Source of the DNA: Myripristis murdjan
Lineage: Eukaryota
DNA: 64,000 nucleotides
Direction: 5' to 3'
Assembly: GCF_902150065.1 (NCBI RefSeq)
Contig: NC_043987.1
Location: 1,625,386 to 1,689,385 of the forward strand
Part shown: in pieces, positions 1-64,000 of the stretch
How positions within the stretch are numbered: the stretch's first letter is position 1
Layout: each line of letters begins with the position of its first letter
Position numbers and translations under genes: made by a program
Notes under the pieces: generated by a model
The model's input: only the letters and a program-made list of their open reading frames with translations
Told to the model about the DNA's origin: nothing
Database searches by the model: none

Positions 1-1081
1 ATTAGTAATCTAGGATGCTCATATTCTTTTGCAGTCAATTTGAAAATTGCAGTGTCACAATTTGTGTTAGCAACAGCAGCACAAACCTTGCTGTGAATTA
101 ACAAAGATTTAATTAACCTTTTATCGGTAAATAAATTTGCAAGAAAATTAGAAGGAAAAGGAACAAAGTGAGCACAAAAATCACCCAAAATTTTGTTAAA
201 AAATAAAGTTTAGATCAGTGACTACTAGAGCAAATGTCTTGTGAGGCTATGTTTAAGTTAAAAAAAAAAAATACAAAAGTTGGAGAGAGGTATATTAGCT
301 TTAACCACAACACAACAGAATGGTCTAGCGTGGTGGAATTAGAGAGACCAGGCTGGTGGTCAGTCAGTCTTGTGAGATTCTCAGTGAATCTCCTATCTGA
401 TGAAAGGCTGCCATATTTTATAGAAAAAAAACATCTTTTTTGATAATCTTTTTGGATTTTGAGAGGTTACCCAAAAGGCATATGTCAGGATTCATTGGGA
501 AAGTGAATTGTGGATACAGCGTCACACAGCCCTGCTGAAAACCCTGCACTTTACTGCCCTCTACTGGAGCACATCGAAAACACAGGGATGAGACTGCAAC
601 TAAATCCATGTAGCCTGGAAGGAGGAAAATACATCTGATGTAAAAATAAATAAATAAATAAATACCTGTACTGAATTAGTTTATGTCCTGAATTTCATGT
701 ACATTTAACACCATTGTTACATAATTTCTTCCACAGTTCTGGTTTAGTCTCTGTATCCAAGTCCCTCTCCCATCTAAGTCTTGATCCAGCAAAAGAAATT
801 GAGTGGGGGACATCTCCGGTCGTTTCCACTGTCCTCGAAGCTTAACCCTTATAAAGTCTCATAACTGTGGGTATTTAAAGAAATCTTTGTCAGGTACTTG
901 GTATTTCTGCTTTAATTATTGAAAAGACATGAATACTCCACTCTTGTAACAATGTTCCAAGCAAGTGACGCCCTCTGTAGGCCAAGACTCTGCCTTGACT
1001 TTAACCTTAACCCTTTACCTAACCTTAACCTTTAAGACTCTCTCTTCTGTTCCTCTCTGCCCCCTGCTTTGTGGCTGGTTG

Positions 1082-1083
<2 letters not shown>

Positions 1084-1160
<77 letters not shown>
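1084..1160. repeat. (CT)n(CA)n compound microsatellite
   Basis: (CT)21 followed by (CA)20. Confidence 0.95.
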
Positions 1161-1163
<3 letters not shown>

Positions 1164-2191
1164 ACAACTTTGTGTATATGTGGGTGGGAGGCATGATGAG
1201 TTGACAAATGTGACACACAGCGCTTGCAGTGTCTATGTACATAACATGCTTTCACCTCATGAAGCAGAAGCCTTGTATTCAGTCAGTCAGAGTATTAATG
1301 TGAATAAGATAACATGGAAACACACTCACTGTTTTGGCGGTGAGATCTGCCCTCATGCACCCAAGTGAGAGCCCCTGCCCTTTCATGCTCTCAGCTCGTC
1401 ACATTGGTGGCAGCAGGCTGGGCAGGTCCCAGTGTGATTGCTGGTGTCAGTGTTGAACTAGTACAAAGCAACAGGACTGAGCCTTCTGACACAGCTTAAA
1501 GGGATAGTTGACTGATTTTGAAAAATTTGGTATTTCACCCCATCCCCCCACCCCCCAGCTGTTACTGAGGTGGACTTCCCCCCAGCTAACAGTCTGAAAA
1601 ATAACCACCATAATCCACTCAAAGAAGGTTTAACATCACTGTACAAGTGTCACTTTCCAACATTAAAATACACATACTGTACAATCATTGAGCGCACATG
1701 GATAGTCGTTTTTTTTTTCCTTGTTATTAATAGCAGATAACTTCTGTACTTCCTGTATCCCTCTGCCAGAGGAGCAGCAGCCACCACAGAAGTAGATTGC
1801 TTTGACTGACTGAACACATAAGCATATTTCAGAGGACAAAAATACCTTTTTCCCAAGTAGCCTATACTGAAAAACAGCTGACAGGTAATATTGTGGCGAG
1901 CTCCTTCTTTCCTCCTCGCCCCTCTATTCCATGTCCCGTTCAGGCTCCTGCCAGCCGCCGCCGCACCTGCAGAGCACAGAGCTGACACAGGACAAGAATC
2001 CAGTCCTGCTGATGAGTTCTGTGTAACGGGCTACATTTTTACACCATTTTCAGATGTGGAAATTCTGCTACGCATTATCAAACTTTGTTTACGAGCCAGT
2101 TTGAGTCGATCAAGGTGGTCATTGTTAAGAACATTAGCTGGAGGGAGGTCCAAGTCAATGGCAGGAGGCTAACAGATAACAGTGGCTAATG

Positions 2192-2249
<58 letters not shown>

Positions 2250-2540
2250 ACTTAATTCATCCTCAAAGGCAAATTCAAATGTCCAGCAGCTCATAAAAAA
2301 CAATGCAAAAATAATGCATATAAATAATAAATAATGCATATGTAAATAGAATTAAAATATTATTAAACTAAGCTAAATTTAAAATAGCATAGTGACAATT
2401 AAAATAGTCCAGTGCACAGGAGAGGATGTGGCGGGGGGAGTGTGTGTGTGCGCTTCAGGAGCTGTTAAATAACAGGTAGCATTCGGACCCAGTAACAATG
2501 AGAGGAAGACAGCAGCACAGCTGTCCTGCATACTGTTCCC

Positions 2541-2855
2541 TCCTAACAGCTAGGAGGGATGTGAAATAATATCACATTTTGCCAAATGGGTGAACTATCC
2601 CTTTATGGTTAACTACAACTAAAATACAAAAAGTCTTAAAAAGTCTTAAAAATTATGTTTGAAACTAAAATAAAAAATAATAGTGAGATAAAATCACATT
2701 TAGGAGGGATGTGAAATAATATCACATTTTGCCAAATGGGTGAACTATCCCTTTATGGTTAACTACAACTAAAATACAAAAAGTCTTAAAAAGTCTTAAA
2801 AACTATGTTTGAAACTAAAATAAAAATAATAGTGAGATAAAATCACATTTGGGTG
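2541..2855. repeat. Two tandem copies of an about 159-bp unit (SINE-head-related), followed by a third partial head
   Basis: Unit taggagggatgtgaaataatatcacattttgccaaatgggtgaactatccctttatggttaactacaactaaaatacaaaaagtcttaaaaagtcttaaaaa(t/c)tatgtttgaaactaaaataaaaa(a)taatagtgagataaaatcacatt occurs at 2541-2699 and 2700-2855. Confidence 0.8.
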
Positions 2856-3433
2856 AACTATCCCTTTAAGCTGCTGATGTTACAGATTCCATATTACAGA
2901 CTGTAGCTGTCATGATGTTTGCATGTCTGCTCTGACTCAGGCTAATAATAACAATGTTCTTCATCATGTGCTGCAGAGAATGTAGTTTGATGAAAAGTTG
3001 AATTGAATTAGTTGAATCAACTGAAGAAAGCCTTTAAAATACTGGACACGTTTTAATGCAGTCACTTTAAATTACAGTTCTTCAATCAAATCATCCAAAC
3101 ATGTTTGATCATATCTGTATATCGAGGAAAGATTGAATTCCTGTGACAGGGCCTGTTTAAGGGCTTATGGGTAAGGTGATGCGGTGTGTTGAAGTACAAG
3201 TAGATTAGAAACTGATGTTATGAGACAAATAAGATTTTTTCAAACAAACAAACATCCATGTTAACTTCCTGTCATTAACTGTACAGTTTCCCACTTCCGT
3301 GACAAGCCTGTCGAGCAGCGGCTCAGCCACAAGAAAACATGGGAAGGGAGCAAGTGACCATCAGTGCGCTGAGGTCACAAGGTGCTGCTGCATGCTGGGA
3401 GATGTGCCTCGCTCATGTTCATTAACCCCCAAA

Positions 3434-3878
3434 CAGGGGCGGATCTAGACAAATATTCATGGGGTGGCAAGAGGGTGGCATGGAGACTTTAAGGGGTGGC
3501 AGAAATATTTTTGCTAATTTAATACCAAACGATCCCATATATCAATATTTGCTTGGAAAACCCCCAAATGAGGATATTTTAACTCAAAAACATTCCATTA
3601 TTGTGGTACATGAGTAAAGCATTGAATAGAAAAGCAAAAGGTGGCATTAGAAATATATATTTTGATTTATTTATTTATTCATTTATCAACCCCTTAAATA
3701 GTGGGAGTGTCATCTTTTGCTGCATTTACTTGCACTCGGACATTTGAGTTCGTTTCCGAACAGCCACAATTAAAAAATAAATAATTAAACTGTCTGAAAT
3801 TGGGGTGGCAACTAGGGTGGCAAGGCATTTTTCTAGGGGGGCAGCTGCCACCCCCTGCCACCCCCTAGAACCGCCTAT
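3434..3878. mobile_element. hAT-like MITE (445 bp) with a perfect 8-bp target-site duplication, CCCCCAAA
   Basis: Imperfect 15-bp TIRs CAGGGGCGGATCTAG (3434) and CTAGAACCGCCTATG (3864-3878). They are flanked by identical CCCCCAAA at 3426-3433 and 3879-3886. Internal GGGGTGGCA / TGCCACCCC repeats are present. Confidence 0.7.
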
Positions 3879-4598
3879 GCCCCCAAATGACTGTCGTCCT
3901 CGTGAAACACTCTGATATTTGGCTGAAAACAAAACACATTTATCTTTTGGAATGAGGCTTTTTGAAAAGGTATAGTGTATAGGTAGTGCCCAGGAATTTG
4001 GTTCCTTCATTTATAAATGTTTTTTTAAGAAGTAATCAGACTGGACACACAAAACAACACCTCAAGCACACAGGCCAGTGCAAACAAAGCCGCTAATATC
4101 TCATAAAAAAACAGCAAATCCCTGTGCCCATTTTTTTTTTTTCATGTAATTACAATTATTTGTGAATGTATTATCAGGTTGTTTCCTCTTGGCACAAGGT
4201 TATTATAAGTTTCCTGCAGATGCTACCTGCTAGATCAACTTTCCATTTCAAAAATAACAACATTCAGTTTCCAAAAGAATGGGCACCAGGCCTTGCTGTT
4301 TTTGTGGACTCACATCACGCCCAGCTCATACAACCAGCACTCCACCAAGTTCACTTCTGCTTTACCTTACATGCACATTTTCCTTTGATTTGCACACTTG
4401 GCTTGGCCGTGTGTGTGAGATGTGTTTGCACCTGATGCATATGGCTCTGGATTAAGCAGCACCCTCCTCCCCGTCTGACAGGTTGCAAGGCTTATGGACG
4501 ACAACATGCCCCGCCCATCTGAGCCTCTTGGTCAAGCTCCCAACCCTTTGGCTCAGTGGCAACCTGTCCTTGTTGAAAGATTTCAGCACATCACAGGC

Positions 4599-4601
<3 letters not shown>

Positions 4602-4632
<31 letters not shown>
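4602..4632. repeat. (CA)n microsatellite in the TLCD3B 5' leader, 12 nt upstream of the ATG
   Basis: (CA)15 ending at 4632 (acacacacacaaac), with the ATG at 4644. Confidence 0.9.
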
Positions 4633-4637
<5 letters not shown>

Positions 4638-4643
4638 GGAAGC

Positions 4644-4762
4644 ATGTTGGCCCTCATGGCTGCTGGCTCCGTCTTCTTCCCCGGCCTCTTCCTCCTGTCT
4701 AAGCAGAGTCTGCAGCGCATGTTGAGATGGACCGAAGGCGACGCAGACATTGTTTCTGCTCG
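4644..4762 (+). CDS. tlcd3b: TLC-domain protein (FAM57B/TLCD3B-like) coding exon 1, ATG to GT donor
   Basis: ATG at 4644. Translation MLALMAAGSVFFPGLFLLSKQSLQRMLRWTEGDADIVSAR resembles the recalled human TLCD3B N-terminus (MLTPMVAGGVVFPGLFLLSK...). Donor cg|gtaaga at 4763, phase 2. (CA)n lies 5 nt upstream of the ATG. Confidence 0.8.
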
Positions 4763-4892
4763 GTAAGAACACACACACACACTCACACTTGCGTTCTGCA
4801 TAAACACTGGAGCTGGGTGGCTTGTCCAGTGACTGAAAGCGGAGAGAAAAAAAAGCACTTGTTGACCACATGCTGCTGTCCTTTCATATCAG

Positions 4893-4976
4893 CCTGGTGT
4901 CATCCATTCAAGCTGTCATGGCCTCTACAGCAGGATGTATTATCATCTCTTCTTGCAAGGACATCATGGAAGACAA
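4893..4976 (+). CDS. tlcd3b: TLCD3B-like coding exon 2
   Basis: Acceptor tttcatatcag|C and donor AA|gtgagt. Translation LVSSIQAVMASTAGCIIISSCKDIMED continues the reading frame across the splice. Confidence 0.8.
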
Positions 4977-5335
4977 GTGAGTACAAACCTGTATGTGTGT
5001 GTGTGTGTGTGTGTGTGTCTACATGCTTTGTATACTTCTTGAGTTGTTCACATGTATTCGTTGCCTATATATGGCAGTGATAGTGGTTGTCTATGGGAAG
5101 CCCTTAACTTGCAGTGACATTTTGATGGGTGTCCACACAAGCATGGCAGTGCTTGGCTGTAAATGTTCTATTCCTGTTCTTATCGTCCCGGCTCGATTGC
5201 GTTTTCGTGTCTCATGATGATTTCAGTGCTGCTTCAGATGCTGACAAGACTGAGAGATGTCAAATATCAGCGCAAAATATCATCTTTTTGGCTTGCCAGC
5301 TTCTAAAACGATCGGTGTCATCACTCAGAAAACCC

Positions 5336-5625
5336 CAAATTGCTCAAACCCTAACCCTAACCCTAACCCTAACCTAACCCTAACCCTAACCCCAACCAAC
5401 CCTTGCTCTAACCCTAACCCTAAACCTAACCTAACCCTAACCCTAACCCCAACCTAACCCTTGCTCAAACCCTAACCCTAACCCTAACCCTTGCTCTAAC
5501 CCTAACCCTAACCCCAACCTAACCCTAACCCTAACCTAACCTAACCCTAACCCTAACCCTAACCTAACCCTAACCCTAACCCTAACCCCAACCAACCCTT
5601 GCTCTAACCCTAACCCTAACCCAAA
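5336..5625. repeat. Interstitial telomeric repeat array, (CCCTAA)n C-strand on +, with periodic CCTTGCTC interruptions
   Basis: About 40 CCCTAA/CCTAA units in TLCD3B intron 2. Variant blocks (aaccaacccttgctctaaccctaa) recur at roughly 60-120 bp spacing, indicating a higher-order repeat. Confidence 0.9.
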
Positions 5626-6831
5626 GTCTGGTGCATGCATGAACATGTGAACATGCCTGTACACCAAAGAGTGATTTCTCTCGTGTCCCTCATGTAATCT
5701 AATTACAATTTCAGCCTAATTAGTCTTTCTCCAGCCAGGCCAGCAGCAGCAGCGGCAGCAGTGCTATTTTGGTGCCACTAAGACGCTCACACTCATCACT
5801 AATCTGCCGCCCGGCGGAGGATGGGCAGTGATTGAGTGGATGGAATATGAGACAGCACGACGGGAGGGCTTCCTCGACTCCCACATTTCCCAGTCAAAGT
5901 GGGTCTTGTTGTTCTGAGCCCTATTTGGTTACCAAATAACACCGCAGCCTTGGTTCTCGTACAGCAAGGAACCCTGGGTAGGTGGCACTTTAACCCTACA
6001 GCAGGGTTTCACAGGTGTCAGCCGGCCTAATGGGCTCAGTTCACAGGTTGGACCAGTATCAGGTTGGATAGCTGGTGATATGTTGGGCTGATATTCCGTG
6101 TCCTGAGAGAACAGAGTGCTCAGAGGTGTGCTCGTGCCTCTGAAGCAGCTCCCATCACACCGACTGCTGGTGCCGCTGATAATCACACAGCTCATCTGTC
6201 ACCGTGCTGCATGTCTGGACTTTTGCTGAACTTCTTGGTGTCGTGTGTTTCCCCTGGACTCAGTGGTTGTGGACTTGGTTGTTTTGAGTTCCGTCCCTGC
6301 TCTGTGTGTCCCTCATGTCCACGTGCTGCTTTGCCCTGCTGTGTCTCACCTGAGGGTTTTCACCTGTGTCTTGTCCCCCCGTTTGCTGGTCCCGCCTCCT
6401 GTGCTTTCCTAGCCAGTCAGCTCCTTGTTTGCTCCTCCCCAGCTGCTCTGGCTTGGTCTGCTTTGCCTGCCACACCCTCACTGTCTTCCTGGATAACCAG
6501 TCCTCTGTCTCGTGTCCCTCCTCTTCTCCAGGTGTCTTGCTCTCAGTTCAGTTTTTTTTTTTTTTCCAATTCATTTGCCACTTTCCATTAGTGTTTGACT
6601 GTTCCTGTTCCCTGAGTTTTGCTCTTTGTGCTTCTAGCCTGCCAGTAACCTGAGTTTGGTAATAAATAGTGTGTTACTGCAGTTCCTGTGCCTACCAACT
6701 CTTTGCTCCTGCGTTTGGGTCCACCTGCACATGTGGAATTTATGGTTGCTATATTTTGGGAGTGTCAGCATGGGTTTGTTAGTTCTCACACACTCACACA
6801 GAAAAATAATGGTTATAAAATGGTTCCTTAA

Positions 6832-7134
6832 CCCTTTATAGGGCAAGTGACTATTTTTGGTAATTTCAAAAATTTTACATATCACGCTCATCCCCTGTCT
6901 CAGTTAGTTCAATAATCATTTGGTCTTCACCCAGCCAATCAGCAAAGATCGCTCTACATCCCAGGTCACATGATTGTGGCATTTGACCAATCTCACTGGC
7001 TTTGATTTTCTATAGGAAAATGAAATTTTTTGAAAAAATTTATAAAAGTAATAAAGTCCTGTCATGTTCTCTAATAGCAGTCTAGGGTTGTTTTTTTGAA
7101 TTTCAAAGTATTTCAATGAGTGCCCTATAAAGGG
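6832..7134. mobile_element. piggyBac-type MITE (303 bp) with TTAA target-site duplication
   Basis: TIRs CCCTTTATAGGGCA (6832) and TGCCCTATAAAGGG (ends 7134). They are flanked by TTAA at 6828-6831 and 7135-7138. The CCC...GGG termini with TTAA are the piggyBac hallmark. Confidence 0.75.
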
Positions 7135-7629
7135 TTAAAAGTCTGTGGTTCCATGAAAAACCATCAACTGCTGAAGAAGCACTTTGTTCAGTGGATTGTT
7201 CTCTATTTGGAAAAAGAAAAGAAAAGAAAAGAAAAGTACCTTCATTGAACTGGCCCAGCCAAGAACTGTTCTGAAAAAGGTTCTTTGGAGAGTTTTTTTG
7301 GTTTGTTTTGGGTTTTGGTTCAAATTCACCCCTCAAAGAACTTTTCGATGGGTTAAGGGATTCTTTAAAGAGTCATTGAAGAAATGGTTCTTTAAAGCTG
7401 GGGCAGGTGACTTTGCAGAGTGGGTGGACTTTTGTTGACTATGTGAACTCAAGCAGCTCAAACTGCCCCCAACTGAGATTCAGCCCCTCGTCCAGTCCAA
7501 TGCAGTGGGGGAGACGGGGCTGGCAGGGAAACTCCAAATGACAGAATAATTGAATAACTGAAGTGATTCGAATGAGATATTTGGATCAGATTCCACCGAG
7601 GTTATTACAGGGACAGTTCAACCATCTTG

Positions 7630-7785
7630 AGAAATATGATATCTCACTTCCCTCCAGCTGTTCTATAGGACAGTAGTGGTGCTCTCTTCCTCTCATTGTT
7701 ACTGAGTGCTGGATACTGGCTGGATGCTCCACATGCTAACTGTTAGCCTCCTGCCACTGAGCTGAACTTCCCTCCTAACCTTGAT
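7630..7785 (+). mobile_element. SINE-like element copy (TLCD3B intron 2)
   Basis: Sequence ccagctgttctataggacagtagtggtgctctcttcctctcattgttactgagtgctggatactggctggatgctccacatgctaactgttagcctcctgccactgag. Confidence 0.65.
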
Positions 7786-8038
7786 GGAATCTGATCCGAA
7801 TGTCTCATTAGAATCACTTAAGTTTAAGATCTTCCCCTAGACAACCATTGTAGTACTGATATATTCTGTGACAAATCTGTAAACAGGTAAACTGCGTCAT
7901 ATTTATTATATCACAAGTGGACAGCGCTGACTGATTTTTAATAAAGGGCGATTATCAGCCAGGCAACACGAGCAAAAAAAGAAAGCGTCTCTCTCCTGTG
8001 ACTCACTTGGCCTTCCTCTCCCTGTCTCTGCTCCTCAG

Positions 8039-8258
8039 GCACTGGCTGACCAACAACTACATTCTCTTTGCCACACCTTACTTTGCTTTCGACATTTATG
8101 CCATGTTCCTGTGCTACTGGCACAAGCTGCAGGTCAAAGGGCACGAGGAGGCCGGCCACAGGTCGATGGGCGCTGCTGTGGGAGGCTACCTGCGCCGCGA
8201 GCTGCTCATGGTGCTGCATCATGTCTTCATGGTGGCTTTTTGCTTTCCTGCCTCCGTG
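8039..8258 (+). CDS. tlcd3b: TLCD3B-like coding exon 3 (TLC domain core)
   Basis: Acceptor ctcctcag|GC and donor GTG|gtaact. Translation HWLTNNYILFATPYFAFDIYAMFLCYWHKLQVKGHEE...LMVLHHVFMVAFCFPASV matches six-frame ORF 7998-8297 and the TLC-domain motifs. Confidence 0.85.
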
Positions 8259-8686
8259 GTAACTATGGGGAAAACTAAGGATCCGTGGATGCGATAGAGA
8301 TGGGGCGTGAATGAGTGAATAAAGCATGCACCAAGGATTTTACTTGAAACTTTAATTGTCCTGACTAAAGACACAACCCTAGACATAGAGTTGATACGCT
8401 ATATGGAGTTTGACCTCTCAAACATTTACGGAAATATGTTCCACTTCCTGTTTGCAAGTCTTCACTATCAACGTTTTTGTGTGTGTCGTGGCCAGACAGT
8501 TGCAGGTATCAAAATACTGCGACTCAGTGATGATGCAGGCAGCTGAAATATATTGTGTGTAAAATTTCATTGCAAACAAAGCAATGTTGCTCTAACATCA
8601 AGCATTTAGGAATCATGCCTCTTCTCTGCTCCCTTACAGTTACTATGAAATCTATCAAAATGCATCATTTGTGTTCTCTGTGTTCT

Positions 8687-8736
<50 letters not shown>

Positions 8737-8738
8737 AG

Positions 8739-8834
8739 TTCTGGAGGCAGGGGAAGGGCGATTACTTCCAGGGCGTCTTGTTTCTGGCTGAGCTCAGCAC
8801 ACCGTCTGTCTGCTTGGGGAAAGTCCTAATTCAG
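8739..8834 (+). CDS. tlcd3b: TLCD3B-like coding exon 4
   Basis: Acceptor (GT)19-tcag|TTC, with the microsatellite in place of the polypyrimidine tract. Donor CAG|gtgagc. Translation FWRQGKGDYFQGVLFLAELSTPSVCLGKVLIQ. Confidence 0.8.
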
Positions 8835-9381
8835 GTGAGCAACCATTCAGTCCACCAAGTATCTGCATATAGGTGAGTGTGTCCATGTTTCCTGATTACT
8901 TCTGTGCACGCACCTCTTTAATAGTGGAGTTATGTCACATCTTGTATAAATACACTATATGGACAAAAGTATTGGGCCACAGCTCTTAATCACTGACTTC
9001 AGGTGTTTCATTCAGTCCCATTGCCACAGGTGTATAACCTCCAGCAGCTAGCCATGCAGTCTGCCTTTACATTACATTAGTGAAGGAACGTCTCGTTCTA
9101 AAGAGCTCACTGAGTTCCAGTGTGCTGCTGGAATAGTAATGTGATAGGTGCAACAAGTCAGGCAAGGCATCAACATCAGCACAGAAACTGTGAGCCGGGA
9201 GCCGAAAAAAAAAAAAAAAAAGAGTTTGCATGATCTATCACACGCCTCTCCTCTACTACAGTATTAATTGTGTTTTAAAACTGACTTGAGGAGTTTGAAG
9301 TGTGAGATAACATGGCTTGCGCTGCTTGTTTCGTGTTTATTTCACCTTTCCCCTCTCTGTCTTTCCTCTCTCCGAACTTGA

Positions 9382-9642
<261 letters not shown>

Positions 9643-10262
9643 TAAGATTTAATTTAACAGTGTTAATGTCCTCAAGGGATTGTTCACCCTATTTGAATAA
9701 TTTGATGTTATCCCCCAGCTGTTGTGTAGGACAGTAGTGGTGCTATCTTCCTCTCATTGTTACTGAGTGCTGGATACTGGCTGGATGCTCCACATGCTAA
9801 CTGTTAGCCTCCTGCTATAAATTGGAATAACCTTGACTGAATTCAGGATTAGTGGTAGAAAACACTAATCTTGCCTTTGCTCATGAGATAAACTGCTATA
9901 ATCATGAAAGTGCAGAGATTTCAGCTGTTATTCTTGTCATCAGTGTCAAATGTTCTACATGCTTTTATCACTTGATTAATTCAGTGAGCTTTCAGTGCAC
10001 TTATTGTTGGCCACTTTATCCCTCTGGTTGCTGACAAGCTTTAAGACAAAAGACTAGTCTGCTTAGCGAGGGCTAGTGATAATCCCTGCCTTATGTGATC
10101 TGTGAGGTGAGTGACAGCTGATAGTGGAAACAGACAGTTAATCTGATCCGAATCCTCCTGCATGCCATGGAAGACAAAGCATAATTTGTGCATTGATAAA
10201 TATGTGTCTTTAGCCTATTTAAAGACAGAGATGGGGGAAGCACAACTAATGTCTAGCAGCAA

Positions 10263-10688
10263 CTAGTTCCACGTTCGTGGTGCAGCTACTGCAAAGGCTC
10301 TGTCAGCTGGTGTTATTGAGTCATGACCGAGGGACATACAAGAGAGATTTGTTGTCAGATCTAAGAGACCTAGGAGCTGGAGAGCCAGTGAATAAGGTCT
10401 ATGACCATTAAGAGCCTTGAATGTAATCAATAAGATTTTAAACTGGATCCTAAAATGGACAGGAAGCCAATAAGGAGAGGGTAGGACTGGGCTGATGGGC
10501 TTGCACTTTTTAATACCAGTCAGCATCCTTGCAGCTGCATTCTGAACTGACTGCAGGCGAGATAGTGAAGACTGAGGAAGGCCAAAGTAAAGGGAGTTGC
10601 AGTAGTCCGGTCGTGATGAACGCATGAAGAACTTTTTCCATGTCATGGAAGCAGAGAACTGACGAGAAGTTTGGATGTCATGATTCAC
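10263..10688 (-). mobile_element. LINE (non-LTR retrotransposon) ORF2 C-terminal fragment
   Basis: The 141-aa ORF contains ...SLYFGLPQSSLSRLQSVQNAAARMLTGIKKCKPISPVLPSPYWLPVHFRIQFKILLITFKALNGHRPYSL..., the conserved C-terminal motif of vertebrate LINE ORF2 proteins. There is no upstream RT domain, so it is a truncated dead copy in TLCD3B intron 5. Confidence 0.55.
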
Positions 10689-11932
10689 AGGATTGAAGGC
10701 GGCACTAGGATCTAGTAGATCTCATGTGTCAGTGCTGTGGAGGGCTTTGAACCCTGATTGAAGCAGATCATGGATCTTGTTGGCATTCAGGAATCTTTGT
10801 ATTTGTGGCGGGACAATTTTCTGAAGGGAAGTGCAATTATATCACATTTTTCAAAATAGGTGAACTATCCCTTTAAGGAAAAACTTAAAGTGCTGCGATT
10901 CTAAAATTTGACAGGTGTTAATATCAGTGGTTACTGACCTTATTATGACTGCTGACTGGAAGTTGTAGTTTTCTCACTGTTTGACCATATTATGTTGATC
11001 TGCTAAAAGAAATGAATAGAAATAGTTTAGAAGGCAGAACTTGAGCACACTGTAGTTTGATAGCAGATGATTGGGGAAATAACAGGTGAACCAAAACTAC
11101 AAGTTAAAACTGTAAAACTGCTGGTGTAATTACATCTATTTCAAATTCAACCGTAGCAATAAATAATTCAGAAAATATCTAGAGGAGCATTTTATGGGGT
11201 TTGCTGGTAAGCAAAGCAGCATTAATCATTTGGAGCCTTAGCAAATTGACTTGATTTCTCCCTAAAACATGGGGTAAAGGTTATGAGCAAATTAACAAGG
11301 AATGACCTGAACAAGATCAAGAAAGAAAATGAAAAATTACAAATAAAAAAAAAACAAGAAAATTACTTGTTAATTAGACAAAAAACTTTCAAGAAAATCA
11401 TCAGGTAATTAGCATAGATAGATAGATAGATAGATAGATAGATCTATTACATTACATTATAAGAAAATTATCAGCAAATCACAAAAGAAATTGGCAATGC
11501 ATAAATAAATAAATAATACATTTACAAAAAAATGTGAAGAAATTGCAAGAAAACTATATTTAGAATTATTATGATTGTGTATTTACATATAAATATATGT
11601 AAATTACCATAAAATTACTACAAAAAGTTAAAAAAGAGAAAAGAAAAGAAAAGAAAAGAAAGAAAAAACAATAACATTACTTCCAAATACTGATTTTTTT
11701 TGTGTGTAAAATTACCATAAAATTACCAAATGAAATAAAATAAAGTAATTAAATAAAAAGCATGGTCAGTTTTGTCAGGAGAGTGAAATCAAAGCCCTGC
11801 CTGCAGAGTCCTGGGTTTCGTACCATCACACAGCCATGAGTTTGCATGGAGTTTAAAGTTGCACCATCCGAGAAGCTGACAGAATAGCTAGCTGCTGGCT
11901 TTAACAATAGCGCCCTCTGGCTTGTGTTCTAG

Positions 11933-12167
11933 GTATGCCTCCATCCCAGTGTACATGGTACCCCTGGTGGCCCCATGGCAGTGCAACATGGGAGCGGCTC
12001 TGCTCATGGCTCTGCAGTTCTACTGGTTTGGCCTCATCTGCAGAGGAGCCCTCCGCCTTTTCACCAGAAAAAGCCCACCGATGCCCACAGAGGAGTCAGA
12101 TGGCCGTCCACCCCCGGACAGCCAACCCGTGTCCCAGCAGCTGGAGGAAGAGACACACAAACACTGA
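11933..12167 (+). CDS. tlcd3b: TLCD3B-like terminal coding exon (ends TGA 12165-12167)
   Basis: Acceptor cttgtgttctag|G. Translation YASIPVYMVPLVAPWQCNMGAALLMALQFYWFGLICRGALRLF...THKH*, from ORF 11922-12167. Total CDS is 864 nt, 287 aa, in frame across all six exons. Confidence 0.85.
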
Positions 12168-12589
12168 GCAACAGAGGACAGAGCAGCAGTATGAATGCAG
12201 ACACGATGGCTGACACACTGCAACAGTCTGCTGCAGTGACAGCTGCCAAAAACATTAAGGAGGGAACTGCTAAGTGACTTGGGCAGGTTGGATCTTTGAC
12301 CAGCAGAGTGGAGTGGAGGGACGAGTGTCTCTCCTGCTTTGATGTCCAACAGAAAGAAGAAGGGAGACATGGCAGTGAAGGCCAAACAGCAGCTCTGACT
12401 GAGCGGTTAATGCAGAAGTGAGGCGGCTCAGAGCTCAGTGAGCAGGGAGAGGCTGTGGCAGCTGCCAGGGACACAGCGGGACACGGCTGATGGGGCGAGG
12501 GGCTGACACTGTGTTAGTGGGACACTGTGGACACCCAACCTGAGCCTGCCGGGACCCGCCGGCCTTTGTGGCCGTTACACTTTTGTGGT

Positions 12590-13240
12590 AATTTTATGCT
12601 AATTTCCTTGTAATTATATTTAAATATACAAAATAACGATTCAAAATATAGTTGTCTTGTAGGTTTTTAACAAGTTTTTTTTTTATGTTATTAAGGTTTT
12701 ATTTCACTCTTTTAACAAAATTGACAATGTTTTTTATTTAGTTATTTTGTTTTATTTTATTTGGTAATTTTATGATAATTTTTTCAAAAGAGAAATTTCA
12801 GCATTTTTGTGGTAATGTTATTAATGTTAATACTCTTGTGTGGTAATTTTATGGTAAGTTTTCTGTAAATTTTTTGAACATTTTCACCATGTTTTTAAAG
12901 ATAATTATTTAATATTTATTTTTTGTTTGTTTGTTTATGCTAATTACTTAATTATTTTTGTCGACTTTTTTTCTGATTTGCAAGAGGTTTTCTTGTAATT
13001 TTTTTATTTTTAATTTTCTTGCAATTCTAGTTTCTTGATTGTTTCTAGATTTTTTGTGATTCAATTTTATGGATGTTTTTTATTTAATTATTGTAGTTTA
13101 ATTTATGTGGTAATTTTATGGTAACTTTACGGCAACAAAAATTTCAATATTTTTGGTAATGTTGTTGTTGTTTCTTTCCTCTTTCTTTCTTTTCTTTTCT
13201 CTGTTTAAAAATTTTTCGGACAGGGTTTCAGACATAAATT
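12590..13240. repeat. AT-rich minisatellite-like tandem/dispersed repeat (GGTAATTTTATGnTAA... units)
   Basis: Repeated units such as tggtaattttatggtaa / gtaattttatgctaatttcc. Related copies lie at 11290-11760 (reverse), 25690-26090 and 35700-36080. Confidence 0.6.
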
Positions 13241-15368
13241 TAGAAATTATGTTTGGGTTCAGTCACGGCGGCTTTACTTTAGTGAAACTCTAGTGTAACA
13301 TAAATAAAAATGATGGAGCTGTTCTGGGCAACTTCCTGTACAGTGCTGGAGTTTGCGTGACGACACTGAAGGCAACATGTAGGCTATTTCAGGTGGTAAA
13401 TGTAACCTGGTGATGGAGAACGAGCAAAATCTCAGGCTGGGGTTGGGTATCCACTCTAGTTCGGACACAAAAAAGAATGTCTGTGGAGTTTGGGTCAGGC
13501 TCGGTCACATGGCTCCTGGGCTTAGGCTGGCTTTGGATACAAATATGCGTCCCAATCCACACCCCAGTTCGTGTAGAGCTGGGAGGAACTAAAATGGGAC
13601 TGTTGTCCTGTGAGACAAAACATTAGAGTAAAGCTATAGGAATACATTCAAGGCTTTATTGAAACTGCTCTCTGCACATGCTAGAACTCCAACTGATTTC
13701 TCGTCACAGATCCCCCAGCAGACACCACTGAGCCCTGCGGACGCCCAGTTGCCTCCAACATTCACGTGTAACTATGTTTTGTTCCTGAAACTTGTAATAA
13801 AACATATTTGAAACCCAGCTGTTTGTTGTGGCATGTCTGAGAGATCCATGTGCTGACCTGCCTGTGACGAAACATAGTGCTATTATTGAGTTAAAAAGGC
13901 AACTCATGCAAAACTAGAGATTTTTGGTGGAGAATGAGGAGCTGAAGTTGGACTTGAAGTTGGAAAGCCAGCTTGAGCCATACTGTACCAACTATCCTGC
14001 TATACTGTGCCAACATTTAGCACAGGAGTTAGCCTAGCCCAAGTTCACATTGTTATGTTAGCTCCCGATTCTTTTGTTGAAAGCCCAAGAACAGACCGGA
14101 GTCAGTCTTCAATTTTCTGATGCAATATTTATTATGGTCACATATAAGCAAAGCAGCGCTGGTCTCAGTGTGACAGAGCTCCCGCAGGATCTCAGTCAGA
14201 ATGAGCCCCGATATCAGGAAATGATGTTCTTGGGCTGGGCCTGCCCCGTACATAGGTTGGACTTAAACGCAACCGAGAATAATTGGCCAGTTACCCGGAC
14301 ATGGACAGGCCAACCACTGTCCATGCCTTGTTTCTGGAATGTGTGATGCTATGTGTGTGAATGTTGACTGGGCGTGTATCTGATGCAACAGACCTAACTA
14401 ACAAGATAGAGAAAGTACATCTGGCTCCTGCTGTGTCTATCCTCTGCTTTGCAGCCAAGCTGCCCTGAACTATGTAATACATTGGATAATGCAAGAAACA
14501 TTGAACTATACGGCCAATTGTAACAGTTATTTGATCAAAAGCTTTTGGGTGACTGTTAGTCACTGTAGGGGAAAAAACTGAATTCAACTGAACGCCTTAT
14601 TGTCATTGTACATTACTATACAACGAGATTAAGAGTGCTACTCCACCATGGTACTCACCTACAATAAATAAATAAATACAACAGTATACAAAAAAGGAGC
14701 CGGGGAGATGGGGCAATATTCTGAGGAAAAAACTTTCAAGGTAAATTTTTGAGAAAAAGACTCACAAATTTAGGAGAAAAAAGATGACAAAAACAAGACA
14801 AAATACAAAAACACAACATATAACACTCATAGATCCAGTGGAGGCAGAGGGCAGAATGGGAACCGCTGGTGATGTAAACAGGAAGTCCCCTGTAGACCAG
14901 ACTGTCCCATTTCAGAGACCGCTTGGTCCAGCCTTCATGGACCACAAAGGCTGGGTCCTGGGAAGGCTGCAGCCCCTGAATTGAGGCACAGCAACAGTAT
15001 GTTGACTGTGAAGACCCGCCCCTATTCTGCCTGTGATTGGCTAACCCAACCCTAACTCTTTACTTAACCAGCCTACCCAATGAAGGCAACCATTTAGAGG
15101 CACATTAGGACAGTATGTTGGCCCAGCAAGTCAATTTAATCTCCTCCCACACCATGTCAGCCCAGCCTGCCATTTCCTCACCTGCCCTGTCTGTTCCCCA
15201 CAATAAAATCAAATCCTTGTGTTTCATTTTAAACAGCTCTCATTGTGTGTCTGCATTTGGGTTCAGCTGCAGCTTTGTGATAGTATTATCGATGACATAG
15301 CAGGCCTATGCCAGGAGCAGTGACTCACTTAATTCCTGGTAGAACTCCCAACCGACCCCCCCATCCAT

Positions 15369-15416
<48 letters not shown>

Positions 15417-16709
15417 AATGCTCATGGCTCCCATGCTACTACTTTATATGTGCACTGAAACACTAAACACTTTGTTAATATTTCACATGAAAAGGGCATA
15501 TTGTACTGCTGATCCTTTGCTTGCAATAAAGTTTTTGGTGAAAAACTACAAGCGCTTAGCTTGACACAGCACATACTGCGCAGTAAACCACGTGACCGCA
15601 TACTGTTTCTTCCGGGATCACAACACTGCAACACGCCCACTCGGTCCTAACCCAGTCCAAACACTGTGAAAACATCCACATCAGAAGTCACAAACTGCCT
15701 GACTGGGGACCGAGCCGTCTGCCTCTCGTAAACTAGTGCCAGCGCCCAAAAGGACAAGGTAGGGGCGCTCCAAAGCAACTCATGTCTCAGCCTAAAAAGT
15801 TGAGAACGGGTTGCCATACTCAATTAAAAATATGAGAGTTTAACCTCGCCCTGCGTATTGTCAAAGCTGCATGCCTGCTATAAAGTGTCTGAACATGAGG
15901 TTTGAATAGATAGGTGGCAGACTTCAGATCGGCATGCACCAAACATAGCAAGCAGCGCTTATTATGATCAAATCTGAACTTTCACCAGTGGTTCTCCTGT
16001 TATTGCGGCAATGCGCAGCCCTTAAAAAACAGCGGAGGGCGCTGGCAAACACTGGGAGGCAATGATAAAAGTTGAGATTTAATTAAAATGAAGAGCTGTT
16101 TGGTGTATAAGACATATGCCGCGTTGAAGTGCGTCTGCTTTGGATTGTTAAAATGTCACAAGTCACTACGTGTCTGCATTGGTATTGAGTCGACAAGCGA
16201 GGCAACATTGAACTGATCAGATTTTTTAATGAGATTCGGCGCCGTTTTATTGAAACAAAGTGTATCGGGGGTTAGCATCGACTGAAACATTTGTTTCTTT
16301 CCCTTAGCGAATCAGCCATTTGAAATATTCCTAAAGCATAGGCTACAGTTTCAGTAAGAAGAACTCAAGTGGAAAATTATAATTTTCACAATGTCATAGT
16401 CAATTAAAAAAAAAAGTGGTCAGTGAAATCAAATTGAGAGAATACACATCTGAGGGTGCTAGGCACAAAATGGAGTATATCTTGACTGGAGCTACTGTGA
16501 AAGGGCTGGACTCCCAGCTGGAGCAGATCACTGTGGGAGACTGATGCTGGGCCTGCTACAAGGAAGTGGGCAAAGTGCGTCAGCCCTTTGCCCTGACAGC
16601 AGTCTTTATGATCTGCAATAGGCAGTAGAGGCCCAACACTTCCACATTTGCATGCAGGTGATGTTTCCCTGTGGCTCATGTAGGCTTCCCCTCTCGCTCT
16701 GTGTTGTCG

Positions 16710-17079
<370 letters not shown>

Positions 17080-17399
17080 TATCCAGAATAGTAGAACCAT
17101 GAAAAGCTGAGCATTATAGGCAGCAGGAGAGGAAACGTTATGGCAGAGCAGTTGGACTGGATTGGATTAGATTGTCTAGGTGTTCCTGATAAAGTGGCAC
17201 AACCCTCCCAGTAGACCAGTTGTAGCAGGTAACAGCTGCTTGTCTGAGCCTTAAAGTCAATTTGTATGTCTGTTGGTATGAAACCTGGTTTCAGTAATTG
17301 AATCCAGAATTTCAGCAGTTTCGTTAGTGCATAGCTGGGCTTGCACTCCACATGGGACCACACTTTAAGGGACAGCCATTATTTCACTTCCCCTCTCTA

Positions 17400-17600
17400 C
17401 TGTTCTGTTCTGTGCTTTGTTCCTCTCGAGTGCTGGATACTGGCTGTACACTGTTCAGTGGCAGGAGGCTAACAGTTAGCATGTGGAGCATCCAGCCAGT
17501 ATCCAGCACTCAGTTACAATGAGAGCAAGATAGCACCACTACTGTCCTACACAACAGCTGGAGGGAAGTGAGATATCACATTTCTCAAGATGGTTGAACT
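17400..17600 (-). mobile_element. SINE-like interspersed element (about 190 bp), full-length copy, reverse orientation
   Basis: Consensus, forward orientation: ttaaagggatagttcacccattttgaaaa..gtgatattatttcacttccccccagctgtt.taggacagtagtggtgctatcttcctctcattgttactgagtgctggatactggctggatgctcca(c/a)atgctaactgttagcctcctgccactgaggtggacttccccccagctaac. At least 15 full or partial copies occur in the window. Confidence 0.7.
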
Positions 17601-18473
17601 GTCCCTGTAATAACCTAGGTGGAATCTGATCCAAATATCTCATTCGAATCACTTCAGTTATTCAATTATTCTGTCATTTTCATATCACATTTTCCATAAT
17701 GGGTGTACTATTTGTTTAATGTATAGTGTGTGACTTAACACATTTATTTTTTCAATTCATGTGATCAGTTAAATGGAAAAAAAGTTCAAAGAAACATTGT
17801 TTCTTCATGCTTGTTTTCAGTCGATTGCTTTGTTTAGCAATCTGTGAATATGTCATCAGTTTGTTTCAGCTGACAGATTGTCACAAAGTTCTCCTAAAAG
17901 CCTGTGACTGCGATGAGTCACTGTTTAAAGACAGTGACTGTCCCACAGTAGCTGCTGTTGAAACAGGCACAGTGGAGTGTATTCTGTGGAATGTGAGTGA
18001 TTGACTTAAACTGACAGACTGAGTGAATTCATCATTTTGTGCTGTGTGTGTGAACCTCAGATTAGTTTGTGCAGTAGGTGTGTTTACATACCTGAAGGGT
18101 GTGTCTGACGTTTGACCAAGAGAGGGAACAATCACAACCAAATTTGAGTGACATACTCCAACAGGGATGGGCAGTCACGTGCCACGGAGGGCTGGGAGTC
18201 AAGCTGAGCCCAGGTCAGCCCCCGGCACGCCGTTTCATTGGCTGGTTGTTCCTCTCTGGCTGAATGTGTGTTAATCAATGAAAACTGACTTGAATGGAAA
18301 TCTGCAGACTCTTGACCCTCCGTGGCACATGATTACTCATTCTTATCCGACAAAATGTTTTTCCTCAAATGTTCAGATATTCTTGCACTGATTGCTTGAA
18401 TGGGGGTTATGTTTTTGCCTCATTCTGTCTGTTTGTTTGTAAGCAGGATATCTGCTTAAAAATGTATGTATGG

Positions 18474-19423
18474 TAGTGCTGGGCGGTATACCGGTTCATA
18501 CCGAATACCGGTGTTATTTTTTTTTATGATATGAATTTTTCAGATACCCCAATACCAGTGTGTGTGTGTGGCGCACGTAACATTTGGAACAGCACGCGGA
18601 ACGTAGGGCCGCGGGACATCGACATCGTTGGAGGGGGGACCGTTTTTGCAGTTGCACTCACTAAGCAGTGGGGACTCAGAAAATGAAGTTGAAGAACTTT
18701 TACCAAAAAAAAGAGGAGCTGTGTCGGCTGTTTGTCTTCGGCTTCAAAAAATCCGTCTGGCAAAGGCAAAGAAACTCTCCAGCTACAGCAGCGCACTGAC
18801 ATAGATTGTGTAACAGCAGTGAAGAGTTGCCACTCCGCTCTATTTTCACTGGCTAACAGCAGCACACTGGCTTAGCTTGTCTATTCATAGAAGAGGTATC
18901 ACTTCAGCTTATTTTTTCAATCTATGTTACAGGAATACTACTGCTCATTCATTGGTGGCTGAATTGTTAGGTCTATTTGATAAGTAATTCACATTTTTAA
19001 AATAATAATAATATTTTAACATATTGTTAAATCAGTCAAATTAGTCTGCATATTAATGCAAGTGGCCTTAAATTTGCATAATAAAAAGGTTGTGTATTTT
19101 GACTGCAACGGTCATGCATTCTGATTCCTTCACTTCATTAGAATCATGAGTGCCACCTCTTTGCATCATTTTGTGTTGCCATGTAAACCTGTATTAATAC
19201 TAGGGTGGACACCTTGGACATTAATGTCCAGTATTCATTCCTCATGACAGTAAAATGGGTCATTCTAAGTTAATTTACTGCAGTAATTCTTCTTTAAATA
19301 ATTAGAAAATGTGGTTAACACCCAGTCGTGCATGAAAAATGAAAATACCGTGATATACCGTGAAACCGTTATAATTTTGAAAAATACCGTGATATACATT
19401 TTTGGTCATACCGCCCAGCACTA
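18474..19423. mobile_element. hAT-superfamily nonautonomous element (950 bp) with a perfect 8-bp target-site duplication, ATGTATGG
   Basis: Perfect 13-bp TIRs TAGTGCTGGGCGG (18474) and CCGCCCAGCACTA (ends 19423), in the hAT YARNG terminal pattern. Flanking ATGTATGG at 18466-18473 and 19424-19431. Subterminal ATACCG(T/G) repeats at both ends. No transposase ORF. Confidence 0.8.
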
Positions 19424-19499
19424 ATGTATGGTTTTGCACAAAACTTTGTGGAAAGGTTAAACATGGGCTAAGAAATTGCAAATGATCTTTTCATGCTGA

Positions 19500-19860
19500 T
19501 TGGTCAAAAGGGGGCGTGGCAGTGGGCATTAGAGCGTGGATCGGGCCACATATTTTTGTCCACACCTGACCCAAAGCCAACAGGCATTCTGAACCCGACC
19601 CGAACCTGAGACTTTGCTTGTCCTCCATCACAAGGTTACATTTACCATCGGAAATAACCTTCAGCGTCGTCACGTAAACTTCAACGCTATACAGGACGTT
19701 GCCCAAAACAGACAGTAGCTCTATCATTTTTCACTAAAATATTGGTGAACGAACCCAACCCGAACATAATTTCTAAATATTTGTCGGAATCTGGCCCAGC
19801 CCGTCGGGTCCCAGTAGGCCCTGGTCGGGTATCCACACTCTAGTGGACATCGCTTATCAC
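19500..19860. repeat. Interspersed repeat family (GACCCGAACC / CGGGTC-rich, probably a nonautonomous DNA transposon) with 3 copies
   Basis: Shared blocks gaacccgacccgaacctgagactttgcttgtcctccatc ... ggtatccacactctagtgg at 19590-19850, 53165-53480 and partially 13410-13600. Confidence 0.5.
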
Positions 19861-21117
19861 AAGAAGGCACACAACTTTCCAATGGATTCATGTCACATGG
19901 CAAAATTTGGATGAATTTGTATGACTTCCAAATGGATTCATATAACACCGCGAGATTATGTTGAAAACTTGGTTATGAGACATAGAAGAGCAGCTTAACT
20001 TTTCACACTGATTTATCAGACAGCAGCGGGTGTGGCCAGTCACAAGGTGAAGAACTCCAGCAACAGACATACTCCCTAATTCAACCACATACAAATAGCT
20101 GTTTAATGTTTGAATTTATGAAGCAAAAAACAGTATCTTCAATTAAAAGCATAAAAAATAAGCACTGACAAATGTGTCATTTGGTCAGCAACATGAAGTG
20201 GAAAGGGCGGATCCTGGACTGAGTACAATGGGCATGTAAGCTGAAATCAGTGGTTACAGGCGTGTCCTTCCACCAGATAACATTTATAGGCCTGCTTGAA
20301 TTGTAAAATAGAGGTTATTGGTCTAATTTTACATGTGACCTCATTTTCATATGAAAACATGCTCTCCAGTCTGATCATAGTAAGCCAGTATTGGAATAAG
20401 TGCACGTGAAACTGATGTAGTGATGCGTTCCTGTCTTGTGTCGTGTCTTGGAAGTAAGCAGTAAGTGCTGATGGAGAATTACTATTTTGGATCTGAAAGT
20501 AGAACTGGATTGTTGGTATAGTCCTGAAAACTCAGGGCGTTAGAATGTGAGAGTGCAGCGGTGAGTCGGGGGGGGGGGGGGATGCCATGGATCTTATAAG
20601 CTCTATTGTGTAATCTTGCCATTGGTTCAGTTGGTTCCTTTGTGGTGAGGGTTCAAATTGTCAGACAGCAGGATATTGTTGAAAGAATGATTATATGTAC
20701 ATAAGATTCATTTCCATAGCTACACGGACAACACACAGCTGTATATGGTGTTACTCTATATGTGTTAATTTTCAATCCCACATAAAGAAGGTGACCAGAG
20801 CAGCTTTCTTTCATTTAAGGAATGTTACTAAGGCATGGTCTTGGTAACAAGATGCCAAAAAACTAGGTCGTGTATTTATTTCAAGCAGACTGGGAAACTG
20901 TAACGCTCTTTTGACTGGTCTGCCAAAACAATCCACTGATGAACTTTGATTAATTCACAACTCTGCTGCCAGACTTTGAACTGGAACAGGACAGAGAGAG
21001 CAGATGAGCTGCACCGGCTCCCTTCTTTGGGCTTGATTTAAACAACTTCTTTTACTTGTTTACAGGCTGTTAATGGTTTGCACCAAATGATGGAATTCCT
21101 TACTTCCTTATTCTTTT

Positions 21118-22393
21118 CACTGATTCTTGGGAATTTGGATAAATCATGTCCCACTAAGAAAAATGCTATTTCTGTTTTAATGAATAAAAAGAATCAAGGG
21201 CATAATCAGGGGGTCCTTTTCAAATTTGTAAGGTTCTTTTATAGGTTTATTTTTAATTTTTATTAATTTAACGATTATATGTTGGCCCATGGCCTATAAA
21301 ACCAGCTGTCTTCGGATAGGAGATAATAATTTCAACTTGATTAAAACAACAAAAAGTAATAATTTAATTGAATAATATATTTACCACATGAAAGAGTACA
21401 TCATAATATGTATTAAAAACTACAAACGATGAGTTTTGAACAATATTTACTATTTTGTGGTTGCTCAAAATGTGTCCCACATATTCGTCACCACCGTCAG
21501 ATATATATTTAAAAAATAATAATAAAAAAACTACAAGGTCAGTTTCATTCCTGAGGAGCCCTTTTCAAACCTTCAGCTCTACTGCATGCTTCAAGACCGC
21601 TCAGGCTCCTGGAAGTTTGCTGTTTTCTCTTAAATTTCTTCATATTTTTGGACACTGCTACTGTCACAACCATAACATGTCAACACTGTCACTTTGTATA
21701 AAAAATATTAAATTAGATTATGGAATAAATGTATACTTTTTAAGAAGAGGTCTGATGCAGGTAGCAACAGGAGGGAAACAAGCTGGCTAATGTGAACAAC
21801 TCGTATATCATGTGAAAGAGCAGGTTTTTGTCTCCACCGTCAGACGTCACCACCGTCAGGTTTTCTGTGTGACGGTGATGACTGAAGTCTGAAAAATGCT
21901 TATAACAGAGCTCAGGATTGTTATTTTTTGTACCAAATAGTTAAATAAAGTTGTTAAGCAAGAAGCCATTGACTTGAGTGGTATAACTTTTGGAAATGTA
22001 TGTTTTAATGAGGCAACTGTCACCACCGTCAGATTAGTGTCACCACCGTCAGAGGCACTTATATTGGTTTTAAATGAATATGCTTACAATATGTTTCTTT
22101 GGTGCTGTTGAGTTATTAAAGTAATAGTCTCTTTAATACAAAAATATGTTTTTCAAAAAAAAAAAAAAAAAAACATTACGGTGACGGTGTTGACAAAAAC
22201 AAAGTAGCCTAATAACTGGAAAAATTCTATCCTATTGTATAAAAAAAAATGCAAAATGAGGAGGTTGCACCGGTACATTGCTGAACAGCCAAGACCTTGG
22301 TCTATAATGATATACCTTCAGATTTTATAATTTAACACACTTTTTTTTTTTCAAAATTAAAACCTGTTTTATCCAAATTCCCAAGAATCAGTG
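21118..22393 (+). mobile_element. TIR DNA transposon copy A (1276 bp, nonautonomous): 26-bp TIR CACTGATTCTTGGGAATTTGGATAAA, 4-bp duplication TTTT
   Basis: Perfect terminal inverted repeats cactgattcttgggaatttggataaa and tttatccaaattcccaagaatcagtg. The copy is more than 90% identical over its full length to 32250-33507. Internal CACCACCGTCAG motif occurs at least 7 times in both orientations. Confidence 0.8.
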
Positions 22394-22688
22394 TTTTATT
22401 CTCTTCTTTTACATATTTTATATTTTTTTATGTCCTCCTTTGTTTTACATTTTTGTCTTCCTTTGTTTGTACATATTTTACCGTTTCTGTATCTCAGTGT
22501 CTTTTAGCTCCATCTTTTATATATCTTACTGACATTTGTTTTTGCTGCTGCTGTCGTCTGTTTTTCAGTTGATTGCTTGGTTTTATGGTGCAGGATTTGC
22601 ACTTGTTTGAAATTGCCTGTTTTAGTCAGTTGTTTTTTCACTTTATTGCAAAGCACTTTGAGGTACACCCCCTGTATAAAAGGTGATA

Positions 22689-22727
<39 letters not shown>

Positions 22728-23084
22728 TAGATATGTTTCTGAGACAGTATGGATGAGATATGGTCTCATTATTTAGCTGTTAATGAGCTGGACAACAAAG
22801 GCAGCACAATACAAGAAGGAGGATAACAGCAGAAGAAAGCTTACAGCAAATGGGGTTGAAATAGTCATAGCCACATTAGGTCAAAGGCATGGATGAAAAG
22901 TTTGGGAGGAGAGAATAGATCAGAGTGTTGTCAGGGCACGCAATATTGGCAATATTAATTTTTTTACTGTGATTGTAATTATCTGCTAAATTCAGCATCA
23001 CTTTTGTGTTATTAGCTTTTTTTGTATATATATTATATATATTTGTATATAGACGTCTGTCCTCTCTGTCTGCTAGGCTTCTAG

Positions 23085-23251
23085 ATGACATCCAAGAAGG
23101 CAGGAGACCGAGGGCTGGAGATGGAGGGGCTGATTGGCGCGTCAATCATCCGCATCCCGCCCCACCACTACATCCATGTGCTGGACCAGAACACCAACAT
23201 CGCTCGTGTGGAGATTGGACCTCTCACTTACATCCGCCAGGACAATGAGAG
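23085..23251 (+). CDS. mvp: Major vault protein, first coding exon (a second in-frame ATG at 23121 is an alternative start)
   Basis: ORF 23085-23330 gives ...[37 protein letters not shown], the conserved MVP N-terminus (human [36 protein letters not shown]). Donor AG|gtcagt. A possible acceptor ctgtctgctag at 23078 suggests an upstream non-coding exon. Confidence 0.9.
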
Positions 23252-23719
23252 GTCAGTCGATACAGATGCCTCCTTCAAACAGGAAAGAGGACATTTTGAA
23301 GGGGATCCATTTCAGAAACGTTCACAATAAATTACCGCTTCAAAGTCTCGAGATATTCCTTTGACAGCTGAAGCAGAAATGTGTCCTCACGTCTTCAGGG
23401 CGTTTCCCAACTGAATCAGGAGACCGGTTGTTACATTGTTAAATTATGGATTGGTTTGATTTTTTTTCCACACACATAATTAATCGAACAAAGCAATGTG
23501 GGATCAGCTGTTTCCTTCTGCAGTCAGAAATTTGGAGCAAGGAAGGATGTCTTTCCATGTTCATGTTTTTCCTGTAGTTGAGATCAGATTCTGTCTAAGA
23601 AGTTTGACTCCAGATATTTGCTCCATAACTCAGTGACAAGGTGTGAAAGCCACTTCAGAATAAGAGCGGTCTTTATGGGCTGTACAGGCAGACATTCATT
23701 GGAAAGTTCATGAAGCTCC

Positions 23720-23810
23720 TGTTACTGAGTGCTGGATACTGGCTGGATGCTCCAAATGCTAACTGTTAGCCTCCTGCCACTGAGGTGGACTTCCCCCCAG
23801 CTAACATTCT
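23720..23810 (+). mobile_element. SINE-like element 3' half (MVP intron 1)
   Basis: Sequence ctgttactgagtgctggatactggctggatgctccaaatgctaactgttagcctcctgccactgaggtggacttccccccagctaac. Confidence 0.65.
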
Positions 23811-24152
23811 GAAACATAAATTGTTCAAATTGTTATATAAACAAAGTGTGAGTTTGATGATGTGTAGCAGAATTGAAAATTATCCCCCCCCCAAAAAAAA
23901 TCAGTGGTAGATGACCTATGACAGGCAGGTTTATTTAATTAGATTCTTTTTGATTTAACAAAACACTCTACAAACCCTCTGAACAGAATTCCGCTAATTT
24001 CTTTGCTTTTGTCTTTTTTGTGAATTTGTTGGTAATTTTCTGTTTTCTTGTAGTGCATTTACTAATTTGGGGCTTTGTAAAAATGTGCTCAGCCTATCCG
24101 AGTGCAGATTATGTGACCTGATCCTGCTTCAACCCTCCTTTTCTTTTGTCAG

Positions 24153-24348
24153 AGTGCTGTTTCCTCCGGTTCGTATGACCATGGTGCCGCCGCGTCACTA
24201 CTGTGTGATCGCCAACCCTGTAGCCCGGGACGATAACGGCCAGGTCCTCTTCGACCAATCTGGTCAGGCCAAACTGCGCCATGCCGACCTGGAGATCCGC
24301 CTGGCCCAGGACCCGTTCCCCCTCTACCCAGGAGAGGAGATCAAGCAG
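24153..24348 (+). CDS. mvp: MVP coding exon 2
   Basis: Acceptor ttcttttgtcag|A, phase-2 join giving Arg, and donor CAG|gtttgt. Translation [65 protein letters not shown]. Confidence 0.93.
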
Positions 24349-25332
24349 GTTTGTGGCTTTGCTATGGCACCAACACTCAAACCATCTGAGTGGCTCCATA
24401 TGTATTTCAAAGTTCAAACTGAAGAGAGAGGTAGAAATGAGTTTAAAATGTGTAGAGCTGTAAGTTGTAAAACTATCATTTAAAAAACAACAACAAATAT
24501 CTATCTGTCTATCTAAAAAGATACAGTGTCATCGTCCCTGCCCCTTAGCTTGGGCTTGACCTGTTCAGTTCCTTCAAAATGAGGTTTGATATTAAATGAG
24601 GTTAATTTTATCTTCTTTTATCGTCTTTTAATGTATAGTAATCAGGATGTTGCACCAGCATAAGTCTAGCCAGATGGACACTATCATATAAATGACGCTT
24701 TTGATTTTGCATGAGATGACACTTCTGATCAGGATTTCTTTGCCATTAATGGGGTAAGAAAAGATTTCACATTTTTGGTGCACAGTGGTCCCTCGTTAAT
24801 CGCAGGAGTTACGTTCTAAAAATAACCCGCAATAGGCGAAATCCGCGAAATAGTCAGCTTTATTTTTTACAATTATTCTAGATGTTTTAAGGCTGTAAAA
24901 CCCCTCACTACACACTTTAGGCAAGCTGAACACATTCTGTACTGTACAGGAGACACGGCACGGAGGAGATTGATTGACAATGGTCTACAGTCCCTTAGCC
25001 AATCAGGATGCAGAACACAATGCGCTGTAAAAAAAAAAAAAAAAAAATGCATGCAAAATTGAACAAAAAAAATCCGTGAAACTGCGAGTCCGCAAAAGGT
25101 GAACCGCGTTATAGCGAGGGACAACTGTATTGACAGAAAAATTATGAAAAAACTAGCAAACAGTCGTTAAAAAAAATCCCGATGACCAGAAACTTGTCAC
25201 CAGTACATAAACATCAAGACAGAAAAAGTGGATGGTGATCGTGTCCAGGCAGCAGCAGCCTGTGTGCCCTCCTGCCCTCTTTGCTGCTCCTCCTTTGATT
25301 CATGTATCACATTTCTTGTGTGCCTCTGTCAG

Positions 25333-25456
25333 GATGTGACGCCTCTGCAGATCGTGTACCCAGACACCGCTCTGCGTCTGCAGGCCCTGCTGGACTTCGA
25401 GGAGGAGGGGGGCGTGAAGAGGGTGGCAGGAGATGAGTGGCTCTTCGAAGGGCCGG
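25333..25456 (+). CDS. mvp: MVP coding exon 3
   Basis: Acceptor tgcctctgtcag|GAT and donor G|gtaaaa. Translation [42 protein letters not shown]. Confidence 0.93.
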
Positions 25457-26292
25457 GTAAAACGTCGCCAAAGCGCCTCATTGCCTAACTCTGTGAAAAT
25501 GAATTTGTTTGTATATATTCAGTGATTTTCCCCAAGATTTTGATCCTGTCAAGGTGAAAAAAAAAGCCTCTGAAACGCTTTCAGACCACCACAGGACAGT
25601 AAACCTCTGATAATAAAATAAAACTCTCTCACTGAAGGCCAGACTGGTGTAAAGTTTAAAATATCCTTCACCTATTTAACCTTTTTTTTCTTACCCTCTG
25701 AACAAAATTTGTTTTATTTCTATTTATTTCTATATTTTATATACATTTTAATATCTGTTTTGTTGTAATTTTGTAAAAATTCTCTTGTAACTTATAACAA
25801 TCATGATCATGATAATGATCTTCTTCTTCTTCATCTTCTTCTTCTTCTTCTTCTTCTTCTTCCAAATTTGTTTGGGTAATTTTCGTGTTATTTAGTCTTA
25901 AATATACAATTATAATAATCATAAACACAGTTTTCTTGTAAAAACTATTTTGCTAATTTTCTGACAAGTTTATTCTAGTTTTTAATAATTGTTTTCCAAT
26001 ATTCTGGTTATTTTCTGATAATTTGTTACTAGTTTTGGTACTTTCCTGGTAATTTGCTGGTAATTGTCTTGTAACTAAATTTTAAATACACAGAGAGAGA
26101 AATCAAGTAAATTTGCTTAGGTTTCAAAGTGGTTTGGAAAATAACATTACCTCAGATTCACTGTTTAGCGGTTTAAAATCTTAGTCAGCAACTTCATGAT
26201 TATCAGTGAGTTTTACTTTAATCACAGTCTTGATCTTGTTAGAATTATCGAGTTTTGCAATGAACCATGCCATGCGACCTTTGGCCCCACAG

Positions 26293-26424
26293 GGACCTAC
26301 ATCCCAAGGAAGGAAGTAACAGTGCTGGAGACCATCAAGGCCACTGTGATCAGAGAGAACCAGGCCATCCGGCTGAGGGCCCGCAAGGAGGGTGTGGACA
26401 GAGGAGGGGTCCGCAGAGTCACTG
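26293..26424 (+). CDS. mvp: MVP coding exon 4
   Basis: Acceptor ttggccccacag|GG and donor G|gtacgc. Translation [44 protein letters not shown]. Confidence 0.93.
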
Positions 26425-27189
26425 GTACGCCGGGCCACCCAGCCTCCATGTTGGAGCTCAGGCACCCTCAGACGTTCATTCCAGGAGTCCCACAGCAGAG
26501 AGGAATAGCAGAGTAAAATGAGTGAAAGAGAAGAGAAGGATCCAGTCTTGTTTTCCAAACCAAGGAAAAAATGTGTTTCTGCCATTTCTGCCAAGACGCA
26601 CTATTATGATCACAGTGACAAATACCAACATGGAGTTAGAGATGCACACACGCCCCCACTGCTGCCTATAGTGTTTGCAATTATATTTATTTTTTTGTTG
26701 TTGTTTTTAATGACTAAATGTTCATTTGTAAGCCAGTGAGAAAGCTGTGACTTCACTCCAGTCAAAACAGATGCATAAAGTATTACACTTGTAAACATGA
26801 GTAATAAAGCAAGACTGGCACCAATCAGACTGAAATGATCACAAAATAAACAATAAACAAGTGAATCTAAGATAAGAGTAATACACGCATAAACACACAT
26901 ACAAACACAGAAACATATGAAAAAAATCTCATATTTCTATAATATTTCTATAATGATTTAATAGCGTTGCTGCTGTTGAAAATATGCATTCAGTCTATAT
27001 TGTTGCTTGTTTGCTTTGAGGATTATTGACATGCTCTCTCAACACTGAAAATTCTGCCAATGAATTTTCCCACTGTAAATGAAACTAAACAAATCTTGCC
27101 TCGTTGAACAGCTGAGTCCAGCTGGACTGAGGGAATTCTGTGCTGGGTGCAGCCCTGCTTTTCTTACCTGAATGTGTGTGTTGTTGCAG

Positions 27190-27284
27190 GCGAGGAGTGG
27201 CTGGTCAGGAAGGTGGGAGCCTATCTTCCAGGAGCCCATGAAGAGGTCATTGACATTGTGAATGCTTTCATCCTCACTGACAAG
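27190..27284 (+). CDS. mvp: MVP coding exon 5
   Basis: Acceptor gttgttgcag|GC and donor AAG|gtgact. Translation [31 protein letters not shown]. Confidence 0.93.
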
Positions 27285-27462
27285 GTGACTCAGCGCTTTG
27301 CTTTCTATCTGCTCTGGCTGACAAGGCGGAGCGATACTGTGGAAAGTTAAAAAGTAGACAGTGAAAGAATGAAACAAAGTGACAGTATACCCCAGGCAAT
27401 TTAGAGTGCAGTTATTCTTGTATTTTGTGGATGATATTCAGTGTAAAATTTAAAGGGTTAAT

Positions 27463-27501
<39 letters not shown>

Positions 27502-28075
27502 TGAAGCAAATAGGAAAAAGGCAGATTTTAAGCCAAAACTCTGAATGTGATCTTGAACAGTTTATTTTTGCAGCATCTGTTACCATGGCGATGAAGCCGG
27601 GTCAAAAGAGAGCCGCCTTCATGACACGGCAAACTCTGGCTTTTGACTCAACTTACCTTGCTAACCTGTTAATCTTGCTTCGTAGTACAGCCCTCTGATG
27701 CAAAATGGTCCAAAAAGGGTTGCAACATGTTAAGCTGGCCTGTACTTGGTCATTAATAGATTTTGAAAGATGTCACATTTTATATCCCACCAAAGCTGAC
27801 CCCAATCGCAGTTGGCAGCATACATAAAGGCCCTTTTTTCCTAGTTTGGTACACACAGGAGGAACTGAAGGTTAACATTTGGAGCATCCAGCCAGTATCC
27901 AGCACTCAGTAACAATGAGAGGAAGATAGCACCACTACTGTACTACATAACAGCTGGGGGGAAGTGAAATAATATCATATTTACAGAATAGTTGAAAGAA
28001 GGGCACCCTTTGTTGAGCCGTAGGACTTCCCTCTCATCTCTGTCCTCCCTCCCCATCTCCTCTCCATGTCATCAG

Positions 28076-28312
28076 AATGCGCTGCATGTCCGCGCTCTGC
28101 GCCCCTTTAAGGACAGTGGTGGGCGAGACCGGCGTACGGGGGAGGAGTGGCTCGTCACCATGGCTGACAGGGAGGCCCACATCCCTTCAGTGGCTGAGGA
28201 GGTGGTGGACGTGGTCAGCGTGACCACTCTGAACAGCAGGCAGTACTGCGTGATCCTGGACCCGGTGGGACCCGACGGGAAACCTCAGCTTGGCCAGAAG
28301 AGGGTGGTCAAG
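28076..28312 (+). CDS. mvp: MVP coding exon 6
   Basis: Acceptor ccatgtcatcag|AAT and donor AAG|gtgagg. Translation [79 protein letters not shown]. Confidence 0.93.
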
Positions 28313-30013
28313 GTGAGGAGGACCCATCCCACAGGCTGGCTGTTCACTGATCACTAAAAGTACGGACGGACAAAAATGACACCAAAACTAAATAAAACGA
28401 AAAGTGAATTTTTGTTGACAAAACTATGACAAAATATCATGACATTAGAGACAAAAATGCCACAAATGAACCAATGAAAACAGAACTCCTGAGCTCAGTT
28501 TAGCAAGGAAGACATATGCAAACTTTACTTTTGATATTAAGAATAAAAACAAAAACTAGAAACAAAAGGCAAGAAGCTGTGTTGAGGAATGCACATCAAT
28601 CTGTGTGTACAGGTCACTGCCAAATCATGTAATGAGGAAATCACAGAGAAAAAATGTGCACAATAACTGAGTAGAATTAAATTAAAAGTTTCATTCTCGT
28701 CGACTAAAACCACTGCAGTTCTTGTCAGCTAAGACCAGACAAAAACTAACAAAATTCAAATGACTAAAATGTGAATAAAACTAAAATGCATTTTAGTCAA
28801 ATGAGTAAAGCTGCAACACCTCACAATACATCCTACACCACAGCTCAACATATTATACACTGAAAAGACCCTACATAAGGTACAGTTATCATATTACAAA
28901 AATCAACTTCAAGTTCAAGTTTCAAGTTTATTTCCTGTCTGCCAAAAATACACAGTTTAAGTACTTTTAACACGTGCAGACACAAAGCAGCATACAATAT
29001 GAACACTCACATATTTCAAAAATCACGTAAAATAGATAATAATAAATGTTGTAAGGTAAAATGCAAAATTCAGATAAAATAAATAGGTTAGTAAAAGAAG
29101 TAAAATCAGAAGAGCAAATGGTGTAAAAGTGTCTGCTTTAAAAAAAACGGACCACCTCAGGGTAAGAATTGTCTCGGGAACTGTTACAAACCATGTGACA
29201 AGGAACCCTCAAACAGCTTTCAGCTCATAAATGATGTTGACCTGAACAATGTAGGTTATTCAGATAGTTTTTAGCCTCCAGTGTCCATGTAAAAAGCATG
29301 CAATCCATGAGGCCTGAACTTTCAGAATTAACTCTGAGTGAATTCCAGGAGGTGTTTTTGGCCCGACAGGCGTCTTGTACGTTCTGGCAGAACATTTCCC
29401 CATTCGCCAGCTTTCAGTGGGGCGGGAAGCACAGATGGCTAGACTTGACCCACGTGTGTAGTGCAAAGCATTATTGTTATTTGAGTGTACAATAGTATAA
29501 TCAGAATCTTATGAACTAGATAGATAGATAGATAGATAGATACTTTATTCATCCCGAAGGAAATTCACAGTTTTTCAGCAGTATCCACAGATTACAAGAT
29601 TAAATAAAAATAAATAAATAAATGAGATCTAAGTACAACACACTAGAGATCTAGGTACAACAGTGTGCAAATAACAATGTGCAAAAAAACGTGTGCATAG
29701 GTGTATAAAATGTGCATAGAAAATAAATAAAATGTGCATGTAGGTCAATGTGCAAATTTAGAAGAAATATACAGTATACACAGATGATAAATAGCAGTAA
29801 GCAATATAAACACTATAAACAAGGGATATAAAAAAAAAAACTAGTCCTATTAAGTCCTAGCCCCAGTGACAGCCAGTCACTAACAGTCAGACACCCAGTA
29901 TGATTAAAGAATTAGCTCCCCCAAAAATTAATTTTGCCACTACCAAATTAGCCCTCATGTCAGAAACATCTCTAATTTTCTTTTTCCTTCTTCCTCTCTC
30001 TCTCGGTTGGTCA

Positions 30014-30139
30014 GGGTGAGCGCTCCTTCTTCCTGCAGCCAGGAGAGCACCTGGAGCATGGCATCCAGGACGTGTACGTGCTGTCAGAGGAGGAGGGCCT
30101 GGTGCTGAGGGCTGTGGAAGCCTTCAACGACACCGAGCA
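30014..30139 (+). CDS. mvp: MVP coding exon 7
   Basis: Acceptor ctcggttggtcag|GGT and donor CAG|gtgagg. Translation [42 protein letters not shown]. It is too short to appear in the >=60 aa ORF track and was found by homology walking. Confidence 0.9.
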
Positions 30140-30810
30140 GGTGAGGGCAAGTCAGCTCAGGACAACAGCAGGAACACTGTTTCCATGACTTTGTTTTTGG
30201 AAACACTGCTCCCATTGCAGTCCATGATTTGTTCACTTACAGAAAATGCCGCTTAACCTTATAAAACATAAAATGTGGAATAATAAAGTTAGGAATCAAA
30301 GGAAGTCACTCTTTGACAGAATATGTTCAGCCTGACCAACAAGATGGTTAGACTGAACATAGTCCATGTTTGTGTGAGACCTACCATGTTTCTTTGCATC
30401 CAACGTAGAACTGACAGCTACTAACAAATCACTAACAGTACTACTACACTAATGCACTACCTTGCAGACAAACGGCATAGTGAAAAGGGGTTCAGCCAGT
30501 TTTTAAAAATGTGATATTATTTCACTTCCATGTAGGTGGTGCTATGTTCTTCTCATCATTACTGAGTGCTGGATACTGGCTGGATCTGCCAAATGCTAAC
30601 TTTTAGCCTCCTCCCATTGAAGTGGACTTCCCCCCGCTAGATTAAAAAAAAAAATAAAATAACCGCCTTTATCAACAGATGTCAGATGCCAAGACACTAA
30701 TTATATGTGCTGCATCTGTCCTAGGGAGAATTTGATGGTCACTTTAAGGTTTTTGACAACAGATGTGTACCAGTAGACATTTTTCACAGCAGCCATTTTG
30801 AGTTGAAATA

Positions 30811-30986
30811 GCAGGGTAAACACACGTGTCGCTAATAATAATAATTAAGATTCCATTCAACTCAGTTCAGGTCTGACAGAGCCAGGGTCCTGCTCTTGTG
30901 TATGCTGGCTGACCAGAAAGGCTCTGAACACTTAAACAGAACGGGACTGTAATTAATATCATTAGTAACACCTGTATTTACCCTGC
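30811..30986. mobile_element. MITE family with TIR GCAGGGTAAACACnnGTGTTACTAATGA, copy 1
   Basis: Termini gcagggtaaacacacgtgtcgctaataat ... attagtaacacctgtatttaccctgc. Related copies at 34132-34490 (with an internal insertion), about 48790-48962 and about 55417-55580. Confidence 0.65.
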
Positions 30987-31077
30987 TAGTTCATGTCAGA
31001 CTGTTAGCTTACTGTAAGTCTCCTGCCGCTGAGGTGGACCTCCCCCCCAGCTAACATTCTTAAAAATAAAAAATGAA

Positions 31078-31540
31078 ATATGAAATACCGTATTTCAACA
31101 ATTAATCGCCCGGCTGCAAATAGCCGCCGGGTTCTTATAAACGCCTGGGGTCTGCACCCATTTTGCTTATTAAACGCCCACCCGAATAACCGCCGGGGCG
31201 ATTATTTGCATTATATTGAGGTAACCCAAAATAAGGCTATTCACCTTATTTTTGCAGCAGTAAACAGTTATCCGCACAATAACTGTGCAGCACTTCCGTT
31301 TTCTGTCAAAATAAGAGAGCTAGCTAACGTTAGAAAAAAAGGGTGCACCGTAATCTTAAATTGCCCGACTGTAAATATGTTGGACAGTAACTGTCATCAC
31401 GATAATGGCCTGGTGCAGGTCTGTGTAAAAATAAATAAAGGCCTGCAGCGAATAGCCGCCTGGTTCTTTTAAACGCCTGGGGTCCAAGTTGATTTTGCGT
31501 ATTAAACGCCCGGGCGATTAATTGGTGAAATACGGTAAAT
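31078..31540. mobile_element. MITE (about 460 bp) with about 30-bp TIRs AAATACCGTATTTCAACAATTAATCGCCCGG
   Basis: Left terminus tgaaataccgtatttcaacaattaatcgcccgg. Right terminus cccgggcgattaattggtgaaatacggtaaat. Internal direct repeats gccgccgggttctt(a/t)taaacgcctggggtc...attaaacgccc occur twice. Confidence 0.65.
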
Positions 31541-32249
31541 AATTCTCTCCAATGGGAATGGGTGAACTATCCCTTTAAGTGACTACTTTTGCTGATTAAA
31601 CCTGCTAGGGTGGTGATGTTAAAAATATTGGCTGACTGCTAACATTATAGGTCAACATTATGGAGCTTCTTTGGTCCAAAGACCACTTTTGGCCCCTGAT
31701 TTCAATCTGCTTTGTCTTTGGGGTATGATGTCAATCAAATGTTGCCACTAAGTAAACAAAGCAAAGATTAATGAGTTGACTCACTCTAACCCTGCAACCA
31801 GAAAAAATGTAGCTGCAAATCCTTATAATTGCAGACATGTCAGACACCTGTTAGACTTTGGCAGAGCGAAACAGGTAGAGGAGGTGGCCTGGGGAAAAGA
31901 AAAAGGATGCAGAAGGAAGGAGAGGAGGTTAGTGGCAGAGGAACTTTTTATTCAGTTTATTTTAGGTTTTATGCAATCTCAGATGTTTTCTGGTTTTCTT
32001 TACTGTGCTCACTCTTTGTCCAGGTTCTCTGTGGAGCAGCATGATAGAAATAGAAAGGCACGCAGGAGAGGGAGGGGCTGCTAACAAAGCAGGCCAAACA
32101 AATTTGCAGTCTTAACTGGTTTAGATGGGTAGTCTAGTACAACCGGTTGATAACAGAGGAAGGCTGTGGTGTTTAGACACACACACGCTGCGCTCACTAC
32201 ACACACACACACACACACATGCACACAAATAATAAAACATATTACAGCT

Positions 32250-33507
32250 CACTGATTCTTGAGAATTTGGATAAATCATGTCCCACTAAGAAAAATGCTA
32301 TTTCTGTTGGAAATTTGCAACATTTTAATGAATAAAAAGAATCAAAGGCATAATCAGGGGGTCCTTTGCACATTTGTAAGGTTCTTTTATAGGTTTATTT
32401 TTAATTTGTATTAATTTAATGATTATATGTTGGCCCATGGCCTACAAAACCAGTTGTCCTCGGATAGGAGATAATCATTTCAACTTGATTTAAAACAACA
32501 AAAAGTAATAATTTCATTGAATAATATCTTTACCACATGAACAAACGATGGGTTTTGAACAATATTTACTATTATTTTGTGGTTGCTCAAAATGTGTCCC
32601 AGATATTCGTCACCACCGTCAGATATATATTTAAAAAATAATAATAAAAAAACTACAAGGTCAATTACATTCCTGAGGATCCCTTTTCAAACCTTCAGCT
32701 CTACTGCATGCTTCAAGACCACTCAGGCTCCTGGAAGTTTTCTATTTTCTCTTAAATCTCTTCATATTTTGGGACACTGCTACTGTCACAACCATAACAT
32801 GTCAACACCGTCACTTCTGTATAAAAAATATTAGATTAGATTATGGAATAAATGTATACTTTTTAAGAAGAGGTCTGATGCAGGTAGAAACAGGGCGAAA
32901 ACAAGCTGGCTAATGTGAACAACTCATGCTGATCATGTGAAAGAGCAGGTTTTTGTCTCCACCGTCAGACGTCACCACCGTCAGGTTTTCTGTGTGACGG
33001 TGATGACTGAAGTCTGAAAAATGCTTAGAACAGTGCTCAGGATTGTTATTTTTTGTACCAAATAGTTAAATAAAGTTGTTAAGCAAGAAGCCATTGACTT
33101 GAGTGGTATAAATTTTGGAAATGTATGTTTTAATGAGGCGACTGTCACCACCGTCAGATTAGTGCCACCACCGTCAGAGGCAGTTAAATTGGTTTTAAAT
33201 GAATATGTTTACAATATGTTTCTTTGGTGCTGTTGAGTTATTAAAGTAATAGTCTCTTTAATACAAAAATCTGTTTTTCAAATTAAAAAAAAAACATTAC
33301 GGTGACGGTATTGACAAAAACAAAGTAGCCTAATAACTGGAAAAACCGATTTTATGAAAAAAATGCAAAATGAGGAGGTTGCACCGGTACATTGCTGAAC
33401 AGCCAAGACCTTGGTCTATAATGATATACCTTCAGATTTTGTAATTTAACGCACTTTTTTTTTTTCAAAATTAAAACCTGTTTTATCCAAATTCCCAAGA
33501 ATCAGTG
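32250..33507 (+). mobile_element. TIR DNA transposon copy B (1258 bp) in MVP intron 7, 4-bp duplication AGCT
   Basis: Same TIRs and internal organisation as 21118-22393. Flanked by AGCT|...|AGCT. Same orientation as copy A. Confidence 0.8.
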
Positions 33508-34131
33508 AGCTACTCTAGTAGAAGGGACTCTTGGGACCTTCAACTGACAACATTCCAGATCTAACCTTTACCATCAGCACTTCATTTCTAACTTAAACCT
33601 CCACCACAACCCACATCTAACCTTAAAGGGATATTTAGAATTTATTGACCCAAGTTTGTATGACTTAGTCGCTCCTATTTATATTGATACATGGATAATA
33701 TCTCCACAGACGACTCCTGCAGTCAGAGTTGTGGCTAGTTGTGGGATTGAACAGTTAGCTAAATCAACAGCATGTAACTGCTAATATTTTGAGACACAAA
33801 TAACAGGTTATAAATGTTTAAAGAGACAGTTAATGCATTTTGAAAAAAAAAAAAAATTCTCTTACCCCCAGCTGTTTTGTAGGACAGTAGTGGTGCTATC
33901 TTCTTCTCATCATTACTGAGTGCTGGATACTGTTTGGAACTATTAGCCTCCTGTCATTGAAGTGGACTTTTTAAAAAAATAATCGTCTTTATCAACATAT
34001 ATCAGATGCCAAGACACTAATTACAGACACTAGATCTGTCCTTGGGAGCATTTGATGGTCACTTTAAGGTTTTTGGCAACAGATGTGTATCAGTAGACCT
34101 TTTTTCACAGTGGCCATTTTGAGTTGAAATA

Positions 34132-34490
34132 GCAGGGTAAACACAGGTGTTACTAATGATATTAATTAAGGGTCCATTCAGTTCAGTTCAGGTCTAAAGG
34201 TGTGTTCAGACCGAAGATGAGGCAGGTTTGAACACGGTGCGATTACATACAAAGTCAATTCAACGACTGGGATTTGCGGCGGGCGACGCCAATAACATGA
34301 ATTTTCCTGTTGCAAATGAAGCGAACATGCGAAACTCGCGTCATTCACATATCTGCATCAGTCGAAATATTTCAACTTGAGTGAAAAATTCGCGGCCAGG
34401 GTCCTGTTCTTGTGCGTGCTCGCTCAGTGGTACACTTAAACGGAACGTGACTGCATTCAGTATCATTAGCAACATTTGTGTTTACCCTGC
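34132..34490. mobile_element. Same MITE family, copy 2 (carrying an internal insertion of about 180 bp)
   Basis: Termini gcagggtaaacacaggtgttactaatgat ... cattagcaacatttgtgtttaccctgc. About 40 bp of 5' flank is shared with copy 1, so the unit may be longer. Confidence 0.55.
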
Positions 34491-35198
34491 TTTTTCAAAG
34501 GCTTGAAAAGCCCTGCATTAGCTGATCTTAGTGACTACTATTCATCTAGCTACCTGCTCACTTGAAAAAGCAGCCATAACTCCATGCATCAAGGAAGTCC
34601 TACCAAATTGTGTTCATAAATCCAAATTATTATATTATTAAGCTCTAACGCTGAGCCTAAGATAAAATTAATCCATAACCTTTAAGTGCCCCATGTGAAA
34701 ACTATCCAAAGCATACTGATTATTAATACCACAGAACTTTAATGGAGTAGAATGGACATTTGCCATGGTCATTTGGCTGGTACAGAATAAAATGACAGTT
34801 ACAGTTCTTTGCTATGGTGGCCATAAAGTGTGTCCCACTTGCTTGAGAACCGTTCAGTGCACCATCCTCCTTTCCTGACTTGGCTAACCCCTTCTACCCC
34901 TACTCTGTTCTCCTCCTCCTCTCCCCTTCCTTCCTGCTTCTCTCACCTTCCCTTCCCTGTGTCCTGACATCATGCGTGTTCATAATTGCACCTCCATCCC
35001 TTCCATTCTCCTCCCTTTATGGCTCAATCAAAAAACTGTCCCTATCCTTCTGCCATTCAGTGCCTCTCCCCAGTCCCCTCTCCTCCATGCCCCGCTCTCC
35101 TTTCTCCTCCTCCTCCTCCTCCACCCTTGCTCCAGTGCATCGCCACGTTAACCCTTCTCTCCCTCCTCCTCCTCTCTCTCCCCCGCTCTCTTTGCCAG

Positions 35199-35417
35199 CA
35201 AGAGGAGGAGGAAGAGGAAGAGGAGGAGGAGCTGATGGAGGAGAGGGCCAAGCGTTCACGGAGGAGTGGTGTCCTCCGTCGGCCTGGAGATCGCTGGATG
35301 TTGCGTGGGCCGATTGAGTATGTCCCCCCTGCCACCGTGGAGGTGGTGCTGAAACGCCAGGCCATCCCATTGGACGAGAATGAGGGCATTTACGTCCGGG
35401 ACATTAAGACAGGAAAG
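35199..35417 (+). CDS. mvp: MVP coding exon 8 (begins with a poly-Glu tract encoded by a GAG/GAA repeat)
   Basis: Acceptor ctctttgccag|CAA and donor AAG|gtgagt. Translation [73 protein letters not shown]. The exact acceptor inside the GAG repeat is uncertain by a few codons. Confidence 0.85.
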
Positions 35418-36675
35418 GTGAGTTTGTGTTTTAGACCGAAGCTCCCCACTGACCAAAACTCTCCAGCTTGTTTTTCTGCCTTTTAATAAATTTAGTAAGG
35501 CTGTGATTACTATGATGGAGGCATAGTATTTCTGCCTACATCCAAATGACAACAAATGAAAGTCAAAAGATAGATACACAACACAAGTCATGTCTTTACA
35601 GCCATCAAGGGAGACAACAAACTCCAATTTCTAATTTATTTATGACCTATATCTATTGAGTGCAGAGCTATGTTGACTCAGAACGATAGTTTCTTATCAG
35701 CCAGGGCCAGTTTTTCAAAACTGGATTAACAGTGAACAGATTCACTTTATATTTTTTTCTAAAACATGGGAAAGAGGGCAATGACCAATTTAGCAAGAAA
35801 TGAATTAAAAATTACAAGAAAATGATACAAAAATGAACCTAAAATGGGGGGGAAAACAATCCAAAACGAAATGACCTGAAATTAAGCAAGAACAAAAAAG
35901 AAAATCTCCTGAAAATTTAAAAAAAACAAGAAAATATATTTTCCTTTTTTTTTTAACTATATAATAATTATGAATACTGTTTTCTGGTTTTTGCTTCCAT
36001 TTTTTGTTAATTTTCTAGTAATATTATCCTTTTTTTGTAATGTTCAGATGTTCTAATGTTAAGTTACTCATTACCCTTTTCCCCATGTTTTTGAGAGAAA
36101 TCAAGTCCATTTTCTCAGGTTTCAAAGGGTTAAATACTTGTGAAAAATCTGTGAACTCCTTTCACAAACATCAAACCGCAAGCATTTAACCACCAGAAAG
36201 ATGACAGAAATCCAGATTTCAGAGGATTCATTCCTGTTTTTGGGTTTCTTGAAACCCAAAGCACAGATCTGGATAAATGTAATACCAGATATCTCACAGA
36301 TATGTGAAAATTCCCCCCAAAAAACTGTTTCTCATAACTATAATTCTTATAATTTCAAAAAAAAAACAAACAAAAAAAAACAAAGCACTAAGAAAATCCC
36401 CCCAAAAATGACAAATATAAAGGAAATATACCTGAGTTTTAGACATTCACCCTCCTCTAAGGGTTAGGGGATTCAAAGGGAAAGAAACTTATCTTCACAT
36501 AAAATAACATTCCAAAGATAAACCATCAGACTATCTGCTGTGGTGTACTTTTATGAGCTGCTCATGAGATATGCAAACATAGGAATTCAAGTGTATCAGT
36601 GAGGAAGCATTGTGCTGAGATGCTCTCATGCTGGAAGTTTGAGCCCTCACCTCATCACGGCTTGCTGCGCTGCAG

Positions 36676-36911
36676 GTCCGTGCGGTGATTGGTCATACCT
36701 ACATGCTGACCCACGACGAGGAGCTGTGGGAGAAAGAACTGCCCCAGAACGTGGAGGCCCTCCTGGCTTCCCCGCACGACCCGCTGGCCGACCGCTCGGA
36801 CCGCAGCAGGACGGCGGTGAGCAAGCCCAGGGACAAGACCAGGGTGGTCGCCTACCGGGTGCCTCACAACGCAGCCGTCCAAGTCTACGACTACAGGGAG
36901 AAGAGAGCCAG
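36676..36911 (+). CDS. mvp: MVP coding exon 9
   Basis: Acceptor gcgctgcag|GTC and donor AG|gtacga. Translation [78 protein letters not shown](R). Confidence 0.93.
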
Positions 36912-38134
36912 GTACGATTCAGGACAGTCCTCAGTTTGTTGACGAAATGTATTTGTCAGCTACACCTTTTCCCCGGTGAAAACAAAAAATGAACCTTGAA
37001 AACAAAAGCTAGATACAAAAGTTAGGATGTGTAATCTACATCAAGCTATGTATAAAGGTCACCAGCAAAGAATTGAATTAGGAATTTACAGAGGGGAAGA
37101 ATGTGAAAAATGATTCAGTAGAACTAGATTTCAGTTTTTGTTACTGACTAAAACCACTGAAGTTCTTGTAGACAAAAAATTGACCAAAACTACCTCGATG
37201 CAAATGACTCAGTTGTGACTAAAACCAAACTGCATTTTAGTAAAAAGACTAAAACTAAATCAAATTTGACTTGGAAACTAATACTGATTCAGGACTGATG
37301 TTGCATAGACATGGACGATGGATGGCAGGGGAAGTGGCAGTCAGAATGACCGGATGGAAGAGTGAATAACATGAGTGATTTTCTGTGTGGGGAGAAGGAC
37401 GACTATACTACACTCTCCACTATTTGAGGTTACACATTTTAAAACTCCTGAGCTGCTGTGGTCTGATGAAACTAGCTCTCAATTTAAATGCTGAGAAAGG
37501 AGAAGTCAAGTCACGTCTTGACTTGACTTGACTATTCCTTGAGTAAAAAAAAAAAACACAGGAAGTATACAAATGGGCTGAAATTTAAGATCACTAAATA
37601 AAAACAGTATCCAATCATTTAATAAAACTCATCAACAAGACATGTTGAAGAGTTGGCCAGTAAGCCACAACATCTGGGTGCCATGTTTTTATCCTTGCCA
37701 TTCTAAATAAAGGCTATTTATAGAGTGCCTTGGACATAGTTTTTGTATTTTTGGGATTCCAGCCCCTTTTTTATACTTCCTGTGTGTGTTTATTTATGGA
37801 ATATCCAAAAAACTCACTTTTTTTCTGAGGTTTGACTTTAATTAATTTTTCCAGTGTTATTATTGCATGCCTGTTTTTAGGGTAGTGTATGTTAATGCCT
37901 ATGGTAATTTTGTTTGTCTGGCACCATCCTGTGTCAATATGATGGCCAGTGTGTTGTAATCACATGGGGGCTGGACATTATTCTGATGTAAGACACTATA
38001 ATCAATAAAAACCCTGGAGTAATTGCAATGACCAATGGGATGTAGAAATGAAAAATAGAAGAGTCACAGCAGGATAAATAGATATGAGATGCAGTGAAGT
38101 GGTGAACGTGGCAGTGTTGTCCTCTTGTCGACAG

Positions 38135-38332
38135 GGTGGTGTTTGGGCCAGAGATGGTGATGCTGGGGCCAGACGAGCAGTTCACTGTCCTGTCACTGTC
38201 CGGGGACAAACCCAAGAGGGCCAACGTGATCAAGGCCATCTGCCTCCTGCTGGGGCCGGACTTCTTCACCGACATCATCACCATCGAGACAGCCGACCAC
38301 GCCCGGCTGCAGCTGCAGCTGTCCTACAACTG
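38135..38332 (+). CDS. mvp: MVP coding exon 10
   Basis: Acceptor tcttgtcgacag|G and donor TG|gtaaag. Translation [65 protein letters not shown](W). Confidence 0.93.
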
Positions 38333-38609
38333 GTAAAGCATGGCTGTCAGTCAAGCCACCACACACAGCTGGAAGGGGGGGAAAATCTGCCTCACTTACT
38401 GTTAGAAGTTCATTTAAGACATTCTACAAATCATTGGGAGCGTCTATGTAATTCAGTGTGCAGCACTTATTTCAGTTACATCTCAGTGACATGGCTTTCC
38501 CAGTTATTTCTACAGTATCCTAAACCAAAATACACTGTGGTGGGTGGCATCAAAGTAAAGTACATTATTCATCTGAAGATGTTCATTTAGTTTCCCATTT
38601 TCTATATAT

Positions 38610-39425
38610 GAAGTTAGGATGTTCGTAGATACAGACTATACAGTTTCTTGTTTACCTTGACATGTTTTGACTGCTGTGTGTCCTACAGTCTTCCTCAGAA
38701 GTTTCACATGATATTACCATGACATTTCCTGTCAGCTGTAGGTAGGACAGCCATGCCCCCTGCTGTGCAACAGTGTCATCAGGATGGCGTCCCATGTATG
38801 TAGTGGCTGGTTCCCCTGTCCTTTCCATATTTCTGTCACCTCTTTGATCCAACACTGGTATCTGTTGATGTGATGATCTTGGCTCCCTCCTAGTCCATAA
38901 CATGGTTTTCCCTTTTACAACTGTCGGAGACCTACATAGAGGAAGCATGCTGATTATTTGGCACGTAGGAAAAAAGAATGTGAGAAAGAAACATCTGGAG
39001 TGCACACCTGAGCAACAAAACCAAAAGCAGATCAGGAAGTTGGAAATCAGCAGTTTCAGACAATTGCAAAAGTGAAAAATATGTCTTGGAGAGGAAGCCA
39101 AGATCATCACATCTGAAAGGAACAGGTACCAGCACTGGTTCAAGGAAACAGGCCCAGAGAACTGTAAACCAGGATTAGGGTGCCTACCAGCTACCATGCA
39201 TCTGGACACTGTCTCTGATGTGGCTGTCAGACAGCAGGGGGCATGGTTGTCTTAACAGGTCAGGTAGGGCAACCAGACCTGTGTTAAACAGCTGACAGGA
39301 AATGTCACAGTAACATCATGAGACACTTGTGAAGAAGACTGCAGCACACACAGCAGTCAAAACATGTCAAGGTGAACAAAGAAACACCACGTCCAAATCT
39401 AAGAACATCCTCACCTGAAGTACAA
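38610..39425. repeat. Foldback / long imperfect inverted duplication (arms of about 330 bp at roughly 75-80% identity, about 120 bp loop) in MVP intron 10
   Basis: The reverse complement of 39090-39420 aligns with 38613-38900, for example aggatgttc...ccttgacatgttttgactgctgtgtg at both ends and gccaagatcatcacatc / gatgtgatgatcttggctcc near the centre. The 185-aa minus ORF 38652-39209 is an artefact of it. Confidence 0.7.
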
Positions 39426-39643
39426 GGTGTCTATAAAGTCTCTTTACAATTTAACACTTTTATTACAAAAGCAAATGAATAGACAAATCTGTGGAAATTA
39501 TTACAAAATGAGGAGTAGATATTGAAGTTTTTTTTGCCTCATTTAATACACTCCTATATGGGCACCATTAGTTGCACGAAGCACATCAAGACAGACAGTA
39601 CTCCATTTCTTGCCATGTTCGATGTAGCAGAGCCTCATCAATG

Positions 39644-42494
39644 CACTGGCGGTTCTGGGGAGGGGCCAGCAGGGGCCAGTGCCCCCGTAACACTGTGCCC
39701 CCCCCTCCGAACAAAGATTTTACATTGTGATGCGGCTTTCACATAGCGTGCGGTTTGGGCCGCGCTCTGCGCTGGGTACAGCGCACATAGATCTATGACG
39801 GCGCACACTTGCGCAGAGCAGCGTGCACACGCGGGCCATTTCTTCTTGTGGTTGTTGGCTCTGTACAGGACACTTTAGAGATGCTGTGTCAAACATAGGG
39901 GCATCAGGGGGACGGTGCTGTTATTTCCTATTACTGACAAAGAAATGAGACAAATGAACTGGAGGGAAAACTGGTTCACTGCAGCCACAAAGAATAGAAG
40001 ATATGTTACTTTTTAATTTTTTTTATTTATACATTTATTCAATTTTTTTTTTTTCTTATCGTTGGGCAACAGGTACAGTAGCCCTAAATGGATCTTGAAT
40101 TGGAGCATTTTAAATTAAAAGCTGAAACTGAAAAAACAAAATTGGAAAGGACAAGACACACACACACACACACACACACACACCCCAGGTCCCGTCCCCG
40201 TATCAAGGAGCAGGCGCAGGCGGTATGGTATTAACGGCAACGACCGCAGTCTTCATGTCGGTGACCCTGACCAGAAGCCACGGAGCAGTTCTTGGCACAT
40301 CATGGTGGCGCAGTCTGGACAACAGCACGGTCCTTGCGACCAGATGTTCAGCAGGCCAATGGACCGTCTCCATGACAACAGTGATGCAAGCATTGGCTCC
40401 TCCTAGCAGAAGAGAGCGCCTGCATCCGTCAGCATCACCAGTCTGTGGACCCTCATAGTCCAGTAATTTTAGCCCAAAATTGGGTCAACCTAGGACAAAT
40501 AACAAGAGAAGCAAATTGCAAGAGTTTTTTTCTCTTGCAATTTGTCCTAGGTTTTTTCCTAAAATGACTGGACTAATAGTCTCTGCGCAGGCTGCACCGA
40601 CCACCGGAGACCGGCCTGAGGGGCGCACCTGCTGTGCAGCTAGCAGAGCCAGCTGGAGAGCCCGCCTGGGAAAGGCGAGACTCGCTTGGTCTTTGCTCAG
40701 TCTGAGAGCAGATCCAGCAGATGTGGACACCCCCCCCCCCGCTGAACTTGGAGGGCGGACACACACTGCCGAGCGGCCAGCCCTATACAGACAGCCTAAC
40801 CTGGTCTCAGACCAGCCGAAGACCAACTCCAGCATGTGCGACACACACCTGCTGCCGAGCCGGCTTTTTATGGCCTCTGCTGCTCCGGCCAGTGACGTCA
40901 CCAGTCAACCAGATGATGAGGACGCACGCGCAGCATAGACAACACCTGGGACAGTGCTCAGTACTTTACAGTCACCTGCACAGATACTTGTTTGTGACGG
41001 ACGGCATGACGTCACAATGGCTACAGCTCTACATTCTGCATTGTTGATTGTTTTTTGTTTGTGTCCACGGACACTGAGTATGCAGGTAACACATCCGCTC
41101 AGTTAAAACAGGCTATGGTGCTAGAGTTTGAAATTTGGTCTCAGCCTCAGTTGATGCTGAAATGACGATGAAATAGTCTGTGTGCGATTAAGATGAACAT
41201 TGTTATGAGGTGAGACAAACAACTGGAACTGCAGAGTGTATGGACCTTTTGTTTTGCCACTTGTGCTCCTTGCTTGAGTTTGTACTGTTTCCAATGATGT
41301 GCAGTGTGTTTCCTGTCATTGTGTGTGTTGTTGTTGAGCCTTGCTTTGTTCTAGCACCTCCAGCAGGCCAAAATGTTGTAGCAGCTGTAGTGGTGGTTGA
41401 AATTTTCTCTTGGTGTGTTTTTATCAGGCGGTAACTGGAACCAAGTTCCATAATCTGAATGCAGCTCTGTTTACACAAAGGCGTTCATCATGAAGGGCAC
41501 GCATGCACAGCGTGCACGTATGTGGCGCTGGTTGCTACGCGACTGAAACAGACGCTAGGAAGTAGTTTTCCGTTCTGGCGCAATTTTTCTCTGGTGGACA
41601 GCACAGCAGCTTCGGATGCACCGTGTAAAGAGGCTAATACATTTTTTAATTTATGAATTAGCTGAACTAATGCTTCTTAATAAATTAAGTTACATGAACG
41701 AAGGCTGTATTTTTTTCTCATTTCATGTGATTTCACCTGTTACCTGTTGTGTGTGTGACTTCACATGGAATTTTATAATAAATGTATGACTATACTGCAT
41801 TGTCTTTGCAAGAGTAGTGCATATCTAATGATGTCATTCATCTAGATTTCTAAAAATAAACGCAGACCAGTGCGCTCTTGCGCTCCCTGATCACATACAC
41901 AATGAATGGCTGAGCCAGCCGCGGTCTGTGCCGTGCGCGTGCTCTGTGAAAGCCGCTTCAGAGCGTTGCACCTGGAAACGGCGGTCAGTTTTGTTGATCT
42001 ACGGTGAAAACAGCGAGCTCGAAAAGTCAACCACCTGATGAGAGGCAGTCAGAAGCAAGAAGCGACTACCATGAACAATATTTTATTGTTACAAGGTAAC
42101 AATAAGCTTTTAGAGTGTAAATATGATGATGATTTATTGATGAAGATGATAAGAAGACAGTGGTGTAATGAAGATGTGATGATGATGTTGATGAAACTGC
42201 CTGATAAAGATTTTAGAAGCAGGAGTTTGTACTAAGTGAGGAGTTTGTCTGTACTAAGGTTACACTGAAAAATAGGATGTCTCCATTGTTTCTGTCTCTT
42301 ATACTTGTGTCTCAAATGTGATATTTTGAACCATTCAGTTTGGTTACAATGGGTTATCACTGGTTTTATTGGGAAAAAAATCAGATATAATTTTGAGTCT
42401 TTGTCTTTTTTGCCCCGGGTTGAATGTGCCCCTCTGACAAAACCCCTGGCCCCAGCCAGGGCCCTTCAGTAAAATTGGTCTAGAACCGCCACTG
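39644..42494. mobile_element. hAT-like element (2.85 kb) with a perfect 8-bp target-site duplication, CATCAATG, in MVP intron 10. It has long subterminal inverted repeats and a GC-rich core.
   Basis: Termini CACTGGCGGTTCTGG (39644) and CTAGAACCGCCACTG (ends 42494). Identical CATCAATG at 39636-39643 and 42495-42502. Subterminal inverted repeats gcggctttcaca(t/g)agc at about 39745 and about 41950 (reverse). Core 40560-41050 is CpG-rich with two TGACGTCA palindromes. No transposase ORF. Confidence 0.7.
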
Positions 42495-42765
42495 CATCAA
42501 TGGTGGCAATGGCATCAGTGATCTTTTGCTGAAATACACAAATGCAATATGATTAAAAACTTTGATAACCACTGAGTACATAGAACAAATCTGATGAACA
42601 TATCTCATCAATTGCTTTTGTAATAGATTTTTTTAATTTGTAAAGAGACTTTGTGGACACCCTGTACTTGCTACTTGATGAATCACAGGGGTACTGGATT
42701 GAAGCGTGGCGACCCCTCTTCTTCTCTGTTTTCCTTTATCCGTCTTCCTGTCTCACTCTCTTCAG

Positions 42766-42910
42766 GCACTTTGACGTCAAGACTCGGGCAGATGCTGCTC
42801 AGGCAGCGTCTCTGTTTTCAGTGCCCGACTTTGTGGGAGACGCCTGTAAAGCCATTGCTTCCCGGGTCAGAGGTGCTGTCGCCTCAGTGCAGTTTGACGA
42901 TTTCCACAAG
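42766..42910 (+). CDS. mvp: MVP coding exon 11
   Basis: Acceptor tctcactctcttcag|G and donor AAG|gttggt. Translation [48 protein letters not shown]. The preceding 4.4 kb intron contains a foldback and a 2.85 kb hAT-like element. Confidence 0.93.
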
Positions 42911-43994
42911 GTTGGTCTTGACCAGTGAAGATTCAGTGCTTCACAGACTTTGCCATACCAAATTCCCCGAACCACAACCAGCTATGATAAGATTTTGTCA
43001 TTAAGAACCCTATATGAGAGGACATAAGTGGCATTTTCCAAAGTGGGAGGGTCAGGGACTTTGATTAAGTCTGCAAGGAATTTCAGAAGTAACAGGAACT
43101 TTCACAATCACTTAACAGGAATATTGCACTTGTAGTTTTCAACTTGTTTCACATTTTAATCACACTAGACAAGTTTCAGCTTAACAGGAGCTATAACCAT
43201 CTGATCGATAAGATAATGATAATAAGATAATGTTGATGTTACTTTTATTTGTTGTTTTGCTTTAAGTTGTCTTGTGTTGTTTATCTGTAACTTTTATGTC
43301 TGTCATGGACGCTGCTTTTCTTGGCCAGGTCTTCTTTGTAAAAGAGATCTTGTATTGTGTCTTTACACTACACTTAATCTTGGTCTAAGATCCCAGTTGC
43401 CCCTTGGTTAACTGTTTTTTCACACTTCCAACTTAGAATGAGGGATATCCCCACTCTTAGCCCAGGGCTTACTATCCCTGAATTTTTTGGGGTTAAGGTC
43501 TGTAGCAGGAATAGGGCTTAGAATCAAAGTAAGAACAAAAGCAACAGAATATTTTTGTAAAAGCAATAGGATATTTGTTATCCAATCAAAACTGTGCTAC
43601 AAGTGTTGTGAAGACATCAAACCTGGTCTTTGATTTTCAAATGTGAATCCTGAACCCAGGGCTAAGTGTTAGGCCTTGGTTAATAAGCACTAGTGGGAAT
43701 CAAGGCTAAGCTAAGATCTTGGGTGCAGTTAGTTGAGGGCTTAGTTAGCTAAGGGCTAAGGAACCTAAGTGTGATAAGAGCTAATGAGGCTTTTTTTGTT
43801 AAATGAAAAAGAGAAAATAAAAATAAAGACTGTCAAATGGTATTATTAAACCAATAATATGGTATTATTAAACAGTTTAGGTCATGGTGGTACTCTGACA
43901 CAGTTATGGAAAGTCATAGAAAAGTCATGGAGTTATACCTCAGGGACACAGTGGGAACCCTGGTCTAAGACCTTTCCTGTTGGTTTGTGGCTAG

Positions 43995-44206
43995 AACTCC
44001 AACCGGATTATCTGCTCGGCGGTGTTTGGCTTTGATGAGAAGCTGGCTGTTCGGCCGAGCCTGCGCTTCAACCAGAACAACCTGGTGATCAGCAGCGTGG
44101 ACATCCAGTCTGTGGAGCCTGTAGACCAGAGGACCCGGGACGCCTTGCAGAAGAGCGTCCAGCTCGCCATCGAGATCACCACTAACTCCCAGGAGGCTGC
44201 AGCACG
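43995..44206 (+). CDS. mvp: MVP coding exon 12
   Basis: Acceptor ggtttgtggctag|AAC, a weakish polypyrimidine tract. Donor CG|gtctga. Translation [70 protein letters not shown](R). Confidence 0.88.
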
Positions 44207-44635
44207 GTCTGAGTCTTACACTCACACACACACTCATACACACATACAGCTAGCAGTGTACTGGTAAATAGAAAATTGAGTTACTGCAGGTCCTGAAAAA
44301 GGCTGAAAAGGCCTTTTTTATTTTTTACTAATTTCTCAGGAATTTTTGGGGCGTTATTTGATAATTTGCTCATTTCCCACATGTTTTTGAAAGGAACAGA
44401 GTGAATCATAGGTTCACAGGTTGAAAAGGGTTACTTGAGCTTAAAATTTTTTTTTTGATTGGTTGTATTGTGGCAAGGCCATGGGCACTGCACCTGATCT
44501 GCCTAGTGGGCCCAACCACTCTGATTTCCTTCCTTATATTAAGATTTGGGAAGTTTGGGAAGCCAGTATATTGTTTTGTTTTTCGTGCCTTTTCTTATTA
44601 TTCTGCCTTTATTTTTTTAACTTATATGTGTGCAG

Positions 44636-44752
44636 TCATGAGGCGGAGCGGCTGGAGCAGGAGGCTCGTGGGAAGCTGGAGAGGCAGCGCATCACTGACC
44701 AGGCTGAGGCTGAAAGAGCCAGAAAGGAACTGCTGGAGCTGGAGGCTCTCAG
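44636..44752 (+). CDS. mvp: MVP coding exon 13 (start of the coiled-coil/cap-helix region)
   Basis: Acceptor ttatatgtgtgcag|T and donor AG|gtgagt. Translation [38 protein letters not shown]. Confidence 0.92.
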
Positions 44753-45312
44753 GTGAGTTAGAGGCTCGCTGCTTTACTGGACATGCAGCAGTAATATGTG
44801 CTGGCAAGCAGGTTTATTTGTATCACAGCTTTTGTAGACAGTGTAATTCAAAATGCTTTACATTGGGTTAAAAAAGAAATGATATAAAATAACAAAAAAA
44901 CAAAAGTAATAAACCATGACAACATACAAAAAATTGGAGGATCCTAGGACAGACAAATGACTTAGTTGTAGGCAACGCTGAATGTGTACGTTTTTGGAGT
45001 TTCACATGGTAAAAAGCAGGCCAAAAATGATTTGGAATCAAAAAGTGTTTTAAAATCAGTTCTTTGAACTACTGGGAGTAGGGACTTGAGAATTGGATAT
45101 GTTCGCATTTTCAAATTTTTGTCAGTACTCTGGCAGTGGCATCGCACAAGCAATTCAATTTGTAGATGAATGTGAAATAGTGCAACTGCAGTTGCAGGAG
45201 CATTAACACGCTATAAAGGTCACTCACAGCAGTTCAGCAAAGAGCTGATGGAAATCCTAAGTCCCGTGTGTGTGTGTGTGTGTGTCTGTGTGTCTGTCTG
45301 TGTGTGTGTCAG

Positions 45313-45439
45313 TGCTGCAGTGGAGAGCACAGGAGCTGCCAAGGCTGAGGCCCAGTCCCGGGCGGAGGCGGCTCGAATTCAGGGTGAAGCAGCAGTCCAC
45401 GAGGCCAAACTCAAGTCTGAAGCACAGAGGATTGAGGCT
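45313..45439 (+). CDS. mvp: MVP coding exon 14
   Basis: Acceptor (GT)n-gtgtcag|T, with a GT microsatellite abutting the splice site. Donor GCT|gtatgt. Translation (S)[42 protein letters not shown]. Confidence 0.92.
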
Positions 45440-46501
45440 GTATGTACCCCCACCCCAGTGAAGATCACTTTATACTTCTGTGTCAAAATATCACAGCAGG
45501 CTCCTGTGCCTCTGACATAGCATACAGAGGCTGCAACCACATCTTCCCTATCTAAAAATGTAACTGCAGGATCTCTGATGAGTCTGCCACATCGCATTGT
45601 ACTTGTTCTGTGTTTTGCTGATTGATTCCCACTGAATGATGACAACATGATGCTAGTTGTCATCTCTCTTCACCCGCATGGAACTGACAAGATTTGTGGA
45701 TCGGTGCTAATGTTGCCAACTCATCCACAAATTTATGATTCATGATTTTAGTAGGAATGATCATTTTTTTGTATCATAATTCACATTTTCACAGTAAAAT
45801 GATGATAATGTGATTTGGCCAGGGCGTCTCTGCAGCACCCTTATGCTTTATTTACAACAATATTTTCACATACATTTCATCTTTACCAAAAATTTGCAGC
45901 TCCTGTAATTTGACTATGGTATTTGGCTATATTTGATTTTGATAATATTTCAATTAATGTCCAGCCCTGCTTTGGACACCACTACTGTGTCTGAGGGTGG
46001 ACTGAGAATGCAAAAAATATTGCCTCTGTTTTTATCTGTGCTTTATTAACCTAGAATTAATAAAGTTTTGACACTGCTATCAAGTGTTTCAGGAATTAAC
46101 TCAAAGGGCGCAAATTCTCTAACACTAAACTACTGTATAAATGCTCACACCAGCGTACACTACTACAGCGTAGTTACAGCAGTGTAGAAGTATAATTTGA
46201 CCTTTGTTGGGGAAAAACAAGGGAGCTCTGTGTGTGTGTTCCTGTACTTGCAACGTAGTGAGGACCAGAACACATTTCTAACCAACACAGTGGGAAAGTA
46301 AGACATTTTGGCCTATCCTCGCATATACAAACGAAAACTGTGTCTTATTGGTCTAGGTTAGGGTTAAGGGTAGAATTAGGTTAAGGTAAGGGTTTTAGGT
46401 TAGCAATGTGCTGGTTATGGTTCTGATTAGGGAAAGGCTGTAGAAGGCTATAGAGAATGAATGGAGGTCAATGTAATGTCCTCACAAAGATAGAAAACCT
46501 A

Positions 46502-46503
<2 letters not shown>

Positions 46504-46538
<35 letters not shown>
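46504..46538. repeat. (GT)n microsatellite forming the pyrimidine-tract position of MVP exon 15 acceptor
   Basis: (GT)18 immediately followed by gcag|GAAGCAGAG. Confidence 0.9.
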
Positions 46539-46541
<3 letters not shown>

Positions 46542-46730
46542 GAAGCAGAGCTACAGCGGCTGGCCAAGGCTCGAGAGCAGGAGCTGGGCTATAAGAAAGA
46601 GATGGACCGTCTGGAGGTGGAGAAGCAGGAGCGGCTGGCCCAGATAGAGAGCCAGCGTTTTAGCCAGCTGGTGGAGAGTCTGGGCAGCGACACCTTGAAG
46701 GAGATGGCCAGAGCTGGACCAGAGCTTCAG
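46542..46730 (+). CDS. mvp: MVP coding exon 15
   Basis: Acceptor (GT)19-gcag|GAA and donor CAG|gtaata. Translation EAELQRLAKAREQELGYKKEMDRLEVEKQERLAQIESQRFSQLVESLGSDTLKEMARAGPELQ. Confidence 0.92.
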
Positions 46731-47513
46731 GTAATACCCCTCCTCTGTTATGCAGGGAGCTGAGAGAAATATAGTAGACATTTCACCCACTACTTTACTG
46801 CAGTCACACGACTAAATTCCACTGCAGTACTTCTGAGAGCAAAATGGTGTCCAAACCTATTCATTTGTGCATTCACACCATAAAGATGAAAATTAGCATC
46901 AGCGTGACTCTCTCATATGACATCATGAGAGTCACAGAAATGCAGTTCCATTTTCAGCAAAATAAATGCCCGACTAACAAAAAGTGGCCGGGTCCAAATT
47001 CAGTTGACATGGAAAGTCAACTGAATTTGGACCAGTTGGACAGAGAGAGGGTAGACTAACTACAAAAGACATCAGACAAAGTTCAGCCAAGGGGCTTGCA
47101 CAGAGAATGCCAAAAGAATTCAAATTAACGCTTCTCATGATGCCATTGTGCCAATGAAAAACATTTGGACAAATGATTCAGTGAAGTCAAGCTCATTCTA
47201 GCTCAGTTCTAGGGAGTTAGCTTATAGCCTGTTGTTAGCCTAACTAGCTAACAACTGGTTAGCCAAATCCCATCAACAGAACGCAAAAGACACCTCAGCT
47301 TGGCTCAGCTTGGAAGGAAGGCATTTGTAGGGGATGAAACTCTGAAAATGGTGTTGGTGGTTGTGGATTGGTGGAGGATCATCTTCCTGCATGCACTAAG
47401 ATCTGCAGATTTGCTCCAGACCTCTCAGACACCCCGTTTTTGTATATTTACTTCAAGGGCTCAGGCACTGCCACCACCCAGTCTTATGGTACCTCTCCCT
47501 CCCAACTCCCCAG

Positions 47514-47633
47514 GTCAAACTGCTGCAGGCTCTGGGGTTGAAGTCCACCCTCATTACAGATGGATCATCACCAATCAACCTCTTCACCACAGCCAATGGC
47601 CTTCTGGGGGCCCTGCCTGGCCAGGGCCAGTGA
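47514..47633 (+). CDS. mvp: MVP terminal coding exon (stop TGA 47631-47633)
   Basis: Acceptor ctcccaactccccag|GTC. Translation [39 protein letters not shown], which matches human [32 protein letters not shown]. The exon is too short for the ORF track. All 16 exons total 2640 nt, giving an 879-aa protein in frame throughout. Confidence 0.9.
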
Positions 47634-48311
47634 GGAAGATGAAGTGGAGAACAGAAGGAGAAAAAAAGGGAAGCTTCGTGGAAACTGTCCAATAGTAAAT
47701 CCTAGTTGAGGTTCATTTCTTGTAGCAGTGACTTGCACGCAGAATGTTAAATGGTTGGTTACTCTGAACCTTTTAAGGGCAGAGGTCAGTCATAAGATAA
47801 TGATGTCACATATCACTATTACTATGATAGTGATTTTTTTGTATTGAAGATAGATGATATTTTGTGCCAGATATAATTTGACCAGAGTTCTGAGGTTAAT
47901 CTCCGAGTTCATCTCTACAATCACAATTTGTATGTGTATGTGTGGCCCTACTCCTTTGTAGAAACTGAACTATTGAAGTAATCTGTATTGTGTTTTAGAT
48001 GTCGAAGGATCATGACAGCTAGTACAAACCAAACAGTGCAGTGAAATGAGATTCAGAGATTTACTTTTGGACAAATTCCCAGCTAGAAGGATGAGCCATG
48101 CCCCAGGAAACAGTAAAAGATGGTGGAAACTGCCTAAAGATTGTGCCTAAAGATGACTTTCCTGTCCTGTCCTGTCCTGTCTTTGTGTAAGCCTTTACTA
48201 CTCTAATAGCCAAAGAAAGCCGTTTCTGCATTGCACTATGTCTATAAGTAGAACATCATGCTCAATTGTATTTGAAGCCTAGCTCTGCCAGTGTTTACAA
48301 AAGAGTTTTTC

Positions 48312-48397
48312 AGTTTGTCTGCAGCAGTAATGCAATAAAATGGGATCTGTGGTTTCCCTGTCCTTTCTACATACTGTGTGATTCTAAGCCCAATAAA
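48312..48397 (+). promoter_or_regulatory. mvp: Candidate MVP polyadenylation signals (AATAAA at 48312-48317 and 48392-48397)
   Basis: The first canonical AATAAA hexamers downstream of the MVP stop imply a 3'UTR of roughly 0.7-0.8 kb. Confidence 0.45.
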
Positions 48398-48533
48398 GTG
48401 CTGCCCATAACTTCTGGTCTTCTGAACTTTATGAATATGGTAACACTAAACCCTGAGGTTTAATACATCATACACCCACTCAGATACATTTTCTATGGCA
48501 TCTTAACTAGGGTTCAACAATTTTTTTAGTTGT

Positions 48534-48567
<34 letters not shown>

Positions 48568-48789
48568 GCTGACAAATATATCTTTTTTTTTTTAGATTGA
48601 AGTTGATGTTAGGTAATACTACCAATATTCAGCACTGAAATTTAATCATTTTTATTCCAGCATTCCTGTAACATTGAACATCACAGAGTGACTATAAGTA
48701 GCAATGTAAGAGGATCAGAGGTGGACGTTTGCTTTAACCCTTGAGTTTTGTCAGTTTGTCCTCAATAGCCGTTTTTCACAGCAGGCATT

Positions 48790-48962
48790 TTGACATGAAC
48801 AGCAGCTAAACTCACTTGTTACTAATGACATTAATTAAGCTTCTGTTGCAGTCAGCTCTAACAGAGCCAGGGCCTTGGTGTCGTGCATGTTGGCCCACCG
48901 GAAAGACACTGCTTCACTGAAATGGAACAGAATCTTATCTTAATAACGTTTGTGTTTACCTG
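48790..48962. mobile_element. Same MITE family, copy 3 (diverged)
   Basis: Shared internal sequence ctcacttgttactaatgacattaattaag ... cagagccagggcc ... gtgtttacctgc. Confidence 0.45.
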
Positions 48963-50439
48963 CTACTTCACATCAAAAGGAACACTGTGAAAAAGGTCAA
49001 TAGAATCTAAATGATATCTTTTTGTGTTATGCATGGTCCCAGTCAAAAATTGTAAATTGCATGTTAATGTGATTAAAGGATTGGAAAAAATGGAATTTAA
49101 AACTCAGGCATATGTCTTTACTTAGAGGGTCAATGCTGCAGTAAATCTACATTTTATAACAACCTGCATAAAGTTTTTTTCCCCCAAGTGCCAAATATAA
49201 AAGATATTTTATCCTATTACCTTTGTTAAAGGTACTGTTATATAATTGTGTTGTTTTTTGTTTTTTTTTAATACAGTGTTTTCATGCATTCACTCAAGAA
49301 GCTGTTTATCAACTGATTCACAACTTAGCAATGTAAGAGATATCTAACTGGTATATTGGTATATGCAAAATGTGGCTCATTTTGAGTGCTCAGTGAACTT
49401 ATCCTAGAAGAATAAAGCCAAATGAATGTGATTTCCTTTCTTTACACTCTGTTTAAAGGGATAATTCACCCATGTTGAAAAATGTGATATTATTTCGCTT
49501 CCCCTCTAGCTGTTATGTAGGACAGTAGTGTATTTCCAGGTGGTTCCCCTTGCCAAGGCAACAGCTGTACACATTCACTGAAGTCACTTCATCAGCAGAG
49601 GTTTGTTTATGTTATTGAAAGCCTGATGCATTTTCTGTTGTCACAGGACTTAACATTTTTATTAATACTGCTGATTAGGATTATATAACATCATAACTTC
49701 AGGTAAATGTGCTGGTATGCACCTCAACATTGCCTTAAGCGTGCAAGATACTGTTGCAGTTTTGGTTCAGTAATAGGACCTATCAAGTGGTGCTAATTAC
49801 AGCTTGATGAGGTTAGCAGTCTGAGCCACAGCAACATCTTGTGGACAAAATCAAATGGCACTTTGTACTTTTGTTCATAGTACCAGTGAAGATGTGCTAC
49901 ATGGACAGAAGTATTGGGTGACCAGCACAAAACATGTACAGAAGCCTTTCCTAGCTTCCACTCTTCTGGGAAGGCTTTCTACAAGATTTTGGAGTGTATC
50001 TGTGGGAATTTTTGCCTAACAGTCCCCATCTTGCCTTTTCCTTTTGGAAAACTTATAACATTTCCTCTAGCTGCCTTCTTTTATCATACACCATTGCAGC
50101 AGGACACAGTGGCCAAACCCAAGCTTGTTTTTCTATCACATACTGTGTTTGAGGAAACTTTGAAACTGAGGGAGAAATAATATCCCACCATAACTACACT
50201 GTTAATTGCTTGTTGAGAATATTGTCCAGCTTTATGACCTGTGAGGTAAAGCAAAGGTGGCTGTTTTGTTTTGTGCCTATTTAGGTCTAAGCCACATGTA
50301 TGTGTATACTTTATTTCCAGTCATATGAGCTCATTATCAGTTAAAGGCATGGTTAAAATCAAATTTTTTTGGTGAGGACGTCCTCAAAATGGCTTGTGCT
50401 TGAGAGAATCCTAACAAAGACAGTGCCTTTGAGAACTTC

Positions 50440-50643
50440 GTTTCCCAGAATGCCGTTCGCTCGTTTTGACGCAATTTCTTGGATAAATACAGCCTGACAG
50501 GGTTTGTCCGTTAGTGACGCTGATCGGAGGAGGTGTGTGTACGCGCGGTTGCGCTCCGGGGCCGTTTCTGCTAAAACTGTATTTGAAAACAACAAAAAAA
50601 AATCCAATAAAATAGAAATCTAACCAACTCTGGTTTTGCAACG
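50440..50643 (+). promoter_or_regulatory. arl6ip1: ARL6IP1 promoter / 5'UTR region (CpG-rich)
   Basis: There is a cluster of CpG dinucleotides (cgttcgctcgttttgacgc ... acgcgcggttgcgctccggggccg) immediately upstream of the ATG at 50644. Repeats are absent here, unlike most of the window. Confidence 0.5.
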
Positions 50644-50679
50644 ATGACTGAAGGAGATAACAAAAGCGCCAATATACTG
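50644..50679 (+). CDS. arl6ip1: ARL6IP1 coding exon 1
   Basis: Sequence ATGACTGAAGGAGATAACAAAAGCGCCAATATACTG|gtgagt translates to MTEGDNKSANIL, matching human ARL6IP1 MAEGDNRSTNLL. Confidence 0.88.
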
Positions 50680-52046
50680 GTGAGTATTAACCAAGCTCTC
50701 ATTGCAAACGAAAGTAACAGAATGTTACAGTTGTCATTGTTTGTGTAATGTTATCCTAGCTGCGACTGCTGGCTCTTGCTATCCTTGCTAATCTCTTGGT
50801 GGTCTTGAGGTCGATTTTATGGCCTATGTATGGATTAGTTCATACACCCGGAACCTCGCAATGCGCTACAACCTAGCATAGCTACAGTTGATTTTCTTGT
50901 CCATTTACGGAACTTGTGCTTTTTCGGTGGTGACGCTAACGTTAGCTAGCATTAGCAGGAAAGCTCGGTACGCCCTTCACTGTCAATGGTAACGTTAACG
51001 AGTAACTAATGTTAGCGAGCTTGCTAACATTACCGATGTAATCTTGCTATCGATAGCGTGTTATTGGCTCTATTAACTATTGACAGTAACCTTGCAAAAT
51101 CCATAGATAACGCTGAAAACTGAAAGTGACCGTTTCTTGTGATTGACGTATCATAGTGTAAACTGGACCGATAGGTTCTCGTCTGTTGTAAAGACGAGAC
51201 AACGCTGCGTCAAACTTTGAAATTTCAAATTCAAAATTTGGCAGGTTAATGTTGTCTCCGTACTTGGAGCTGTACGTTACACACCTGACAAGTTAAAAGA
51301 TTTAAGACTTTTTACTAACCTTCAGGGTCCAGTCTTAAATTAACATACCACCAGTGTATAAAGCAAAAGTCAGTTAAGTTTATCTCAACCTTTAATCTGC
51401 CGCACCTGTTAGCAATCCCGTTAATTAGCATACTACAATCTTCTTCCAACGTAAGTTGAGACTCCTAGCAGTGCGTAAGCAGGAAGCTTGAACAAATTGT
51501 AGAAGTTTGAGATTTTAGTAAAGTGCTGGTTTGGGGTCGTGTGTGTGCCGAATTTCACTAGTGGCACATCTACTCAGAAAATATTCGAAATAGTGTTAAA
51601 CAGGTAAACGTGTTCGCTGACAGGCAGTTGGACACAAAATTACCTCATATTTTAATGGACCTTAGTGTGACAGCAGGTGTGTTGGATAATATATAATGTC
51701 TTCTAACGGTTCATTGGAGGATAAGGGTTACAGCCACAGCTGCTGAAAGGAGGAAAATTGCTACATAACAGCTACCCACGAGCACAAAGGTTGCATCCAT
51801 TAAGAGGAACCCTGGGTTTACCGAAGTCCTGACACAAATACACCCTTTCTTAGGTGCCACAAGTGCAGCACACCTACAGTTAACTCCATTTAGCTCAAGA
51901 ATCATGACCATAGCTTGGTGCATGTATAATCTGATTTTTAGTTTCATTTTTGAGGTTGTTAAGGAAAACAGTGATAGGTGTGTGACTGTGATCCAATGAC
52001 TCTGATTATTCATTTTAATTTATACACTATACTTGTGTTTCTGCAG

Positions 52047-52180
52047 GCTCAGGAAACGGCCCAGCTGGAGGAGCAGCTGCAGGGCTGGGGGGAGGTGATC
52101 CTGGCCGGCGACCAGGTCCTGCGCTGGGAGAAGCCTTGGTTCCCTGGTGCCCTGGTAGGCGCCACCACCTTGCTCTTCAT
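52047..52180 (+). CDS. arl6ip1: ARL6IP1 coding exon 2
   Basis: Acceptor tgtttctgcag|GCT and donor AT|gtgagt. Translation AQETAQLEEQLQGWGEVILAGDQVLRWEKPWFPGALVGATTLLF(M), from ORF 51978-52184. Confidence 0.93.
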
Positions 52181-52914
52181 GTGAGTCCACGCACCGTATA
52201 TTGCCTATAGGGTTACAGACTACAGAGCATATATTTAGTATATTTTCCCCCTCAGTCATAACACATCAACACCTTTGACAGCAAACTGATCTGATTTGTT
52301 GAATGGTATTCAGTTTGAATGACTCTGCTCCAGAAAAGGCGGTGATTTCAAAGTCTGAATTAAACCTTAAATTTCCAGCTTGTGAAGCTGGTTTGAAAGG
52401 TTATTAGTGAAGTTATGTTGGTAAAGCCTTCTAGAGTCCTTGAAGCAAGGTATGAGGAATCCAAACAATGTGTCATAAGCCTGAATCAGATTTAAGTGTT
52501 AAATGAGCTTAGGTTGCATAAGTTACAATTTTTGAGGGAAAAAAAATCAATCCACCACATCCAGGAACTGATTTGTGTGTTATTGAAAGCCTGTTAACAC
52601 ACAGAATTCTGTTTTTTTTTATATATATATATATACACACAAACACTCATTTCCAGTTTACTTTCCACCCTCTGCTTTAGGCCTTGTATATCCTGTTTTT
52701 GCCAGTCATTTCAGCACTACAGCTACCACATGAGTCTGATATCACATGTCAAACAGCTGTCTTGAAGTTATGAAAACCATAGTAAGTGAATGCAAAATGA
52801 ATGGCAGATTCATGTTAATCCGTATTTAGATTTGCAGCATGCTCTTAGTTCCTGTGTGAATAGTAGGAATGAAAGAGGTTAGTACTCATGTGACTGCTCC
52901 TGTCCTCTCTGCAG

Positions 52915-53034
52915 GTTGGTTTACTACTTGGACCCATCAGTGCTGACTGGACTTTCCTGCACAGTCATGCTGCTCTGCCTTGCTGACTACCTGGTGCCCA
53001 CCCTTGCCCCCCGAGTTTTTGGTTCCAACAAATG
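52915..53034 (+). CDS. arl6ip1: ARL6IP1 coding exon 3
   Basis: Acceptor tgtcctctctgcag|G and donor TG|gtgagc. Translation LVYYLDPSVLTGLSCTVMLLCLADYLVPTLAPRVFGSNK(W), matching human IIYYLDPSVLSGVSCFVMFLCLADYLVPILAPRIFGSNKW. Confidence 0.93.
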
Positions 53035-55416
53035 GTGAGCACACTGTAAATCTATGTTTATTTCTTACCTGTTAAAATATTAATCATTGGCCCTTTGTCT
53101 CTTATAAGGGTTTCCACTGCTTAAACCCAAGAGCATAGTAACTGAGCCAGACCTGAACCCGCAAAGCACTCTTTATTTCCAAACCTGACCCGAGTATGAG
53201 ATTTTGCTTGTCCTCCATCGTTAGCTTGGTCAGTTTACCACCTGAAATAGCCTATGTGTTGCCTTCACTGTTGTAATGTAAACTCCAGCACTATACCGGA
53301 AGTTGCTCAGAACAGACGGTAGGTCCATCATTTTCATTTTATTTATTTATTTTTTTCACTAGAATTTCACTAAAATAACACTGACGTGACCAATCCTGAA
53401 GAAAATTTCTAAATTTGTGCCCGAACCCAGCCCTATCTGTTGGGTCTGACACACTCAGGTTGGGTGTCCACACTCGAGTGTACAGATGGGAAAGGTCAAG
53501 AAATTAGATTAATTCTTTGGGAAAATCAGGGCATATCTCTTTTTTTAAAGTTTTATAGCAGACTGCAGCTGGTGGTCAGGGCCTTGCTCATTGGCCATAT
53601 GGTATGTTAACAGGGGCCAAACAAAACCAGGTCATCCATTCAGTTGAGCTCAATTCTTGGACCACTCTTGAGGCGTAAGAAGCATTTGAATGTTACTTGG
53701 AAAGAGGACATTGCTTCTCTATGACAGACTTTTTCAGTCACCGTCCTTTCTCCATGCCTTGCCTAATGTGGCATGATACCCCAGGTTGAACTTTGACATC
53801 TGAATCTGTAAGGCTTCCTCCTGCTTGGTGAAGCCTTGACATTACCAAGCTTGTGTAGAAAAAGAACCAGACACCAATGCCAGGATTGAGTGACAGCCTG
53901 CAGTTGGTGCAGTGTATTGCATGTCTGTCCTCTGCTGGACGCCCACAGCTCTCAGTATATACCCTTGCGTCAGCAGAGCATGACTTGCACTGATTTGTCC
54001 TGCTGCTGTGTCTGCTGCAGTGGAGGAAGCACAGGGCACATTGAGCAATCTGCAAGTGGATCAGTAGGCAAACTGTTAAAAGAGTGGTCAGGGTTTTTGT
54101 AAATGTTGCCTTTGTTCAGTAGTGTGCAATTAGTTAGTTAATTGCAATTTTATCACCCAGCCCCTCAATTCAATTTTTATATCATAGTGAAATGAATGGA
54201 ATCCTTTGGTAGGATAAAATGAAGGAAAAGTGAATTGTAAAATACAACTGCTTGCATAATAGCGACAGTAGAGAGAGGCAGAAAAGGCAGGGGAGAGAGG
54301 GGATGACATGCAGTAAAGGGCTCAACCTGGAATCAAACAGAGGTCACTGTGGTAAGGACTTAGCCTTGATAAGGGGTACACACTCCACCATGTTTGCCAC
54401 TGGAGTGCCCTGGAGTGTATACATTTTGTAGATATTATGCTGAACATGCACAATCACTCATATGATCCTTTAAGAGCGCAGCCATTTATAAGTGCTATAC
54501 AGGAAATAAGCTGGGGGATGGGTGAAACTGCTAGGTTTGAAGGGCAGCATTGTATTTTTAGTGTCAAACCAGGAGGCTGTCGTTATCGATCTGTACAATC
54601 TGTCCAAGACGCTTCAGACTTGATTGTGTTTGGCGCATGCTGGCTGCCTACTCTTAGCCTGTAGCCTCAGCAAATTCATGCAGATCTTTGTGTGTGTGTT
54701 GTAGTGCATAGTAAGTGGAGTTATTTGAGTATGTGCACATCGTCCTGTTTCTTCTGTCAAGACGAAAAAGGGGAATGATGGCGAAGCTGATAATAAGGGG
54801 TGCGTCCCCAAATCTCTTCCTTCCTCCTTGTCATCTCTCCTAGTGTTGCGTATCCCTGCTCACAGCTACTGTACAATATCACGTGCAGCTGTTTTAGAGA
54901 TGCACAGTATATCAGTGGTTGAAACATTGTCCATTAAATGACAAAATTATTTTGTTCCAATAATGGCACACAATATCACACAATGATTCCATTCAGTTAT
55001 GTGGAGCATTTTCTTACAGTGGCTGCATTTCTTTTTTGGCTCTTAACATTGAGGACTTAAGTTTTTTTTTTTTTTTTTTTTTTTTTAAACATTCAGTAAT
55101 GTTTCTGTTTTGACTGATTGTCATTTGACATGGGTTATTTAAAAAAAAAAAAATCACTAGCTCATGGGTGTTGTATTGTGCATCATGTTTAATGTGGGGG
55201 GTCTCAAGCCAGACAACAGTTTTCCCTTGAACTAATAGGAATTTTATTGCTGCCTTGTAGCATTTTAAAAGAGATATACAAGTGCCAGTAAAATGGCCTT
55301 TCTTACTACTTCAGTGATTAGCAAATGCAAAAGTAATGGTATCAGTTATCTTTTCCGTATCAGCCACAACAAGCAGACAGTTGACTCTTTTCCCAGCAGC
55401 CAATGTGACATGAAAT

Positions 55417-55580
55417 AGCAGGATAAACACAGGCGTTACTAATGACAGTAAGTTCTGCTTCTTTCAGGTCTAACAGAGCCAGGATCCTGCTGTTCATGCT
55501 GGCTCACTGGAAACAACTAGCTATACTTAAATGGAACCAAATCTTAATCAGTGCCATTAGTAACACCTGTGTTCACCCTC
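55417..55580. mobile_element. Same MITE family, copy 4 (ARL6IP1 intron 3)
   Basis: Termini gcaggataaacacaggcgttactaatgac ... cattagtaacacctgtgttcaccctc, with a shared core tctaacagagccagg. Confidence 0.55.
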
Positions 55581-55831
55581 ATTTATGTCAAAATGACAGC
55601 TGTGAAAAGGTCTACTATATGTGTTGGTCTATTGGTAGTCATTATCAGCCCTGAAATTCCATATTGGGGCACCTCTAAACCATTCTGCTGCCTCATGATG
55701 AAACGGCTTAACAGTGAATACTTCCCCCATCTTAACATCCTGTTAGCCTGTTGGACACAAATCTGCCCTCCATTTCTACTGCTGTCTCGCTGTTTTTTTT
55801 TTCATGGACTGAAATCCCTCTTCTTGTGCAG

Positions 55832-55949
55832 GACCACTGAGCAGCAGCAGCGTTTCCACGAGATCTGCGGAAACCTTGTCAAGACCCAGCGCCGAGTTGT
55901 GGGCTGGTGGAAGCGTCTCTGTGCCCTCAAGGAGGAGAAGCCCAAAATG
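55832..55949 (+). CDS. arl6ip1: ARL6IP1 coding exon 4
   Basis: Acceptor ttcttgtgcag|G and donor ATG|gtattc. Translation TTEQQQRFHEICGNLVKTQRRVVGWWKRLCALKEEKPKM. Confidence 0.93.
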
Positions 55950-56400
55950 GTATTCAGATCTTGTCAGGCTCACACACCGAAGGCATTACAGTGCCTTGGT
56001 ATCTGTATTTTTACAATAGGAGCTTTCTCTAGGCTCCTGATAACTGAATCCTCGGTCAGCTGATTTGGCTCTGCTGCTCCGTTTAGCAGCCCATAAACTG
56101 GGTTACAGGCTGGGCTAAACAGGTTTCTCCCAGCACGCCTCAGGAATTATCAGGCATGCCTTAACACTGTAAGACACACGCCAGATCAGTTCACATTCAT
56201 CAGCATTCAGTGAGGGCTTTGTTCATTCTTTGAAAATGGCAACATTTACTGTAATAGAACATAAATTGAATTATACTGCAGTACATTTGACTAATCGTTT
56301 AATGAGTTTACTAACGTTCCCATGGAACGTTACACATTTTATCAGCCGATTTGTTGTGCAGACTTGAATGATCCCTCTGACTACTCCTTGTTCTCCTCAG

Positions 56401-56485
56401 TACTTTGCCTCAGTGATCAGCAGTCTGCTGGCAGTAGCCTGGATTGGACAGCAGGTGCACAACCTCTTCCTCACTTACTTGATTG
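56401..56485 (+). CDS. arl6ip1: ARL6IP1 coding exon 5
   Basis: Acceptor ttgttctcctcag|TAC and donor G|gtgagt. Translation YFASVISSLLAVAWIGQQVHNLFLTYLI. Confidence 0.92.
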
Positions 56486-58510
56486 GTGAGTAGACTAACA
56501 CACATACACACAGCTGCCGGGTTGTTTAGGTCAGGGCCTTTCAAACCTTTTCATGTTCCAGACCTTAGATTAAGGTTTTTTTTTTCTTTTCCAACAAGCA
56601 TTTAAGCACAAGAATCCATTATCACTGACCTGATGTGTAAATGTAATTTTAATAATTATAAATATAGTTTTCTTGTATTTTGGGATTTTTTTTTTTCTGA
56701 ATTTAAACCTGTCTCGAGTAGGCATGGGCAATAAAGCACCCTGTAATCGTCATAGTGTAACCTATAATCATCCCCACTGGCTGTCACCTGTAGGTGATAT
56801 CTAGTCTTCCTGGGGTCCTTCAAGAAAAAATAAAACAGAATCAATAAAACTTGCTATCAGTTTACCTAATTAGCACAAATGGAGAACAAGAGAAATTAAA
56901 ATCACACAACCAAGAAAGTTGCTTCCTTTTTTGTATAGGAAAAACTATTCTACATTTAGATGTTTTCTGACAATCATACATGCTGACAAGTCCTTAGAAC
57001 TTGTCTTGTTCCAGTCAGGCTCTTCTAAAGTTCATAATGGTCCAAATGAATCACTGGATAGTAATGTGTAATAGAGCATGCTTTTTAAGGAGTCTCCTCA
57101 TTCCTTGATATTGTGGTTCACTCATCAATTTTTTTTAAAGTTCCTTTTTTAAATGTGTGTCTTGTTTCAGTCTGTCAAATAGACATTTGGTTCCATTCAG
57201 TATTGGCTTTGTACCACAGTTGCCTTTTTAAGCAGTAATTTTTTTTTAAAATCTACTTCCCACTCAGAAAATTGGCACAACCATTTTACTGGCCAGGCAC
57301 TAATTCATTACTTTGTTAGCCACAATCGCATGATTTTTGGTCAAAATCACTCTTAAAAAAAACAAAAACAAAACGATATTTATCTGTATTAATTCAGAAC
57401 ATGTCCAACTTATGTCTCCTGTGTTAGTTTTATATTACTTGTTTGTTTTTAGAGTTACAACATGCTTGCATTAACAGCTACTGCTGAAAGCACCACAAGA
57501 CTGCAGCAATCTTTTGGAATGTTGCTTTATGTTATGTGACATCAGCTAGTTACTACCAGGCTACTCTGACCCATCACTGTAACAGCAGTTATGTTACCAG
57601 TGCCTTGATCCTTGTATCTGATACTCTAAGACATTCACACATAGTCTTAAAGCTGCTACAAGTAGGATTGGTTGACTTGGGCAACCCCTCAAGTCCCTTA
57701 GTGGAAGTGTTCTATATCACTGTTGCAAAGAAGAAAGAAGACATACAGAACAGAGTCACAGTGGAACTGGAACAAACTTTAATAAAGTCCTGTGTGCACA
57801 GGATGACTTTTACAGGGGTGCATCAGGTAGTTTTGTTTAGGAGTCCATCAAACGTTGCTCAGTGTTCATATCTGCCAAGAGATTCTTAAATCGTCTTACA
57901 GACAATCCTCTCAATCACATGGTCATGCTGCTAGATGCTCAAGGACTGAATGTGTATTTGCCCGTGTTTTGTTGAATACAAGCAAGTTCAACATGAGTCG
58001 TCTTCCTGTGCTGGTTAGTGCTCCACCTCTGTGCCGGAAGTTGATCCTGCACAAACCACAGGAAATCAATCATGACGCACAGAATAACAATGCAGATGCC
58101 CCGCTGGGCTTGCTGGTGGCGCTAGAGGAAAGGTCATGAACTTGTCAAAGTTGGCAGGTTTCAGCATGAATACTGTCACCAAATTTAATGACCCACCAAG
58201 TAGATGTGCAGACAGGCTGCAGTGGAGTGAACTAGTGTCCGGCTGCATGATGTACAGTCCCTCTGCACAAAATCAACTAATTTACACCATCATGTTAAAA
58301 CATTAGAATGAATTTAAGACATGATGTTGGCTAAGTCTGCTTTGAAATACAAAAGTGATGTCCTGAGTTAATATTTTGCTTTTGTTAAGGATGTGAAAAT
58401 TGTCCAGTATTAAAGAATTAGAAAAACAGTACTTTAATTCAATTTGAGTTCCATAAAAGATGTTTTCATTTAGTTGTTCCTTTTTCCCCGTTGGAAATCG
58501 GAAGGCTATA

Positions 58511-59098
58511 CCAGTGGTTCCCAAACCAGTCCTCAAGGCCCCCCTGTACTATAGGTTTTTGTTCCAGCACTACTCTTGCACACATGACCCAGTTAAGGCC
58601 CATGCACCTTCATGCATGCCCTCTTCAGGTAGATCTTTCAGCATGAAGCCCTTAAATGCATCAGGTGTGAATGAGTAGAGCTGAAACAAAAACCTGCAGG
58701 ACAGGGAGCCTTGGGGACTGGCTTGGGAATAGGGCTGGACGATTATGGCAGAAATCAAAATCACGATTAATTGAACATTTTACCTCGATTATGATTAATG
58801 AACGATTATTACCGACTATTATAGCTTGAATCTTTTGCAAACAAAACGGCAATGTCAAACTACAAAAAGCTGCATCTCTTCTAAACAAATATTATTTCAA
58901 GTAATATTGCTATATTATTAGGAGTAGTGTATATATATGCACTAATAATAATATAGCGTGCCTGCATAGTAAGCAGGCTATATTAATTTCTCAGAATTTT
59001 GCTCCTTAATGATTATTATTATTATTGTTGTTGTTGTTGTTAAATGTCGGTTTCAATTATTTTTCGATTAATTGCCCAGCCCTAGTTGGGAACCACTG
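58511..59098. mobile_element. Palindromic MITE (13-bp TIR CCAGTGGTTCCCAA) carrying a nested hAT-like MITE (58730-59085, 7-bp duplication TTGGGAA) in ARL6IP1 intron 5
   Basis: Outer termini ccagtggttcccaa ... ttgggaaccactg. The inner element begins TAGGGCTGGACGATTA and ends TAATTGCCCAGCCCTAG. It is flanked by ttgggaa at 58723-58729 and 59086-59092. The palindrome 58519-58720 produces the mirror ORFs 58460-58678 and 58570-58764. Confidence 0.65.
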
Positions 59099-59659
59099 CT
59101 GTATACCACTGTCAGTCACCAGTTAGGTTCAGAAGCAGCTCATCTCAAAATTTGGTGGATTGCCATGAATTTTGGTGACAATGTTGGCTAGAGGATGAAA
59201 ACTGTCATATGACCTTCTGTGTAGCGCTACCAACGGACCCAGGGCGGCATCTGTGTTAAAAATGAAGCGCTTGTTTTATGTTTGTCCTGCACTTAGTTCT
59301 CCGGTTACAGTTTACAATAGCAGCCTTGGTGATCTCTGAGCACTAAAGCTGCATTAATAGCTGAGACACAGCTGCCTGCCAGTCTTGTAGTTGCACACTC
59401 ATGCACCAGGGAATGTGACAGTTGGTGAATCAAAGCCTCACTAGTGTGGGAGCAAATAATCCACAGTATAAGCTGAGACATGTAAAGCTTTTTCACAACC
59501 AAGGATGCTTGGGGGGTGGGTTCTCTCCACTGTAACATTTACAGCTATCCATATCTACCGTAATAACACAGCTCATACATGAGTAAGGCCTCAGAACACA
59601 AATCAGTGAAGCAATACCGAAAACCTATTAAGCATGTGGATATAAATCAGTACCTGACT

Positions 59660-59866
59660 GTTTAAAACAGGGCTGTTAAACTGGTGCCATGGAGGGCCAA
59701 GAGGCTGCAGGCTGTTTTTCCAACCAAAAACTTCCAGGTGATTTCACTGATTCCTCCATTCTCTCTGCTTTTAAGCTGGGGTAATCAGTGAAGTTTTTGG
59801 TTGGAATGAAAACCTGCAGCCACTTGGCCCTCCATGGCACATGGTTTGACAGCCCTGGTTTAAAAC
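59660..59866. mobile_element. Palindromic MITE (about 207 bp, roughly 95-bp arms)
   Basis: Left arm gtttaaaacagggctgttaaactggtgccatggagggccaagaggctgcaggctgtttttccaaccaaaaacttc. Its reverse complement recurs on the right (gaagtttttggttggaatgaaaacctgcagccacttggccctccatggcac...ccctggtttaaaac). Confidence 0.65.
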
Positions 59867-59971
59867 GGCACATACACAACTTTAACTTTATAACTAACCA
59901 GTGTGTGTGGTGGTGGTGTTTTTAATTAAAAGATCTGAAAATATTCAAATCCTGTCTTTTTCTGTTGACAG

Positions 59972-60090
59972 TGAGCTTCCTGCTGCTTCTGCCTGGCCTG
60001 AACCAACACGGCATCATCACCAAGTACACTGCCATGGCCAAGAGGGAGATCAACAAACTGCTGAAACAGAAGGAGAAGAAGAATGAGTAG
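59972..60090 (+). CDS. arl6ip1: ARL6IP1 terminal coding exon (stop TAG 60088-60090)
   Basis: Acceptor tttttctgttgacag|TG. Translation (V)SFLLLLPGLNQHGIITKYTAMAKREINKLLKQKEKKNE*, whose C-terminus is identical to human ...GMAKREINKLLKQKEKKNE. Total CDS is 612 nt, 203 aa, the same length as the human protein. Confidence 0.93.
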
Positions 60091-60953
60091 ACGGGAGTCA
60101 GACGAAGAGGTGATCTCAGAGAGGAGCTACAACACAAATTGGAAGTTGAATGAAGAGAAGAGAGCAAAAATAGCCTCCTGATTTATCAGTCTCTGCCACA
60201 GAGCGAGACCGTTTATTCACACGGTGAAGTTTCATTTTTCCCACCCACACTTGACATTTCAACCCCATTGCCTTTTTTCTTTCATTTATTCATCAGAATT
60301 CCCACACATGCTATAGCCATATAAGAGTTATTTGATTCCAGCACTGTGTTTCTCACAAAGTTAGAAAAGTTTCAAACATACACACACTTCACGCTCATAC
60401 ATATACCTGAGGTCTTCCTGTTACCTAGTTCATTGTGCTTTATTTTGCTCAAGATGTTAGTAATGCTTTTTTAAGCCATTCCCTGGATTTAGACAAAGTG
60501 ACTACTGAGCAGAGATTTTGTAGCATTACTGCATCTTTTTTAATCTTGCATAGTTTGCTCACCATAATGATTGAGGGGCTTTTGTCACGTAAGGTCACAA
60601 GAGTTTACTTTTTTATTTTTGCTTCTTCTGCTTCGGTTGTGTTTAAATGGAAAGCTGAAAACAAAACTGGATTCAAAGCAAAGCTCTTCTGTGGAGGGGA
60701 GCCGTTTGTAGATGCAAACCTACTGCTGTACTGCTGCTAGCTGGACTCTGTGGTCTTTTAGCTCTTAAACCCCCCACAATCCAATACTCTAGCCTGGGGT
60801 GCATCTGTGTAAATAGACCTATCTCCTTCTGTCCTTGTCCTTTCTCCTTTTGTTGTGTTGTCTTGCTCTTTTTTTTTTTTTTTTCTTTGGTCTGACCTCT
60901 GTCGTTCATTTCACCTGTTATTTTATCTGTATCGGAGATCTTTATGAAAAATG

Positions 60954-60959
60954 AATAAA
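60954..60959 (+). promoter_or_regulatory. arl6ip1: Candidate ARL6IP1 polyadenylation signal AATAAA
   Basis: The hexamer sits about 0.87 kb downstream of the stop codon and is followed by T-rich sequence. Confidence 0.4.
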
Positions 60960-62644
60960 GTGTGATTTAAGTTAACTTTTTTTGGTTTCTGAGGGAGTTT
61001 TTGGCTTTTATTTTGCAGATGGACAGTGACTTGAATATGCAGATCTAATTTTTTTTTTTCTTCTTGTTTCAAAGACCTAACTAGCCACTAAGGCCAGCAG
61101 GCTCAGTGGGTCCCTGTGTTCATGCTACTTAACCTCTCACCAAAGCAGCTCTGGTTCTTGAACTGGTTTTGCTCTGGATTTTGGGAGCCAAGGTGCTGGT
61201 CGGTGTTTGCAGCAGTCTGGAGTGACAGAGGGGTCTCCAGGTTGCTGGCCAGCAGTGCTGTGTCTGAGTTCAGCCCCAGCAGTCAGGACGCTTCTTACCC
61301 TGTCAAGCACTACTTCTTGCTACAATGTTTAATAATACTTCTCCATCTTTTCCTCAAGTGTATGAGCTGTCTGAATTGAAAGTACTAGTTTTTGTTTCTT
61401 CAGCAGACCACAGCATGCTCTTGTAGAATAAGACACGCCTACTTTTGTCATCATGGTTCCCACTTAAGGTCTATTTTTTTTTTTTTTTGCTTCCAGATGG
61501 GAACCATTTTTTCAGCTTCCAAACAAATTTGTTTTTGGTCAAAACTCTCAGAACAGTTCATATTTTTATACTATACATATACTGAAACGGAATCTGTTCC
61601 TTACTGGTTGGAAAGTCCTGTGAGCAACTTGGTTATGAGTTGTTAGAATTCAATTGTGTGTGATTTTCAAAATCATCATATTACGATAAGCCAGCTTGCA
61701 AGCTTATACTAGTTAGCCAACAATCAAAAATGGGCAAAAACAGCCAAATGAGTTTTGAAAGGCTGTAATCAACTCATCTTTTTTTATTACAAATTTGTAT
61801 TTTTTTTTTTTTTTTTTTTGGCAGTTCGTGACCTTTGACTACTTATTTGAAGTCATTTCTTGCTAATCTGCTCATTGCCTTTTCCTAAGGTTTTGAAAGA
61901 ATTCAAGTGAATTTGCTCAGGAGTCAAAGGGTTAGCAAAGCACATCAGCACTTAGATATTAGTACAGTGAAGTTCACATGCATTCACTTTGAAGCAGGGC
62001 TCCCAGTGGTCATGAAGCTCTCGTTATATCATTCAGAAATGTTTATTCCAGGTAGGAAGCTTCTTAAAATCATTGGGTAAGTCACTTTACTGGAATATAG
62101 AAAAATGTTTTTTCCCACTTTTCTCATGCATTTCTTTCTTTGTAAGATTATTTCTTTTGCATTGTCACCATGGGAGCTATAGTTCTAGTGTCCAGCATCC
62201 AGTAACAATGAGAAGAAGATAGCACCCCGACTGTCCCACATAACAGCTAGGGGGGAGGTTAAATAATATCTCATTTTTCAAAATGAGTGATTTAACCCTT
62301 TAAAGAGTGTTAGTGCCTGTGAGTGAATGCTGAATGTCATTTAATATTAGTAGAGTGTCAGAGCAGAGCAGTCGGCCTCCTGGCTTCTGGTGTTCCACAG
62401 CGCTCGGTCTCCTGACATTCTGCTGGGCTTCCCTGGACCGTCCGGCTGCCTCCGTTCACCTGCACACCACAGCACACACACTCTGCTCTTAGTCGTCATG
62501 TACTTACATATTCCTGATGCTTCAAGTGTGATGTAATCTCACCTGAAGTAGGCCTACTGCTCATCTGAAACCTGAAATTCCAGAACTGCCTACTCTACTT
62601 TGCCTTTCTCCTTGCTTTCCAACTGTCTGGATACTAATACCGAC

Positions 62645-62675
<31 letters not shown>

Positions 62676-63609
62676 AAGTAAGAAAAAGCAAAAAGTCAAA
62701 GAAAAGCAAGCCATTGCCATCAAATCAAGCAGAAATCAGCATATTAAGTTTAATTTGTCTGGACAAACTTATGTCCACTTAGTGTCTTCCAATGGCTTGT
62801 GGATGGCCATGCTTTTAGTTTTGTTTTCCCAAGTGGAGCACTCGAGCGTGCCTCCGTGGGATCTGGGAGGTTTGAAGTGGGCATCTCCCAGTTCCCGTGA
62901 CGTCTCCAACACAGCATAAAAACTGAGGTTGAGCACTCGTTGGATCACTCCACTCTTACATTTGAATGTAGCTTTTAATCCCCTGCAAAATCTATTGTTT
63001 GACTCAGGAGAAATCAACCGAAAGGACATTCTCGCAGTTGCATAATAATTTCTGCACCCAATAATGACAATTAAAATTTTTTAAAGAGAAATTACTTGAA
63101 AAATGTGTTTACCACCCCTTTAATTTTGACACACAACAGCACTAACAACAACACTGTGGACAGTTTTTTGTTGAAGCAAAACCTGGCTAAAGCCCAAGTG
63201 AATTTGCAGCTAAGATTAACACAGCTAAGATTAACACAAACTAAGAGTTGACAAGTTGTGGATGGTTTTGGACAGATTACCTGTCAGTATGTTGTACTGG
63301 TGCCACTGTGTTGGTCTGCCACTGGCCACTAGCTCAGGTTCTGGGAGTCTGTGTTCAGTCCTGTGGCTTGTCCTGTCGGGGGTGGGACCTGCTGGGCTGA
63401 TGATCTCTCTGACAGCCTGGCCACTGCGATACTGAGCCCAGTTTTCCAAAGTCATGTTGGCCCTCTAGAGAATGAGGAAGGTAAAGGAGCTAAGAGTGTC
63501 TTCTGTATATATCTCCCACAACACTACAGAGGGATATTTCAGGAAACATGCTGGTAAAAAAAAAAATTCAGCCTTTCCTAAAAAAGCCTGACTTGAGTTA
63601 GCATGGTCT

Positions 63610-63790
63610 TTTAAAGGAATAGTCCACCCATTTTGAAAAAAAAAATGGATATTTCACTTCCCCCCCAGCTGTTCTGTAGGACAGTAGTGGTGCTGTCTTC
63701 CTCTCATTGTTACTGAGTGCTGGATACTGGCTGGATGCTCCAAATGCTAACTGTTAGCCTCCTGCCACTGAGATGTACAGCCAGTAATCT
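63610..63790 (+). mobile_element. SINE-like element, full-length copy (+)
   Basis: Same family as 17400-17600. Other copies or fragments: 1540-1600, 2541-2610, 2700-2770, 7630-7785, 9710-9825, 10830-10880, 23720-23810, 27875-27990 (-), 30525-30640, 31000-31070, 33865-33960, 49455-49560, 62180-62300 (-). Confidence 0.7.
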
Positions 63791-64000
63791 GCCATTGAGC
63801 AGGATTCTTAATAAAAAATGAAATAATAATCAAATCAAATAAATAATAAAAAAAATTTCCAATGGGAATGGGTGAACTATCCCTTTATGTGACTACTTTT
63901 GCTAATTAAAATTGCTTGGCCCTACATGTGCTCTACATGGCACATTGTTCCTCAACCCTGCTTTAAACCCTGCTATTCCAGTTTTACATAAGGCAATCAC

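Follow-up and report, generated by a model that had tools for sequence, protein, structure and literature searches.

The stretch of the Myripristis murdjan genome analysed here (64,000 nucleotides of one strand, called the window below, with all positions counted from its first letter) carries TLCD3B and, further downstream, MVP, both on the + strand. The exons of TLCD3B were placed by tblastn with a non-authoritative human FAM57B query, and the junction was rechecked against UniRef proteins; those of MVP, which has 16 coding exons from about 23.1 kb to 47.6 kb, were placed with a likewise non-authoritative rat MVP sequence, and their junctions were rechecked against PDB chains. Three introns of these genes end in a GT microsatellite that leads straight into the C-A-G of the 3′ splice site, and the features that define these three sites are the following:

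8259-8738, + strand: TLCD3B intron 3 (gtaact...tgtcag), phase 0, with exon 3 and its donor placed
8698-8735, + strand: site 1, a (GT)19 microsatellite, (GU)19 in the pre-mRNA, followed by C-A-G at 8736-8738 and by TTCTGG from 8739
8736-8738 and 8739-8834, + strand: the acceptor CAG and TLCD3B exon 4, 96 nt, 32 codons, in frame
44636-44752, + strand: MVP coding exon 13, 117 nt, in frame, between an AC tract and the first GT run of MVP
45266-45309, + strand: site 2, (GT)10 CT (GT)3 CT GT CT (GT)5, at the 3′ end of MVP intron 13
45310-45312, + strand: the site-2 acceptor cag, followed by TGCTGCAG from 45313
45313-45439, + strand: MVP coding exon 14, 127 nt, frame AG|T GCT GCA
46503-46538, + strand: site 3, (TG)18, at the 3′ end of MVP intron 14, followed by cag at 46539-46541 and by GAAGCA from 46542
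46542-46730, + strand: MVP coding exon 15, 189 nt, in frame

A preliminary description of this DNA had reported GT microsatellites at the acceptors of TLCD3B exon 4 and of MVP exons 14 and 15. All three repeats were found, at coordinates within 1-3 nt of those it gave, and its exon assignment (MVP exons counted as coding exons) and acceptors are correct by reading frame and homology. In TLCD3B, the FPASV|FWRQGKGD junction is uninterrupted in the UniRef fish proteins P0125 and P0126. In MVP, exon 12 ends at 44206 and introns 12, 13 and 14 occupy 44207-44635, 44753-45312 and 45440-46541, respectively; the translation of the spliced exons 12-16 matches solved MVP structures over residues 594-850 (E = 4e-94), and the alignment is ungapped at LELEALS|AAVESTG and IEA|EAELQR. 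An alternative acceptor for site 2, tgctgcag|TGGAG, located 8 nt downstream, was rejected: spliced there, exon 14 would be out of frame with the exon-13 donor, and the MVP alignment would no longer be free of gaps. The flagged exons are also present in spliced homologues of both MVP and TLCD3B.

The window holds further repeats, which are recorded here as observations in their own right. Upstream of TLCD3B there is a tandem duplication with a 150-nt unit (2551-2850, 98% identity), and (AC)15 at 4601-4630 ends 13 nt before the TLCD3B start codon. Intron 2 of the same gene contains an interstitial telomeric array of about 48 tandem AACCCT units, the C-strand of the vertebrate telomere (5347-5622), and a compound microsatellite, (TG)n(TA)n, spans about 365 nt (16713-17077) between TLCD3B and MVP. 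Coding exon 8 of MVP includes (GAG)10 at 35202-35231, which encodes poly-glutamate and is absent from the rat MVP sequence used, and a degenerate TTAGGG-like patch (ggttagggttaagggtagaattaggttaaggtaaggg) is found at 46350-46400 in MVP intron 14, about 100 nt 5′ of (TG)18.

Within 40 nt of the AG, pure pyrimidine runs reach at most 2, 3 and 1 nt at sites 1, 2 and 3, compared with 5-29 nt at the other 17 of the 20 acceptors of TLCD3B and MVP, so that conventional signals are also in use in M. murdjan. Uridine content is not lowered at the three sites (0.47-0.50 against a median of about 0.38), and the zones free of AG up to the used AG extend over 97, 49 and 46 nt, respectively. The three flagged exons have 60-63% purine in their first 30 nt; the other exons have a median of about 47%, and several of these ordinary exons are just as rich in purine. 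More specifically with regard to position, TLCD3B and MVP have about 28.5 kb of intron and 20 acceptors; GT runs of 6 units or more occur four times on the sense strand of this intron sequence, and three of them terminate exactly at C-A-G|exon. A hand estimate that allows 5 nt of slack puts the probability of such placement by chance at p ~2e-7; the placement of GT runs at acceptors is not chance. The fourth GT run and the AC runs that follow donors in the same genes are these:

4769-4782, + strand: (AC)7 after the donor of TLCD3B intron 1 (gtaaga-acacac)
4995-5018, + strand: the fourth GT run, (GT)12, 19 nt into TLCD3B intron 2
44218-44248, + strand: an AC-rich tract (acactcacacacacactcatacacacatac) that starts 12 nt into MVP intron 12 and is complementary to the downstream GT runs

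TLCD3B exon 2 has one of these AC runs upstream (4769-4782) and the fourth GT run downstream (4995-5018), a possible exon-looping geometry.

Within TLCD3B and MVP, GT repeats stand at acceptors and AC repeats at donors, never the reverse, and either selection or a mutational seed effect would be required to account for this strand bias. The same bias bears on explanations at the level of DNA, in which (GT)n would form Z-DNA or exclude nucleosomes at the intron-exon border, slow RNA polymerase II and thereby aid co-transcriptional recognition, or in which the repeats would be recombination or mutation hotspots with no role in RNA. Even taken together these explanations are highly improbable: they have in their favour the presence of alternating purine-pyrimidine DNA and nothing more, whereas a DNA-level effect should ignore strand and the sense strand has GT at three acceptors and AC at the only two donor-abutting repeats, the (GT)12 run at +19 of TLCD3B intron 2 being the one exception to this argument.

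The preliminary description had also stated that the three acceptors have essentially no conventional C/T tract. This holds for the nucleotides adjoining the AG, where pyrimidine runs are 1-3 nt long, but not for the intron as a whole in the case of TLCD3B exon 4, which keeps a 30-nt tract further upstream:

8617-8639, + strand: a consensus-like 3′ splice site, unused (cctcttctctgctcccttacag), at the upstream edge of the 97-nt AG-free zone
8668-8697, + strand: a conventional polypyrimidine tract in TLCD3B intron 3, 26 of 30 nt pyrimidine (87%), with a pure 15-nt run at 8683-8697

This tract lies directly 5′ of (GT)19, and the repeat pushes it to about 41 nt from the AG. The consensus-like site at 8617-8639 is located 99 nt 5′ of exon 4, and its use would lead into TTA CTA TGA, with an in-frame stop; it could be a decoy or a former acceptor. 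In Lucifuga dentata (L015) and Ameca splendens (L016), long pyrimidine tracts are found at the AG of TLCD3B exon 4 and neither has a GT run at this acceptor, in copies that may be orthologues or paralogues of the gene in the window. Fish carry two such genes, tlcd3ba and tlcd3bb. In ORF fragments from other vertebrates, FWRQ is preceded by CLFSLQ, VSFFQ or CSLFQ, that is, by pyrimidine-rich codons. Because of the ordinary tracts at the AG in two other fishes, and because the upstream tract has been kept, the TLCD3B repeat seems to have expanded specifically in this lineage, wedging itself in after a tract of older origin and before the AG. In the same contig of Lucifuga dentata (L015, 4941-8188), the gene downstream of TLCD3B encodes Phe_ZIP and SH2 domains and looks like SH2B1.

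In the two MVP introns, a motif that resembles a branch point by its sequence stands on the upstream side of each repeat:

45256-45261, + strand: branch-point-like cctaag, 4 nt 5′ of the site-2 repeat
46498-46503, + strand: branch-point-like cctaat, abutting the site-3 repeat

There is no adenine between cctaag and the site-2 acceptor CAG, the candidate branch A at 46502 is 39 nt from the site-3 acceptor G, and the only adenines near the MVP runs on their upstream side are those within cctaag and cctaat, directly before the runs. Orthologues have tgtaaac-like motifs where cctaat stands before the exon-15 repeat. It is plausible that cctaag and cctaat are the branch points of these MVP introns. 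The branch adenine is predicted at about 45259-45260 for site 2, at 46501-46502 for site 3 and between 8640 and 8667 for TLCD3B. At all three sites, the repeats lie in the interval between the (candidate) branch point and the AG, in agreement with the preliminary description, which had placed them in the position normally bound by U2AF65.

Instead of full-length proteins, the homologue search mostly yielded short ORF calls, of prokaryote style, on contigs from fish; since such ORF fragments read through acceptors, they were used as a survey of intron ends. Among 58 fragments that cover the exon-15 acceptor of MVP, 22 have Cys-Val codons (tgtgtg) just before the CAG, 22 have pyrimidine-rich codons, and 14 begin at the CAG and are uninformative. 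The DNA of the MVP locus was compared in 11 species-level loci at exon 15, in 10 at exon 14 and in 7 species at the exon-12 donor, the closest exon-15 matches to the window being L001, L005 and P0001 (97-98% identity). At the exon-15 acceptor, runs from (TG)3 to at least (TG)47 are present in 8 of the 11 species-level loci:

Window: (TG)18
L001 and L005: (TG)4
L006: (TG)8
L007: (TG)9
L013: (TG)10
L020: (TG)3
L002 (Xenotaenia resolanae, 1-110): at least (TG)47, then tttcag, the contig starting inside the repeat
L003: degenerate gtgtgttcgtgtttctgcag
L017 and L019: no TG run, a plain pyrimidine tract, with the exon conserved

At the exon-14 acceptor, runs of at least (TG)3 occur in 8 of 10 loci; most loci have (TG)2-10 followed by (t)ttcag, and L020 has a plain tract with the exon conserved. 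In L017 (1-52), a run of at least (TG)21 stands at the exon-13 acceptor, again in a contig that starts inside the repeat. An AC run follows the exon-12 donor in five of the seven species compared (window, L006, L007, L013 and L020) and is absent in L003 and L019. The comparison of orthologous introns that the preliminary description had proposed is therefore mixed in its outcome: the TLCD3B repeat is absent in Lucifuga and Ameca, whereas the MVP TG run recurs in most percomorph loci, with plain tracts in a few. On this comparison, the two MVP repeats are greatly expanded forms of a short TG run that percomorphs repeatedly show at the same acceptors. The recurrence of the TG runs at the two MVP acceptors and of the AC run at the exon-12 donor, in introns whose surrounding sequence looks dissimilar where visible, hints at something more than neutral tolerance.

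Repeats of this kind could in principle be read by a protein, and the preliminary description had proposed hnRNP L, with repeat length modulating exon inclusion. However, both genes and the GT repeats lie on the + strand, so that the pre-mRNA carries (UG)n at all three sites and the proposal concerns the wrong strand: hnRNP L binds CA repeats and TDP-43 binds UG repeats (PMC5959245), and CELF proteins bind the UG repeat of CFTR as well (PMC2978352). Regulation of splicing by hnRNP L via intronic CA repeats of variable length is reported by Hui et al. (2003, 2005, as cited in PMC5959245), and the protein could act on the AC runs past the donors of TLCD3B intron 1 and MVP intron 12, but neither of these is a flagged site, and no CA repeats or CA-rich clusters occur in the RNA at the three flagged sites. 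Action of hnRNP L on the repeats is thus hardly credible, and by analogy with the known binders, any protein that reads them would be a UG binder, TDP-43 or CELF, rather than hnRNP L.

The corresponding model is that of CFTR exon 9, in which TDP-43 and/or CELF2 bound to (UG)n would promote skipping and repeat length would be a tuning knob for exon inclusion. The sense strand does give (UG)17-22 directly at the 3′ splice site, and the UG repeats at the end of CFTR intron 8 are bound by TDP-43 and CELF proteins, with exon 9 skipping as a result (PMC2978352, PMC2709582, PMC12171016). Binding of U2AF65 is independent of the UG repeat and requires at least 5 U (PMC2978352), and with no U-run after the repeat there would be little for U2AF65 beside the AG. 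Such a model would suit exon 15 (189 nt) and TLCD3B exon 4 (96 nt), both of which keep the frame, but the skipping of exon 14 would cause a frameshift, the exons encode a conserved core (the MVP region aligned to residues 594-850 and the TLC domain of TLCD3B), and the spliced protein P0002 together with many other spliced homologues contains both MVP exons, 14 and 15. A length-tuned regulatory role is weakened further because the number of units varies between 0 and at least 47 from species to species while the exons are conserved; such a range is unlike a tuned element and would argue against any tuned regulatory length. Length-dependent repression is therefore an unlikely explanation of the three sites.

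A different role for the repeats, in RNA structure, is suggested by what is known from teleosts, in which GT repeats peak directly before 3′ splice sites, with AC repeats following the donor sites (Lin et al. 2016, Genome Res 26:12, PMC4691745). This is a published genome-wide feature, and the occurrence of three such acceptors in two adjacent genes, which the preliminary description had called striking, was overstated in that respect. The AC/GT enrichment was first noted by Yeo et al. 2004, as cited in PMC4691745. In an intron that has both AC and GT repeats, the two form a duplex that connects the splice sites, and U2AF2 is no longer required for splicing; the pyrimidine tract is absent from 61% of zebrafish (AC)m-(GT)n introns, compared with 23% of all fish introns (PMC4691745). 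In the last 40 nt, GT hexamers (GTGTGT/TGTGTG) number 32 in TLCD3B intron 3, 16 in MVP intron 13 and 31 in MVP intron 14, and a search of the first 40 and the first 200 nt of the same three introns found no AC hexamer. Having no AC partner in their own 5′ ends, the three fall outside the (AC)m-(GT)n class and are GT-only repeat acceptors. MVP intron 12 alone here fits the hexamer definition of that class (8 AC matches and 1 GT match), with cacacacaca 16-26 nt past the donor and tgtgtg 3-9 nt before the AG.

Predicted folds are in line with this assignment, in that none of the three flagged introns forms a bridging hairpin when folded alone. For TLCD3B (GU)19, 0 of 38 positions are paired in the minimum-energy fold of the intron (pairing probability 0.10), and the only partners of the MVP runs, each folded with its own intron, are weak ones outside the repeats, at -25 to -29 kcal/mol; over all three runs, the best own-intron duplexes reach -22 to -29 kcal/mol. 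The structure model of Lin et al. (2016), by which (GU)n would pair with an upstream AC element, join the splice sites and replace U2AF2, would consequently have to work across exons in MVP. The sole good partner there is the AC tract of intron 12, with a pairing that would span exon 13 or exons 13 and 14, in a Dscam-like or exon-looping arrangement that could order intron removal or promote skipping.

The predicted duplexes of this AC tract are strong, with energies of -39.6 kcal/mol for the site-2 run and -49.6 kcal/mol for the site-3 run. In a joint fold from intron 12 to intron 13, with exon 13 included, the tract is expected to pair with 27.5 of the 44 positions of the site-2 run, and in the fold of the whole 2.4 kb (through exon 15) the tract pairs with the exon-15 run instead, as it does in L006, L007 and L013. 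The model also gains from the recurrence of the AC run after the exon-12 donor in five of seven species, from the hexamer content of MVP intron 12 and from the length of exon 13, 117 nt and in frame. However, complementary repeats pair in any thermodynamic fold, which makes the predicted pairing of the AC tract with the longest GT run nearly trivial and not evidence of function. Furthermore, AC hexamers are absent from the 5′ 200 nt of the flagged introns, whose own partners reach at best -22 to -29 kcal/mol, the TLCD3B run is predicted to be unpaired, skipping of exon 14 would shift the frame, and L003 and L019 have no AC run. In the earlier work itself, cross-exon AC...GT arrangements are avoided, and loci with a single AC repeat and GT repeats in successive introns displayed no mutual exclusion on testing (Lin et al., PMC4691745). 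Taken together, these points leave the structure model a doubtful account of the three sites. Compensatory interruptions between the AC tract and the site-2 run were looked for by eye and rejected, as the two mismatch and the C interruptions in the GT run face no G.

A narrower version would concern percomorph MVP only, where the AC run past the exon-12 donor and the GT runs at the next acceptors might form a conserved long-range pairing system, the AC run acting as one ‘selector’ for several ‘docking’ sites (at exons 14 and 15 in most species and at exon 13 in L017). Such a system is hypothetical and decidedly improbable. If the idea were true, the pairing would set the order of intron removal or yield an in-frame isoform without exon 13, whose 39 residues belong to the stretch of MVP that aligns to residues 594-850 of the solved structures, and repeat expansions such as those in the window would shift the pairing balance. 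Individual AC-GT introns are poorly conserved between fish species (PMC4691745), and set against this the TG/AC recurrence in MVP is mildly surprising; at 7-11 loci, it may be taken as a lead, not a result.

The three sites are probably ordinary, most likely constitutive, teleost 3′ splice sites of the GT-repeat type with a tolerated AG-free microsatellite spacer. In this explanation, (GT)n would have expanded inside the interval from the branch point to the first downstream AG, and the expansion would be tolerated there because (UG)n contains neither AG nor A, thus creating no rival acceptor and no rival branch point. The (UG)n spacer would still offer uridine at every second position, the branch-point region just 5′ of the repeat would be recognised (in TLCD3B together with the intact 30-nt pyrimidine tract that also lies directly 5′ of the repeat), and the first AG past the repeat would then be used, as the textbook rule has it. 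The purine-rich starts of the downstream exons may help as exonic enhancers, and repeat length is probably near neutral, to judge from the sequences compared. Fish microsatellites are known to gain or lose many units at once (PMC4691745). Nevertheless, a GT run without a partner is not automatically harmless, since the chimeric intron CON-GT, which has GT repeats and no AC partner, was spliced inaccurately in transfected cultured cells (PMC4691745). Beyond Lin et al., no later work on GT-only teleost acceptors came up in a search of the literature.

If the constitutive reading is true, it adds nothing new on splicing itself, as the three sites would be three more of the GT-repeat acceptors already catalogued in teleosts. 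Their interest would be that (i) they are natural GT-only acceptors without the same-intron AC partner required by the published model, (ii) one of them retains a pyrimidine tract (TLCD3B) and two do not (MVP), which makes them clean substrates for studying recognition by the fish spliceosome and (iii) gene finders trained on pyrimidine tracts will under-score such genuine acceptors during annotation. The recurrence of the MVP TG runs and of the intron-12 AC run contrasts with the poor conservation reported for such introns and may merit a targeted look.

Introns with distant branch points have long AG exclusion zones, with the first AG downstream being used, as reportedly described by Smith et al. 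1989 and Gooding et al. 2006. The sites described here are similar to such introns in the AG-free interval of 46-97 nt between the likely branch point and the used AG, but the interval is a GU repeat in place of the long pyrimidine tract of the classical cases. Like the teleost (AC)m-(GT)n introns, they belong to a bony fish, their pyrimidine tract is obscured by a long GT repeat at the 3′ splice site, and other donors of their genes (TLCD3B intron 1 and MVP intron 12) are immediately followed by AC runs. Unlike in those introns, the first 200 nt of the flagged ones contain no AC repeat, and the TLCD3B run is predicted to be single-stranded, with a normal tract kept upstream; unlike the poorly conserved instances of Lin et al., the TG runs and the AC run of MVP recur in several species.

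The (TG)m(T)n element of CFTR intron 8, whose UG repeat is bound by TDP-43 as cited in PMC4691745, likewise has UG repeats directly 5′ of a 3′ splice site, and its repeat length modulates exon inclusion through UG-binding proteins (PMC2978352, PMC2709582, PMC12171016). In CFTR, however, a polymorphic U-run between repeat and AG binds U2AF65, whereas here the run goes straight to C-A-G at all three sites. The CA elements bound by hnRNP L (eNOS intron 13; Hui et al., as cited in PMC5959245) are also intronic dinucleotide microsatellites of variable length, but on the opposite strand, with CA where the present sites have UG.

Finally, the acceptor of human APOA2 intron 2 is (GT)16GGGCAG, as cited in PMC4691745. 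There, as at the present sites, the exon is included although its acceptor has a GU tract where the pyrimidine tract would be, inclusion in M. murdjan being likely from the spliced homologues. The APOA2 acceptor was reportedly described by Shelley and Baralle in 1987, and TDP-43 is said to act on its GU tract with exonic enhancers counteracting (Mercado et al. in 2005). APOA2 is said to depend on such enhancers, a dependence that is suggested here only by the purine content of the exon starts, and it is a single mammalian case, whereas three in 20 introns are found here, in a lineage where such acceptors are common. By analogy, the GT-only acceptors of TLCD3B and MVP would be functionally closest to the APOA2 acceptor.

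Follow-up and report, generated by a model that had tools for sequence, protein, structure and literature searches.

The locus raises the question of whether the 950-bp segment at positions 18474-19423 of the 64-kb stretch of teleost DNA analysed here (hereafter, the window) is a transposable element and, if so, to which superfamily it belongs, whether it is able to move by itself and how long it has been in place. On the evidence set out below, the segment very probably arose by internal deletion from a ZBED1-like hAT transposon and is a non-autonomous element inserted between two genes.

The ends of the segment provide the first part of the answer. The terminal inverted repeats (TIRs) of hAT elements are short (about 10-25 nt) and start with YARNG. 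The 5' TIR (18474-18489, plus strand) reads TAGTGCTGGGCGGTAT and is a perfect 16-nt repeat, 100% complementary to the 3' TIR (19408-19423, minus strand), ATACCGCCCAGCACTA; its length falls in the hAT range and its first letters, TAGTG, fit the YARNG consensus. The first-pass annotation of this DNA had described perfect TIRs of 13 bp: the perfection holds, while the actual span is 16 nt. Directly outside both ends lies the perfect 8-bp target-site duplication (TSD) which had also been reported, ATGTATGG, the left copy (18466-18473) abutting the TIR and matching the right copy (19424-19431) exactly. From the structure of the element, the empty-site allele is expected to read …AAAAATGTATGTATGGTTTTGCACAAAAC…, with a single ATGTATGG.

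Such an arrangement could in principle be a coincidence of an inverted repeat and two flanking 8-mers, with no mobile element involved, and the location of the left-flank 8-mer within a short ATGT-ATGT-ATGG iteration makes a local repeat slightly likelier. The whole window was scanned for identical 8-mers located 60-5000 nt apart with an inverted repeat immediately inside them, and the element turned out to be the sole site combining a perfect 8-bp TSD with a perfect TIR of at least 10 nt, one microsatellite excepted. In 40 first-order Markov shuffles this combination was never obtained, let alone a perfect 16-nt TIR beside a perfect 8-bp repeat (0 of 40), and on relaxing the TIR length to at least 8 nt it appeared 0.075 times per shuffle. 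Furthermore, the same termini and arms are found in other genomes with different 8-bp TSDs, and the arms align to autonomous hAT elements, as described below. The probability left to coincidence is negligible, and a chance origin of the TIR and TSD arrangement is excluded. The excepted microsatellite, a (TA)n/(TG)n tract, sits at about 16.7-17.0 kb.

Inside the TIRs, both arms carry iterations of the hexamer ATACCG, in agreement with the subterminal repeats initially noted. Three copies are located in the 5' arm (18474-18560, plus strand; element positions 15, 25 and 32) and four in the 3' arm (19070-19423, plus strand; element positions 872, 882, 911 and 935), all seven sharing plus-strand orientation, while the complement, CGGTAT, is present at element position 11. 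The terminal 2x120 nt of the element thus contain 8 of the 14 ATACCG/CGGTAT occurrences of the window, against 0.023 expected (Poisson P about 2e-18). Moreover, alignments of the arms reveal that the ATACCG positions are conserved across the relatives of the element. By analogy with characterized hAT systems, the ATACCG arms are presumed to be the transposase-binding region.

As regards the genomic setting, TLC-domain exons are found upstream of the element on the plus strand, with weak domain matches at 7935-8294 and 9382-9642, the final exon of this gene ending at about 12164. Downstream, and also on the plus strand, the MVP exons extend from 23091 to 47636, as established by alignment to three teleost MVP loci, and show strong Vault and MVP-shoulder matches. 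The element is therefore intergenic: the TLC-domain gene ends 6.3 kb before it, and the first MVP coding exon starts 3.7 kb after it. The site had been placed between TLCD3B and MVP; a TLC-domain gene and MVP do flank it, the upstream gene being recognized at the level of its TLC domain. The best MVP matches came from teleosts of several orders, with 90-92% identity. When the MVP loci of Champsocephalus esox, Poecilia latipinna and Osmerus mordax were compared with the window, the exons alone aligned (77-91%), and no alignment was obtained between the intergenic DNA of the window and that upstream of MVP in these three loci. In C. esox and P. latipinna (L134 and L135) the upstream neighbour of MVP is Caskin, not a TLC-domain gene, and no gene was called upstream of MVP in the O. 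mordax locus. Ten ORFs flanking or inside the element had no exact match in the collection searched, and an Rfam scan of the window gave no matches.

These observations bear on the idea that the host has recruited the element to regulate MVP or the TLC-domain gene, for instance as an enhancer or a promoter fragment. Its intergenic position, 3.7 kb before the MVP coding exons, is the one feature which would suit such a role, whereas the lack of intergenic alignment among the teleost MVP loci compared and the empty Rfam scan argue against it. Moreover, the features present in the element serve transposition and not a host function. Co-option is, as a result, very unlikely.

The superfamily has to be established through relatives. 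An 8-bp TSD by itself is not unique to hAT elements. The window element, moreover, encodes no classifiable protein, as judged by ORF search and tblastn. Both points would speak for assignment to some other superfamily with a TSD of about 8 bp, such as P element, Mutator-like, Merlin or Zisupton.

An exact scan of a metagenome and viral collection with the 16-mer terminus gave 128 matches, most of which were chance occurrences in bacterial DNA and were discarded; the true relatives were limited to WLWD01/WLWI01 and MDSQ01, the exact 16-nt termini recurring in eukaryote-like contigs of two metagenome assemblies. WLWD01/WLWI01 contain four complete copies of ~570-610 bp, a fifth copy split over two adjacent loci, a copy of 3,350 bp (L084:4741-8090) and several one-ended or partial matches. 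Of these, the six that are complete or could be reconstructed are each flanked by a perfect 8-bp TSD of their own (GTGTTTGC, CTTCCAAC, GTGTCAAT, GTATGGAA, ATTGCAGC and TCACACAC). Two long ORFs are present in the 3,350-bp copy, with matches to Dimer_Tnp_hAT (3e-19) and to a hAT-like RNase-H domain (1.6e-5), as well as a weak BED-finger match. The protein obtained by joining them aligns over residues 189-621 to Hermes (E about 1e-17), the structurally characterised hAT transposase of Musca domestica, in a stretch that takes in the catalytic and dimerisation regions, and it also matches the ZBED1 BED domain (2.5e-5). Homologues of this WLWD01 transposase, with 40-50% identity, are found in many teleosts, Xenopus, sponges, a limpet and a starfish, and are annotated as 'E3 SUMO-protein ligase ZBED1-like' or 'zinc finger BED domain-containing protein 1-like'.

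Some of these homologues are encoded by complete elements in named genomes. The copy of Eleginops maclovinus (L129:3741-6895; 3,155 bp; TSD GATTGAAG) and that of Xenopus tropicalis (L130:384-6750; 6,367 bp; TSD AGTTAACT) have perfect 16-nt TIRs identical to those of the window element, and the Labeo rohita copy (L131:2750-5971; 3,222 bp; TSD AAGTGATC) has one mismatch per terminus. An element of about 3 kb in Acanthopagrus latus (L133:2750-5769; TSD GGTGTGAG) belongs to a different family (TAGGGCTGCAC…), and no such termini were found at the locus of the Amphimedon homologue. The Eleginops protein (P0148, 637 aa) matches Dimer_Tnp_hAT (5.7e-23) and zf-BED (2.7e-9), and so does the Xenopus protein, also of 637 aa (about 5e-23 and about 1e-9, respectively); precomputed ZBED1_RNase-like matches support the existence of an RNase-H-like core in the transposases of the relatives. 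Ten related copies elsewhere have their own perfect 8-bp TSD each, the exception among complete copies being one from MDSQ01 (L122:9505-10203), whose TIRs differ at one base and which lacks a recognisable 8-bp TSD, as would fit an older, decayed copy. The recurrence of the termini, on which the first reading of the locus depended, was thus exact in Eleginops, Xenopus and the two metagenomes, with one-base variants in Labeo, and the full-length hAT with matching TIRs and a transposase, which the first-pass annotation had proposed to look for, was found in Eleginops, Xenopus and WLWD01.

Elements with identical termini and homologous arms therefore encode a hAT dimerisation domain and a BED finger, their proteins can be aligned with Hermes throughout its catalytic part, and the coding stub of the window element itself (see below) matches hAT transposases; membership of another superfamily is highly improbable in view of these matches. 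The position within hAT is less sharply defined. The target-site consensus is nTnnnnAn for Ac-type and nnnTAnnn for Buster-type elements. Ten TSDs examined by eye showed T2 in 6/10, A7 in 5/10 and T4 in 7/10, a sample too small for an Ac/Buster call. The ZBED1-like annotation of the homologues and the Hermes match lean towards an Ac-type family.

The relationship between the window element and its autonomous relatives could be followed along the DNA. Three blocks align with the Eleginops element: nt 1-87 of the window element with nt 1-87 (85% identity, E 2e-22), nt 218-282 with nt 303-369 (76%, E 9e-9) and nt 597-950 with nt 2821-3155 (74% overall, E 1e-63), the final ~110 nt of the third block reaching about 95% identity, as estimated by eye from the alignment. 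The blocks are colinear; the first comprises the 5' arm, the second corresponds to the start of the transposase ORF, and the third shows that the 3' arm and the non-coding 3' end of the autonomous element are homologous. Some 90 nt of the 5' arm and 130 nt of the 3' arm are conserved in the window, Eleginops, Xenopus, Labeo and MDSQ01 copies, those of MDSQ01 being about 82-95% identical to the window element in the arms. Since the arms are 74-85% identical, the Eleginops, Xenopus and Labeo copies are relatives of the window element and not its direct parent.

The second block contains what remains of the transposase gene. At 18682-18755 (plus strand), supported by both a profile match and DNA alignment, lies a frameshifted remnant of the transposase N-terminus, which reads 'EELLPKKRGAVSAV' and then 'FVFGFKKS' in a shifted frame. 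In the Eleginops transposase the equivalent codons are about 15-34, and the remnant has no in-frame start codon left. The frame changes because of a 5-nt deletion at the Trp codon, as seen in the DNA alignment of the window with Eleginops (GTTTG-----TCTTCGG versus GTTTGGAAGTTTTTTGG). The profile, built before the Eleginops locus was in hand, comprised the N-termini of ten vertebrate sequences (nine teleost and one Xenopus; '…EELVPKRGAVSVVWRYFGFKKSD…'), was split at the Trp and was searched against the six-frame translation of the window. The best match of its first half was at 18682-18732 (14.1 bits, E 0.0065; runner-up, 4.2 bits), and the second-best match of its second half was located 5 nt downstream, on the same strand and in another frame. 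The rest of the BED finger gave no profile match inside the element. The stub is backed more strongly by the DNA alignment (E = 9e-9) than by the first half of the profile, the E value of which is significant but not overwhelming.

Compared with Eleginops, about 2.45 kb of the coding interior is absent (nt 370-2820 of the autonomous element), and the loss of this coding sequence defines the window element as an internal-deletion derivative. In its place stands a filler of about 314 nt (element nt ~283-596; 18756-19069), with homology neither to the autonomous elements nor to the other sequences retrieved. The interior ORFs of both strands, joined by X, gave no matches against the protein collection. 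The filler contains a 28-nt direct repeat, D1, whose copies are 82% identical. A weak likeness to the BED motif 'GNTSNLLHHL' on the minus strand, at element nt 323-427, was considered and taken as chance, the profile test being unsupportive. The same mode of reduction is observed among the relatives: the short WLWD01 copies retain the first 21-123 transposase codons, which identifies them as internal-deletion derivatives as well, and internal deletion is the typical mode of decay in this hAT family. The description as a MITE in the strict sense (less than ~600 bp, numerous in the genome and free of coding remnants) was discarded for an element of 950 bp with a transposase stub, and 'deletion derivative' describes it better. 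With the relatives' hAT transposases, the colinear arms and the N-terminal stub at hand, the initial proposal of a non-autonomous hAT element is well founded.

A mechanism can be outlined by analogy with Ac/Ds, hobo and Hermes. The element would be immobile alone and would depend for its movement on transposase provided in trans by an autonomous copy of the family. The BED domain of this transposase would bind the subterminal ATACCG repeats and its catalytic core would cut at the TIR ends, leaving hairpins on the flanking DNA. Integration would then take place across an 8-bp staggered cut, the repair of which would generate the TSD. The internal deletion and its filler may be the product of interrupted gap repair following excision.

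Among known systems, the closest functional analogue is Ds-del of maize, and the closest relatives are the ZBED1-like elements with TAGTGCTGGGCGGTAT termini. The subterminal hexamer of Ac is AAACGG, versus ATACCG in the window element. Short TIRs, an 8-bp TSD and hexamers in both arms are common to Ds-del and the window element, as are the retention of the arms, the loss of the transposase interior and the dependence on activity supplied in trans; the differences lie in the animal host, the ZBED1-like transposase lineage, the other termini and hexamer, and the filler of ~314 nt (the Ds classes are described in PMC3260210). With the ZBED1-like autonomous elements, the window element shares homologous arms, conserved ATACCG positions and 8-bp TSDs, and differs in the absence of about 2.45 kb of coding sequence. 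The relationship to Hermes is a distant one, the termini and the subterminal motif being different; the Hermes BED domain binds subterminal repeats, according to a preprint (bioRxiv 10.1101/2022.09.16.508221). No biochemical work on the family of the window element was found in the literature, and the search for the TIR string returned one match, an unrelated Bacillus primer.

A further candidate was hAT-6_XT, a hAT family which horizontal transfer has distributed over Xenopus tropicalis, ray-finned fishes and turtles (Repbase; PMC11008031). A non-autonomous derivative, hAT-6N1_XT_ESp, has been amplified in a perciform fish, a darter, the highly amplified region being of ~800 bp in the main text and of ~1 kb in the supplementary alignment (PMC11008031). 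Identity with hAT-6_XT was rejected: the termini differ (…AGTTTGACACCCCTGTTCTA versus …CATACCGCCCAGCACTA), and the window element therefore belongs to a different family. Neither TAGTGCTGGG nor its reverse complement, CCCAGCACTA, is present in the supplementary text of PMC11008031.

Two other hAT-type insertions had been reported in the window, with perfect 8-bp duplications. A scan tolerating mismatches (at least 12/16 TIR matches, low-complexity 8-mers being left out) gave 3 cases in the window versus 0.37 per shuffle. The second element extends over 3434-3879, ending one position beyond the 3878 originally given, with TSD CCCCCAAA and termini CAGGGGCGGATCTAGA / CATAGGCGGTTCTAGG (12/16 matching); the third, of 2.85 kb, extends over 39644-42494 within an MVP intron, with TSD CATCAATG and termini CACTGGCGGTTCTGGG / CAGTGGCGGTTCTAGA (13/16 matching). 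The TSD and TIR structures of both are thus real, and their TIRs are imperfect. They share a common terminus type, CAnnGGCGGnTCTAG, unlike that of the main element, and a six-frame Pfam scan of 39644-42494 found no domain. By their 8-bp TSD and TIR shape these two elements are putative hAT members, and by themselves they do not show recent activity.

The last question is that of age. All 48 nt of the TIRs and TSDs are unchanged, an outcome with a probability of 0.62 at 1% divergence, 0.38 at 2%, 0.09 at 5% and 0.05 at 6.2%; the intact ends thus bound the divergence accumulated since insertion to below about 6%. A second, rougher argument comes from CpG content. The CpG observed/expected ratio is 0.72 in the element and 1.18 and 1.86 in its 100-nt arms, compared with 0.39 in the 10-kb flanks and 0.36 in the window. 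Moreover, on our reading of the arm alignment, the window copy has kept 5/5 consensus CpGs in the 3' arm, in contrast to three MDSQ01 copies with 1-2/5 kept and the typical TpG/CpA changes. The CpG argument indicates that divergence since insertion is probably of the order of 1%. Taken together, the lack of change at the ends and the undecayed CpGs speak for an insertion that is fairly recent, with an upper bound on its age; to this extent the young insertion of the first-pass annotation can be maintained.

The element could, on the other hand, be an old, fixed hAT relic, with ends intact by luck, neither young nor mobilisable. Several observations are in line with this: no second copy of the family is found within the 64-kb window, and 120 ZBED1-like transposases gave no tblastn match at E <= 1e-3 in the whole of it, and hence the window has neither an autonomous copy nor any other coding remnant. 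Besides, the transposase stub is frameshifted and has no start codon, identity to the closest autonomous element found is 74-85%, and the chance of finding the ends intact would still be 38% at 2% divergence. The frameshift and the deletion, however, may predate the insertion, as they are features of a non-autonomous lineage. Furthermore, beyond about 6% divergence the chance of 48 unchanged nt drops below 5%, the element as a whole is about twice as rich in CpG as the genomic background and its arms 3-5 times as rich, and the consensus CpGs of the arms are almost all kept, unlike those of the MDSQ01 copies. An old relic is unlikely, although it deserves some weight beside the fairly recent insertion preferred here. 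Recent hAT activity in this genome, which had been deduced from the three insertions, does not follow: the window holds no autonomous copy and the two further elements are insufficient alone.

Whether the element is part of a hAT lineage which spreads between aquatic vertebrates by horizontal transfer, and whether it can still be mobilised in this fish, is a matter on which the evidence comes from related loci and not from the window. The X. tropicalis and L. rohita copies show 92.7% DNA identity over 2.3 kb, with about 91% in non-coding DNA, and both lie in Mb-scale scaffolds with their own TSDs; such similarity points to horizontal transfer between the two. Horizontal transfer of hAT elements among aquatic vertebrates is already documented, and the frog-carp similarity is one more likely case of it. 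The extension of this scenario to the window element, with retained mobility in the host, is doubtful. Were an intact autonomous copy present in the host genome, the insertion, given its perfect ends and undecayed CpGs, could be recent, possibly polymorphic, and derived from an invading family apparently distinct from the published hAT-6_XT.

Teleost genomes frequently contain hAT elements reduced by internal deletion, and the mechanism behind them is textbook knowledge. The finding is correct but ordinary biology, and its significance is mostly one of annotation: this stretch upstream of MVP is to be masked as a DNA transposon and not taken for regulatory DNA. The intact ends make the element a reasonable candidate for an insertion-polymorphism marker, provided that the family is active in this species. 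On a wider scale, a ZBED1-like hAT family with a wide distribution is defined by its TAGTGCTGGGCGGTAT termini together with the ATACCG repeats. In WLWD01 the terminus has the same first 20 nt despite a transposase at 40-44% identity; the termini are thus conserved across very divergent transposases, a mildly notable observation which concerns the relatives and not the window.

The transposon family of the main element, a ZBED1-like hAT with its 16-nt terminal inverted repeats (TIRs), is represented by full-length copies in both a frog, Xenopus tropicalis (L130:384-6750), and a carp, Labeo rohita (L131:2750-5971), and the two share 92.7% DNA identity over 2,300 bp. Their transposase proteins are 86.7% identical, and the non-coding 3' sequence retains 90.7% identity over 634 bp. 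Both elements lie on Mb-scale scaffolds, each being flanked by its own separate 8-bp duplication. Since this similarity is far above what would be expected from vertical descent, the sequence comparison points to a likely horizontal transfer of the family. The published family hAT-6_XT was considered as the identity of these elements and rejected, as its termini differ.

Relatives of the main element are also found in the WLWD01/WLWI01 'metagenome' assembly, which includes eukaryotic contigs of up to 362 kb. The copies, located at L084:4741-8090 and also in L021, L022, L029, L031+L074, L054, L057, L066 and L103, comprise full-length elements together with near-identical copies of ~600 bp, and the family has apparently been active recently. 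The terminal 20 nt are identical to those of the vertebrate family, with a transposase identity of only 40-44%, and sponges are among the best named protein matches of the WLWD01 transposase. A sister subfamily of ZBED1-like hAT is present in Acanthopagrus latus (L133:2750-5769; termini TAGGGCTGCACAATTAATCG / TAGGGCTGCACGATTATGGCC, target-site duplication (TSD) GGTGTGAG). Compared with the three vertebrate transposases from the family of the window element, its own is 50-54% identical. Its termini have TAG-GCTG alone in common with that family.

Other elements bounded by TIRs and TSDs occur in the window. Two of them (3434-3879 and 39644-42494) share a terminus type, CAnnGGCGGnTCTAG, different from that of the main element; they carry subterminal repeats rich in G (GGGTGGCA / GGGGCCAG), and each has a perfect 8-bp duplication (CCCCCAAA and CATCAATG, respectively). 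Of the two, 39644-42494 is the larger; it is inserted in an MVP intron, and scanning all its frames for Pfam domains found none. A third element, a near-palindromic MITE of 190 bp (59668-59857; TSD GTTTAAAA, termini CAGGGCTGT…), has long complementary arms and a TIR match of 13/16, and is hAT-like in structure.

Dispersed repeats are also present. A 1.3-kb repeat occurs in two copies with 91% identity, one a short distance upstream of MVP (21117-22393) and the other within an MVP intron (32249-33507). Further, a short interspersed repeat, SINE- or MITE-like, was found in at least 8 copies of about 100-225 bp, in both orientations and with 80-97% identity (7536-7760, 9712-9815, 17455-17679, 27856-27996, 30536-30635, 33817-33938, 62187-62304 and 63611-63778); one copy lies ~800 bp upstream of the main hAT insertion. 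At 16650-17100, (TG)n and (TA)n tracts form a long compound microsatellite, which gives rise to many spurious TIR-plus-TSD configurations when the sequence is scanned naively.

Finally, the gene upstream of MVP is of the Caskin type in Champsocephalus esox (L134) and Poecilia latipinna (L135), whereas a TLC-domain gene occupies this position in the window (compared region 1-23000), which could reflect either differing synteny or another MVP paralogue.

Follow-up and report, generated by a model that had tools for sequence, protein, structure and literature searches.

Analysis of the window, that is, the whole 64,000-nucleotide stretch of DNA from the soldierfish Myripristis murdjan examined here, indicated that two similar units, one a short way upstream of and one within the major vault protein (MVP) gene, are very likely non-autonomous, internally deleted copies of a cut-and-paste DNA transposon of the Sola2 superfamily. 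As the two copies encode nothing themselves, their superfamily was assigned through DNA homology with coding relatives from other genomes: both align to longer elements whose transposase matches Sola2, and they are therefore considered deletion derivatives of a Sola2 element. Thus, a transposon with 4-bp target site duplications (TSDs) whose type had been unknown can now be classified without invoking a new superfamily; it adds a new, ordinary member to a superfamily already known and is an ordinary kind of mobile element. The positions of the features are listed in Table 1.

Table 1. Positions of the two elements, their internal features and the host gene in the window
Feature	Position	Strand	Basis or remark
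Copy A, non-autonomous (very likely Sola2) element, 1276 bp	21118-22393	+	TIRs, TSD, alignment to longer relatives
Copy B, another copy of that deletion derivative, 1258 bp	32250-33507	+	Internal junctions of copy A, different flanks and TSD
Copy A TSD, TTTT	21114-21117 and 22394-22397	.	Fifth base C on the left, A on the right
Copy B TSD, AGCT	32246-32249 and 33508-33511	.	Fifth base unequal on the two sides
Copy A left TIR	21118-21143	+	26 bp, 0 mismatches; right TIR 22368-22393 (-)
Copy B left TIR	32250-32275	+	1 mismatch, G13A; right TIR 33482-33507 (-), perfect
5'-side motif site 1 (core of GTCACCACCGTCAG)	21489-21500	+	Copy B 32611-32622
5'-side motif cluster	21832-21880	.	Direct 21832-21843 and 21848-21859, inverted 21869-21880; copy B 32957-33005
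Copy A deletion junction 1	21883-21916	.	Transposase ORF region here in relatives; copy B about 33008-33041
3'-side motif pair	22021-22052	+	22021-22032 and 22041-22052; copy B 33146-33177
Copy A deletion junction 2, poly-A run	22153-22181	.	Alignment to relatives
3'-side inverted motif site CAACACCGTCAC	22181-22192	-	Copy B 33303-33314, 3 mismatches
MQNEE coding sequence ATGCAAAATGAGGAG	22249-22263 in copy A	+	GT directly after; putative TE-derived alternative first coding exon of MVP
MVP coding exons	23085-47618	+	tblastn; host gene context

Boundaries and divergence of the two copies

A preliminary description of this DNA had proposed two elements in the same orientation with duplications of TTTT and AGCT, and their coordinates were confirmed exactly; the plus strand was defined by the direction in which full-length relatives carry the transposase ORF. 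As the fifth flanking base is unequal on the two sides of either copy, the target duplication is exactly 4 bp. The 26-bp TIR, CACTGATTCTTGGGAATTTGGATAAA, had been considered perfect in both copies, which is true for both ends of copy A, but the left TIR of copy B carries a substitution (Table 1). L001 and the Mobula element in L003 have exactly this A13 variant as their right TIR, and the first 12 nt of the TIR, CACTGATTCTTG, are common to L003, L004, L010 and L011. The TIR pattern had four matches in the window (0 expected), and it was absent from the viral contigs scanned. When copy A was compared by BLASTN with the remaining window sequence, no further fragments appeared. Neither copy carries a transposase ORF, no ORF of copy A has homologues, and its longest one (111 aa, spurious) had none in the protein collection searched. 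It should be noted that MITEs are small (typically less than about 800 bp), homogeneous and of high copy number. This label was rejected for the present copies, whose size of 1258-1276 bp lies above that range and which are better described as internal-deletion derivatives.

Comparison of copies A and B revealed 48 substitutions over 1235 aligned columns, corresponding to 96.1% identity without gaps (K2P 0.040) and to 91.4% when the 64 gap columns (9 indel events) were included. Because of this K2P distance the copies are not very recent, and the recent mobility suggested for them earlier, set against 4% substitutions and the indels, was overstated. Elsewhere in the family, L004 and L005, which come from one sample set, are 99.9% identical elements with unlike flanks.

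The window contains no more than two copies, which lie 11 kb apart in one orientation, as would also be expected if they were products of a local segmental duplication and not of transposition. However, the homology ends exactly at the TIRs, the flanks of the two copies are unrelated and bear separate 4-bp duplications, the same TIR is found in relatives from other species, and the orthologous intron of an outgroup (Centroberyx) does not contain copy B. Segmental duplication thus appears to have a negligible probability, and the original view of the units as TIR transposons holds. In the Centroberyx intron the flanks of site B lie ~26 bp apart with no element between them; the target tetranucleotide is unconserved there, so this empty site cannot confirm the TSD. 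For site A, no alignable upstream sequence was present in Centroberyx. Copy B, or both copies, may stem from local hopping. Unequal recombination between the two direct repeats, which the preliminary description also raised, would be a generic possibility.

Longer relatives and internal deletions

Both halves of the window elements could be aligned to longer relatives in other fish, including manta ray. Three segments of copy A (1-765, 800-1033 and 1065-1276) align at 66-87% to L001, L002, L003, L004, L008 and L010 (67-87% for the five other than L004). Between their arms homologous to copy A, these six sequences encode N- and C-terminal parts of one and the same protein; the middle 504 aa of this transposase are encoded by L009. 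The longer form in related fish elements measures 2.8-4.8 kb and has a transposase of about 860 aa; each window copy retains only the non-coding ends (~0.77 kb at the 5' side and ~0.48 kb at the 3' side). Compared with L002 and L011, about 1.3 kb and about 3.3 kb, respectively, are missing at junction 1; at junction 2, about 220 bp that L001, L002, L003 and L011 have are absent. The two copies have identical deletion junctions, different 4-bp target duplications and unrelated flanks; the same junctions at different target sites point to mobilisation in trans.

The sole intact autonomous element found was a 4800-bp element of Chanodichthys erythropterus (L011, 4883-9682), which is flanked by a perfect 4-bp duplication (ATTG/ATTG, fifth base unmatched), begins with CACTGATTCTTGAGA, the same TIR start as in the window copies, and encodes P0292, an intact and intronless ORF of 861 aa. 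Its non-coding arms are just 54-56% identical to the window copies, and from M. murdjan itself no autonomous partner came to light. Between manta ray and teleosts, the non-coding arms are 71-79% identical and the 26-bp TIR is identical; an old Mobula copy has AAAA and AACA as flanking tetranucleotides.

Superfamily assignment

The primary paper on the Sola superfamily is said to be that of Bao, Jurka and Kapitonov in 2009, and Sola2-1_HM from Hydra reportedly serves as reference element. Reference core sequences of Sola1, Sola2 and Sola3 were taken from the supplement of PMC3985635 (supplementary file 5 for Sola2-1_HM). The RNase H-like core of Sola2-1_HM matched P0292 over its full 130 aa (E = 2e-17, or 3e-18 as a single comparison), the L009 ORF (E = 4e-20) and P0273 (E = 4e-40). 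With the Sola1-1_AP and Sola3-1_HM cores, E was at least 0.002 against every protein tested, and nothing significant was obtained for P0292 or the L009 ORF. The element had previously been called uncharacterised, a label that does not survive these matches to the published Sola2 core.

The relatives' transposase comprises a basic helical N-terminus, a Cys-rich region, an RNase H-like D-D-D core with nearly invariant D478, D559 and D601, and a Tudor-like C-terminus. An AlphaFold model of P0292 built from 11 sequences was poor (pLDDT 54.5), and its Foldseek matches in the PDB were weak (best E = 2.5e-3), comprising an RNase H-like terminase nuclease and Tudor/KOW domains; these fold hits are at most consistent with the Sola2 assignment. 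Pfam searches with the L001 ORF, the L009 ORFs and P0127 were negative, and the coding relatives had no hit of any kind.

Elements of the En/Spm type likewise bear reiterated 12-bp subterminal protein-binding motifs, a similarity that, together with the 5'-CAC...GTG-3' termini and 4-bp duplication quoted as Chapaev hallmarks in PMC4079192, would fit non-autonomous CMC (Chapaev/CACTA) members mobilised by a CMC DDE transposase. Chapaev/CMC was indeed the first guess from the CAC termini and the TSD, and was dropped once the Sola2-type transposase had been found: coding relatives sharing the TIR start and arms encode a protein that matches the Sola2 core (E = 2e-17 to 4e-40), and Pfam matches to CMC transposase domains are absent from them. 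We consider a CMC origin highly improbable.

The duplication size agrees with the Sola2 assignment. Four base pairs had been regarded as unusual, but a citing paper characterizes Sola by a DDD transposase and 4-bp TSDs (PMC10741241), so the size is a hallmark of the superfamily. For Sola2, PMC3627910 gives AT-rich, AWWT-like TSDs. In the small sample of TSDs and single-end flanks available here, TTTT, ATTG, AAAT, ATAT, ATTT, CTAT and AAAA are AT-rich, although only ATAT, AAAT and ATTT are strictly AWWT; AGCT of copy B is not AT-rich and departs from the reported target. The strings DFSEN and HGKG were absent from the Sola2 alignment supplement of PMC3627910, which bears on the assignment neither way.

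Motif arrays

The preliminary description had counted at least seven copies of a short motif in each element. This number holds only when 1-2 mismatches are allowed; as an exact 12-mer, CACCACCGTCAG occurs four times per copy. At the same threshold of 1-2 mismatches, 14 of the 16 matches in the window lie inside the two copies (2.67 expected for the whole 64 kb), and shuffles of copy A contained a mean of 0.02 sites versus 7 observed. The motif extends to 14 bases, GTCACCACCGTCAG, with the consensus GTCA(C/A)CAC(C/T)GTCAG. Its positions and orientations are constant in nine elements from different sources: in every relative, site 1 is located about 360-390 nt inward of the left end (0.94 conservation of its columns versus 0.77 for background), the counterpart of the 3'-side pair in relatives consists of two or three direct sites situated about 540-580 nt before the right end, and all relatives have the inverted 3'-side site about 200 nt before that end. 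In full-length relatives the 5' cluster has a fourth, inverted site, which the window copies lost at the deletion junction. Overall, the motifs are more conserved than their surroundings (0.86-0.94 versus 0.77).

The array is therefore real and family-wide, consistent with the protein-binding sites first suggested, and on the basis of its conservation across the family the repeated 14-base sites probably bind the transposase. In the citing papers from which the Sola hallmarks were taken, we found no description of such arrays for Sola2. The conserved, basic N-terminal domain of the relatives' transposase, RRRRNREYQKKRREK, is reminiscent of a bZIP basic region, which is speculation that Pfam does not support.

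Each site is 0.2-0.8 kb away from an element end, and since the 5' cluster also precedes the ORF by ~0.3 kb, the arrangement would suit a promoter function just as well. The arrays might instead be promoter or regulatory sites for host factors (for example, bZIP proteins) or hairpin-forming structures, a reading of motif function that we regard as possible but rather unlikely. CGTCA/TGACG is the CRE half-site; CGTCA is present in each site, and the junction CAGACGTCAC matches 7/8 of a full CRE. In L011 the 5' cluster is about 310-390 bp upstream of the ATG. A promoter role, however, does not explain why motifs in both orientations also follow the ORF, at distances of about 200 and 540-580 nt from the right end. 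As for hairpins, the complete four-site palindrome of L002 folds at -28.7 kcal/mol (z = -7.6), but the truncated palindrome of the window copies, which lack the fourth site, is weak (z = -1.9), and yet the derivative was apparently mobilised at least twice.

MVP gene context

The gene in the window is MVP of Myripristis murdjan (99% identity to Myripristis murdjan MVP), with its canonical ATG at 23085. Copy A ends 691 bp upstream of this ATG, in line with the 0.7 kb given before, and copy B indeed lies in intron 7, between coding exons 7 (30006-30137) and 8 (35271-35420) as located by tblastn. Two annotated MVP isoforms, P0001 and P0002, have the start MQNEE-GLIGAS, of which the MQNEE part is encoded within copy A immediately ahead of a GT donor.

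An Rfam scan of the window gave no matches. Window matches to an MQNEE-coding pattern were confined to copies A and B, the latter carrying the identical coding sequence at 33363-33377. On annotation evidence only, MVP may thus have acquired an alternative first coding exon from copy A.

Proposed mechanism and implications

In the mechanism that we propose, the transposase would recognise the 26-bp TIRs and excise the element, which would integrate across a 4-bp staggered cut. The GTCA(C/A)CAC(C/T)GTCAG sites would act as extra subterminal transposase-binding sites aiding assembly of the transposition complex, and a single deletion derivative would have moved on at least two occasions, with the transposase provided in trans. 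A broader scenario, which we put forward only tentatively and consider somewhat doubtful, is that the fish Sola2 lineage is still active and horizontally mobile, that the GTCACCACCGTCAG arrays are recognised by the RRRRNREYQKKRREK domain and that copy A has been recruited by MVP to serve as alternative first exon or promoter. The activity and horizontal mobility in this scenario draw on the intact 861-aa ORF with its perfect TSD in Chanodichthys, on the 99.9% identical copies at different sites and on the arms and TIR common to manta ray and teleosts. If this were true, the arrays would be the first defined cis-requirements for any Sola transposon.

To our knowledge, Sola transposition has never been studied biochemically, and the conserved array of 14-nt sites at fixed positions provides obvious candidates for transposase-binding sites. 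In addition, our results document a Sola2 lineage in vertebrates that includes deletion derivatives alongside an autonomous element that appears intact, and flag a possible transposon-derived alternative first exon of MVP. A transposon specialist is unlikely to be greatly surprised, and the value of these findings is modest.

Comparison with known systems

En/Spm (with 12-bp TnpA sites) and Ac/Ds carry subterminal transposase-binding repeats. As in these systems, a short motif in direct and inverted orientation is located inside both ends and kept in non-autonomous derivatives, which is a functional analogy only: the superfamilies are unrelated, and the present sites are further from the ends (0.2-0.8 kb) and putative as binding sites. 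Chapaev/CMC elements share the CAC...GTG termini and a duplication of 3-4 bp (PMC4079192), whereas the relatives' transposase is of the Sola2 and not the CMC type. Similarity was also observed to the Sola2 elements DFa and PPa of Dictyostelium and Polysphondylium, for which PMC3627910 reports 4-bp duplications, TIRs of 12-21 bp and deletion derivatives without most of the transposase gene. Short TIRs, 4-bp duplications and deletion derivatives are thus common to both, whereas Fanzor1 passengers and a preference for AWWT targets are features of DFa/PPa, and the present elements contain no Fanzor. Compared with the Sola2 group as a whole, the present lineage differs in being vertebrate (teleost and ray), in a TIR that begins CACTG, in its 14-nt motif arrays at fixed positions, which the citing papers used here do not describe for Sola2, in a transposase whose basic N-terminal domain is conserved and whose Tudor-like C-terminus is optional, and in having among its three complete duplications one, AGCT, that is not AT-rich; it shares with this group the 4-bp target duplication, the short TIRs and a transposase core that aligns to Sola2-1_HM with the three acidic residues in place.

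Element boundaries and comparison of the two copies

The two terminal inverted repeat (TIR) elements at the major vault protein gene (MVP), copies A and B, lie where the preliminary description had placed them, with exact boundaries (see table), and the TIR pattern matched four times in the whole window against none expected. The 4-bp target-site duplications (TSDs) reported for both were borne out, and their length is exactly 4 bp because the fifth flanking base differs between the left and right sides in each copy. Perfect TIRs had also been claimed for both, which holds for copy A but not for the left end of copy B. In 1235 aligned columns, A and B differ by 48 substitutions (25 transitions and 23 transversions; K2P 0.040); a further 64 gap columns come from nine indel events. 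Identity is 96.1% over aligned columns and 91.4% overall. BLASTN of copy A detected no further fragments of the element elsewhere in the window.

Features of the window and of complete or nested relatives (window positions unless another sequence is named)
Feature	Position	Length	Remarks
Copy A	21118-22393	1276 bp	Perfect 26-bp TIR CACTGATTCTTGGGAATTTGGATAAA; TTTT at either side
Copy B	32250-33507	1258 bp	AGCT at either side; left TIR with one mismatch (G13A)
MVP coding exons (tblastn)	23145-47618, + strand
Canonical MVP ATG	23085		Immediately 3' of a good acceptor (ttctag/ATG)
MQNEE-encoding sequence + GT	22249-22263; 33363-33377		Copy A; copy B
Acceptor, MQNEE isoform	23125-23126		Donor GAG/GTTGCA
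Block AGGAGGTTG(CACCG)	22257-22270; 33371-33384		~125 nt from right end
Motif sites from 5' end	~390 (+), 737 (+), 753 (+), 774 (-), 795 (-)		Counted within the element
Motif sites from 3' end	~580 (+), 560 (+), 540 (+), 200 (-)		Counted within the element
Interspersed repeat copies	7536-7760, 9711-9828, 17455-17679, 23673-23790, 27871-27971, 30510-30627, 33864-33981, 63661-63778	~110-225 bp	Both orientations
Direct repeat pair	30653-30874; 33973-34195	~220 bp	87-88% identity, 3.3 kb apart
Compound (TG)n/(TA)n and (CA)n microsatellites	16689-17130, 32178-32230		Long
L011 element	4883-9682 of L011 (Chanodichthys erythropterus CM044600.1)	4800 bp	One intronless ORF; left terminus CACTGATTCTTGAGACATGGGACAAA, right (reverse-complemented) CAGTGATTCTTGAGAAGCGGGACAAA
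L003 element	6839-10217 of L003 (Mobula birostris CM057580.1)		Another repeat nested at ~9405-10135; flanks AAAA/AACA

Longer relatives and the transposase

No ORFs with homologues were found in copy A or copy B. A TIR scan of metagenome contigs found a longer relative, L001, whose 26-bp TIR on the right is identical and which contains an ORF for a basic 132-aa product, and this ORF served as the lead to further loci (L002, L003, L004-L008, L009 and L010). BLASTN placed positions 1-765, 800-1033 and 1065-1276 of copy A in collinear order along the 5' and 3' non-coding arms of the longer relatives, with identities of copy A in the 5'-arm alignment from 65.7% (L004) to 87.0% (L010). The ORF region of the relatives falls exactly at the junction in the window copies at ~A765-800, and a second block of ~220 bp is missing at ~A1035-1065; both junctions are common to copies A and B.

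L009 covers most of the coding region, in three frames: a basic N-terminus of 198 aa, a middle part of 504 aa containing VHVDFSE, FWSDGPSKQYKN and SHGKGPPDGIGG, and a C-terminus of 138 aa. A HMMER search with the Mobula protein gave 566 matches among 1.84 billion representatives. Some are full-length relatives (684-851 aa) that share this architecture, and through clusters of these we reached P0292, an intact 861-aa transposase from the cyprinid Chanodichthys erythropterus. Its element, L011, has a perfect 4-bp TSD (ATTG/ATTG); it lies inside a CD20-like gene, with an uninterrupted ORF and near-perfect TIRs. L011 is apparently an intact autonomous Sola2 element that may still be active.

The N-terminal 85 aa of the transposase are helical, basic and very conserved (RRRRNREYQKKRREK...) and have no Pfam match. 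Many of the transposases carry a small C-terminal beta-barrel (GDWLAVIYDxNWWLAK...VEFFHPxGP; P0127, P0292 at ~760-825, and the C-termini of P0244 and P0273), for which the best fold matches, themselves weak, were Tudor/KOW domains (SGF29, SMN, Spt5).

Superfamily assignment

Our initial guess was Chapaev/CMC, on account of the CAC...GTG termini and a TSD of 3-4 bp, which are hallmarks of Chapaev (PMC4079192); the transposase points elsewhere. No matching Pfam model was found for the L001 ORF, the L009 ORFs or the related transposase P0127. As references we used the RNase H-like core sequences of Sola1-1_AP, Sola2-1_HM and Sola3-1_HM, published in supplementary data of Majorek et al. 2014 (PMC3985635), and compared them by BLASTP. 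The Sola2-1_HM core matched P0292 with 29% identity over its full 130 aa (E 3e-18 in a single comparison, 2e-17 in the run with eight proteins), as well as the L009 ORF (E 4e-20) and P0273 (E 4e-40). Among all eight proteins, no match fell below E 0.002 for the Sola1-1_AP core (P0292, E 4.9) or below E 0.03 for the Sola3-1_HM core (P0292, nothing below E = 10).

Three aspartates of P0292, D478, D559 and D601, show almost no variation. In a low-confidence model (pLDDT 54.5), which gave weak fold matches only, to an RNase H-like nuclease and to Tudor domains, they are placed where beta-1 ends, where beta-4 ends and where the next helix starts; this predicted placement agrees with an RNase H-like fold and lends it slight support. 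PMC10741241 gives a DDD transposase and 4-bp duplications as hallmarks of Sola, and PMC3627910 describes AT-rich targets for Sola2. Because the transposase core matches Sola2 and the elements agree with the definition of Sola, we classify the window elements, on sequence grounds, as non-autonomous Sola2 elements; they make up a new family, of an ordinary kind, within a known superfamily.

Mobility, age and distribution

The preliminary description was right to regard the units as a transposon. Transposition took place, because copies A and B share the same junctions but differ in duplications and flanks, because L004 and L005 are 99.9% identical elements in different flanks, and because in the intron-7 orthologue of Centroberyx affinis the homologues of the copy B flanks are separated by ~26 bp that contain no element. 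The mobility had been called recent, which is true only in a relative sense at K2P 0.04: under an assumed substitution rate, the insertions probably date back millions of years.

L003 is a manta ray member of the family. It carries a nested insertion of another repeat and is therefore resident in Mobula birostris and old. Its non-coding arms are 71-79% identical to teleost copies, and its right TIR equals the left TIR of copy B (26/26). Protein relatives were also found in sturgeon, anchovy, cichlids, opah, notothenioids and cyprinids. The presence of the family in manta ray and teleosts makes it a candidate for horizontal transfer between fish lineages that are far apart.

MVP context and other repeats

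MVP exons were mapped with a human MVP sequence, used as a tblastn probe only; the joined exons were 99% identical to Myripristis murdjan MVP. Given the canonical ATG, copy A ends 691 bp upstream of it, and copy B falls in the intron that separates coding exons 7 and 8. Two annotated M. murdjan isoforms, P0001 (A0A667YQP8) and P0002 (A0A667Y6S1), start with MQNEE-GLIGAS instead of the canonical N-terminus. Since the MQNEE-encoding sequence followed by GT is limited within the window to the transposon copies, copy A appears, from the annotation, to provide MVP with an alternative first coding exon that splices into the first coding exon of the gene. The block AGGAGGTTG, which does not vary in any family member, even the distant L011, coincides with the splice donor of this isoform.

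The window also contains an unclassified interspersed repeat family, whose copies are as much as 97% identical to one another; several are in introns of MVP, and one follows copy B immediately on its downstream side. The direct repeat pair in intron 7 flanks copy B on both sides and probably represents one more family of repeats. A (CA)n run adjoins the copy B insertion site on the left and is absent from the Centroberyx orthologue.

The conserved motif array

At least seven motif copies per element had been reported, and this holds when up to two mismatches are allowed (seven sites per copy), but the exact 12-mer CACCACCGTCAG occurs only four times in each. At ≤2 mismatches, 14 of the 16 window matches fall within copies A and B, with 2.67 expected for all 64 kb; shuffled copy A gave a mean of 0.02 sites. 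The true repeat unit is ~14 nt, GTCA(C/A)CAC(C/T/A)GTCAG, and its positions are equivalent in every relative. In the alignment of eight independent 5' arms, conservation was 0.86-0.94 in motif columns against 0.77 in the remainder, and few 12-nt stretches are conserved better than the motif columns. In L001 and L004, the variants CTGTCAG and CAGTCAG look like CpG decay from an ancestral CCGTCAG.

As single-stranded DNA, the complete four-site palindrome of L002 folds at -28.7 kcal/mol (z = -7.6). In the window copies the fourth site is gone, removed at deletion junction 1, and the remnant palindrome folds weakly (z = -1.9). The complete palindrome is thus not essential, because a derivative without the fourth site was still mobilised.

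The array noted in the preliminary description is real and conserved family-wide; its proposed role as transposase or DNA-binding-protein sites is argued by analogy. A promoter or host-factor site is a possible alternative, in favour of which the CRE half-site CGTCA is present in every motif site. The conserved array is neat and worth a bench test. We infer that the motif sites (GTCACCACCGTCAG) are candidate subterminal transposase-binding sites, by analogy with those of En/Spm and Ac.

Follow-up and report, generated by a model that had tools for sequence, protein, structure and literature searches.

The window, a 64,000-nucleotide stretch of the genome of the pinecone soldierfish Myripristis murdjan, almost certainly carries, at positions 23085-47633 of its forward strand, a single, intact, protein-coding mvp gene, which encodes the major vault protein (MVP). 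A complete MVP gene of 16 coding exons and 879 residues, with all junctions in frame, had been proposed here in an earlier note made from the sequence alone, and an independent rebuild that made no use of that exon list gave the same exons, ends and length. A tblastn search with a guide MVP returned 16 collinear HSPs on the forward strand, and exon borders were set from these HSPs together with an enumeration of in-frame GT/AG pairs. The spliced exons form a 2640-nt open reading frame that is free of frameshifts and whose only stop closes it, and all 15 introns begin with GT and end with AG, giving 30 canonical splice sites. The junctions are supported by consensus signals, reading frame, and cross-species conservation of the protein.

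All exons lie on the forward strand and, except where indicated, were placed by tblastn and GT/AG signals (exon borders are marked below by a slash). Exon 1 (23085..23251) encodes residues 1-56 and ends at the donor GAG/gtcagt, and exon 2 (24153..24348; residues 56-121) lies between the acceptor ttttgtcag/ and the donor CAG/gtttgt. These are followed by exon 3 (25333..25456; residues 122-163), exon 4 (26293..26424; residues 163-207), exon 5 (27190..27284; residues 207-238), and exon 6 (28076..28312; residues 239-317). Exon 7 (30015..30140; residues 318-359) ends in the peptide AFNDTEQ at the donor CAG/gtgagg, while exon 8 (35199..35417; residues 360-432), whose borders were assigned from GT/AG signals, follows the acceptor ctctttgccag/ and encodes an acidic run at its start and then the basic cluster RAKRSRRS. 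Exon 9 (36676..36911) encodes residues 433-511 and exon 10 (38135..38332) residues 511-577. The shoulder domain occupies exon 11 (42766..42910; residues 577-625), for which a Pfam match gives additional support, and ends in exon 12 (43995..44206; residues 626-696; acceptor tag/, donor ACG/gtctga), where the cap-helix starts. The cap-helix continues through exon 13 (44636..44752; residues 696-735) and exon 14 (45313..45439; residues 735-777; donor GCT/gtatgt) and gives way to the cap-ring in exon 15 (46542..46730; residues 778-840). Exon 16 (47514..47633) encodes residues 841-879 and the TGA stop, with the repeat GGCCAG GGCCAG at 47619-47630 specifying a terminal (GQ)2. The human MVP gene has fewer coding exons than the fish gene.

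The spliced product is identical at 879 of 879 residues, over its full length, to the RefSeq protein XP_029913507.1, major vault protein [Myripristis murdjan], with no difference between the two proteins. The window therefore represents that assembly's mvp locus, and the gene is an ordinary one, already annotated and already known. End-to-end alignment to solved MVP structures agrees with this assignment, and the match is well past anything that chance would give. A PDB search gave E = 0 against the MVP chains of both human (893 aa) and rat (861 aa), with residues 21-875 of the query aligned to residues 7-853 of human MVP, 69.8% identity over 873 columns, and only three internal regions of insertion or deletion. 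Identity to the MVPs of many other teleosts is 88-94%. The repeat families Vault (PF01505; four stretches, 217 bits, 1.6e-65), Vault_2 (PF17794; two stretches, 131 bits), Vault_3 (PF17795; 127 bits), and Vault_4 (PF17796; 82 bits) all score far above the curated Pfam cut-offs for the MVP repeat families, which are 23-29 bits. Residues 551-669 match the SPFH-like MVP_shoulder family (PF11978) over profile positions 1-118 of 118 (175 bits, 4.7e-52), likewise far over the curated cut-off, and from about residue 655 onward, through the cap-helix and into the cap-ring, the alignment to human MVP is gapless. The earlier statement that the repeat domains and cap helix are retained thus agrees with the complete set of MVP Pfam domains and with the sequence alignment.

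These data also bear on whether the locus could be a decaying duplicate, a pseudogene, or a paralogue without function that dates from the teleost genome duplication. Some duplicates of 16p11.2 genes, such as fam57b, have been kept in teleosts (PMC3484866), and nothing else favours the duplicate reading. Against decay stand the intact 2640-nt frame, the 30 of 30 canonical splice sites, and an identity of 88-94% to the MVPs of distant teleosts and about 70% to that of human; moreover, XP_029913507.1 is the only RefSeq-named M. murdjan MVP among the matches listed, and the other entries are alternative models of the same locus. We regard decay as extremely improbable, and the pseudogene reading was rejected on the open frame, the canonical splice sites, and the high conservation. 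The canonical splice sites and the identity to the RefSeq model give indirect support to an mvp transcript that would be expressed and correctly spliced.

A second question is whether the main product of this MVP gene is the 879-aa protein. UniProt lists further automated models of this locus for M. murdjan, 833-874 aa long and presumably Ensembl-derived. Their starts are different (MEGLIG... from 23121, or from different 5' exons), as are their poly-Glu region, exon 4, and 3' end. These models raise the alternatives of a start at 23121 (867 aa), an acceptor within the GAG array, or an extra 3' exon. An in-frame TAG lies immediately 5' of the ATG at 23085, the next in-frame ATG is at 23121, and the Kozak context of the latter is strong (ctggagATGg) where that of the former is weak (ttctagATGa). 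Every GAG of the array offers an in-frame AG, and one UniProt isoform reads TEQ/EEEEELMEE (acceptor 35217). At the 3' end, a donor-like CA/GTGAGG overlaps the TGA stop at 47630-47635 and could splice to a short downstream exon near 48010, with a same-species isoform ending ...GQGQIMTASTNQTVQ. Set against these points, an N-terminal extension resembling MSKKGGNRGPE is found in at least 83 of 113 teleost MVPs, whereas the column aligned to Met13 holds a methionine in only 39 of the 113, and conservation of this peptide favours the start at 23085. The acceptor at 35198 is preceded by a long pyrimidine tract, but the AGs within the purine-only array have none (pyrimidine score 0-3), and the full length of the acidic loop is conserved across teleosts. 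Several of the alternative models have implausible features, such as read-through of exon 3 with loss of exon 4 and junctions that could not be matched by eye to canonical GT/AG sites, which suggests that they are artefacts of protein-to-genome alignment. A main product other than the 879-aa protein is therefore unlikely. The RefSeq model uses the 23085 start.

The most conspicuous feature of the 879-aa protein is the acidic run at the start of exon 8, where CAA is followed by (GAG)3 GAA GAG GAA (GAG)4 and then by CTG ATG GAG. TRF reports this imperfect GAG/GAA trinucleotide array at 35202..35231 on the forward strand, with 10 copies and 85% matches; it encodes E10, and two GAA codons interrupt it, so that no pure GAG stretch exceeds four units. 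A NAGNAG tandem acceptor for exon 8 was considered and rejected for this species (the sequence is CAG/CAAGAG, in which the following AG is not in frame). Several other teleosts have X1 and X2 MVP isoforms with a one-Q difference near the position of this acceptor.

By alignment the acidic insertion falls in repeat R7, and the acidic-then-basic segment (E10...RAKRSRRS) probably sits in the beta2-beta3 loop of that repeat. Of the loops in the MVP repeats, beta2-beta3 is the most variable, and it is partly disordered in R7, which is also the sole repeat among R1-R7 without lateral packing contacts (PMC2752026). In diverse eukaryotic MVPs this site is either unexpanded or holds unrelated charged insertions, in several unrelated lineages. 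An acidic stretch is common to the 113 teleost MVPs compared, and the acidic loop segment, 35 aa in the soldierfish, has a median of 34 aa in teleosts and ranges from 28 to 41 aa (n = 113). On these alignments the acidic loop is a teleost-wide feature and not one of the species. The "poly-Glu expansion" of the earlier note therefore holds as to the E10 run and its GAG/GAA repeat; it is an expansion relative to mammals only, in a loop of normal teleost length.

The run could nevertheless reflect an error of assembly, or a microsatellite that expanded recently in this species alone, and might then affect function or be polymorphic. An uninterrupted run of 10 is in the upper tail of the teleost values (median 6, with 10 or more reached in 7 of 113) and is encoded by a trinucleotide array, and in the MVPs of closely related cichlids the E run is 6 to 8 residues long. 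However, what differs is the purity of the run and not the length of the loop; the two GAA interruptions, which leave pure GAG stretches of at most four units, should dampen slippage; and comparable runs occur elsewhere (Seriola E9, Pempheris E10, Anabas E10). A recent expansion or an assembly error is thus quite unlikely, and the run is better read as part of the teleost-wide acidic loop. It is very doubtful, though conceivable, that the teleost-specific charged R7 loop, with its slippage-prone GAG array, is more than neutral filler and forms a functional surface patch (cation or partner binding, a phosphorylation or NLS-like motif) whose acidic part varies in length within populations and tunes the surface charge of the vault. 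The sole pointer to function in the loop is the conservation of its basic half (RAKRSRRS).

The closest relatives of the soldierfish protein are other teleost MVPs, including those of Seriola dumerili (94% identity), Trachinotus anak (93%), Lates japonicus (93%), and Polymixia lowei (91%). Like it, they are about 875-885 aa long and have an MSKKGGNRGPE-type extension, an acidic loop that leads into RAKRSRRSG, and the same C-terminal ending. The soldierfish differs from them in beginning with MTSKK rather than MSKK, in its longer uninterrupted E run, and in a C-terminus with only two GQ units, compared with as many as five or more in other teleosts. This ending, of the PGQGQ type, is shared by nearly all 113 aligned teleost MVPs, and its number of GQ units varies; the tails of diverse eukaryotic MVPs are also short and are unrelated in sequence. 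All three features, the extended N-terminus, the acidic loop, and the short C-terminal end, are common to other teleosts and so are traits of the lineage and not peculiarities of the locus.

Mammalian MVPs (human, 893 aa, e.g., PDB 11dr; rat, 861 aa, PDB 4V60, 4HL8, and 7PKR) have about 70% identity to the soldierfish protein and the same domain order, and the length differences fall at both termini and in three loop regions. Relative to them the soldierfish N-terminus is extended by 14 residues and the R8 and shoulder loops are shorter, while the R7 acidic/basic loop exceeds that of human by about 21 residues (about 30 residues compared with 9 at the site). The small indels align to two regions of rat MVP that are unseen in the crystal, the loop of R8 and a portion of the shoulder. 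The earlier note had also remarked on the absence of a human tail of roughly 40 residues. The soldierfish protein does lack the 36-40 or so residues of this tail, but the difference is not a loss: the ending is the usual teleost C-terminus, and most of the tail is absent in rat as well, where MVP ends at residue 861 and residues 846-861 are unseen in the crystal structure (PMC3595041).

The surroundings of the gene are also as expected. The mvp gene adjoins tlcd3ba, a homologue of FAM57B, and human FAM57B and MVP both lie within the 16p11.2 interval (PMC3484866), so the chromosomal neighbourhood fits. A scan of all 64 kb against Rfam at gathering thresholds gave no match, including no vault RNA and no intronic snoRNA, and an ARAGORN scan found no tRNA. 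In human, no linkage is known between MVP and the genes for vault RNA, and the lack of a vault RNA in the window is expected for that reason. Pfam found no family in the intronic and flanking open reading frames at 38652-39209 (reverse strand), 40480-40938, 40485-40901 (reverse strand), 40721-41047, 31080-31472, 21455-21790, and 10263-10688 (reverse strand), nor in the downstream frames at 51978-52184 and 55800-56063; for introns 7 and 10, which are large, these Pfam scans of long open reading frames gave no sign of a nested gene.

In sequence, the soldierfish protein has the layout of the family, with N-terminal beta-repeat domains, an SPFH-like shoulder, a long cap-helix, and a cap-ring segment. 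Rat MVP has nine N-terminal beta-repeats (R1-R9). From family homology, 78 copies would self-assemble into a barrel-shaped vault shell with 39 in each half; the N-termini would meet at the waist of the vault, and the cap-helices would form a coiled-coil bundle at each cap. Assembly of the soldierfish 78-mer with vault RNA, PARP4, and TEP1 is predicted by homology.

In summary, a hand reconstruction from raw sequence recovered the annotated gene exactly, which helps to validate the earlier sequence-only reading. The significance of the finding is small, and the biological points that remain, the choice of start codon and the lengths of the GAG and GGCCAG coding repeats among individuals, are minor. 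Two over-readings are corrected: both the "missing tail" and the "poly-Glu expansion" are features that teleost MVPs ordinarily have.

The model was built from a tblastn search of the window with a human MVP (major vault protein) guide sequence, which agreed with the PDB alignment fragments; the search returned 16 collinear HSPs on the + strand spanning 23145 to 47618. For each gap between HSPs every frame-keeping GT/AG pair was listed and the best pair taken per intron. For exon 8 and for the start and stop codons, the surrounding sequence was inspected directly. The 16 exons, all on the + strand, lie at 23085-23251, 24153-24348, 25333-25456, 26293-26424, 27190-27284, 28076-28312, 30015-30140, 35199-35417, 36676-36911, 38135-38332, 42766-42910, 43995-44206, 44636-44752, 45313-45439, 46542-46730, and 47514-47633. 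Joined, they comprise 2640 nt, or 879 codons followed by TGA, and all 15 introns (429 to 5058 bp) are of the GT..AG type. The coordinates, exon count, length and C-terminus proposed in the earlier note match this model exactly.

Pfam recognized Vault (four stretches), Vault_2 (two stretches), Vault_3, Vault_4, and MVP_shoulder in the 879-residue protein, with E-values from 1e-23 to 1e-65. A PDB sequence search gave E = 0 for MVP chains of both human (893 aa) and rat (861 aa). In the human alignment, residues 21-875 pair with 7-853, interrupted inside by just three indel regions; identity to human MVP is about 70% across 873 columns. With the spliced translation aligning in this way and all vault domains present, the earlier observation of an MVP gene is confirmed and its interpretation supported. 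A large protein collection yielded a match with 100% identity and 100% coverage, and string comparison found it identical; its accession is XP_029913507.1 ("major vault protein [Myripristis murdjan]"), so RefSeq already annotates the gene of this holocentrid teleost with exactly the same product. Sequence comparison further indicates that the two peculiarities highlighted in this already known gene, its C-terminal tail and its poly-Glu run, are ordinary teleost traits.

The absence of the roughly 40-residue human tail is real, but it is no peculiarity, as nearly all of 113 aligned teleost MVPs share the same ending. C-terminal GQ units in that alignment number anywhere from none to five or more, and a GGCCAG GGCCAG tandem gives M. 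murdjan two of them. Beyond the conserved ...NGL(L/I)G motif, 35 diverse full-length eukaryotic MVP representatives have short tails with no relationship to one another; human MVP, with its long one, is the exception. In rat MVP (861 aa), residues 846-861 are unseen in the crystal structure (PMC3595041). The short ending thus represents the normal state rather than a truncation.

Two start codons are candidates. The ATG at 23085 (Met1), chosen by the RefSeq model, has an in-frame TAG directly upstream and a weak Kozak context, while that at 23121 (Met13) has a strong one. An MSKKGGNRGPE-type peptide of 16-20 residues precedes IIRIPP in most of the 113 teleost MVPs: the stretch before IIRIPP has this length in 87/113, and an MSKKG-like start motif was matched in 83/113. 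The column aligned with Met13 holds Met in only 39/113, the others having F, V, S, L, or other residues. Conservation of the N-terminal peptide thus supports the 23085 start, and leaky scanning with use of both codons is possible.

The poly-Glu run is encoded at the 5′ end of exon 8, which reads CAA (GAG)3 GAA GAG GAA (GAG)4 CTG ATG GAG GAG; TRF reported 10 copies with 85% matches. The expansion described in the earlier note holds relative to human MVP, which has 9 residues at this site versus about 30 in M. murdjan, but not among teleosts, where the segment from VEAF to GVL has a median of 34 residues (range 28-41, n = 113) against 35 here. The teleost loops viewed were all acidic, and after them comes a basic cluster, RAKRSRRSG, that hardly varies. 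The E-run is unusual only in its purity, at 10 versus a median of 6, with runs of at least 10 in 7/113. Most eukaryotic MVPs have no insertion here; those that do include several unrelated lineages, each with a charged insertion of its own, and the site is therefore an indel hot spot. It maps to repeat R7 of the N-terminal beta-repeat domains, and alignment would place the insertion in the R7 beta2-beta3 loop. In a crystal study of R1-R7, the beta2-beta3 loop was the most variable, that of R7 was partly disordered in all crystal forms, and R7 alone lacked lateral packing contacts (PMC2752026). The remaining two fish-human indel regions align to rat residues 429-448 (R8) and 608-620 (shoulder), both unobserved in the rat structure (PMC3595041). 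The GAA interruptions and a longest pure GAG run of four units argue for a modest instability of the array. E-runs vary from 6 to 8 across closely related cichlids, so run length does change over short timescales.

Near the exon 7/8 junction, one Q distinguishes the two members of RefSeq X1/X2 isoform pairs in Amphiprion, Oreochromis, Stegastes, and Xiphias, as would be expected of a NAGNAG tandem acceptor; M. murdjan, whose acceptor is CAG/CAAGAG, has no such in-frame alternative. Seven UniProt entries for M. murdjan (833-874 aa), which we take to be Ensembl-derived, show four departures from the RefSeq model: at the N-terminus; in the vicinity of the poly-E run, where one uses an AG at 35215-35216 within the array and others have small gaps flanking the run on both sides; at exon 4, skipped after read-through of exon 3; and at the 3′ end, where one entry splices from CA/GTGAGG, adding IMTASTNQTVQ from about 48010. 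The stop TGA (47631-47633) overlaps this strong donor-like CA/GTGAGG (features in 47619-47635), and the isoform spliced from it to the exon near 48010 ends ...GQGQIMTASTNQTVQ. Additional 3′ exons, near 48000 and 48060, appear in other isoforms. Some of these alternative models look like alignment artefacts, and the residual uncertainty is one of isoform detail only, not of gene identity.

In human, FAM57B/TLCD3B and MVP share the 16p11.2 CNV interval (PMC3484866), and the pair are thus still neighbours in M. murdjan. Here tlcd3ba, the TLC-domain homologue of FAM57B, lies upstream on the + strand at about 4644-12167, some 11 kb from mvp, and tblastn with M. murdjan 'TLC domain containing 3Ba isoform X2' gave six exon-sized matches of 88-100% identity. 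Downstream, + strand ORF pieces at 51978-52184 (…LRWEKPWFPGALVGATTLLF) and about 55830-55960 (…QQQRFHEICGNLVKTQRRVVGWWKRLCALKEEKP) have the appearance of exons from a further gene on that strand, presumably resembling the RETREG/FAM134 family; neither had a Pfam match.

The window is AT-rich (about 37-47% GC) with numerous microsatellites; no Rfam family, tRNA, or nested gene recognizable by Pfam was found in it. Several interspersed repeats lie within and around the MVP gene. Two direct copies, 92-97% identical, of a dispersed repeat some 1.2 kb long are present: one (21175-22402) ends about 0.7 kb 5′ of the MVP start codon, and intron 7 contains the other (32323-33516). With no Pfam match in its ORFs, this repeat is probably a non-autonomous transposable element. 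A short element of about 100-225 nt, with copies in both orientations at 62-97% identity, looks like a SINE or MITE, and ARAGORN found no tRNA-like head. Its copies (7536-7760, 9711-9828, 17455-17679, 23673-23790, 27871-27971, 30510-30627, 33864-33981, and 63661-63778) include some in MVP introns 1, 5, and 7 and inside the tlcd3ba span. Intron 10 holds inverted repeats of 92 nt each (38648-38739/39288-39379; 89% complementary) enclosing 548 bp, which look like a small MITE-like DNA-transposon remnant; the ORF spanning them had no Pfam match. Long compound microsatellites, of (AC)n/(AT)n type and as 8- to 12-nt periodic arrays (16689-17130, 1015-1240, 4583-4990, and 5324-5655), sit in the tlcd3ba-mvp intergenic region and near tlcd3ba exons, and (GT)n and (TG)n tracts (45266-45309 and 46503-46538) abut the MVP exon 14 and 15 acceptors.

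The M. murdjan protein has the sequence architecture of MVP. By homology with characterized vaults, we infer that it assembles into them: 78 copies would form the vault shell, with the repeats making up the barrel wall, the shoulder acting as a hinge, and the cap-helices packing into a coiled-coil bundle (PMC3595041, PMC13347060, PMC2752026).

Follow-up and report, generated by a model that had tools for sequence, protein, structure and literature searches.

A non-coding foldback in a major vault protein intron of the soldierfish Myripristis murdjan: a candidate decayed DNA-transposon insertion

A non-coding inverted repeat of 802 bp lies at positions 38613-39414 of the window, the stretch of 64,000 nucleotides of Myripristis murdjan DNA analysed here, inside an intron of the gene for the major vault protein (MVP). 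With modest preference, the foldback is read as the decayed remains of a single insertion of a non-autonomous DNA transposon of the long-TIR/foldback-like or large-MITE type. This reading is drawn from its sharp symmetric ends, its non-coding middle, arms foreign to the ancestral intron, and the abundance of other TIR-bounded structures in the window. The initial annotation of this DNA had mainly put forward a source of small RNAs and had offered a foldback-type transposon as the alternative; the alternative is the better reading.

The host gene was identified as MVP of M. murdjan, the pinecone soldierfish, by tblastn followed by database search. A human MVP sequence served as the tblastn guide for locating the MVP exons, and the M. 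murdjan MVP protein P0002 was then found by tblastn to match 16 coding exons at 100% identity on the + strand, between 23085 and 47630. The two exons bordering the host intron, 38133-38332 and 42766-42910, likewise match P0002 at 100% identity (tblastn) and delimit the following feature:

38333-42765 (4433 nt), + strand: MVP host intron between the 10th and 11th coding exons, with GT at 38333 and AG at 42764-42765

All eight annotated MVP isoforms join ...LQLSYNW directly to HFDVK... across this intron by normal exon 10-11 splicing, and exonisation of the foldback was rejected because the intron is skipped in 8/8 of them. Elsewhere in the gene, the NCBI MVP model carries a poly-glutamate stretch in coding exon 8 (~35196-35270), which the Ensembl isoforms P0001 and P0003-P0006 retain, lack or carry in shorter form; the differences between isoforms are due to this region.

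The foldback begins 280 nt into the intron, counted from the 5' splice site. Two inverted arms make up 85% of its length and surround a centre of 121 nt, as follows:

38613-38931 (319 nt), no strand assigned: left arm, in gapped alignment with the reverse complement of 39053-39414; nhmmer arm profile E = 4e-97
38932-39052 (121 nt), no strand assigned: middle domain (the hairpin loop), non-palindromic and without a Pfam-matching ORF
39053-39414 (362 nt), no strand assigned: right arm, from the same gapped alignment; nhmmer arm profile E = 8e-117

When the left half was aligned, with gaps, to the reverse-complemented right half, 254 positions matched, 57 mismatched and 59 columns held gaps; the identity is 82% if only aligned bases are counted and 69% if the gap columns are included. 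The alignment score of 218 compares with 20 +/- 2.7 (maximum 35) for shuffles, and among 300 random pieces of the window, each 850 bp long, none scored above 100. Four ungapped inverted blocks are collinear, and the longest pairs 38648-38739 with 39288-39379 (92 nt, 89%); others pair 38743-38782 with 39215-39254 (40 nt, 80%), 38867-38889 with 39091-39113 (23 nt, 96%) and, at the very ends, 38613-38630 with 39397-39414 (18 nt, 89%). The symmetry breaks off sharply at 38613 and 39414, and both arms begin and end at matching homologous positions. In the centre (38932-39052) no palindromy above the shuffled level was found, the symmetry score there being matched by 76 of 500 shuffles. Around 39256-39296 the right arm holds about 36 bases with no counterpart in the left arm, which are visible as a small side hairpin in the MFE structure. 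These extra bases form a small palindrome flanked by TTAA on both sides (TTAA-CAGGTC...GACCTGTG-TTAA), and they may be a nested mini-insertion or the counterpart of a deletion in the left arm. A palindromic assembly artefact was excluded by the 18% divergence of the arms and the many indels between them.

These measurements agree closely with the initial annotation, which had described an 815-bp foldback at 38610-39425 with arms of ~330 bp and 75-80% identity. Its assignment of the foldback to MVP intron 10 holds as well, for the mapping of P0002 puts the host intron after the 10th coding exon. Two pairs of matching motifs had also been pointed out in it, and both were recovered: the central pair as gatgtgatgatcttggc at 38867-38883 with its complement at 39097-39113, and the outer pair as ccttgacatgttttgactgctgtgtg at 38656-38681 with its complement at 39346-39371.

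The foldback is non-coding. No Pfam match was obtained for any of its open frames of at least 40 aa, and a chimeric query combining all of these frames with the ORFs of the flanking intron found 0 homologues among 5.8 billion proteins. A coding or pseudogene origin was rejected on the grounds that no frame has a Pfam match or a homologue. One reading frame within the foldback had been called in the initial annotation:

38652-39209, - strand: spurious 185-aa ORF inside the foldback, without homologue, Pfam domain or collection record

Searched on its own, this ORF again had 0 homologues among 5.8 billion proteins, and against 1.84 billion representatives it gave one match, P0121, a 61-aa, 30-fold tandem-repeat protein. 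P0121 was rejected as a homologue because its summed score is a tandem-repeat artefact. The initial annotation had called the ORF spurious and had explained it by the foldback. The first part stands, as neither a Pfam domain nor a homologue was found; the second does not, because an ORF as long as 185 aa is expected by chance about once per 64 kb, so that the foldback is not really its explanation. The ORF is flagged as spurious and should stay out of the annotation.

Known RNA families and repeat classes were equally without a match. Rfam returned no family within 38613-39414, even at E <= 1. As regards miRNA precursors in particular, there is no Rfam miRNA match at that threshold, and the predicted structure is one hairpin of 800 nt, where such precursors have one of ~60-80 nt with a Drosha-type basal junction. 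No tRNA was found by ARAGORN in 38000-43000, no tRNA-, 5S- or 7SL-like head was matched by Rfam at E <= 1 in the foldback, and no tail repeat is present at either arm end; a SINE origin of the arms was rejected on the ARAGORN result and the missing tRNA, 5S and 7SL matches. TRF at a minimum score of 30 found no tandem array in 38613-39414, and a classic FB element with subrepeats was rejected for the lack of tandem subrepeats in the arms.

The same intron was compared among fishes. In three outgroup MVP loci, those of Centroberyx affinis (L001), Diretmus argenteus (L002) and Polymixia lowei (L003), the orthologous intron measures ~752 bp, 1208 bp and 539 bp, respectively, against 4433 nt in M. 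murdjan. Exact look-up of the MVP exon-10 ORF yielded ten Logan contigs from more distant fishes (L006-L015), and in those that reach the next exon the orthologous intron is only ~150-200 nt long. The foldback is absent from every other fish MVP intron compared (three outgroups and ten Logan contigs). The Centroberyx intron aligns only to positions 38312-38538 and 42713-42792 of the window, and both segments lie outside the foldback and outside a second insertion in the same intron, designated element B:

39418-42669 (3.25 kb), no strand assigned: element B, a second non-coding insertion with 61-62-nt TIRs at 39418-39478 and 42608-42669 that are 85% identical

Neither the foldback nor element B gave a blastn or nhmmer match in the three outgroup MVP introns. 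Within the 4.43-kb intron the foldback occupies 0.80 kb and element B 3.25 kb, 4.06 kb in all; this leaves ~380 bp and explains nearly all of the excess length of the soldierfish intron. By this comparison of sequences, both were added in the lineage from which Myripristis comes. One foldback-type transposon would have landed in the MVP intron in that lineage, after its split from Beryciformes, Trachichthyiformes and Polymixiiformes; with the unrelated TIR element B adjoining it, the two would together have made an intron that used to be small about ten times as long. The protein sequence of MVP coding exon 10 (66 aa) is the same in at least 24 contigs that come from unrelated sequencing runs of fishes; this exon is extremely conserved and the intron keeps its position, while the lengths of the intron in different fishes span a more than 20-fold range.

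Element B starts 3 nt past the foldback and is separate from it. It ends in CAAGGTGTC...GACACCCTG, each end bordered by TA inside the palindromic target AAG-TA-CTT, and the target AAGTACTT is perfectly palindromic. These TA-flanked ends have the look of a Tc1/mariner-type insertion. The TIR motif occurs at only two sites in the window, which are the element's own ends; element B does not recur elsewhere in the window, and its ORFs contain no Pfam domain. A composite of the foldback and element B with common TIRs was rejected because the outer ends are unrelated, and the termini of the two share only a loose AGGxTGTxC motif, read by eye. The chance of two insertions falling within ~6 nt of each other in an ancestral intron of ~380 nt is roughly 3%. 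Such adjacency suggests either that insertions are favoured at this place or that one of the two elements attracted the other. The CpG observed/expected ratio in the interior of element B is 0.4-1.1, much above the 0.0-0.17 of the foldback.

Several other repeats were seen in the window. Within element B, positions 40487-40553 form a small near-perfect hairpin with 29-nt arms and a 9-nt loop, which gave weak, sub-threshold Rfam matches on both strands to mir-982 (29.6 bits, with the gathering score at 70) and MIR8001; it is probably a tiny palindromic MITE and not a miRNA. Five more structures bounded by inverted repeats lie at 11708-12782, 27865-30606, 30794-31003, 59684-59840 and 62187-63728. 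Their arms are 51-86 nt long with 75-90% identity, two of the five are located in other MVP introns, and none resembles the foldback; presumably they are remnants of other DNA transposons or MITEs. At 15355-15417 and 16600-17110 lie long microsatellites, (AC)n/(TG)n and (TA)n, which give rise to two spurious ORFs of at least 150 aa (16606-17100 on the - strand and 16652-17110 on the + strand) and to many artefactual inverted-repeat calls.

At the borders of the foldback a short direct repeat was found, which is a candidate target-site duplication:

38607-38614, no strand assigned: left copy of the candidate target-site duplication, TATGAAGT, with the exact core TGAAGT at 38609-38614
39414-39421, no strand assigned: right copy of the candidate target-site duplication, CCTGAAGT, with the exact core TGAAGT at 39416-39421

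The two 8-mers, TATGAAGT and CCTGAAGT, match at 6/8 positions, which is suggestive of an 8-bp target-site duplication, since about this retention would be expected at the 18% divergence of the arms. A 6-nt direct repeat arises by chance in 2-3.5% of trials with comparable flank windows, so that the repeat is weak evidence, and the inferred foldback termini are offset by 1-3 nt. The termini themselves give no clean match to any superfamily consensus. An alignment spanning the junction to Centroberyx was not significant and gave no base-exact empty site, because the outgroup introns are too diverged.

Further copies of the foldback were sought at several scales. Neither blastn nor an nhmmer arm profile found a second copy of the arms in the other 63 kb of the window or a copy in ~125 kb of the MVP loci of other fishes (15 fetched loci). 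The terminal motif of the foldback, with 2 mismatches allowed, occurs in the window only at its own two ends. Exact scans with a 22-mer and a 19-mer across metagenome, viral and prokaryotic contigs, which are essentially non-fish DNA, gave zero matches or two seed-limited chance matches, and a six-frame search found no copy among the ORFs of the collection of 5.8 billion proteins. With no other copy in these 63 kb, the family can have roughly 40,000 members at most.

The divergence of the arms bears on the age of the foldback. It amounts to a K2P distance of 0.21 (34 transitions and 23 transversions), the CpG observed/expected ratio of the foldback is 0.12, and the substitutions are evenly spread along the arms (chi-square p = 0.62) while the indels are concentrated mid-arm. 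Neutral rates in teleosts are a few 1e-9 per site per year. Read with such rates, the K2P distance would correspond to tens of millions of years of divergence between the arms, and by this molecular measure the foldback is old. It would have drifted neutrally during that time, encoding nothing.

Two other origins were weighed against a single transposon insertion. One holds that two copies of a single dispersed repeat of ~340 bp were inserted independently, in opposite orientation and ~120 bp apart, in the manner of the inverted Alu pairs of human introns. The arms are collinear over their full length, and a pair of old copies from a single family would typically differ as they do, by 18% and many indels; the symmetry-free 121-nt centre could then be ancestral intron sequence, and the region attracts insertions, as element B lies only 3 nt away. 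However, the absence of a third copy in 63 kb limits the family to ~40,000 copies or fewer, so that a full-length pair inside 1 kb is a priori improbable. Moreover, neither arm has a recognisable flanking duplication of its own, the arms carry no SINE head (tRNA, 5S or 7SL) or tail, and both start and stop at the same homologous positions. Taken together, such a pair of insertions is unlikely.

The other supposes a local inverted duplication, through fold-back repair or template switching, of intron sequence that had arrived earlier, with no transposition of a foldback unit. The uniform divergence of the arms (p = 0.62) is what would be expected of initially identical arms that drifted apart, no other copy exists in the searched sequence, and the target-site duplication is weak, all of which would suit a local event. 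Since the arms cannot be aligned to the outgroup introns, however, an additional earlier insertion would be needed, and thus two events instead of one; the unrelated spacer of 121 nt is large for fold-back repair, and the sharp symmetric ends with their flanking direct repeat fit transposition better. A local duplication is accordingly considered rather improbable.

The preferred reading, one inserted DNA transposon, may be set beside known systems. Drosophila FB, Galileo and Tetris are foldback-type or long-TIR elements, and the target-site duplication of Tetris is 8-10 bp (PMC4079207). Like them (PMC4079207), the foldback consists mostly of inverted arms around a short non-coding middle, has no ORF of its own beyond the spurious one, and is flanked by a weak direct repeat of 6-8 bp. 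Unlike them, its arms are without tandem subrepeats, the candidate duplication matches at 6/8 positions, no autonomous partner or further copy was found in the sequence searched, and assignment to a superfamily was not possible. With MITEs the foldback shares being non-coding, bounded by inverted repeats, intronic and capable of forming a hairpin. MITEs are, however, usually under ~600-800 bp, with TIRs of tens of nt and a high copy number, whereas the foldback, at 802 bp, is borderline in size and has inverted repeats of ~320-360 nt. As in inverted Alu pairs (PMC8096273), opposite arms of ~300 nt in one transcript would give a long imperfect dsRNA; Alu pairs consist of two independent SINE insertions from a million-copy family, whereas the pair of arms in the foldback is a candidate single element.

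The RNA of the foldback is predicted to fold very stably. The MFE is -406.1 kcal/mol for the + strand and -411.2 kcal/mol for the - strand, versus ~-242 kcal/mol for shuffled sequences (z = -18 and -23, respectively). About 74% of the bases are paired, the longest uninterrupted helices are 32, 24, 20 and 18 bp, and the predicted structure is a single hairpin of 800 nt. The initial annotation had expected a long hairpin from the transcript and had proposed a check of secondary structure; an extended, stable stem is indeed predicted on either strand, imperfect as it is. From the position inside the MVP intron we infer that the hairpin is transcribed. The foldback would be carried passively within the MVP pre-mRNA, on the sense strand of an expressed gene, and its arms would pair into an imperfect duplex of ~320 bp with perfect stretches of up to 32 bp. 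As DNA the foldback should be stable, given what is known of palindrome stability, the 121-nt spacer and the 18% divergence of the arms.

Long intronic dsRNA of vertebrates is normally edited by ADAR and discarded with the intron. The duplex formed by the foldback is likely an ADAR substrate; it would be promiscuously A-to-I edited and then degraded with the excised intron, and dicing into functional small RNAs would not be expected. A-to-I editing acts mainly on inverted repeats that pair within non-coding RNA, and in zebrafish editing is reported to be very abundant (PMC8096273). Since no copy of the foldback is present in another MVP intron, back-splicing across exons cannot be promoted by it. 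Among the mismatched arm positions, the transcribed (+) strand has 14 G:U versus 20 A:C, and its predicted fold is slightly less stable than that of the antisense strand, the two being near-equal overall. With no G:U excess and antisense folding no worse, there is no sign of a protected sense-strand RNA structure. The arms thus bear no sign of selection on the foldback RNA, and a passive and neutral reading is suggested by their sequence.

The main idea of the initial annotation, a functional hairpin-RNA locus, must be judged on the same data. It supposes that Dicer, or Drosha and Dicer, would cut the transcript into endo-siRNAs or miRNA-like RNAs that regulate a target. The fold is very stable, its helices of 32, 24, 20 and 18 bp are long enough for binding by Dicer or ADAR, and the foldback sits, in sense orientation, within an expressed gene; for some inverted duplicates that vertebrates express, a function has also been argued (PMC5398296). 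Nevertheless, no Rfam miRNA or other family is matched at E <= 1, the transcribed strand has neither a wobble bias (14 G:U vs 20 A:C) nor a folding advantage, mismatches and indels have freely accumulated in the arms, and the hairpin is missing in all other fishes examined. Nor did the remainder of the window or the protein databases yield a sequence that could be a target, and a hairpin of 800 nt is far from a Drosha substrate. To our knowledge, robust endo-siRNA output from long hairpins is in vertebrates essentially confined to mouse oocytes and ES cells. A functional locus of this kind is therefore very improbable.

Established hpRNA and endo-siRNA loci, such as the Drosophila hpRNAs and the mouse oocyte hairpins, are defined by small RNAs of 21-23 nt mapped to both arms and by complementary targets. 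The foldback resembles them in being a stably folding long inverted repeat, with transcription that is deduced from its intronic position. MITE-derived miRNAs, for example mir-548/MADE1, have pre-miRNAs of ~80 nt; unlike these, the foldback forms a hairpin of 800 nt and is without conservation in the other fishes compared. Even a young, holocentrid-specific hairpin-RNA locus, whose transcript would be heavily A-to-I edited or diced with a regulatory effect, is given hardly any credence. Were it true, regulation might concern, for example, MVP pre-mRNA processing or related transposon copies, and the foldback would represent a domesticated transposon hairpin in a teleost. Intronic foldbacks that are edited or diced in fish would likewise add to the catalogue of endogenous dsRNA sources, and nothing here gives particular reason for it.

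In conclusion, the foldback is an ordinary, old and lineage-specific intronic repeat with nothing indicating function, and its significance extends little beyond annotation. For the MVP gene, the comparison suggests that two adjacent insertions of DNA elements made a small, position-conserved intron 4.4 kb long in the soldierfish lineage.

Follow-up and report, generated by a model that had tools for sequence, protein, structure and literature searches.

A non-autonomous hAT-like transposon with two CRE palindromes in its core lies in intron 10 of the Myripristis murdjan MVP gene

The insertion found in intron 10 of the Myripristis murdjan MVP gene is very probably an ordinary, lineage-specific, non-autonomous transposon of the hAT type, the GC-rich core of which has no demonstrated role in MVP expression. 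Throughout this work, the window refers to the whole 64-kb stretch of DNA that was analysed, and positions are counted from its first letter. The host intron, the element, and the element's ends are placed as follows, with a strand given wherever the feature has one.

38333-42765, plus strand: MVP intron 10, host of the element (4,433 bp; located by tblastn with the annotated Myripristis murdjan MVP isoforms)
39636-39643: left target-site duplication, CATCAATG (8 bp)
39644-42494: non-autonomous hAT-like transposon (2,851 bp, with target-site duplication and terminal inverted repeats)
39644-39658, plus strand: left terminal inverted repeat, CACTGGCGGTTCTGG (two mismatches against the right repeat and the family consensus)
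39659-39700: G/C-rich subterminal motifs, AGGGGCCAGC in 1.9 copies and GTGCCCCC, common to the right end and the metagenome relatives described below
42480-42494, minus strand: right terminal inverted repeat, CAGTGGCGGTTCTAG (given as minus-strand sequence)
42495-42502: right target-site duplication, CATCAATG (8 bp)

The MVP exons on both sides of the element match Myripristis murdjan MVP at 100% identity per tblastn, with one exon ending at 38332 and the next starting at 42766. By coding-exon count the intron between them is the tenth, and its boundaries (G/GTAAAG and TTCAG/G) are of the GT..AG type. All eight annotated Myripristis murdjan MVP protein isoforms (8/8) are spliced straight over intron 10 and skip the element, and in these annotated coding isoforms the element leaves with the intron. 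In two related orders the same MVP intron is shorter, at 752 bp (Centroberyx affinis) and 1,208 bp (Diretmus argenteus); the element retrieved no match in either orthologous intron, with alignment confined to the intron ends. Within the 64-kb window, no second copy of the element was found. The first-pass annotation had reported an exact duplication around the element, and this holds: the window contains the 8-bp sequence CATCAATG in two places only, 39636-39643 and 42495-42502, each directly at an end of the element.

Terminal inverted repeats of about 10-25 bp beginning YARNG were taken as the mark of a hAT terminus. The right end of the element begins CAGTG and the left end CACTG, one substitution away, and the two 15-nt repeats agree at 13 of 15 positions. 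Just inside these repeats, GGGGCCAG and similar G/C-rich motifs are common to both ends. Elements sharing the terminus also give 8-bp duplications. One of them is a second element in the window (3434-3879, 446 bp), which has the same terminus and the 8-bp duplication CCCCCAAA. Others were retrieved from JGI metagenome contigs of eukaryotic DNA, where the shared terminus is partly imposed by the search pattern and where an 8-bp duplication with at most one mismatch was found at 34 of 49 terminal-repeat pairs (exact at 19), giving at least 34 such copies. Duplication lengths of 5-7 and 9-11 bp fit none of these 49 pairs, and only 8 fits. Taken together, the 8-bp duplication, the CAGTG-type terminal inverted repeat, and the 8-bp duplications of the relatives bear out the earlier description of a hAT-like element in MVP intron 10, and by its structure the element fits a non-autonomous hAT-type transposon. 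The assignment is a structural one because neither an autonomous partner nor a transposase was found. Pfam searches of all six frames of the element yielded no domain and no transposase, an enzyme that in hAT elements combines a BED finger, an RNase-H-like catalytic core and the dimerisation domain PF05699. For nine ORFs nothing rose above threshold, with two sub-threshold matches (E>0.1) attributable to chance.

The insertion site itself was compared with the target preferences of hAT elements, nTnnnnAn (Ac-type) or nnnTAnnn (Buster-type), which are a tendency and not a strict rule. CATCAATG matches neither preference, whichever strand is read, and among the metagenome relatives the duplications show weak position biases only, with no apparent nTnnnnAn consensus. 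An origin in another superfamily that makes 8-bp duplications (P, Zisupton, or Mutator-like) would accommodate these off-pattern sites, as well as the lack of a hAT transposase linked to the termini in this copy or in the contigs of its relatives. We nevertheless consider such an origin highly unlikely, as a short 15-nt repeat starting with CAGTG together with strictly 8-bp duplications in 34 relatives constitutes the classical hAT signature. Moreover, the terminal repeats of P and Zisupton elements are longer and different, and Mutator elements usually make duplications of 9-11 bp.

The metagenome relatives belong to a MITE family (contigs L003-L122, animal host) in which the terminus CAGTGGCGGTTCT is followed, after a spacer of 5 nt, by GGGGCCAG and a GGGGCAC/GCCCCC palindrome. 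The spacing of these terminal motifs equals that at the left end of the Myripristis murdjan element. The MITEs are 100-270 bp long, apart from one of 1.5 kb, and have interiors unrelated to the window element; BLASTN of the element against 120 metagenome loci produced no matches, and hence no extended similarity. No convincing transposase ORF was found in the contigs of these relatives, and six-frame translation of contig L120 gave no long ORF. An 837-aa ORF in contig L042 was considered as a transposase candidate and rejected, as it encodes a DUF7869 protein unrelated to hAT. We would also record as a separate observation that the fish element has its CAGTGGCGGTTCT...GGGGCCAG terminus in common with a MITE family that is abundant in invertebrate-like metagenome DNA.

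Between its ends, the element of intron 10 is laid out as follows.

39700-39850: left subterminal CpG-dense block (CpG observed/expected 1.12; contains the left arm of an inverted repeat, 39728-39752)
40156-40183: (AC)14 microsatellite
40185-40455: GC-rich core, left part (GC 0.58, CpG observed/expected 0.65; the nested palindrome divides the core)
40456-40575: nested palindrome, 120 bp, TA-flanked (terminal repeats GTCCAGTAATTTTAG and GTCCAGTCATTTTAG, matching at 14 of 15 positions; contains the hairpin)
40480-40938, plus strand: 152-aa ORF, judged to be a chance frame (TTG start within the palindrome)
40576-41085: GC-rich core, right part (GC 0.59, CpG observed/expected 0.58; carries both CREs)
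40893-40900: CRE palindrome TGACGTCA, inside the 10-nt palindrome GTGACGTCAC
41007-41014: CRE palindrome TGACGTCA, with a half-site TGACG at 40995
41850-42030: right subterminal CpG-dense block (CpG observed/expected 1.15; contains the right arm of the inverted repeat, 41936-41960)
42031-42479: AT-rich right arm (GC 0.38, CpG observed/expected 0.18)

Long subterminal inverted repeats had been described for this element and were not recovered. Beyond the 15-nt termini there is a single inverted repeat of 20-25 nt, in addition to the shared G/C-rich motifs. Its placement is asymmetric, with the left arm 84 nt inside the left end and the right arm 534 nt inside the right end. The element as a whole is asymmetric because of its AT-rich right arm.

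A strong hairpin does exist at 40487-40553, with a free energy of -34.3 kcal/mol when folded as DNA (z = -9.6), but it is not the perfect hairpin that had been claimed. Its arms pair at 86% of positions across 29 nt, the perfect inner stem comprises 13 nt only, and the whole forms the inner part of the 120-bp palindrome. That palindrome has both terminal inverted repeats and a TA duplication (TA/GTCCAGTAATTTTAG...CTAAAATGACTGGAC/TA, 40456-40575), and judging from these features it is most likely a nested Tc1/mariner-style miniature transposon (MITE) and not a regulatory structure. It resembles MITEs of the Tc1/mariner type (Stowaway-like) in being a near-perfect palindrome of about 116 bp with 15-nt terminal repeats and TA on both sides. 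No second copy of the palindrome was found within the 64-kb window. An E-value scan of the intron against Rfam gave microRNA-like matches on the palindrome, all of them sub-threshold, while a whole-window Rfam scan at the gathering threshold and a tRNA scan returned nothing.

A history for the insertion can be proposed on this basis. Transposase supplied in trans would have recognised the CAGTGGCGGTTCTAG termini together with the neighbouring G/C-rich subterminal motifs, and the element would have been excised elsewhere and pasted into a MITE-like repeat already present in MVP intron 10. The 8-bp duplication CATCAATG would have arisen when the staggered cut was repaired. The element is probably immobile now, because it has no transposase, carries two substitutions in its left terminal repeat, and contains the nested TA-flanked palindrome.

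The 152-aa ORF exists and is without a recognisable homologue, as the first-pass annotation stated, but it has a TTG start only and begins inside the palindrome; its first in-frame ATG, at 40565, is also within the palindrome. The ORF retrieved no Pfam match and no homologue among 5.8 billion proteins. In 117 of 1000 simulations with matched composition, an open frame reached or exceeded 159 aa, which is the longest stretch without a stop in the region. We judge that the ORF is open by chance in GC-rich DNA, because it has no homologue and its length is within chance for the composition. Protein searches with the long core ORF of each strand produced no credible homologue. The one match of a 138-aa minus-strand ORF (E = 5e-4, the sole match among 1.84 billion representatives) is to a repetitive low-complexity protein and was judged spurious. 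An exact look-up of a 108-aa ORF found no record.

The core had further been presented as the most GC- and CpG-rich non-coding block in the window. This is correct for GC (0.58) and incorrect for CpG, in which the core (24 CpG per 500 bp, CpG observed/expected 0.58-0.65) is surpassed at 50.4-51.3 kb, where a promoter-like island has as many as 26 CpG per 500 bp and a CpG observed/expected ratio of 1.0-1.2. Across the whole element the ratio is 0.60, against a window mean of 0.36, and it peaks in the subterminal blocks and not in the core, with three smaller blocks within the element reaching 1.06-1.15. To count as a CpG island, a stretch had to span 200 bp or more, with GC not below 0.5 and CpG observed/expected not below 0.6, although in fish a ratio close to 1 is more reliable. 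By this definition the stretch 40731-41080 qualifies at 0.64, and the core overall is marginal, at 0.58-0.65 with GC 0.58. Partial protection from methylation could explain the excess of CpG in the core over the window mean, and so could a young insertion. Enriched k-mers pointing to transposase-binding repeats were not found in the core. Most plausibly, the core with its two CREs is element-internal sequence, namely the remains of the 5' or regulatory region of the parent element.

Both of the perfect CRE palindromes previously noted in the core were confirmed, as TGACGTCA at the two positions listed above. This sequence occurs three times in the 64-kb window, the third time in MVP exon 11. 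Shuffling predicts 0.46 occurrences, and none of the shuffles contained as many as three. The two core copies lie 114 bp apart and exceed what a random interior should contain; no sign of an internal duplication as the origin of the pair was seen, with weak scattered repeats only. Such a cluster of two perfect palindromes and a half-site within 120 bp, above chance, speaks for a reading in which the core would be a transposon-borne CREB/ATF-responsive promoter or enhancer, acting in sense or antisense and giving a short non-coding transcript or modulating MVP. The surroundings offer some further elements for this reading. On the minus strand, a TATA-like ATAAAA (40866-40871) is located about 19 nt downstream of the first CRE, and AATAAA signals follow after roughly another 0.8 kb. 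The plus strand offers an ATG (41017) whose Kozak context is good, with CAG/GTAAC after it at 41086, and the CpG ratio of about 0.6 in the core is higher than the window mean. However, that ratio is half that of the 50.4-51.3 kb island and lower than the subterminal blocks of the element show. In a CRE-driven promoter the CRE would stand no more than about 250 bp upstream of a start site, ideally together with a TATA box; no canonical TATAWA box and no CCAAT, NRF1, or ETS motif was found, and no annotated MVP isoform uses the region. Neither strand is favoured by the promoter-like signals, as would be expected of chance. An active promoter or enhancer of this kind appears improbable.

In a second reading, the transposon would have picked up the core from a host gene, as a promoter and first exon, by a Pack-MULE-like transduplication. 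The 0.8-kb GC-rich block is unlike the AT-rich remainder of the element in composition, and the ATG at 41017 opens MATALHSALLIVFCLCPRTLSMQ, followed by a GT donor in a manner resembling a signal-peptide first exon. The putative exon has just 23 codons, too short to search, and no signatures of capture were found at the boundaries; the six-frame Pfam searches and the protein searches with the long core ORFs of the two strands were all empty of homology. Capture is, in our estimation, very unlikely. Neither the promoter nor the captured 5' end gains support from the CpG ratio, the ORF, the hairpin, or the annotated isoforms. What the statistically unusual motifs leave is a putative latent CREB/ATF-responsive promoter or enhancer at the CRE pair, which we regard as unlikely. 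Fainter still is the prospect that the hAT family as such carries a CREB/ATF module (two CREs and a half-site) that may have spread to many soldierfish loci and might give a cAMP-inducible transcript, sense or antisense, within MVP.

As it stands, the insertion adds another non-autonomous DNA transposon to the introns of a teleost genome rich in repeats; it is spliced out with its intron and matters little. It does offer a caution, in that hairpins and ORFs in the GC-rich interiors of transposons can be chance or nesting artefacts. Should the CRE pair be a true, family-wide, active regulatory module, the element would be of modest interest as a DNA transposon distributing cAMP-responsive elements.

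Among known systems, the medaka hAT element Tol1 likewise produces duplications of 8 bp and exists mostly as internally deleted copies. Its ends begin CAGTAGCGGTTCTAG, followed by a GC-rich subterminal region, and would match the present termini at 14 of 15 positions. A literature search with the terminal-repeat string and Tol1 returned primers and reviews only, and no Tol1 terminal sequence; the putative resemblance is offered as a lead.

For the CRE pair, the closest concept is that of PMC2820524, in which a DNA transposon is reported to have brought ready-made transcription-factor sites to medaka dmrt1bY and rewired it. The concept is alike, whereas the Myripristis murdjan CREs are putative binding sites read from sequence.

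With respect to the non-autonomous hAT elements generally, that is, the internal-deletion derivatives of the maize Ds type and the hAT MITEs, the window element differs in having no transposase remnant inside and no identified autonomous partner, in a duplication that departs from nTnnnnAn, and in its strongly asymmetric arms. It is like them in its 8-bp duplication, its short CAG-starting repeats, its G/C-rich subterminal short repeats, the absence of a transposase, and an intronic site that splicing tolerates.

By tblastn with a human MVP query, sixteen colinear plus-strand MVP exons were located from 23.1 to 47.6 kb, and in a homology search the MVP protein assembled from this eukaryotic window found its best match in Myripristis murdjan (pinecone soldierfish) MVP. 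All eight annotated M. murdjan MVP isoforms match the exons flanking the 2,851-bp hAT-like element (39644-42494) at 100% identity, all eight join the exon ending at 38332 straight to the exon starting at 42766, and none uses the element region. The host intron is 4,433 bp long with boundaries G|GTAAAG...TTCAG|G and is the tenth by coding-exon count, so the label of MVP intron 10 given in the first-pass annotation is correct. The orthologous intron measures 752 bp in Centroberyx affinis and 1,208 bp in Diretmus argenteus; because both align to the soldierfish intron over only about 40 nt per end, the intron's interior, element included, is specific to the soldierfish lineage.

The sequence CATCAATG was found just twice in the 64 kb, at 39636-39643 and 42495-42502, both times touching an element terminus, which bears out the exact flanking duplication described earlier. 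The termini (CACTGGCGGTTCTGG on the left and, as the reverse complement, CAGTGGCGGTTCTAG on the right) are identical at 13 of 15 positions, and motifs rich in G/C, among them GGGGCCAG and GGGGCAC, are present close to both ends. The long subterminal inverted repeats previously reported reduce, beyond the terminal repeats, to a single internal inverted repeat of 20-25 nt, whose arms (39728-39752 and 41936-41960) lie at unequal distances from the element's ends, 84 nt on the left and 534 nt on the right. Within the 64-kb window, no second copy of the element was found. Since no Pfam domain was detected in its six reading frames, this copy is non-autonomous.

What had been taken for a perfect hairpin (40487-40553; DNA fold of -34.3 kcal/mol, z = -9.6) forms the interior of a 120-bp palindrome (40456-40575), with outer arms GTCCAGTAATTTTAG and CTAAAATGACTGGAC and TA on either side. 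Rfam returned only sub-threshold microRNA-like matches for the palindrome, as is typical of any long hairpin. On the simplest reading, the palindrome would be a Tc1/mariner-style MITE inserted into the hAT element, and its insertion would have split a continuous GC-rich block into 40185-40455 and 40576-41085. The element itself appears to sit within an older repeat, whose inverted arms (AAGTACAAGGTGTCTATAAAGTCTCTTTACAA...) flank it at about 39417-39478 and 42608-42670; minus the hAT insert, this repeat would be a MITE-like element of approximately 0.4 kb.

The GC-rich middle of the element (the core, 40185-41085) had been described as the most GC- and CpG-rich non-coding block in the window. 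This is true of GC, as its peak of 0.58 is the highest of any 500-bp non-coding block, and the rival block at 12.0-12.5 kb (12023-12513, GC 0.57) includes what seems to be a terminal coding exon (...LQFYWFGLICRGALRLFTRKSPP...KH*) of the gene upstream of MVP. It is not true of CpG, as the window's most CpG-dense block is 50371-51300, with an observed/expected ratio of 1.0-1.2 and GC of only 0.42-0.44. That block contains an ATG exon at 50645-50686 (ATGACTGAAGGAGATAAC...CTG and then GTGAGT, CTG|GTGAGT) and resembles the CpG-island promoter, together with the first coding exon, of the gene downstream of MVP. The ratio is 0.58-0.65 in the core, 0.60 in the whole element and 0.36 on average in the window; set against 1.0-1.2 at 50.4-51.3 kb, this makes the core a marginal CpG island at best. 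The element's densest CpG blocks lie outside the core: two are subterminal (39700-39850, 1.12; 41850-42030, 1.15), and a third is internal (41480-41620, 1.06, in the right half). The core's CpG content could equally well reflect a GC-rich transposon that is fairly young and still retains its CpGs.

The 152-aa ORF (40480-40938, plus strand) is present and, as first noted, without recognizable homology: it has no Pfam match, and a search of 5.8 billion proteins found no homologue. The frame is open solely with a TTG start at 40480, which lies, like the first in-frame ATG (40565), within the nested palindrome, and open frames of this length or more arose in 117 of 1000 composition-matched simulations of the region. 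We conclude that this ORF is due to chance. For an overlapping 138-aa frame on the minus strand, the single match (E = 5e-4) was with a repetitive protein and was judged spurious.

Perfect CREs (cAMP-response-element palindromes) number three in the window against 0.46 expected, and two of them, those reported earlier, lie in the core within 114 bp of each other (40893-40900 and 41007-41014); the pair is real and unexpected by chance. A half-site is located between them, and no obvious internal duplication was found as their source. The third TGACGTCA (42772-42779) was rejected as a regulatory CRE, being coding sequence of MVP exon 11 (codons H-F-D-V-K). With this beyond-chance pair, promoter activity of the core, or its origin as the 5' remnant of a captured host gene, keeps some probability. 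Against a promoter, a plausible layout can be read on either strand: on the minus strand a CRE is followed after about 19 nt by ATAAAA, with AATAAA about 0.8 kb downstream, and on the plus strand a CRE is followed by a Kozak-context ATG at 41017 and CAG|GTAAC at 41086, an ambiguity that chance would produce too. Moreover, the core contains no canonical TATA box (TATAWA), CCAAT, NRF1 or ETS motif, its CpG content is marginal, and the annotated MVP isoforms (0/8) do not touch it. We consider regulatory activity of the core improbable and its origin as a captured piece of a host gene slightly more improbable still; neither idea gains support from any of the tests made here.

The object is, as far as its sequence indicates, an ordinary transposon of the hAT type, non-autonomous and carrying a nested MITE; the intron around it is lineage-specific and full of repeats. 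The initial description was largely real but overstated or misread in the subterminal repeats, hairpin, CpG rank and ORF. Elsewhere in the window, two repeat blocks of about 1.2 kb (21175-22402, upstream of MVP, and 32323-33516, in intron 7) lie 11.1 kb from each other and are 92-97% identical, as two copies of a young transposon might be. A further high-copy repeat, probably from a SINE or MITE family, was also seen:

7536-7760, 9712-9828, 17455-17679, 27871-27971, 63661-63778 and others; both orientations; high-copy short repeat, about 100-225 nt, 85-97% identity

JGI metagenome contigs were scanned for CAGTRGCGGTTCT followed after 2-32 nt by GGGGCCAG, giving matches in at least 120 contigs (L003-L122) that clearly represent one abundant repeat family in animal-like DNA. 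Among the matches listed, nearly all contain CAGTGGCGGTTCTAyGTTGGGGCCAGGGGGCACAGGCCCCCAAATCTTGCCC..., with a 5-nt spacing identical to that at the element's left end; the terminus common to family and element is partly imposed by the scan pattern itself, and BLASTN found no extended similarity between them. Family members are mostly MITEs of 100-270 bp, predominantly 160-270 bp (for example in contigs Ga0209679_* and Ga0056123_*). The matches listed include 49 head-to-head terminal-repeat pairs, whose flanking octamers differ by at most one mismatch in 34 and are exact in 19; no duplication length other than 8 bp fits these pairs. No transposase tied to these termini was found in the metagenome contigs. 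One metagenome MITE is adjoined by an ORF of 837 aa that carries a DUF7869 domain (contig L042, 1-2511; also L099) and possibly encodes a transposase-like protein belonging to another mobile element.

A mismatch-tolerant search of the window retrieved a second related element, a 446-bp hAT-like MITE at 3434-3879 (3426-3887 with flanks), with terminal repeats CAGGGGCGGATCTAG and CATAGGCGGTTCTAG, subterminal repeats of GGGGTGGCA, and CCCCCAAA as its exact 8-bp duplication. Its terminus places it in one group, GGCGGTTCTAG, with the 39644-42494 element. Given the 8-bp duplications in both the metagenome family and this MITE, termini of this type are reliably paired with 8-bp duplications. An 8-bp duplication is the classical hAT signature. 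The medaka hAT element Tol1 starts with CAGTAGCGGTTCTAG.
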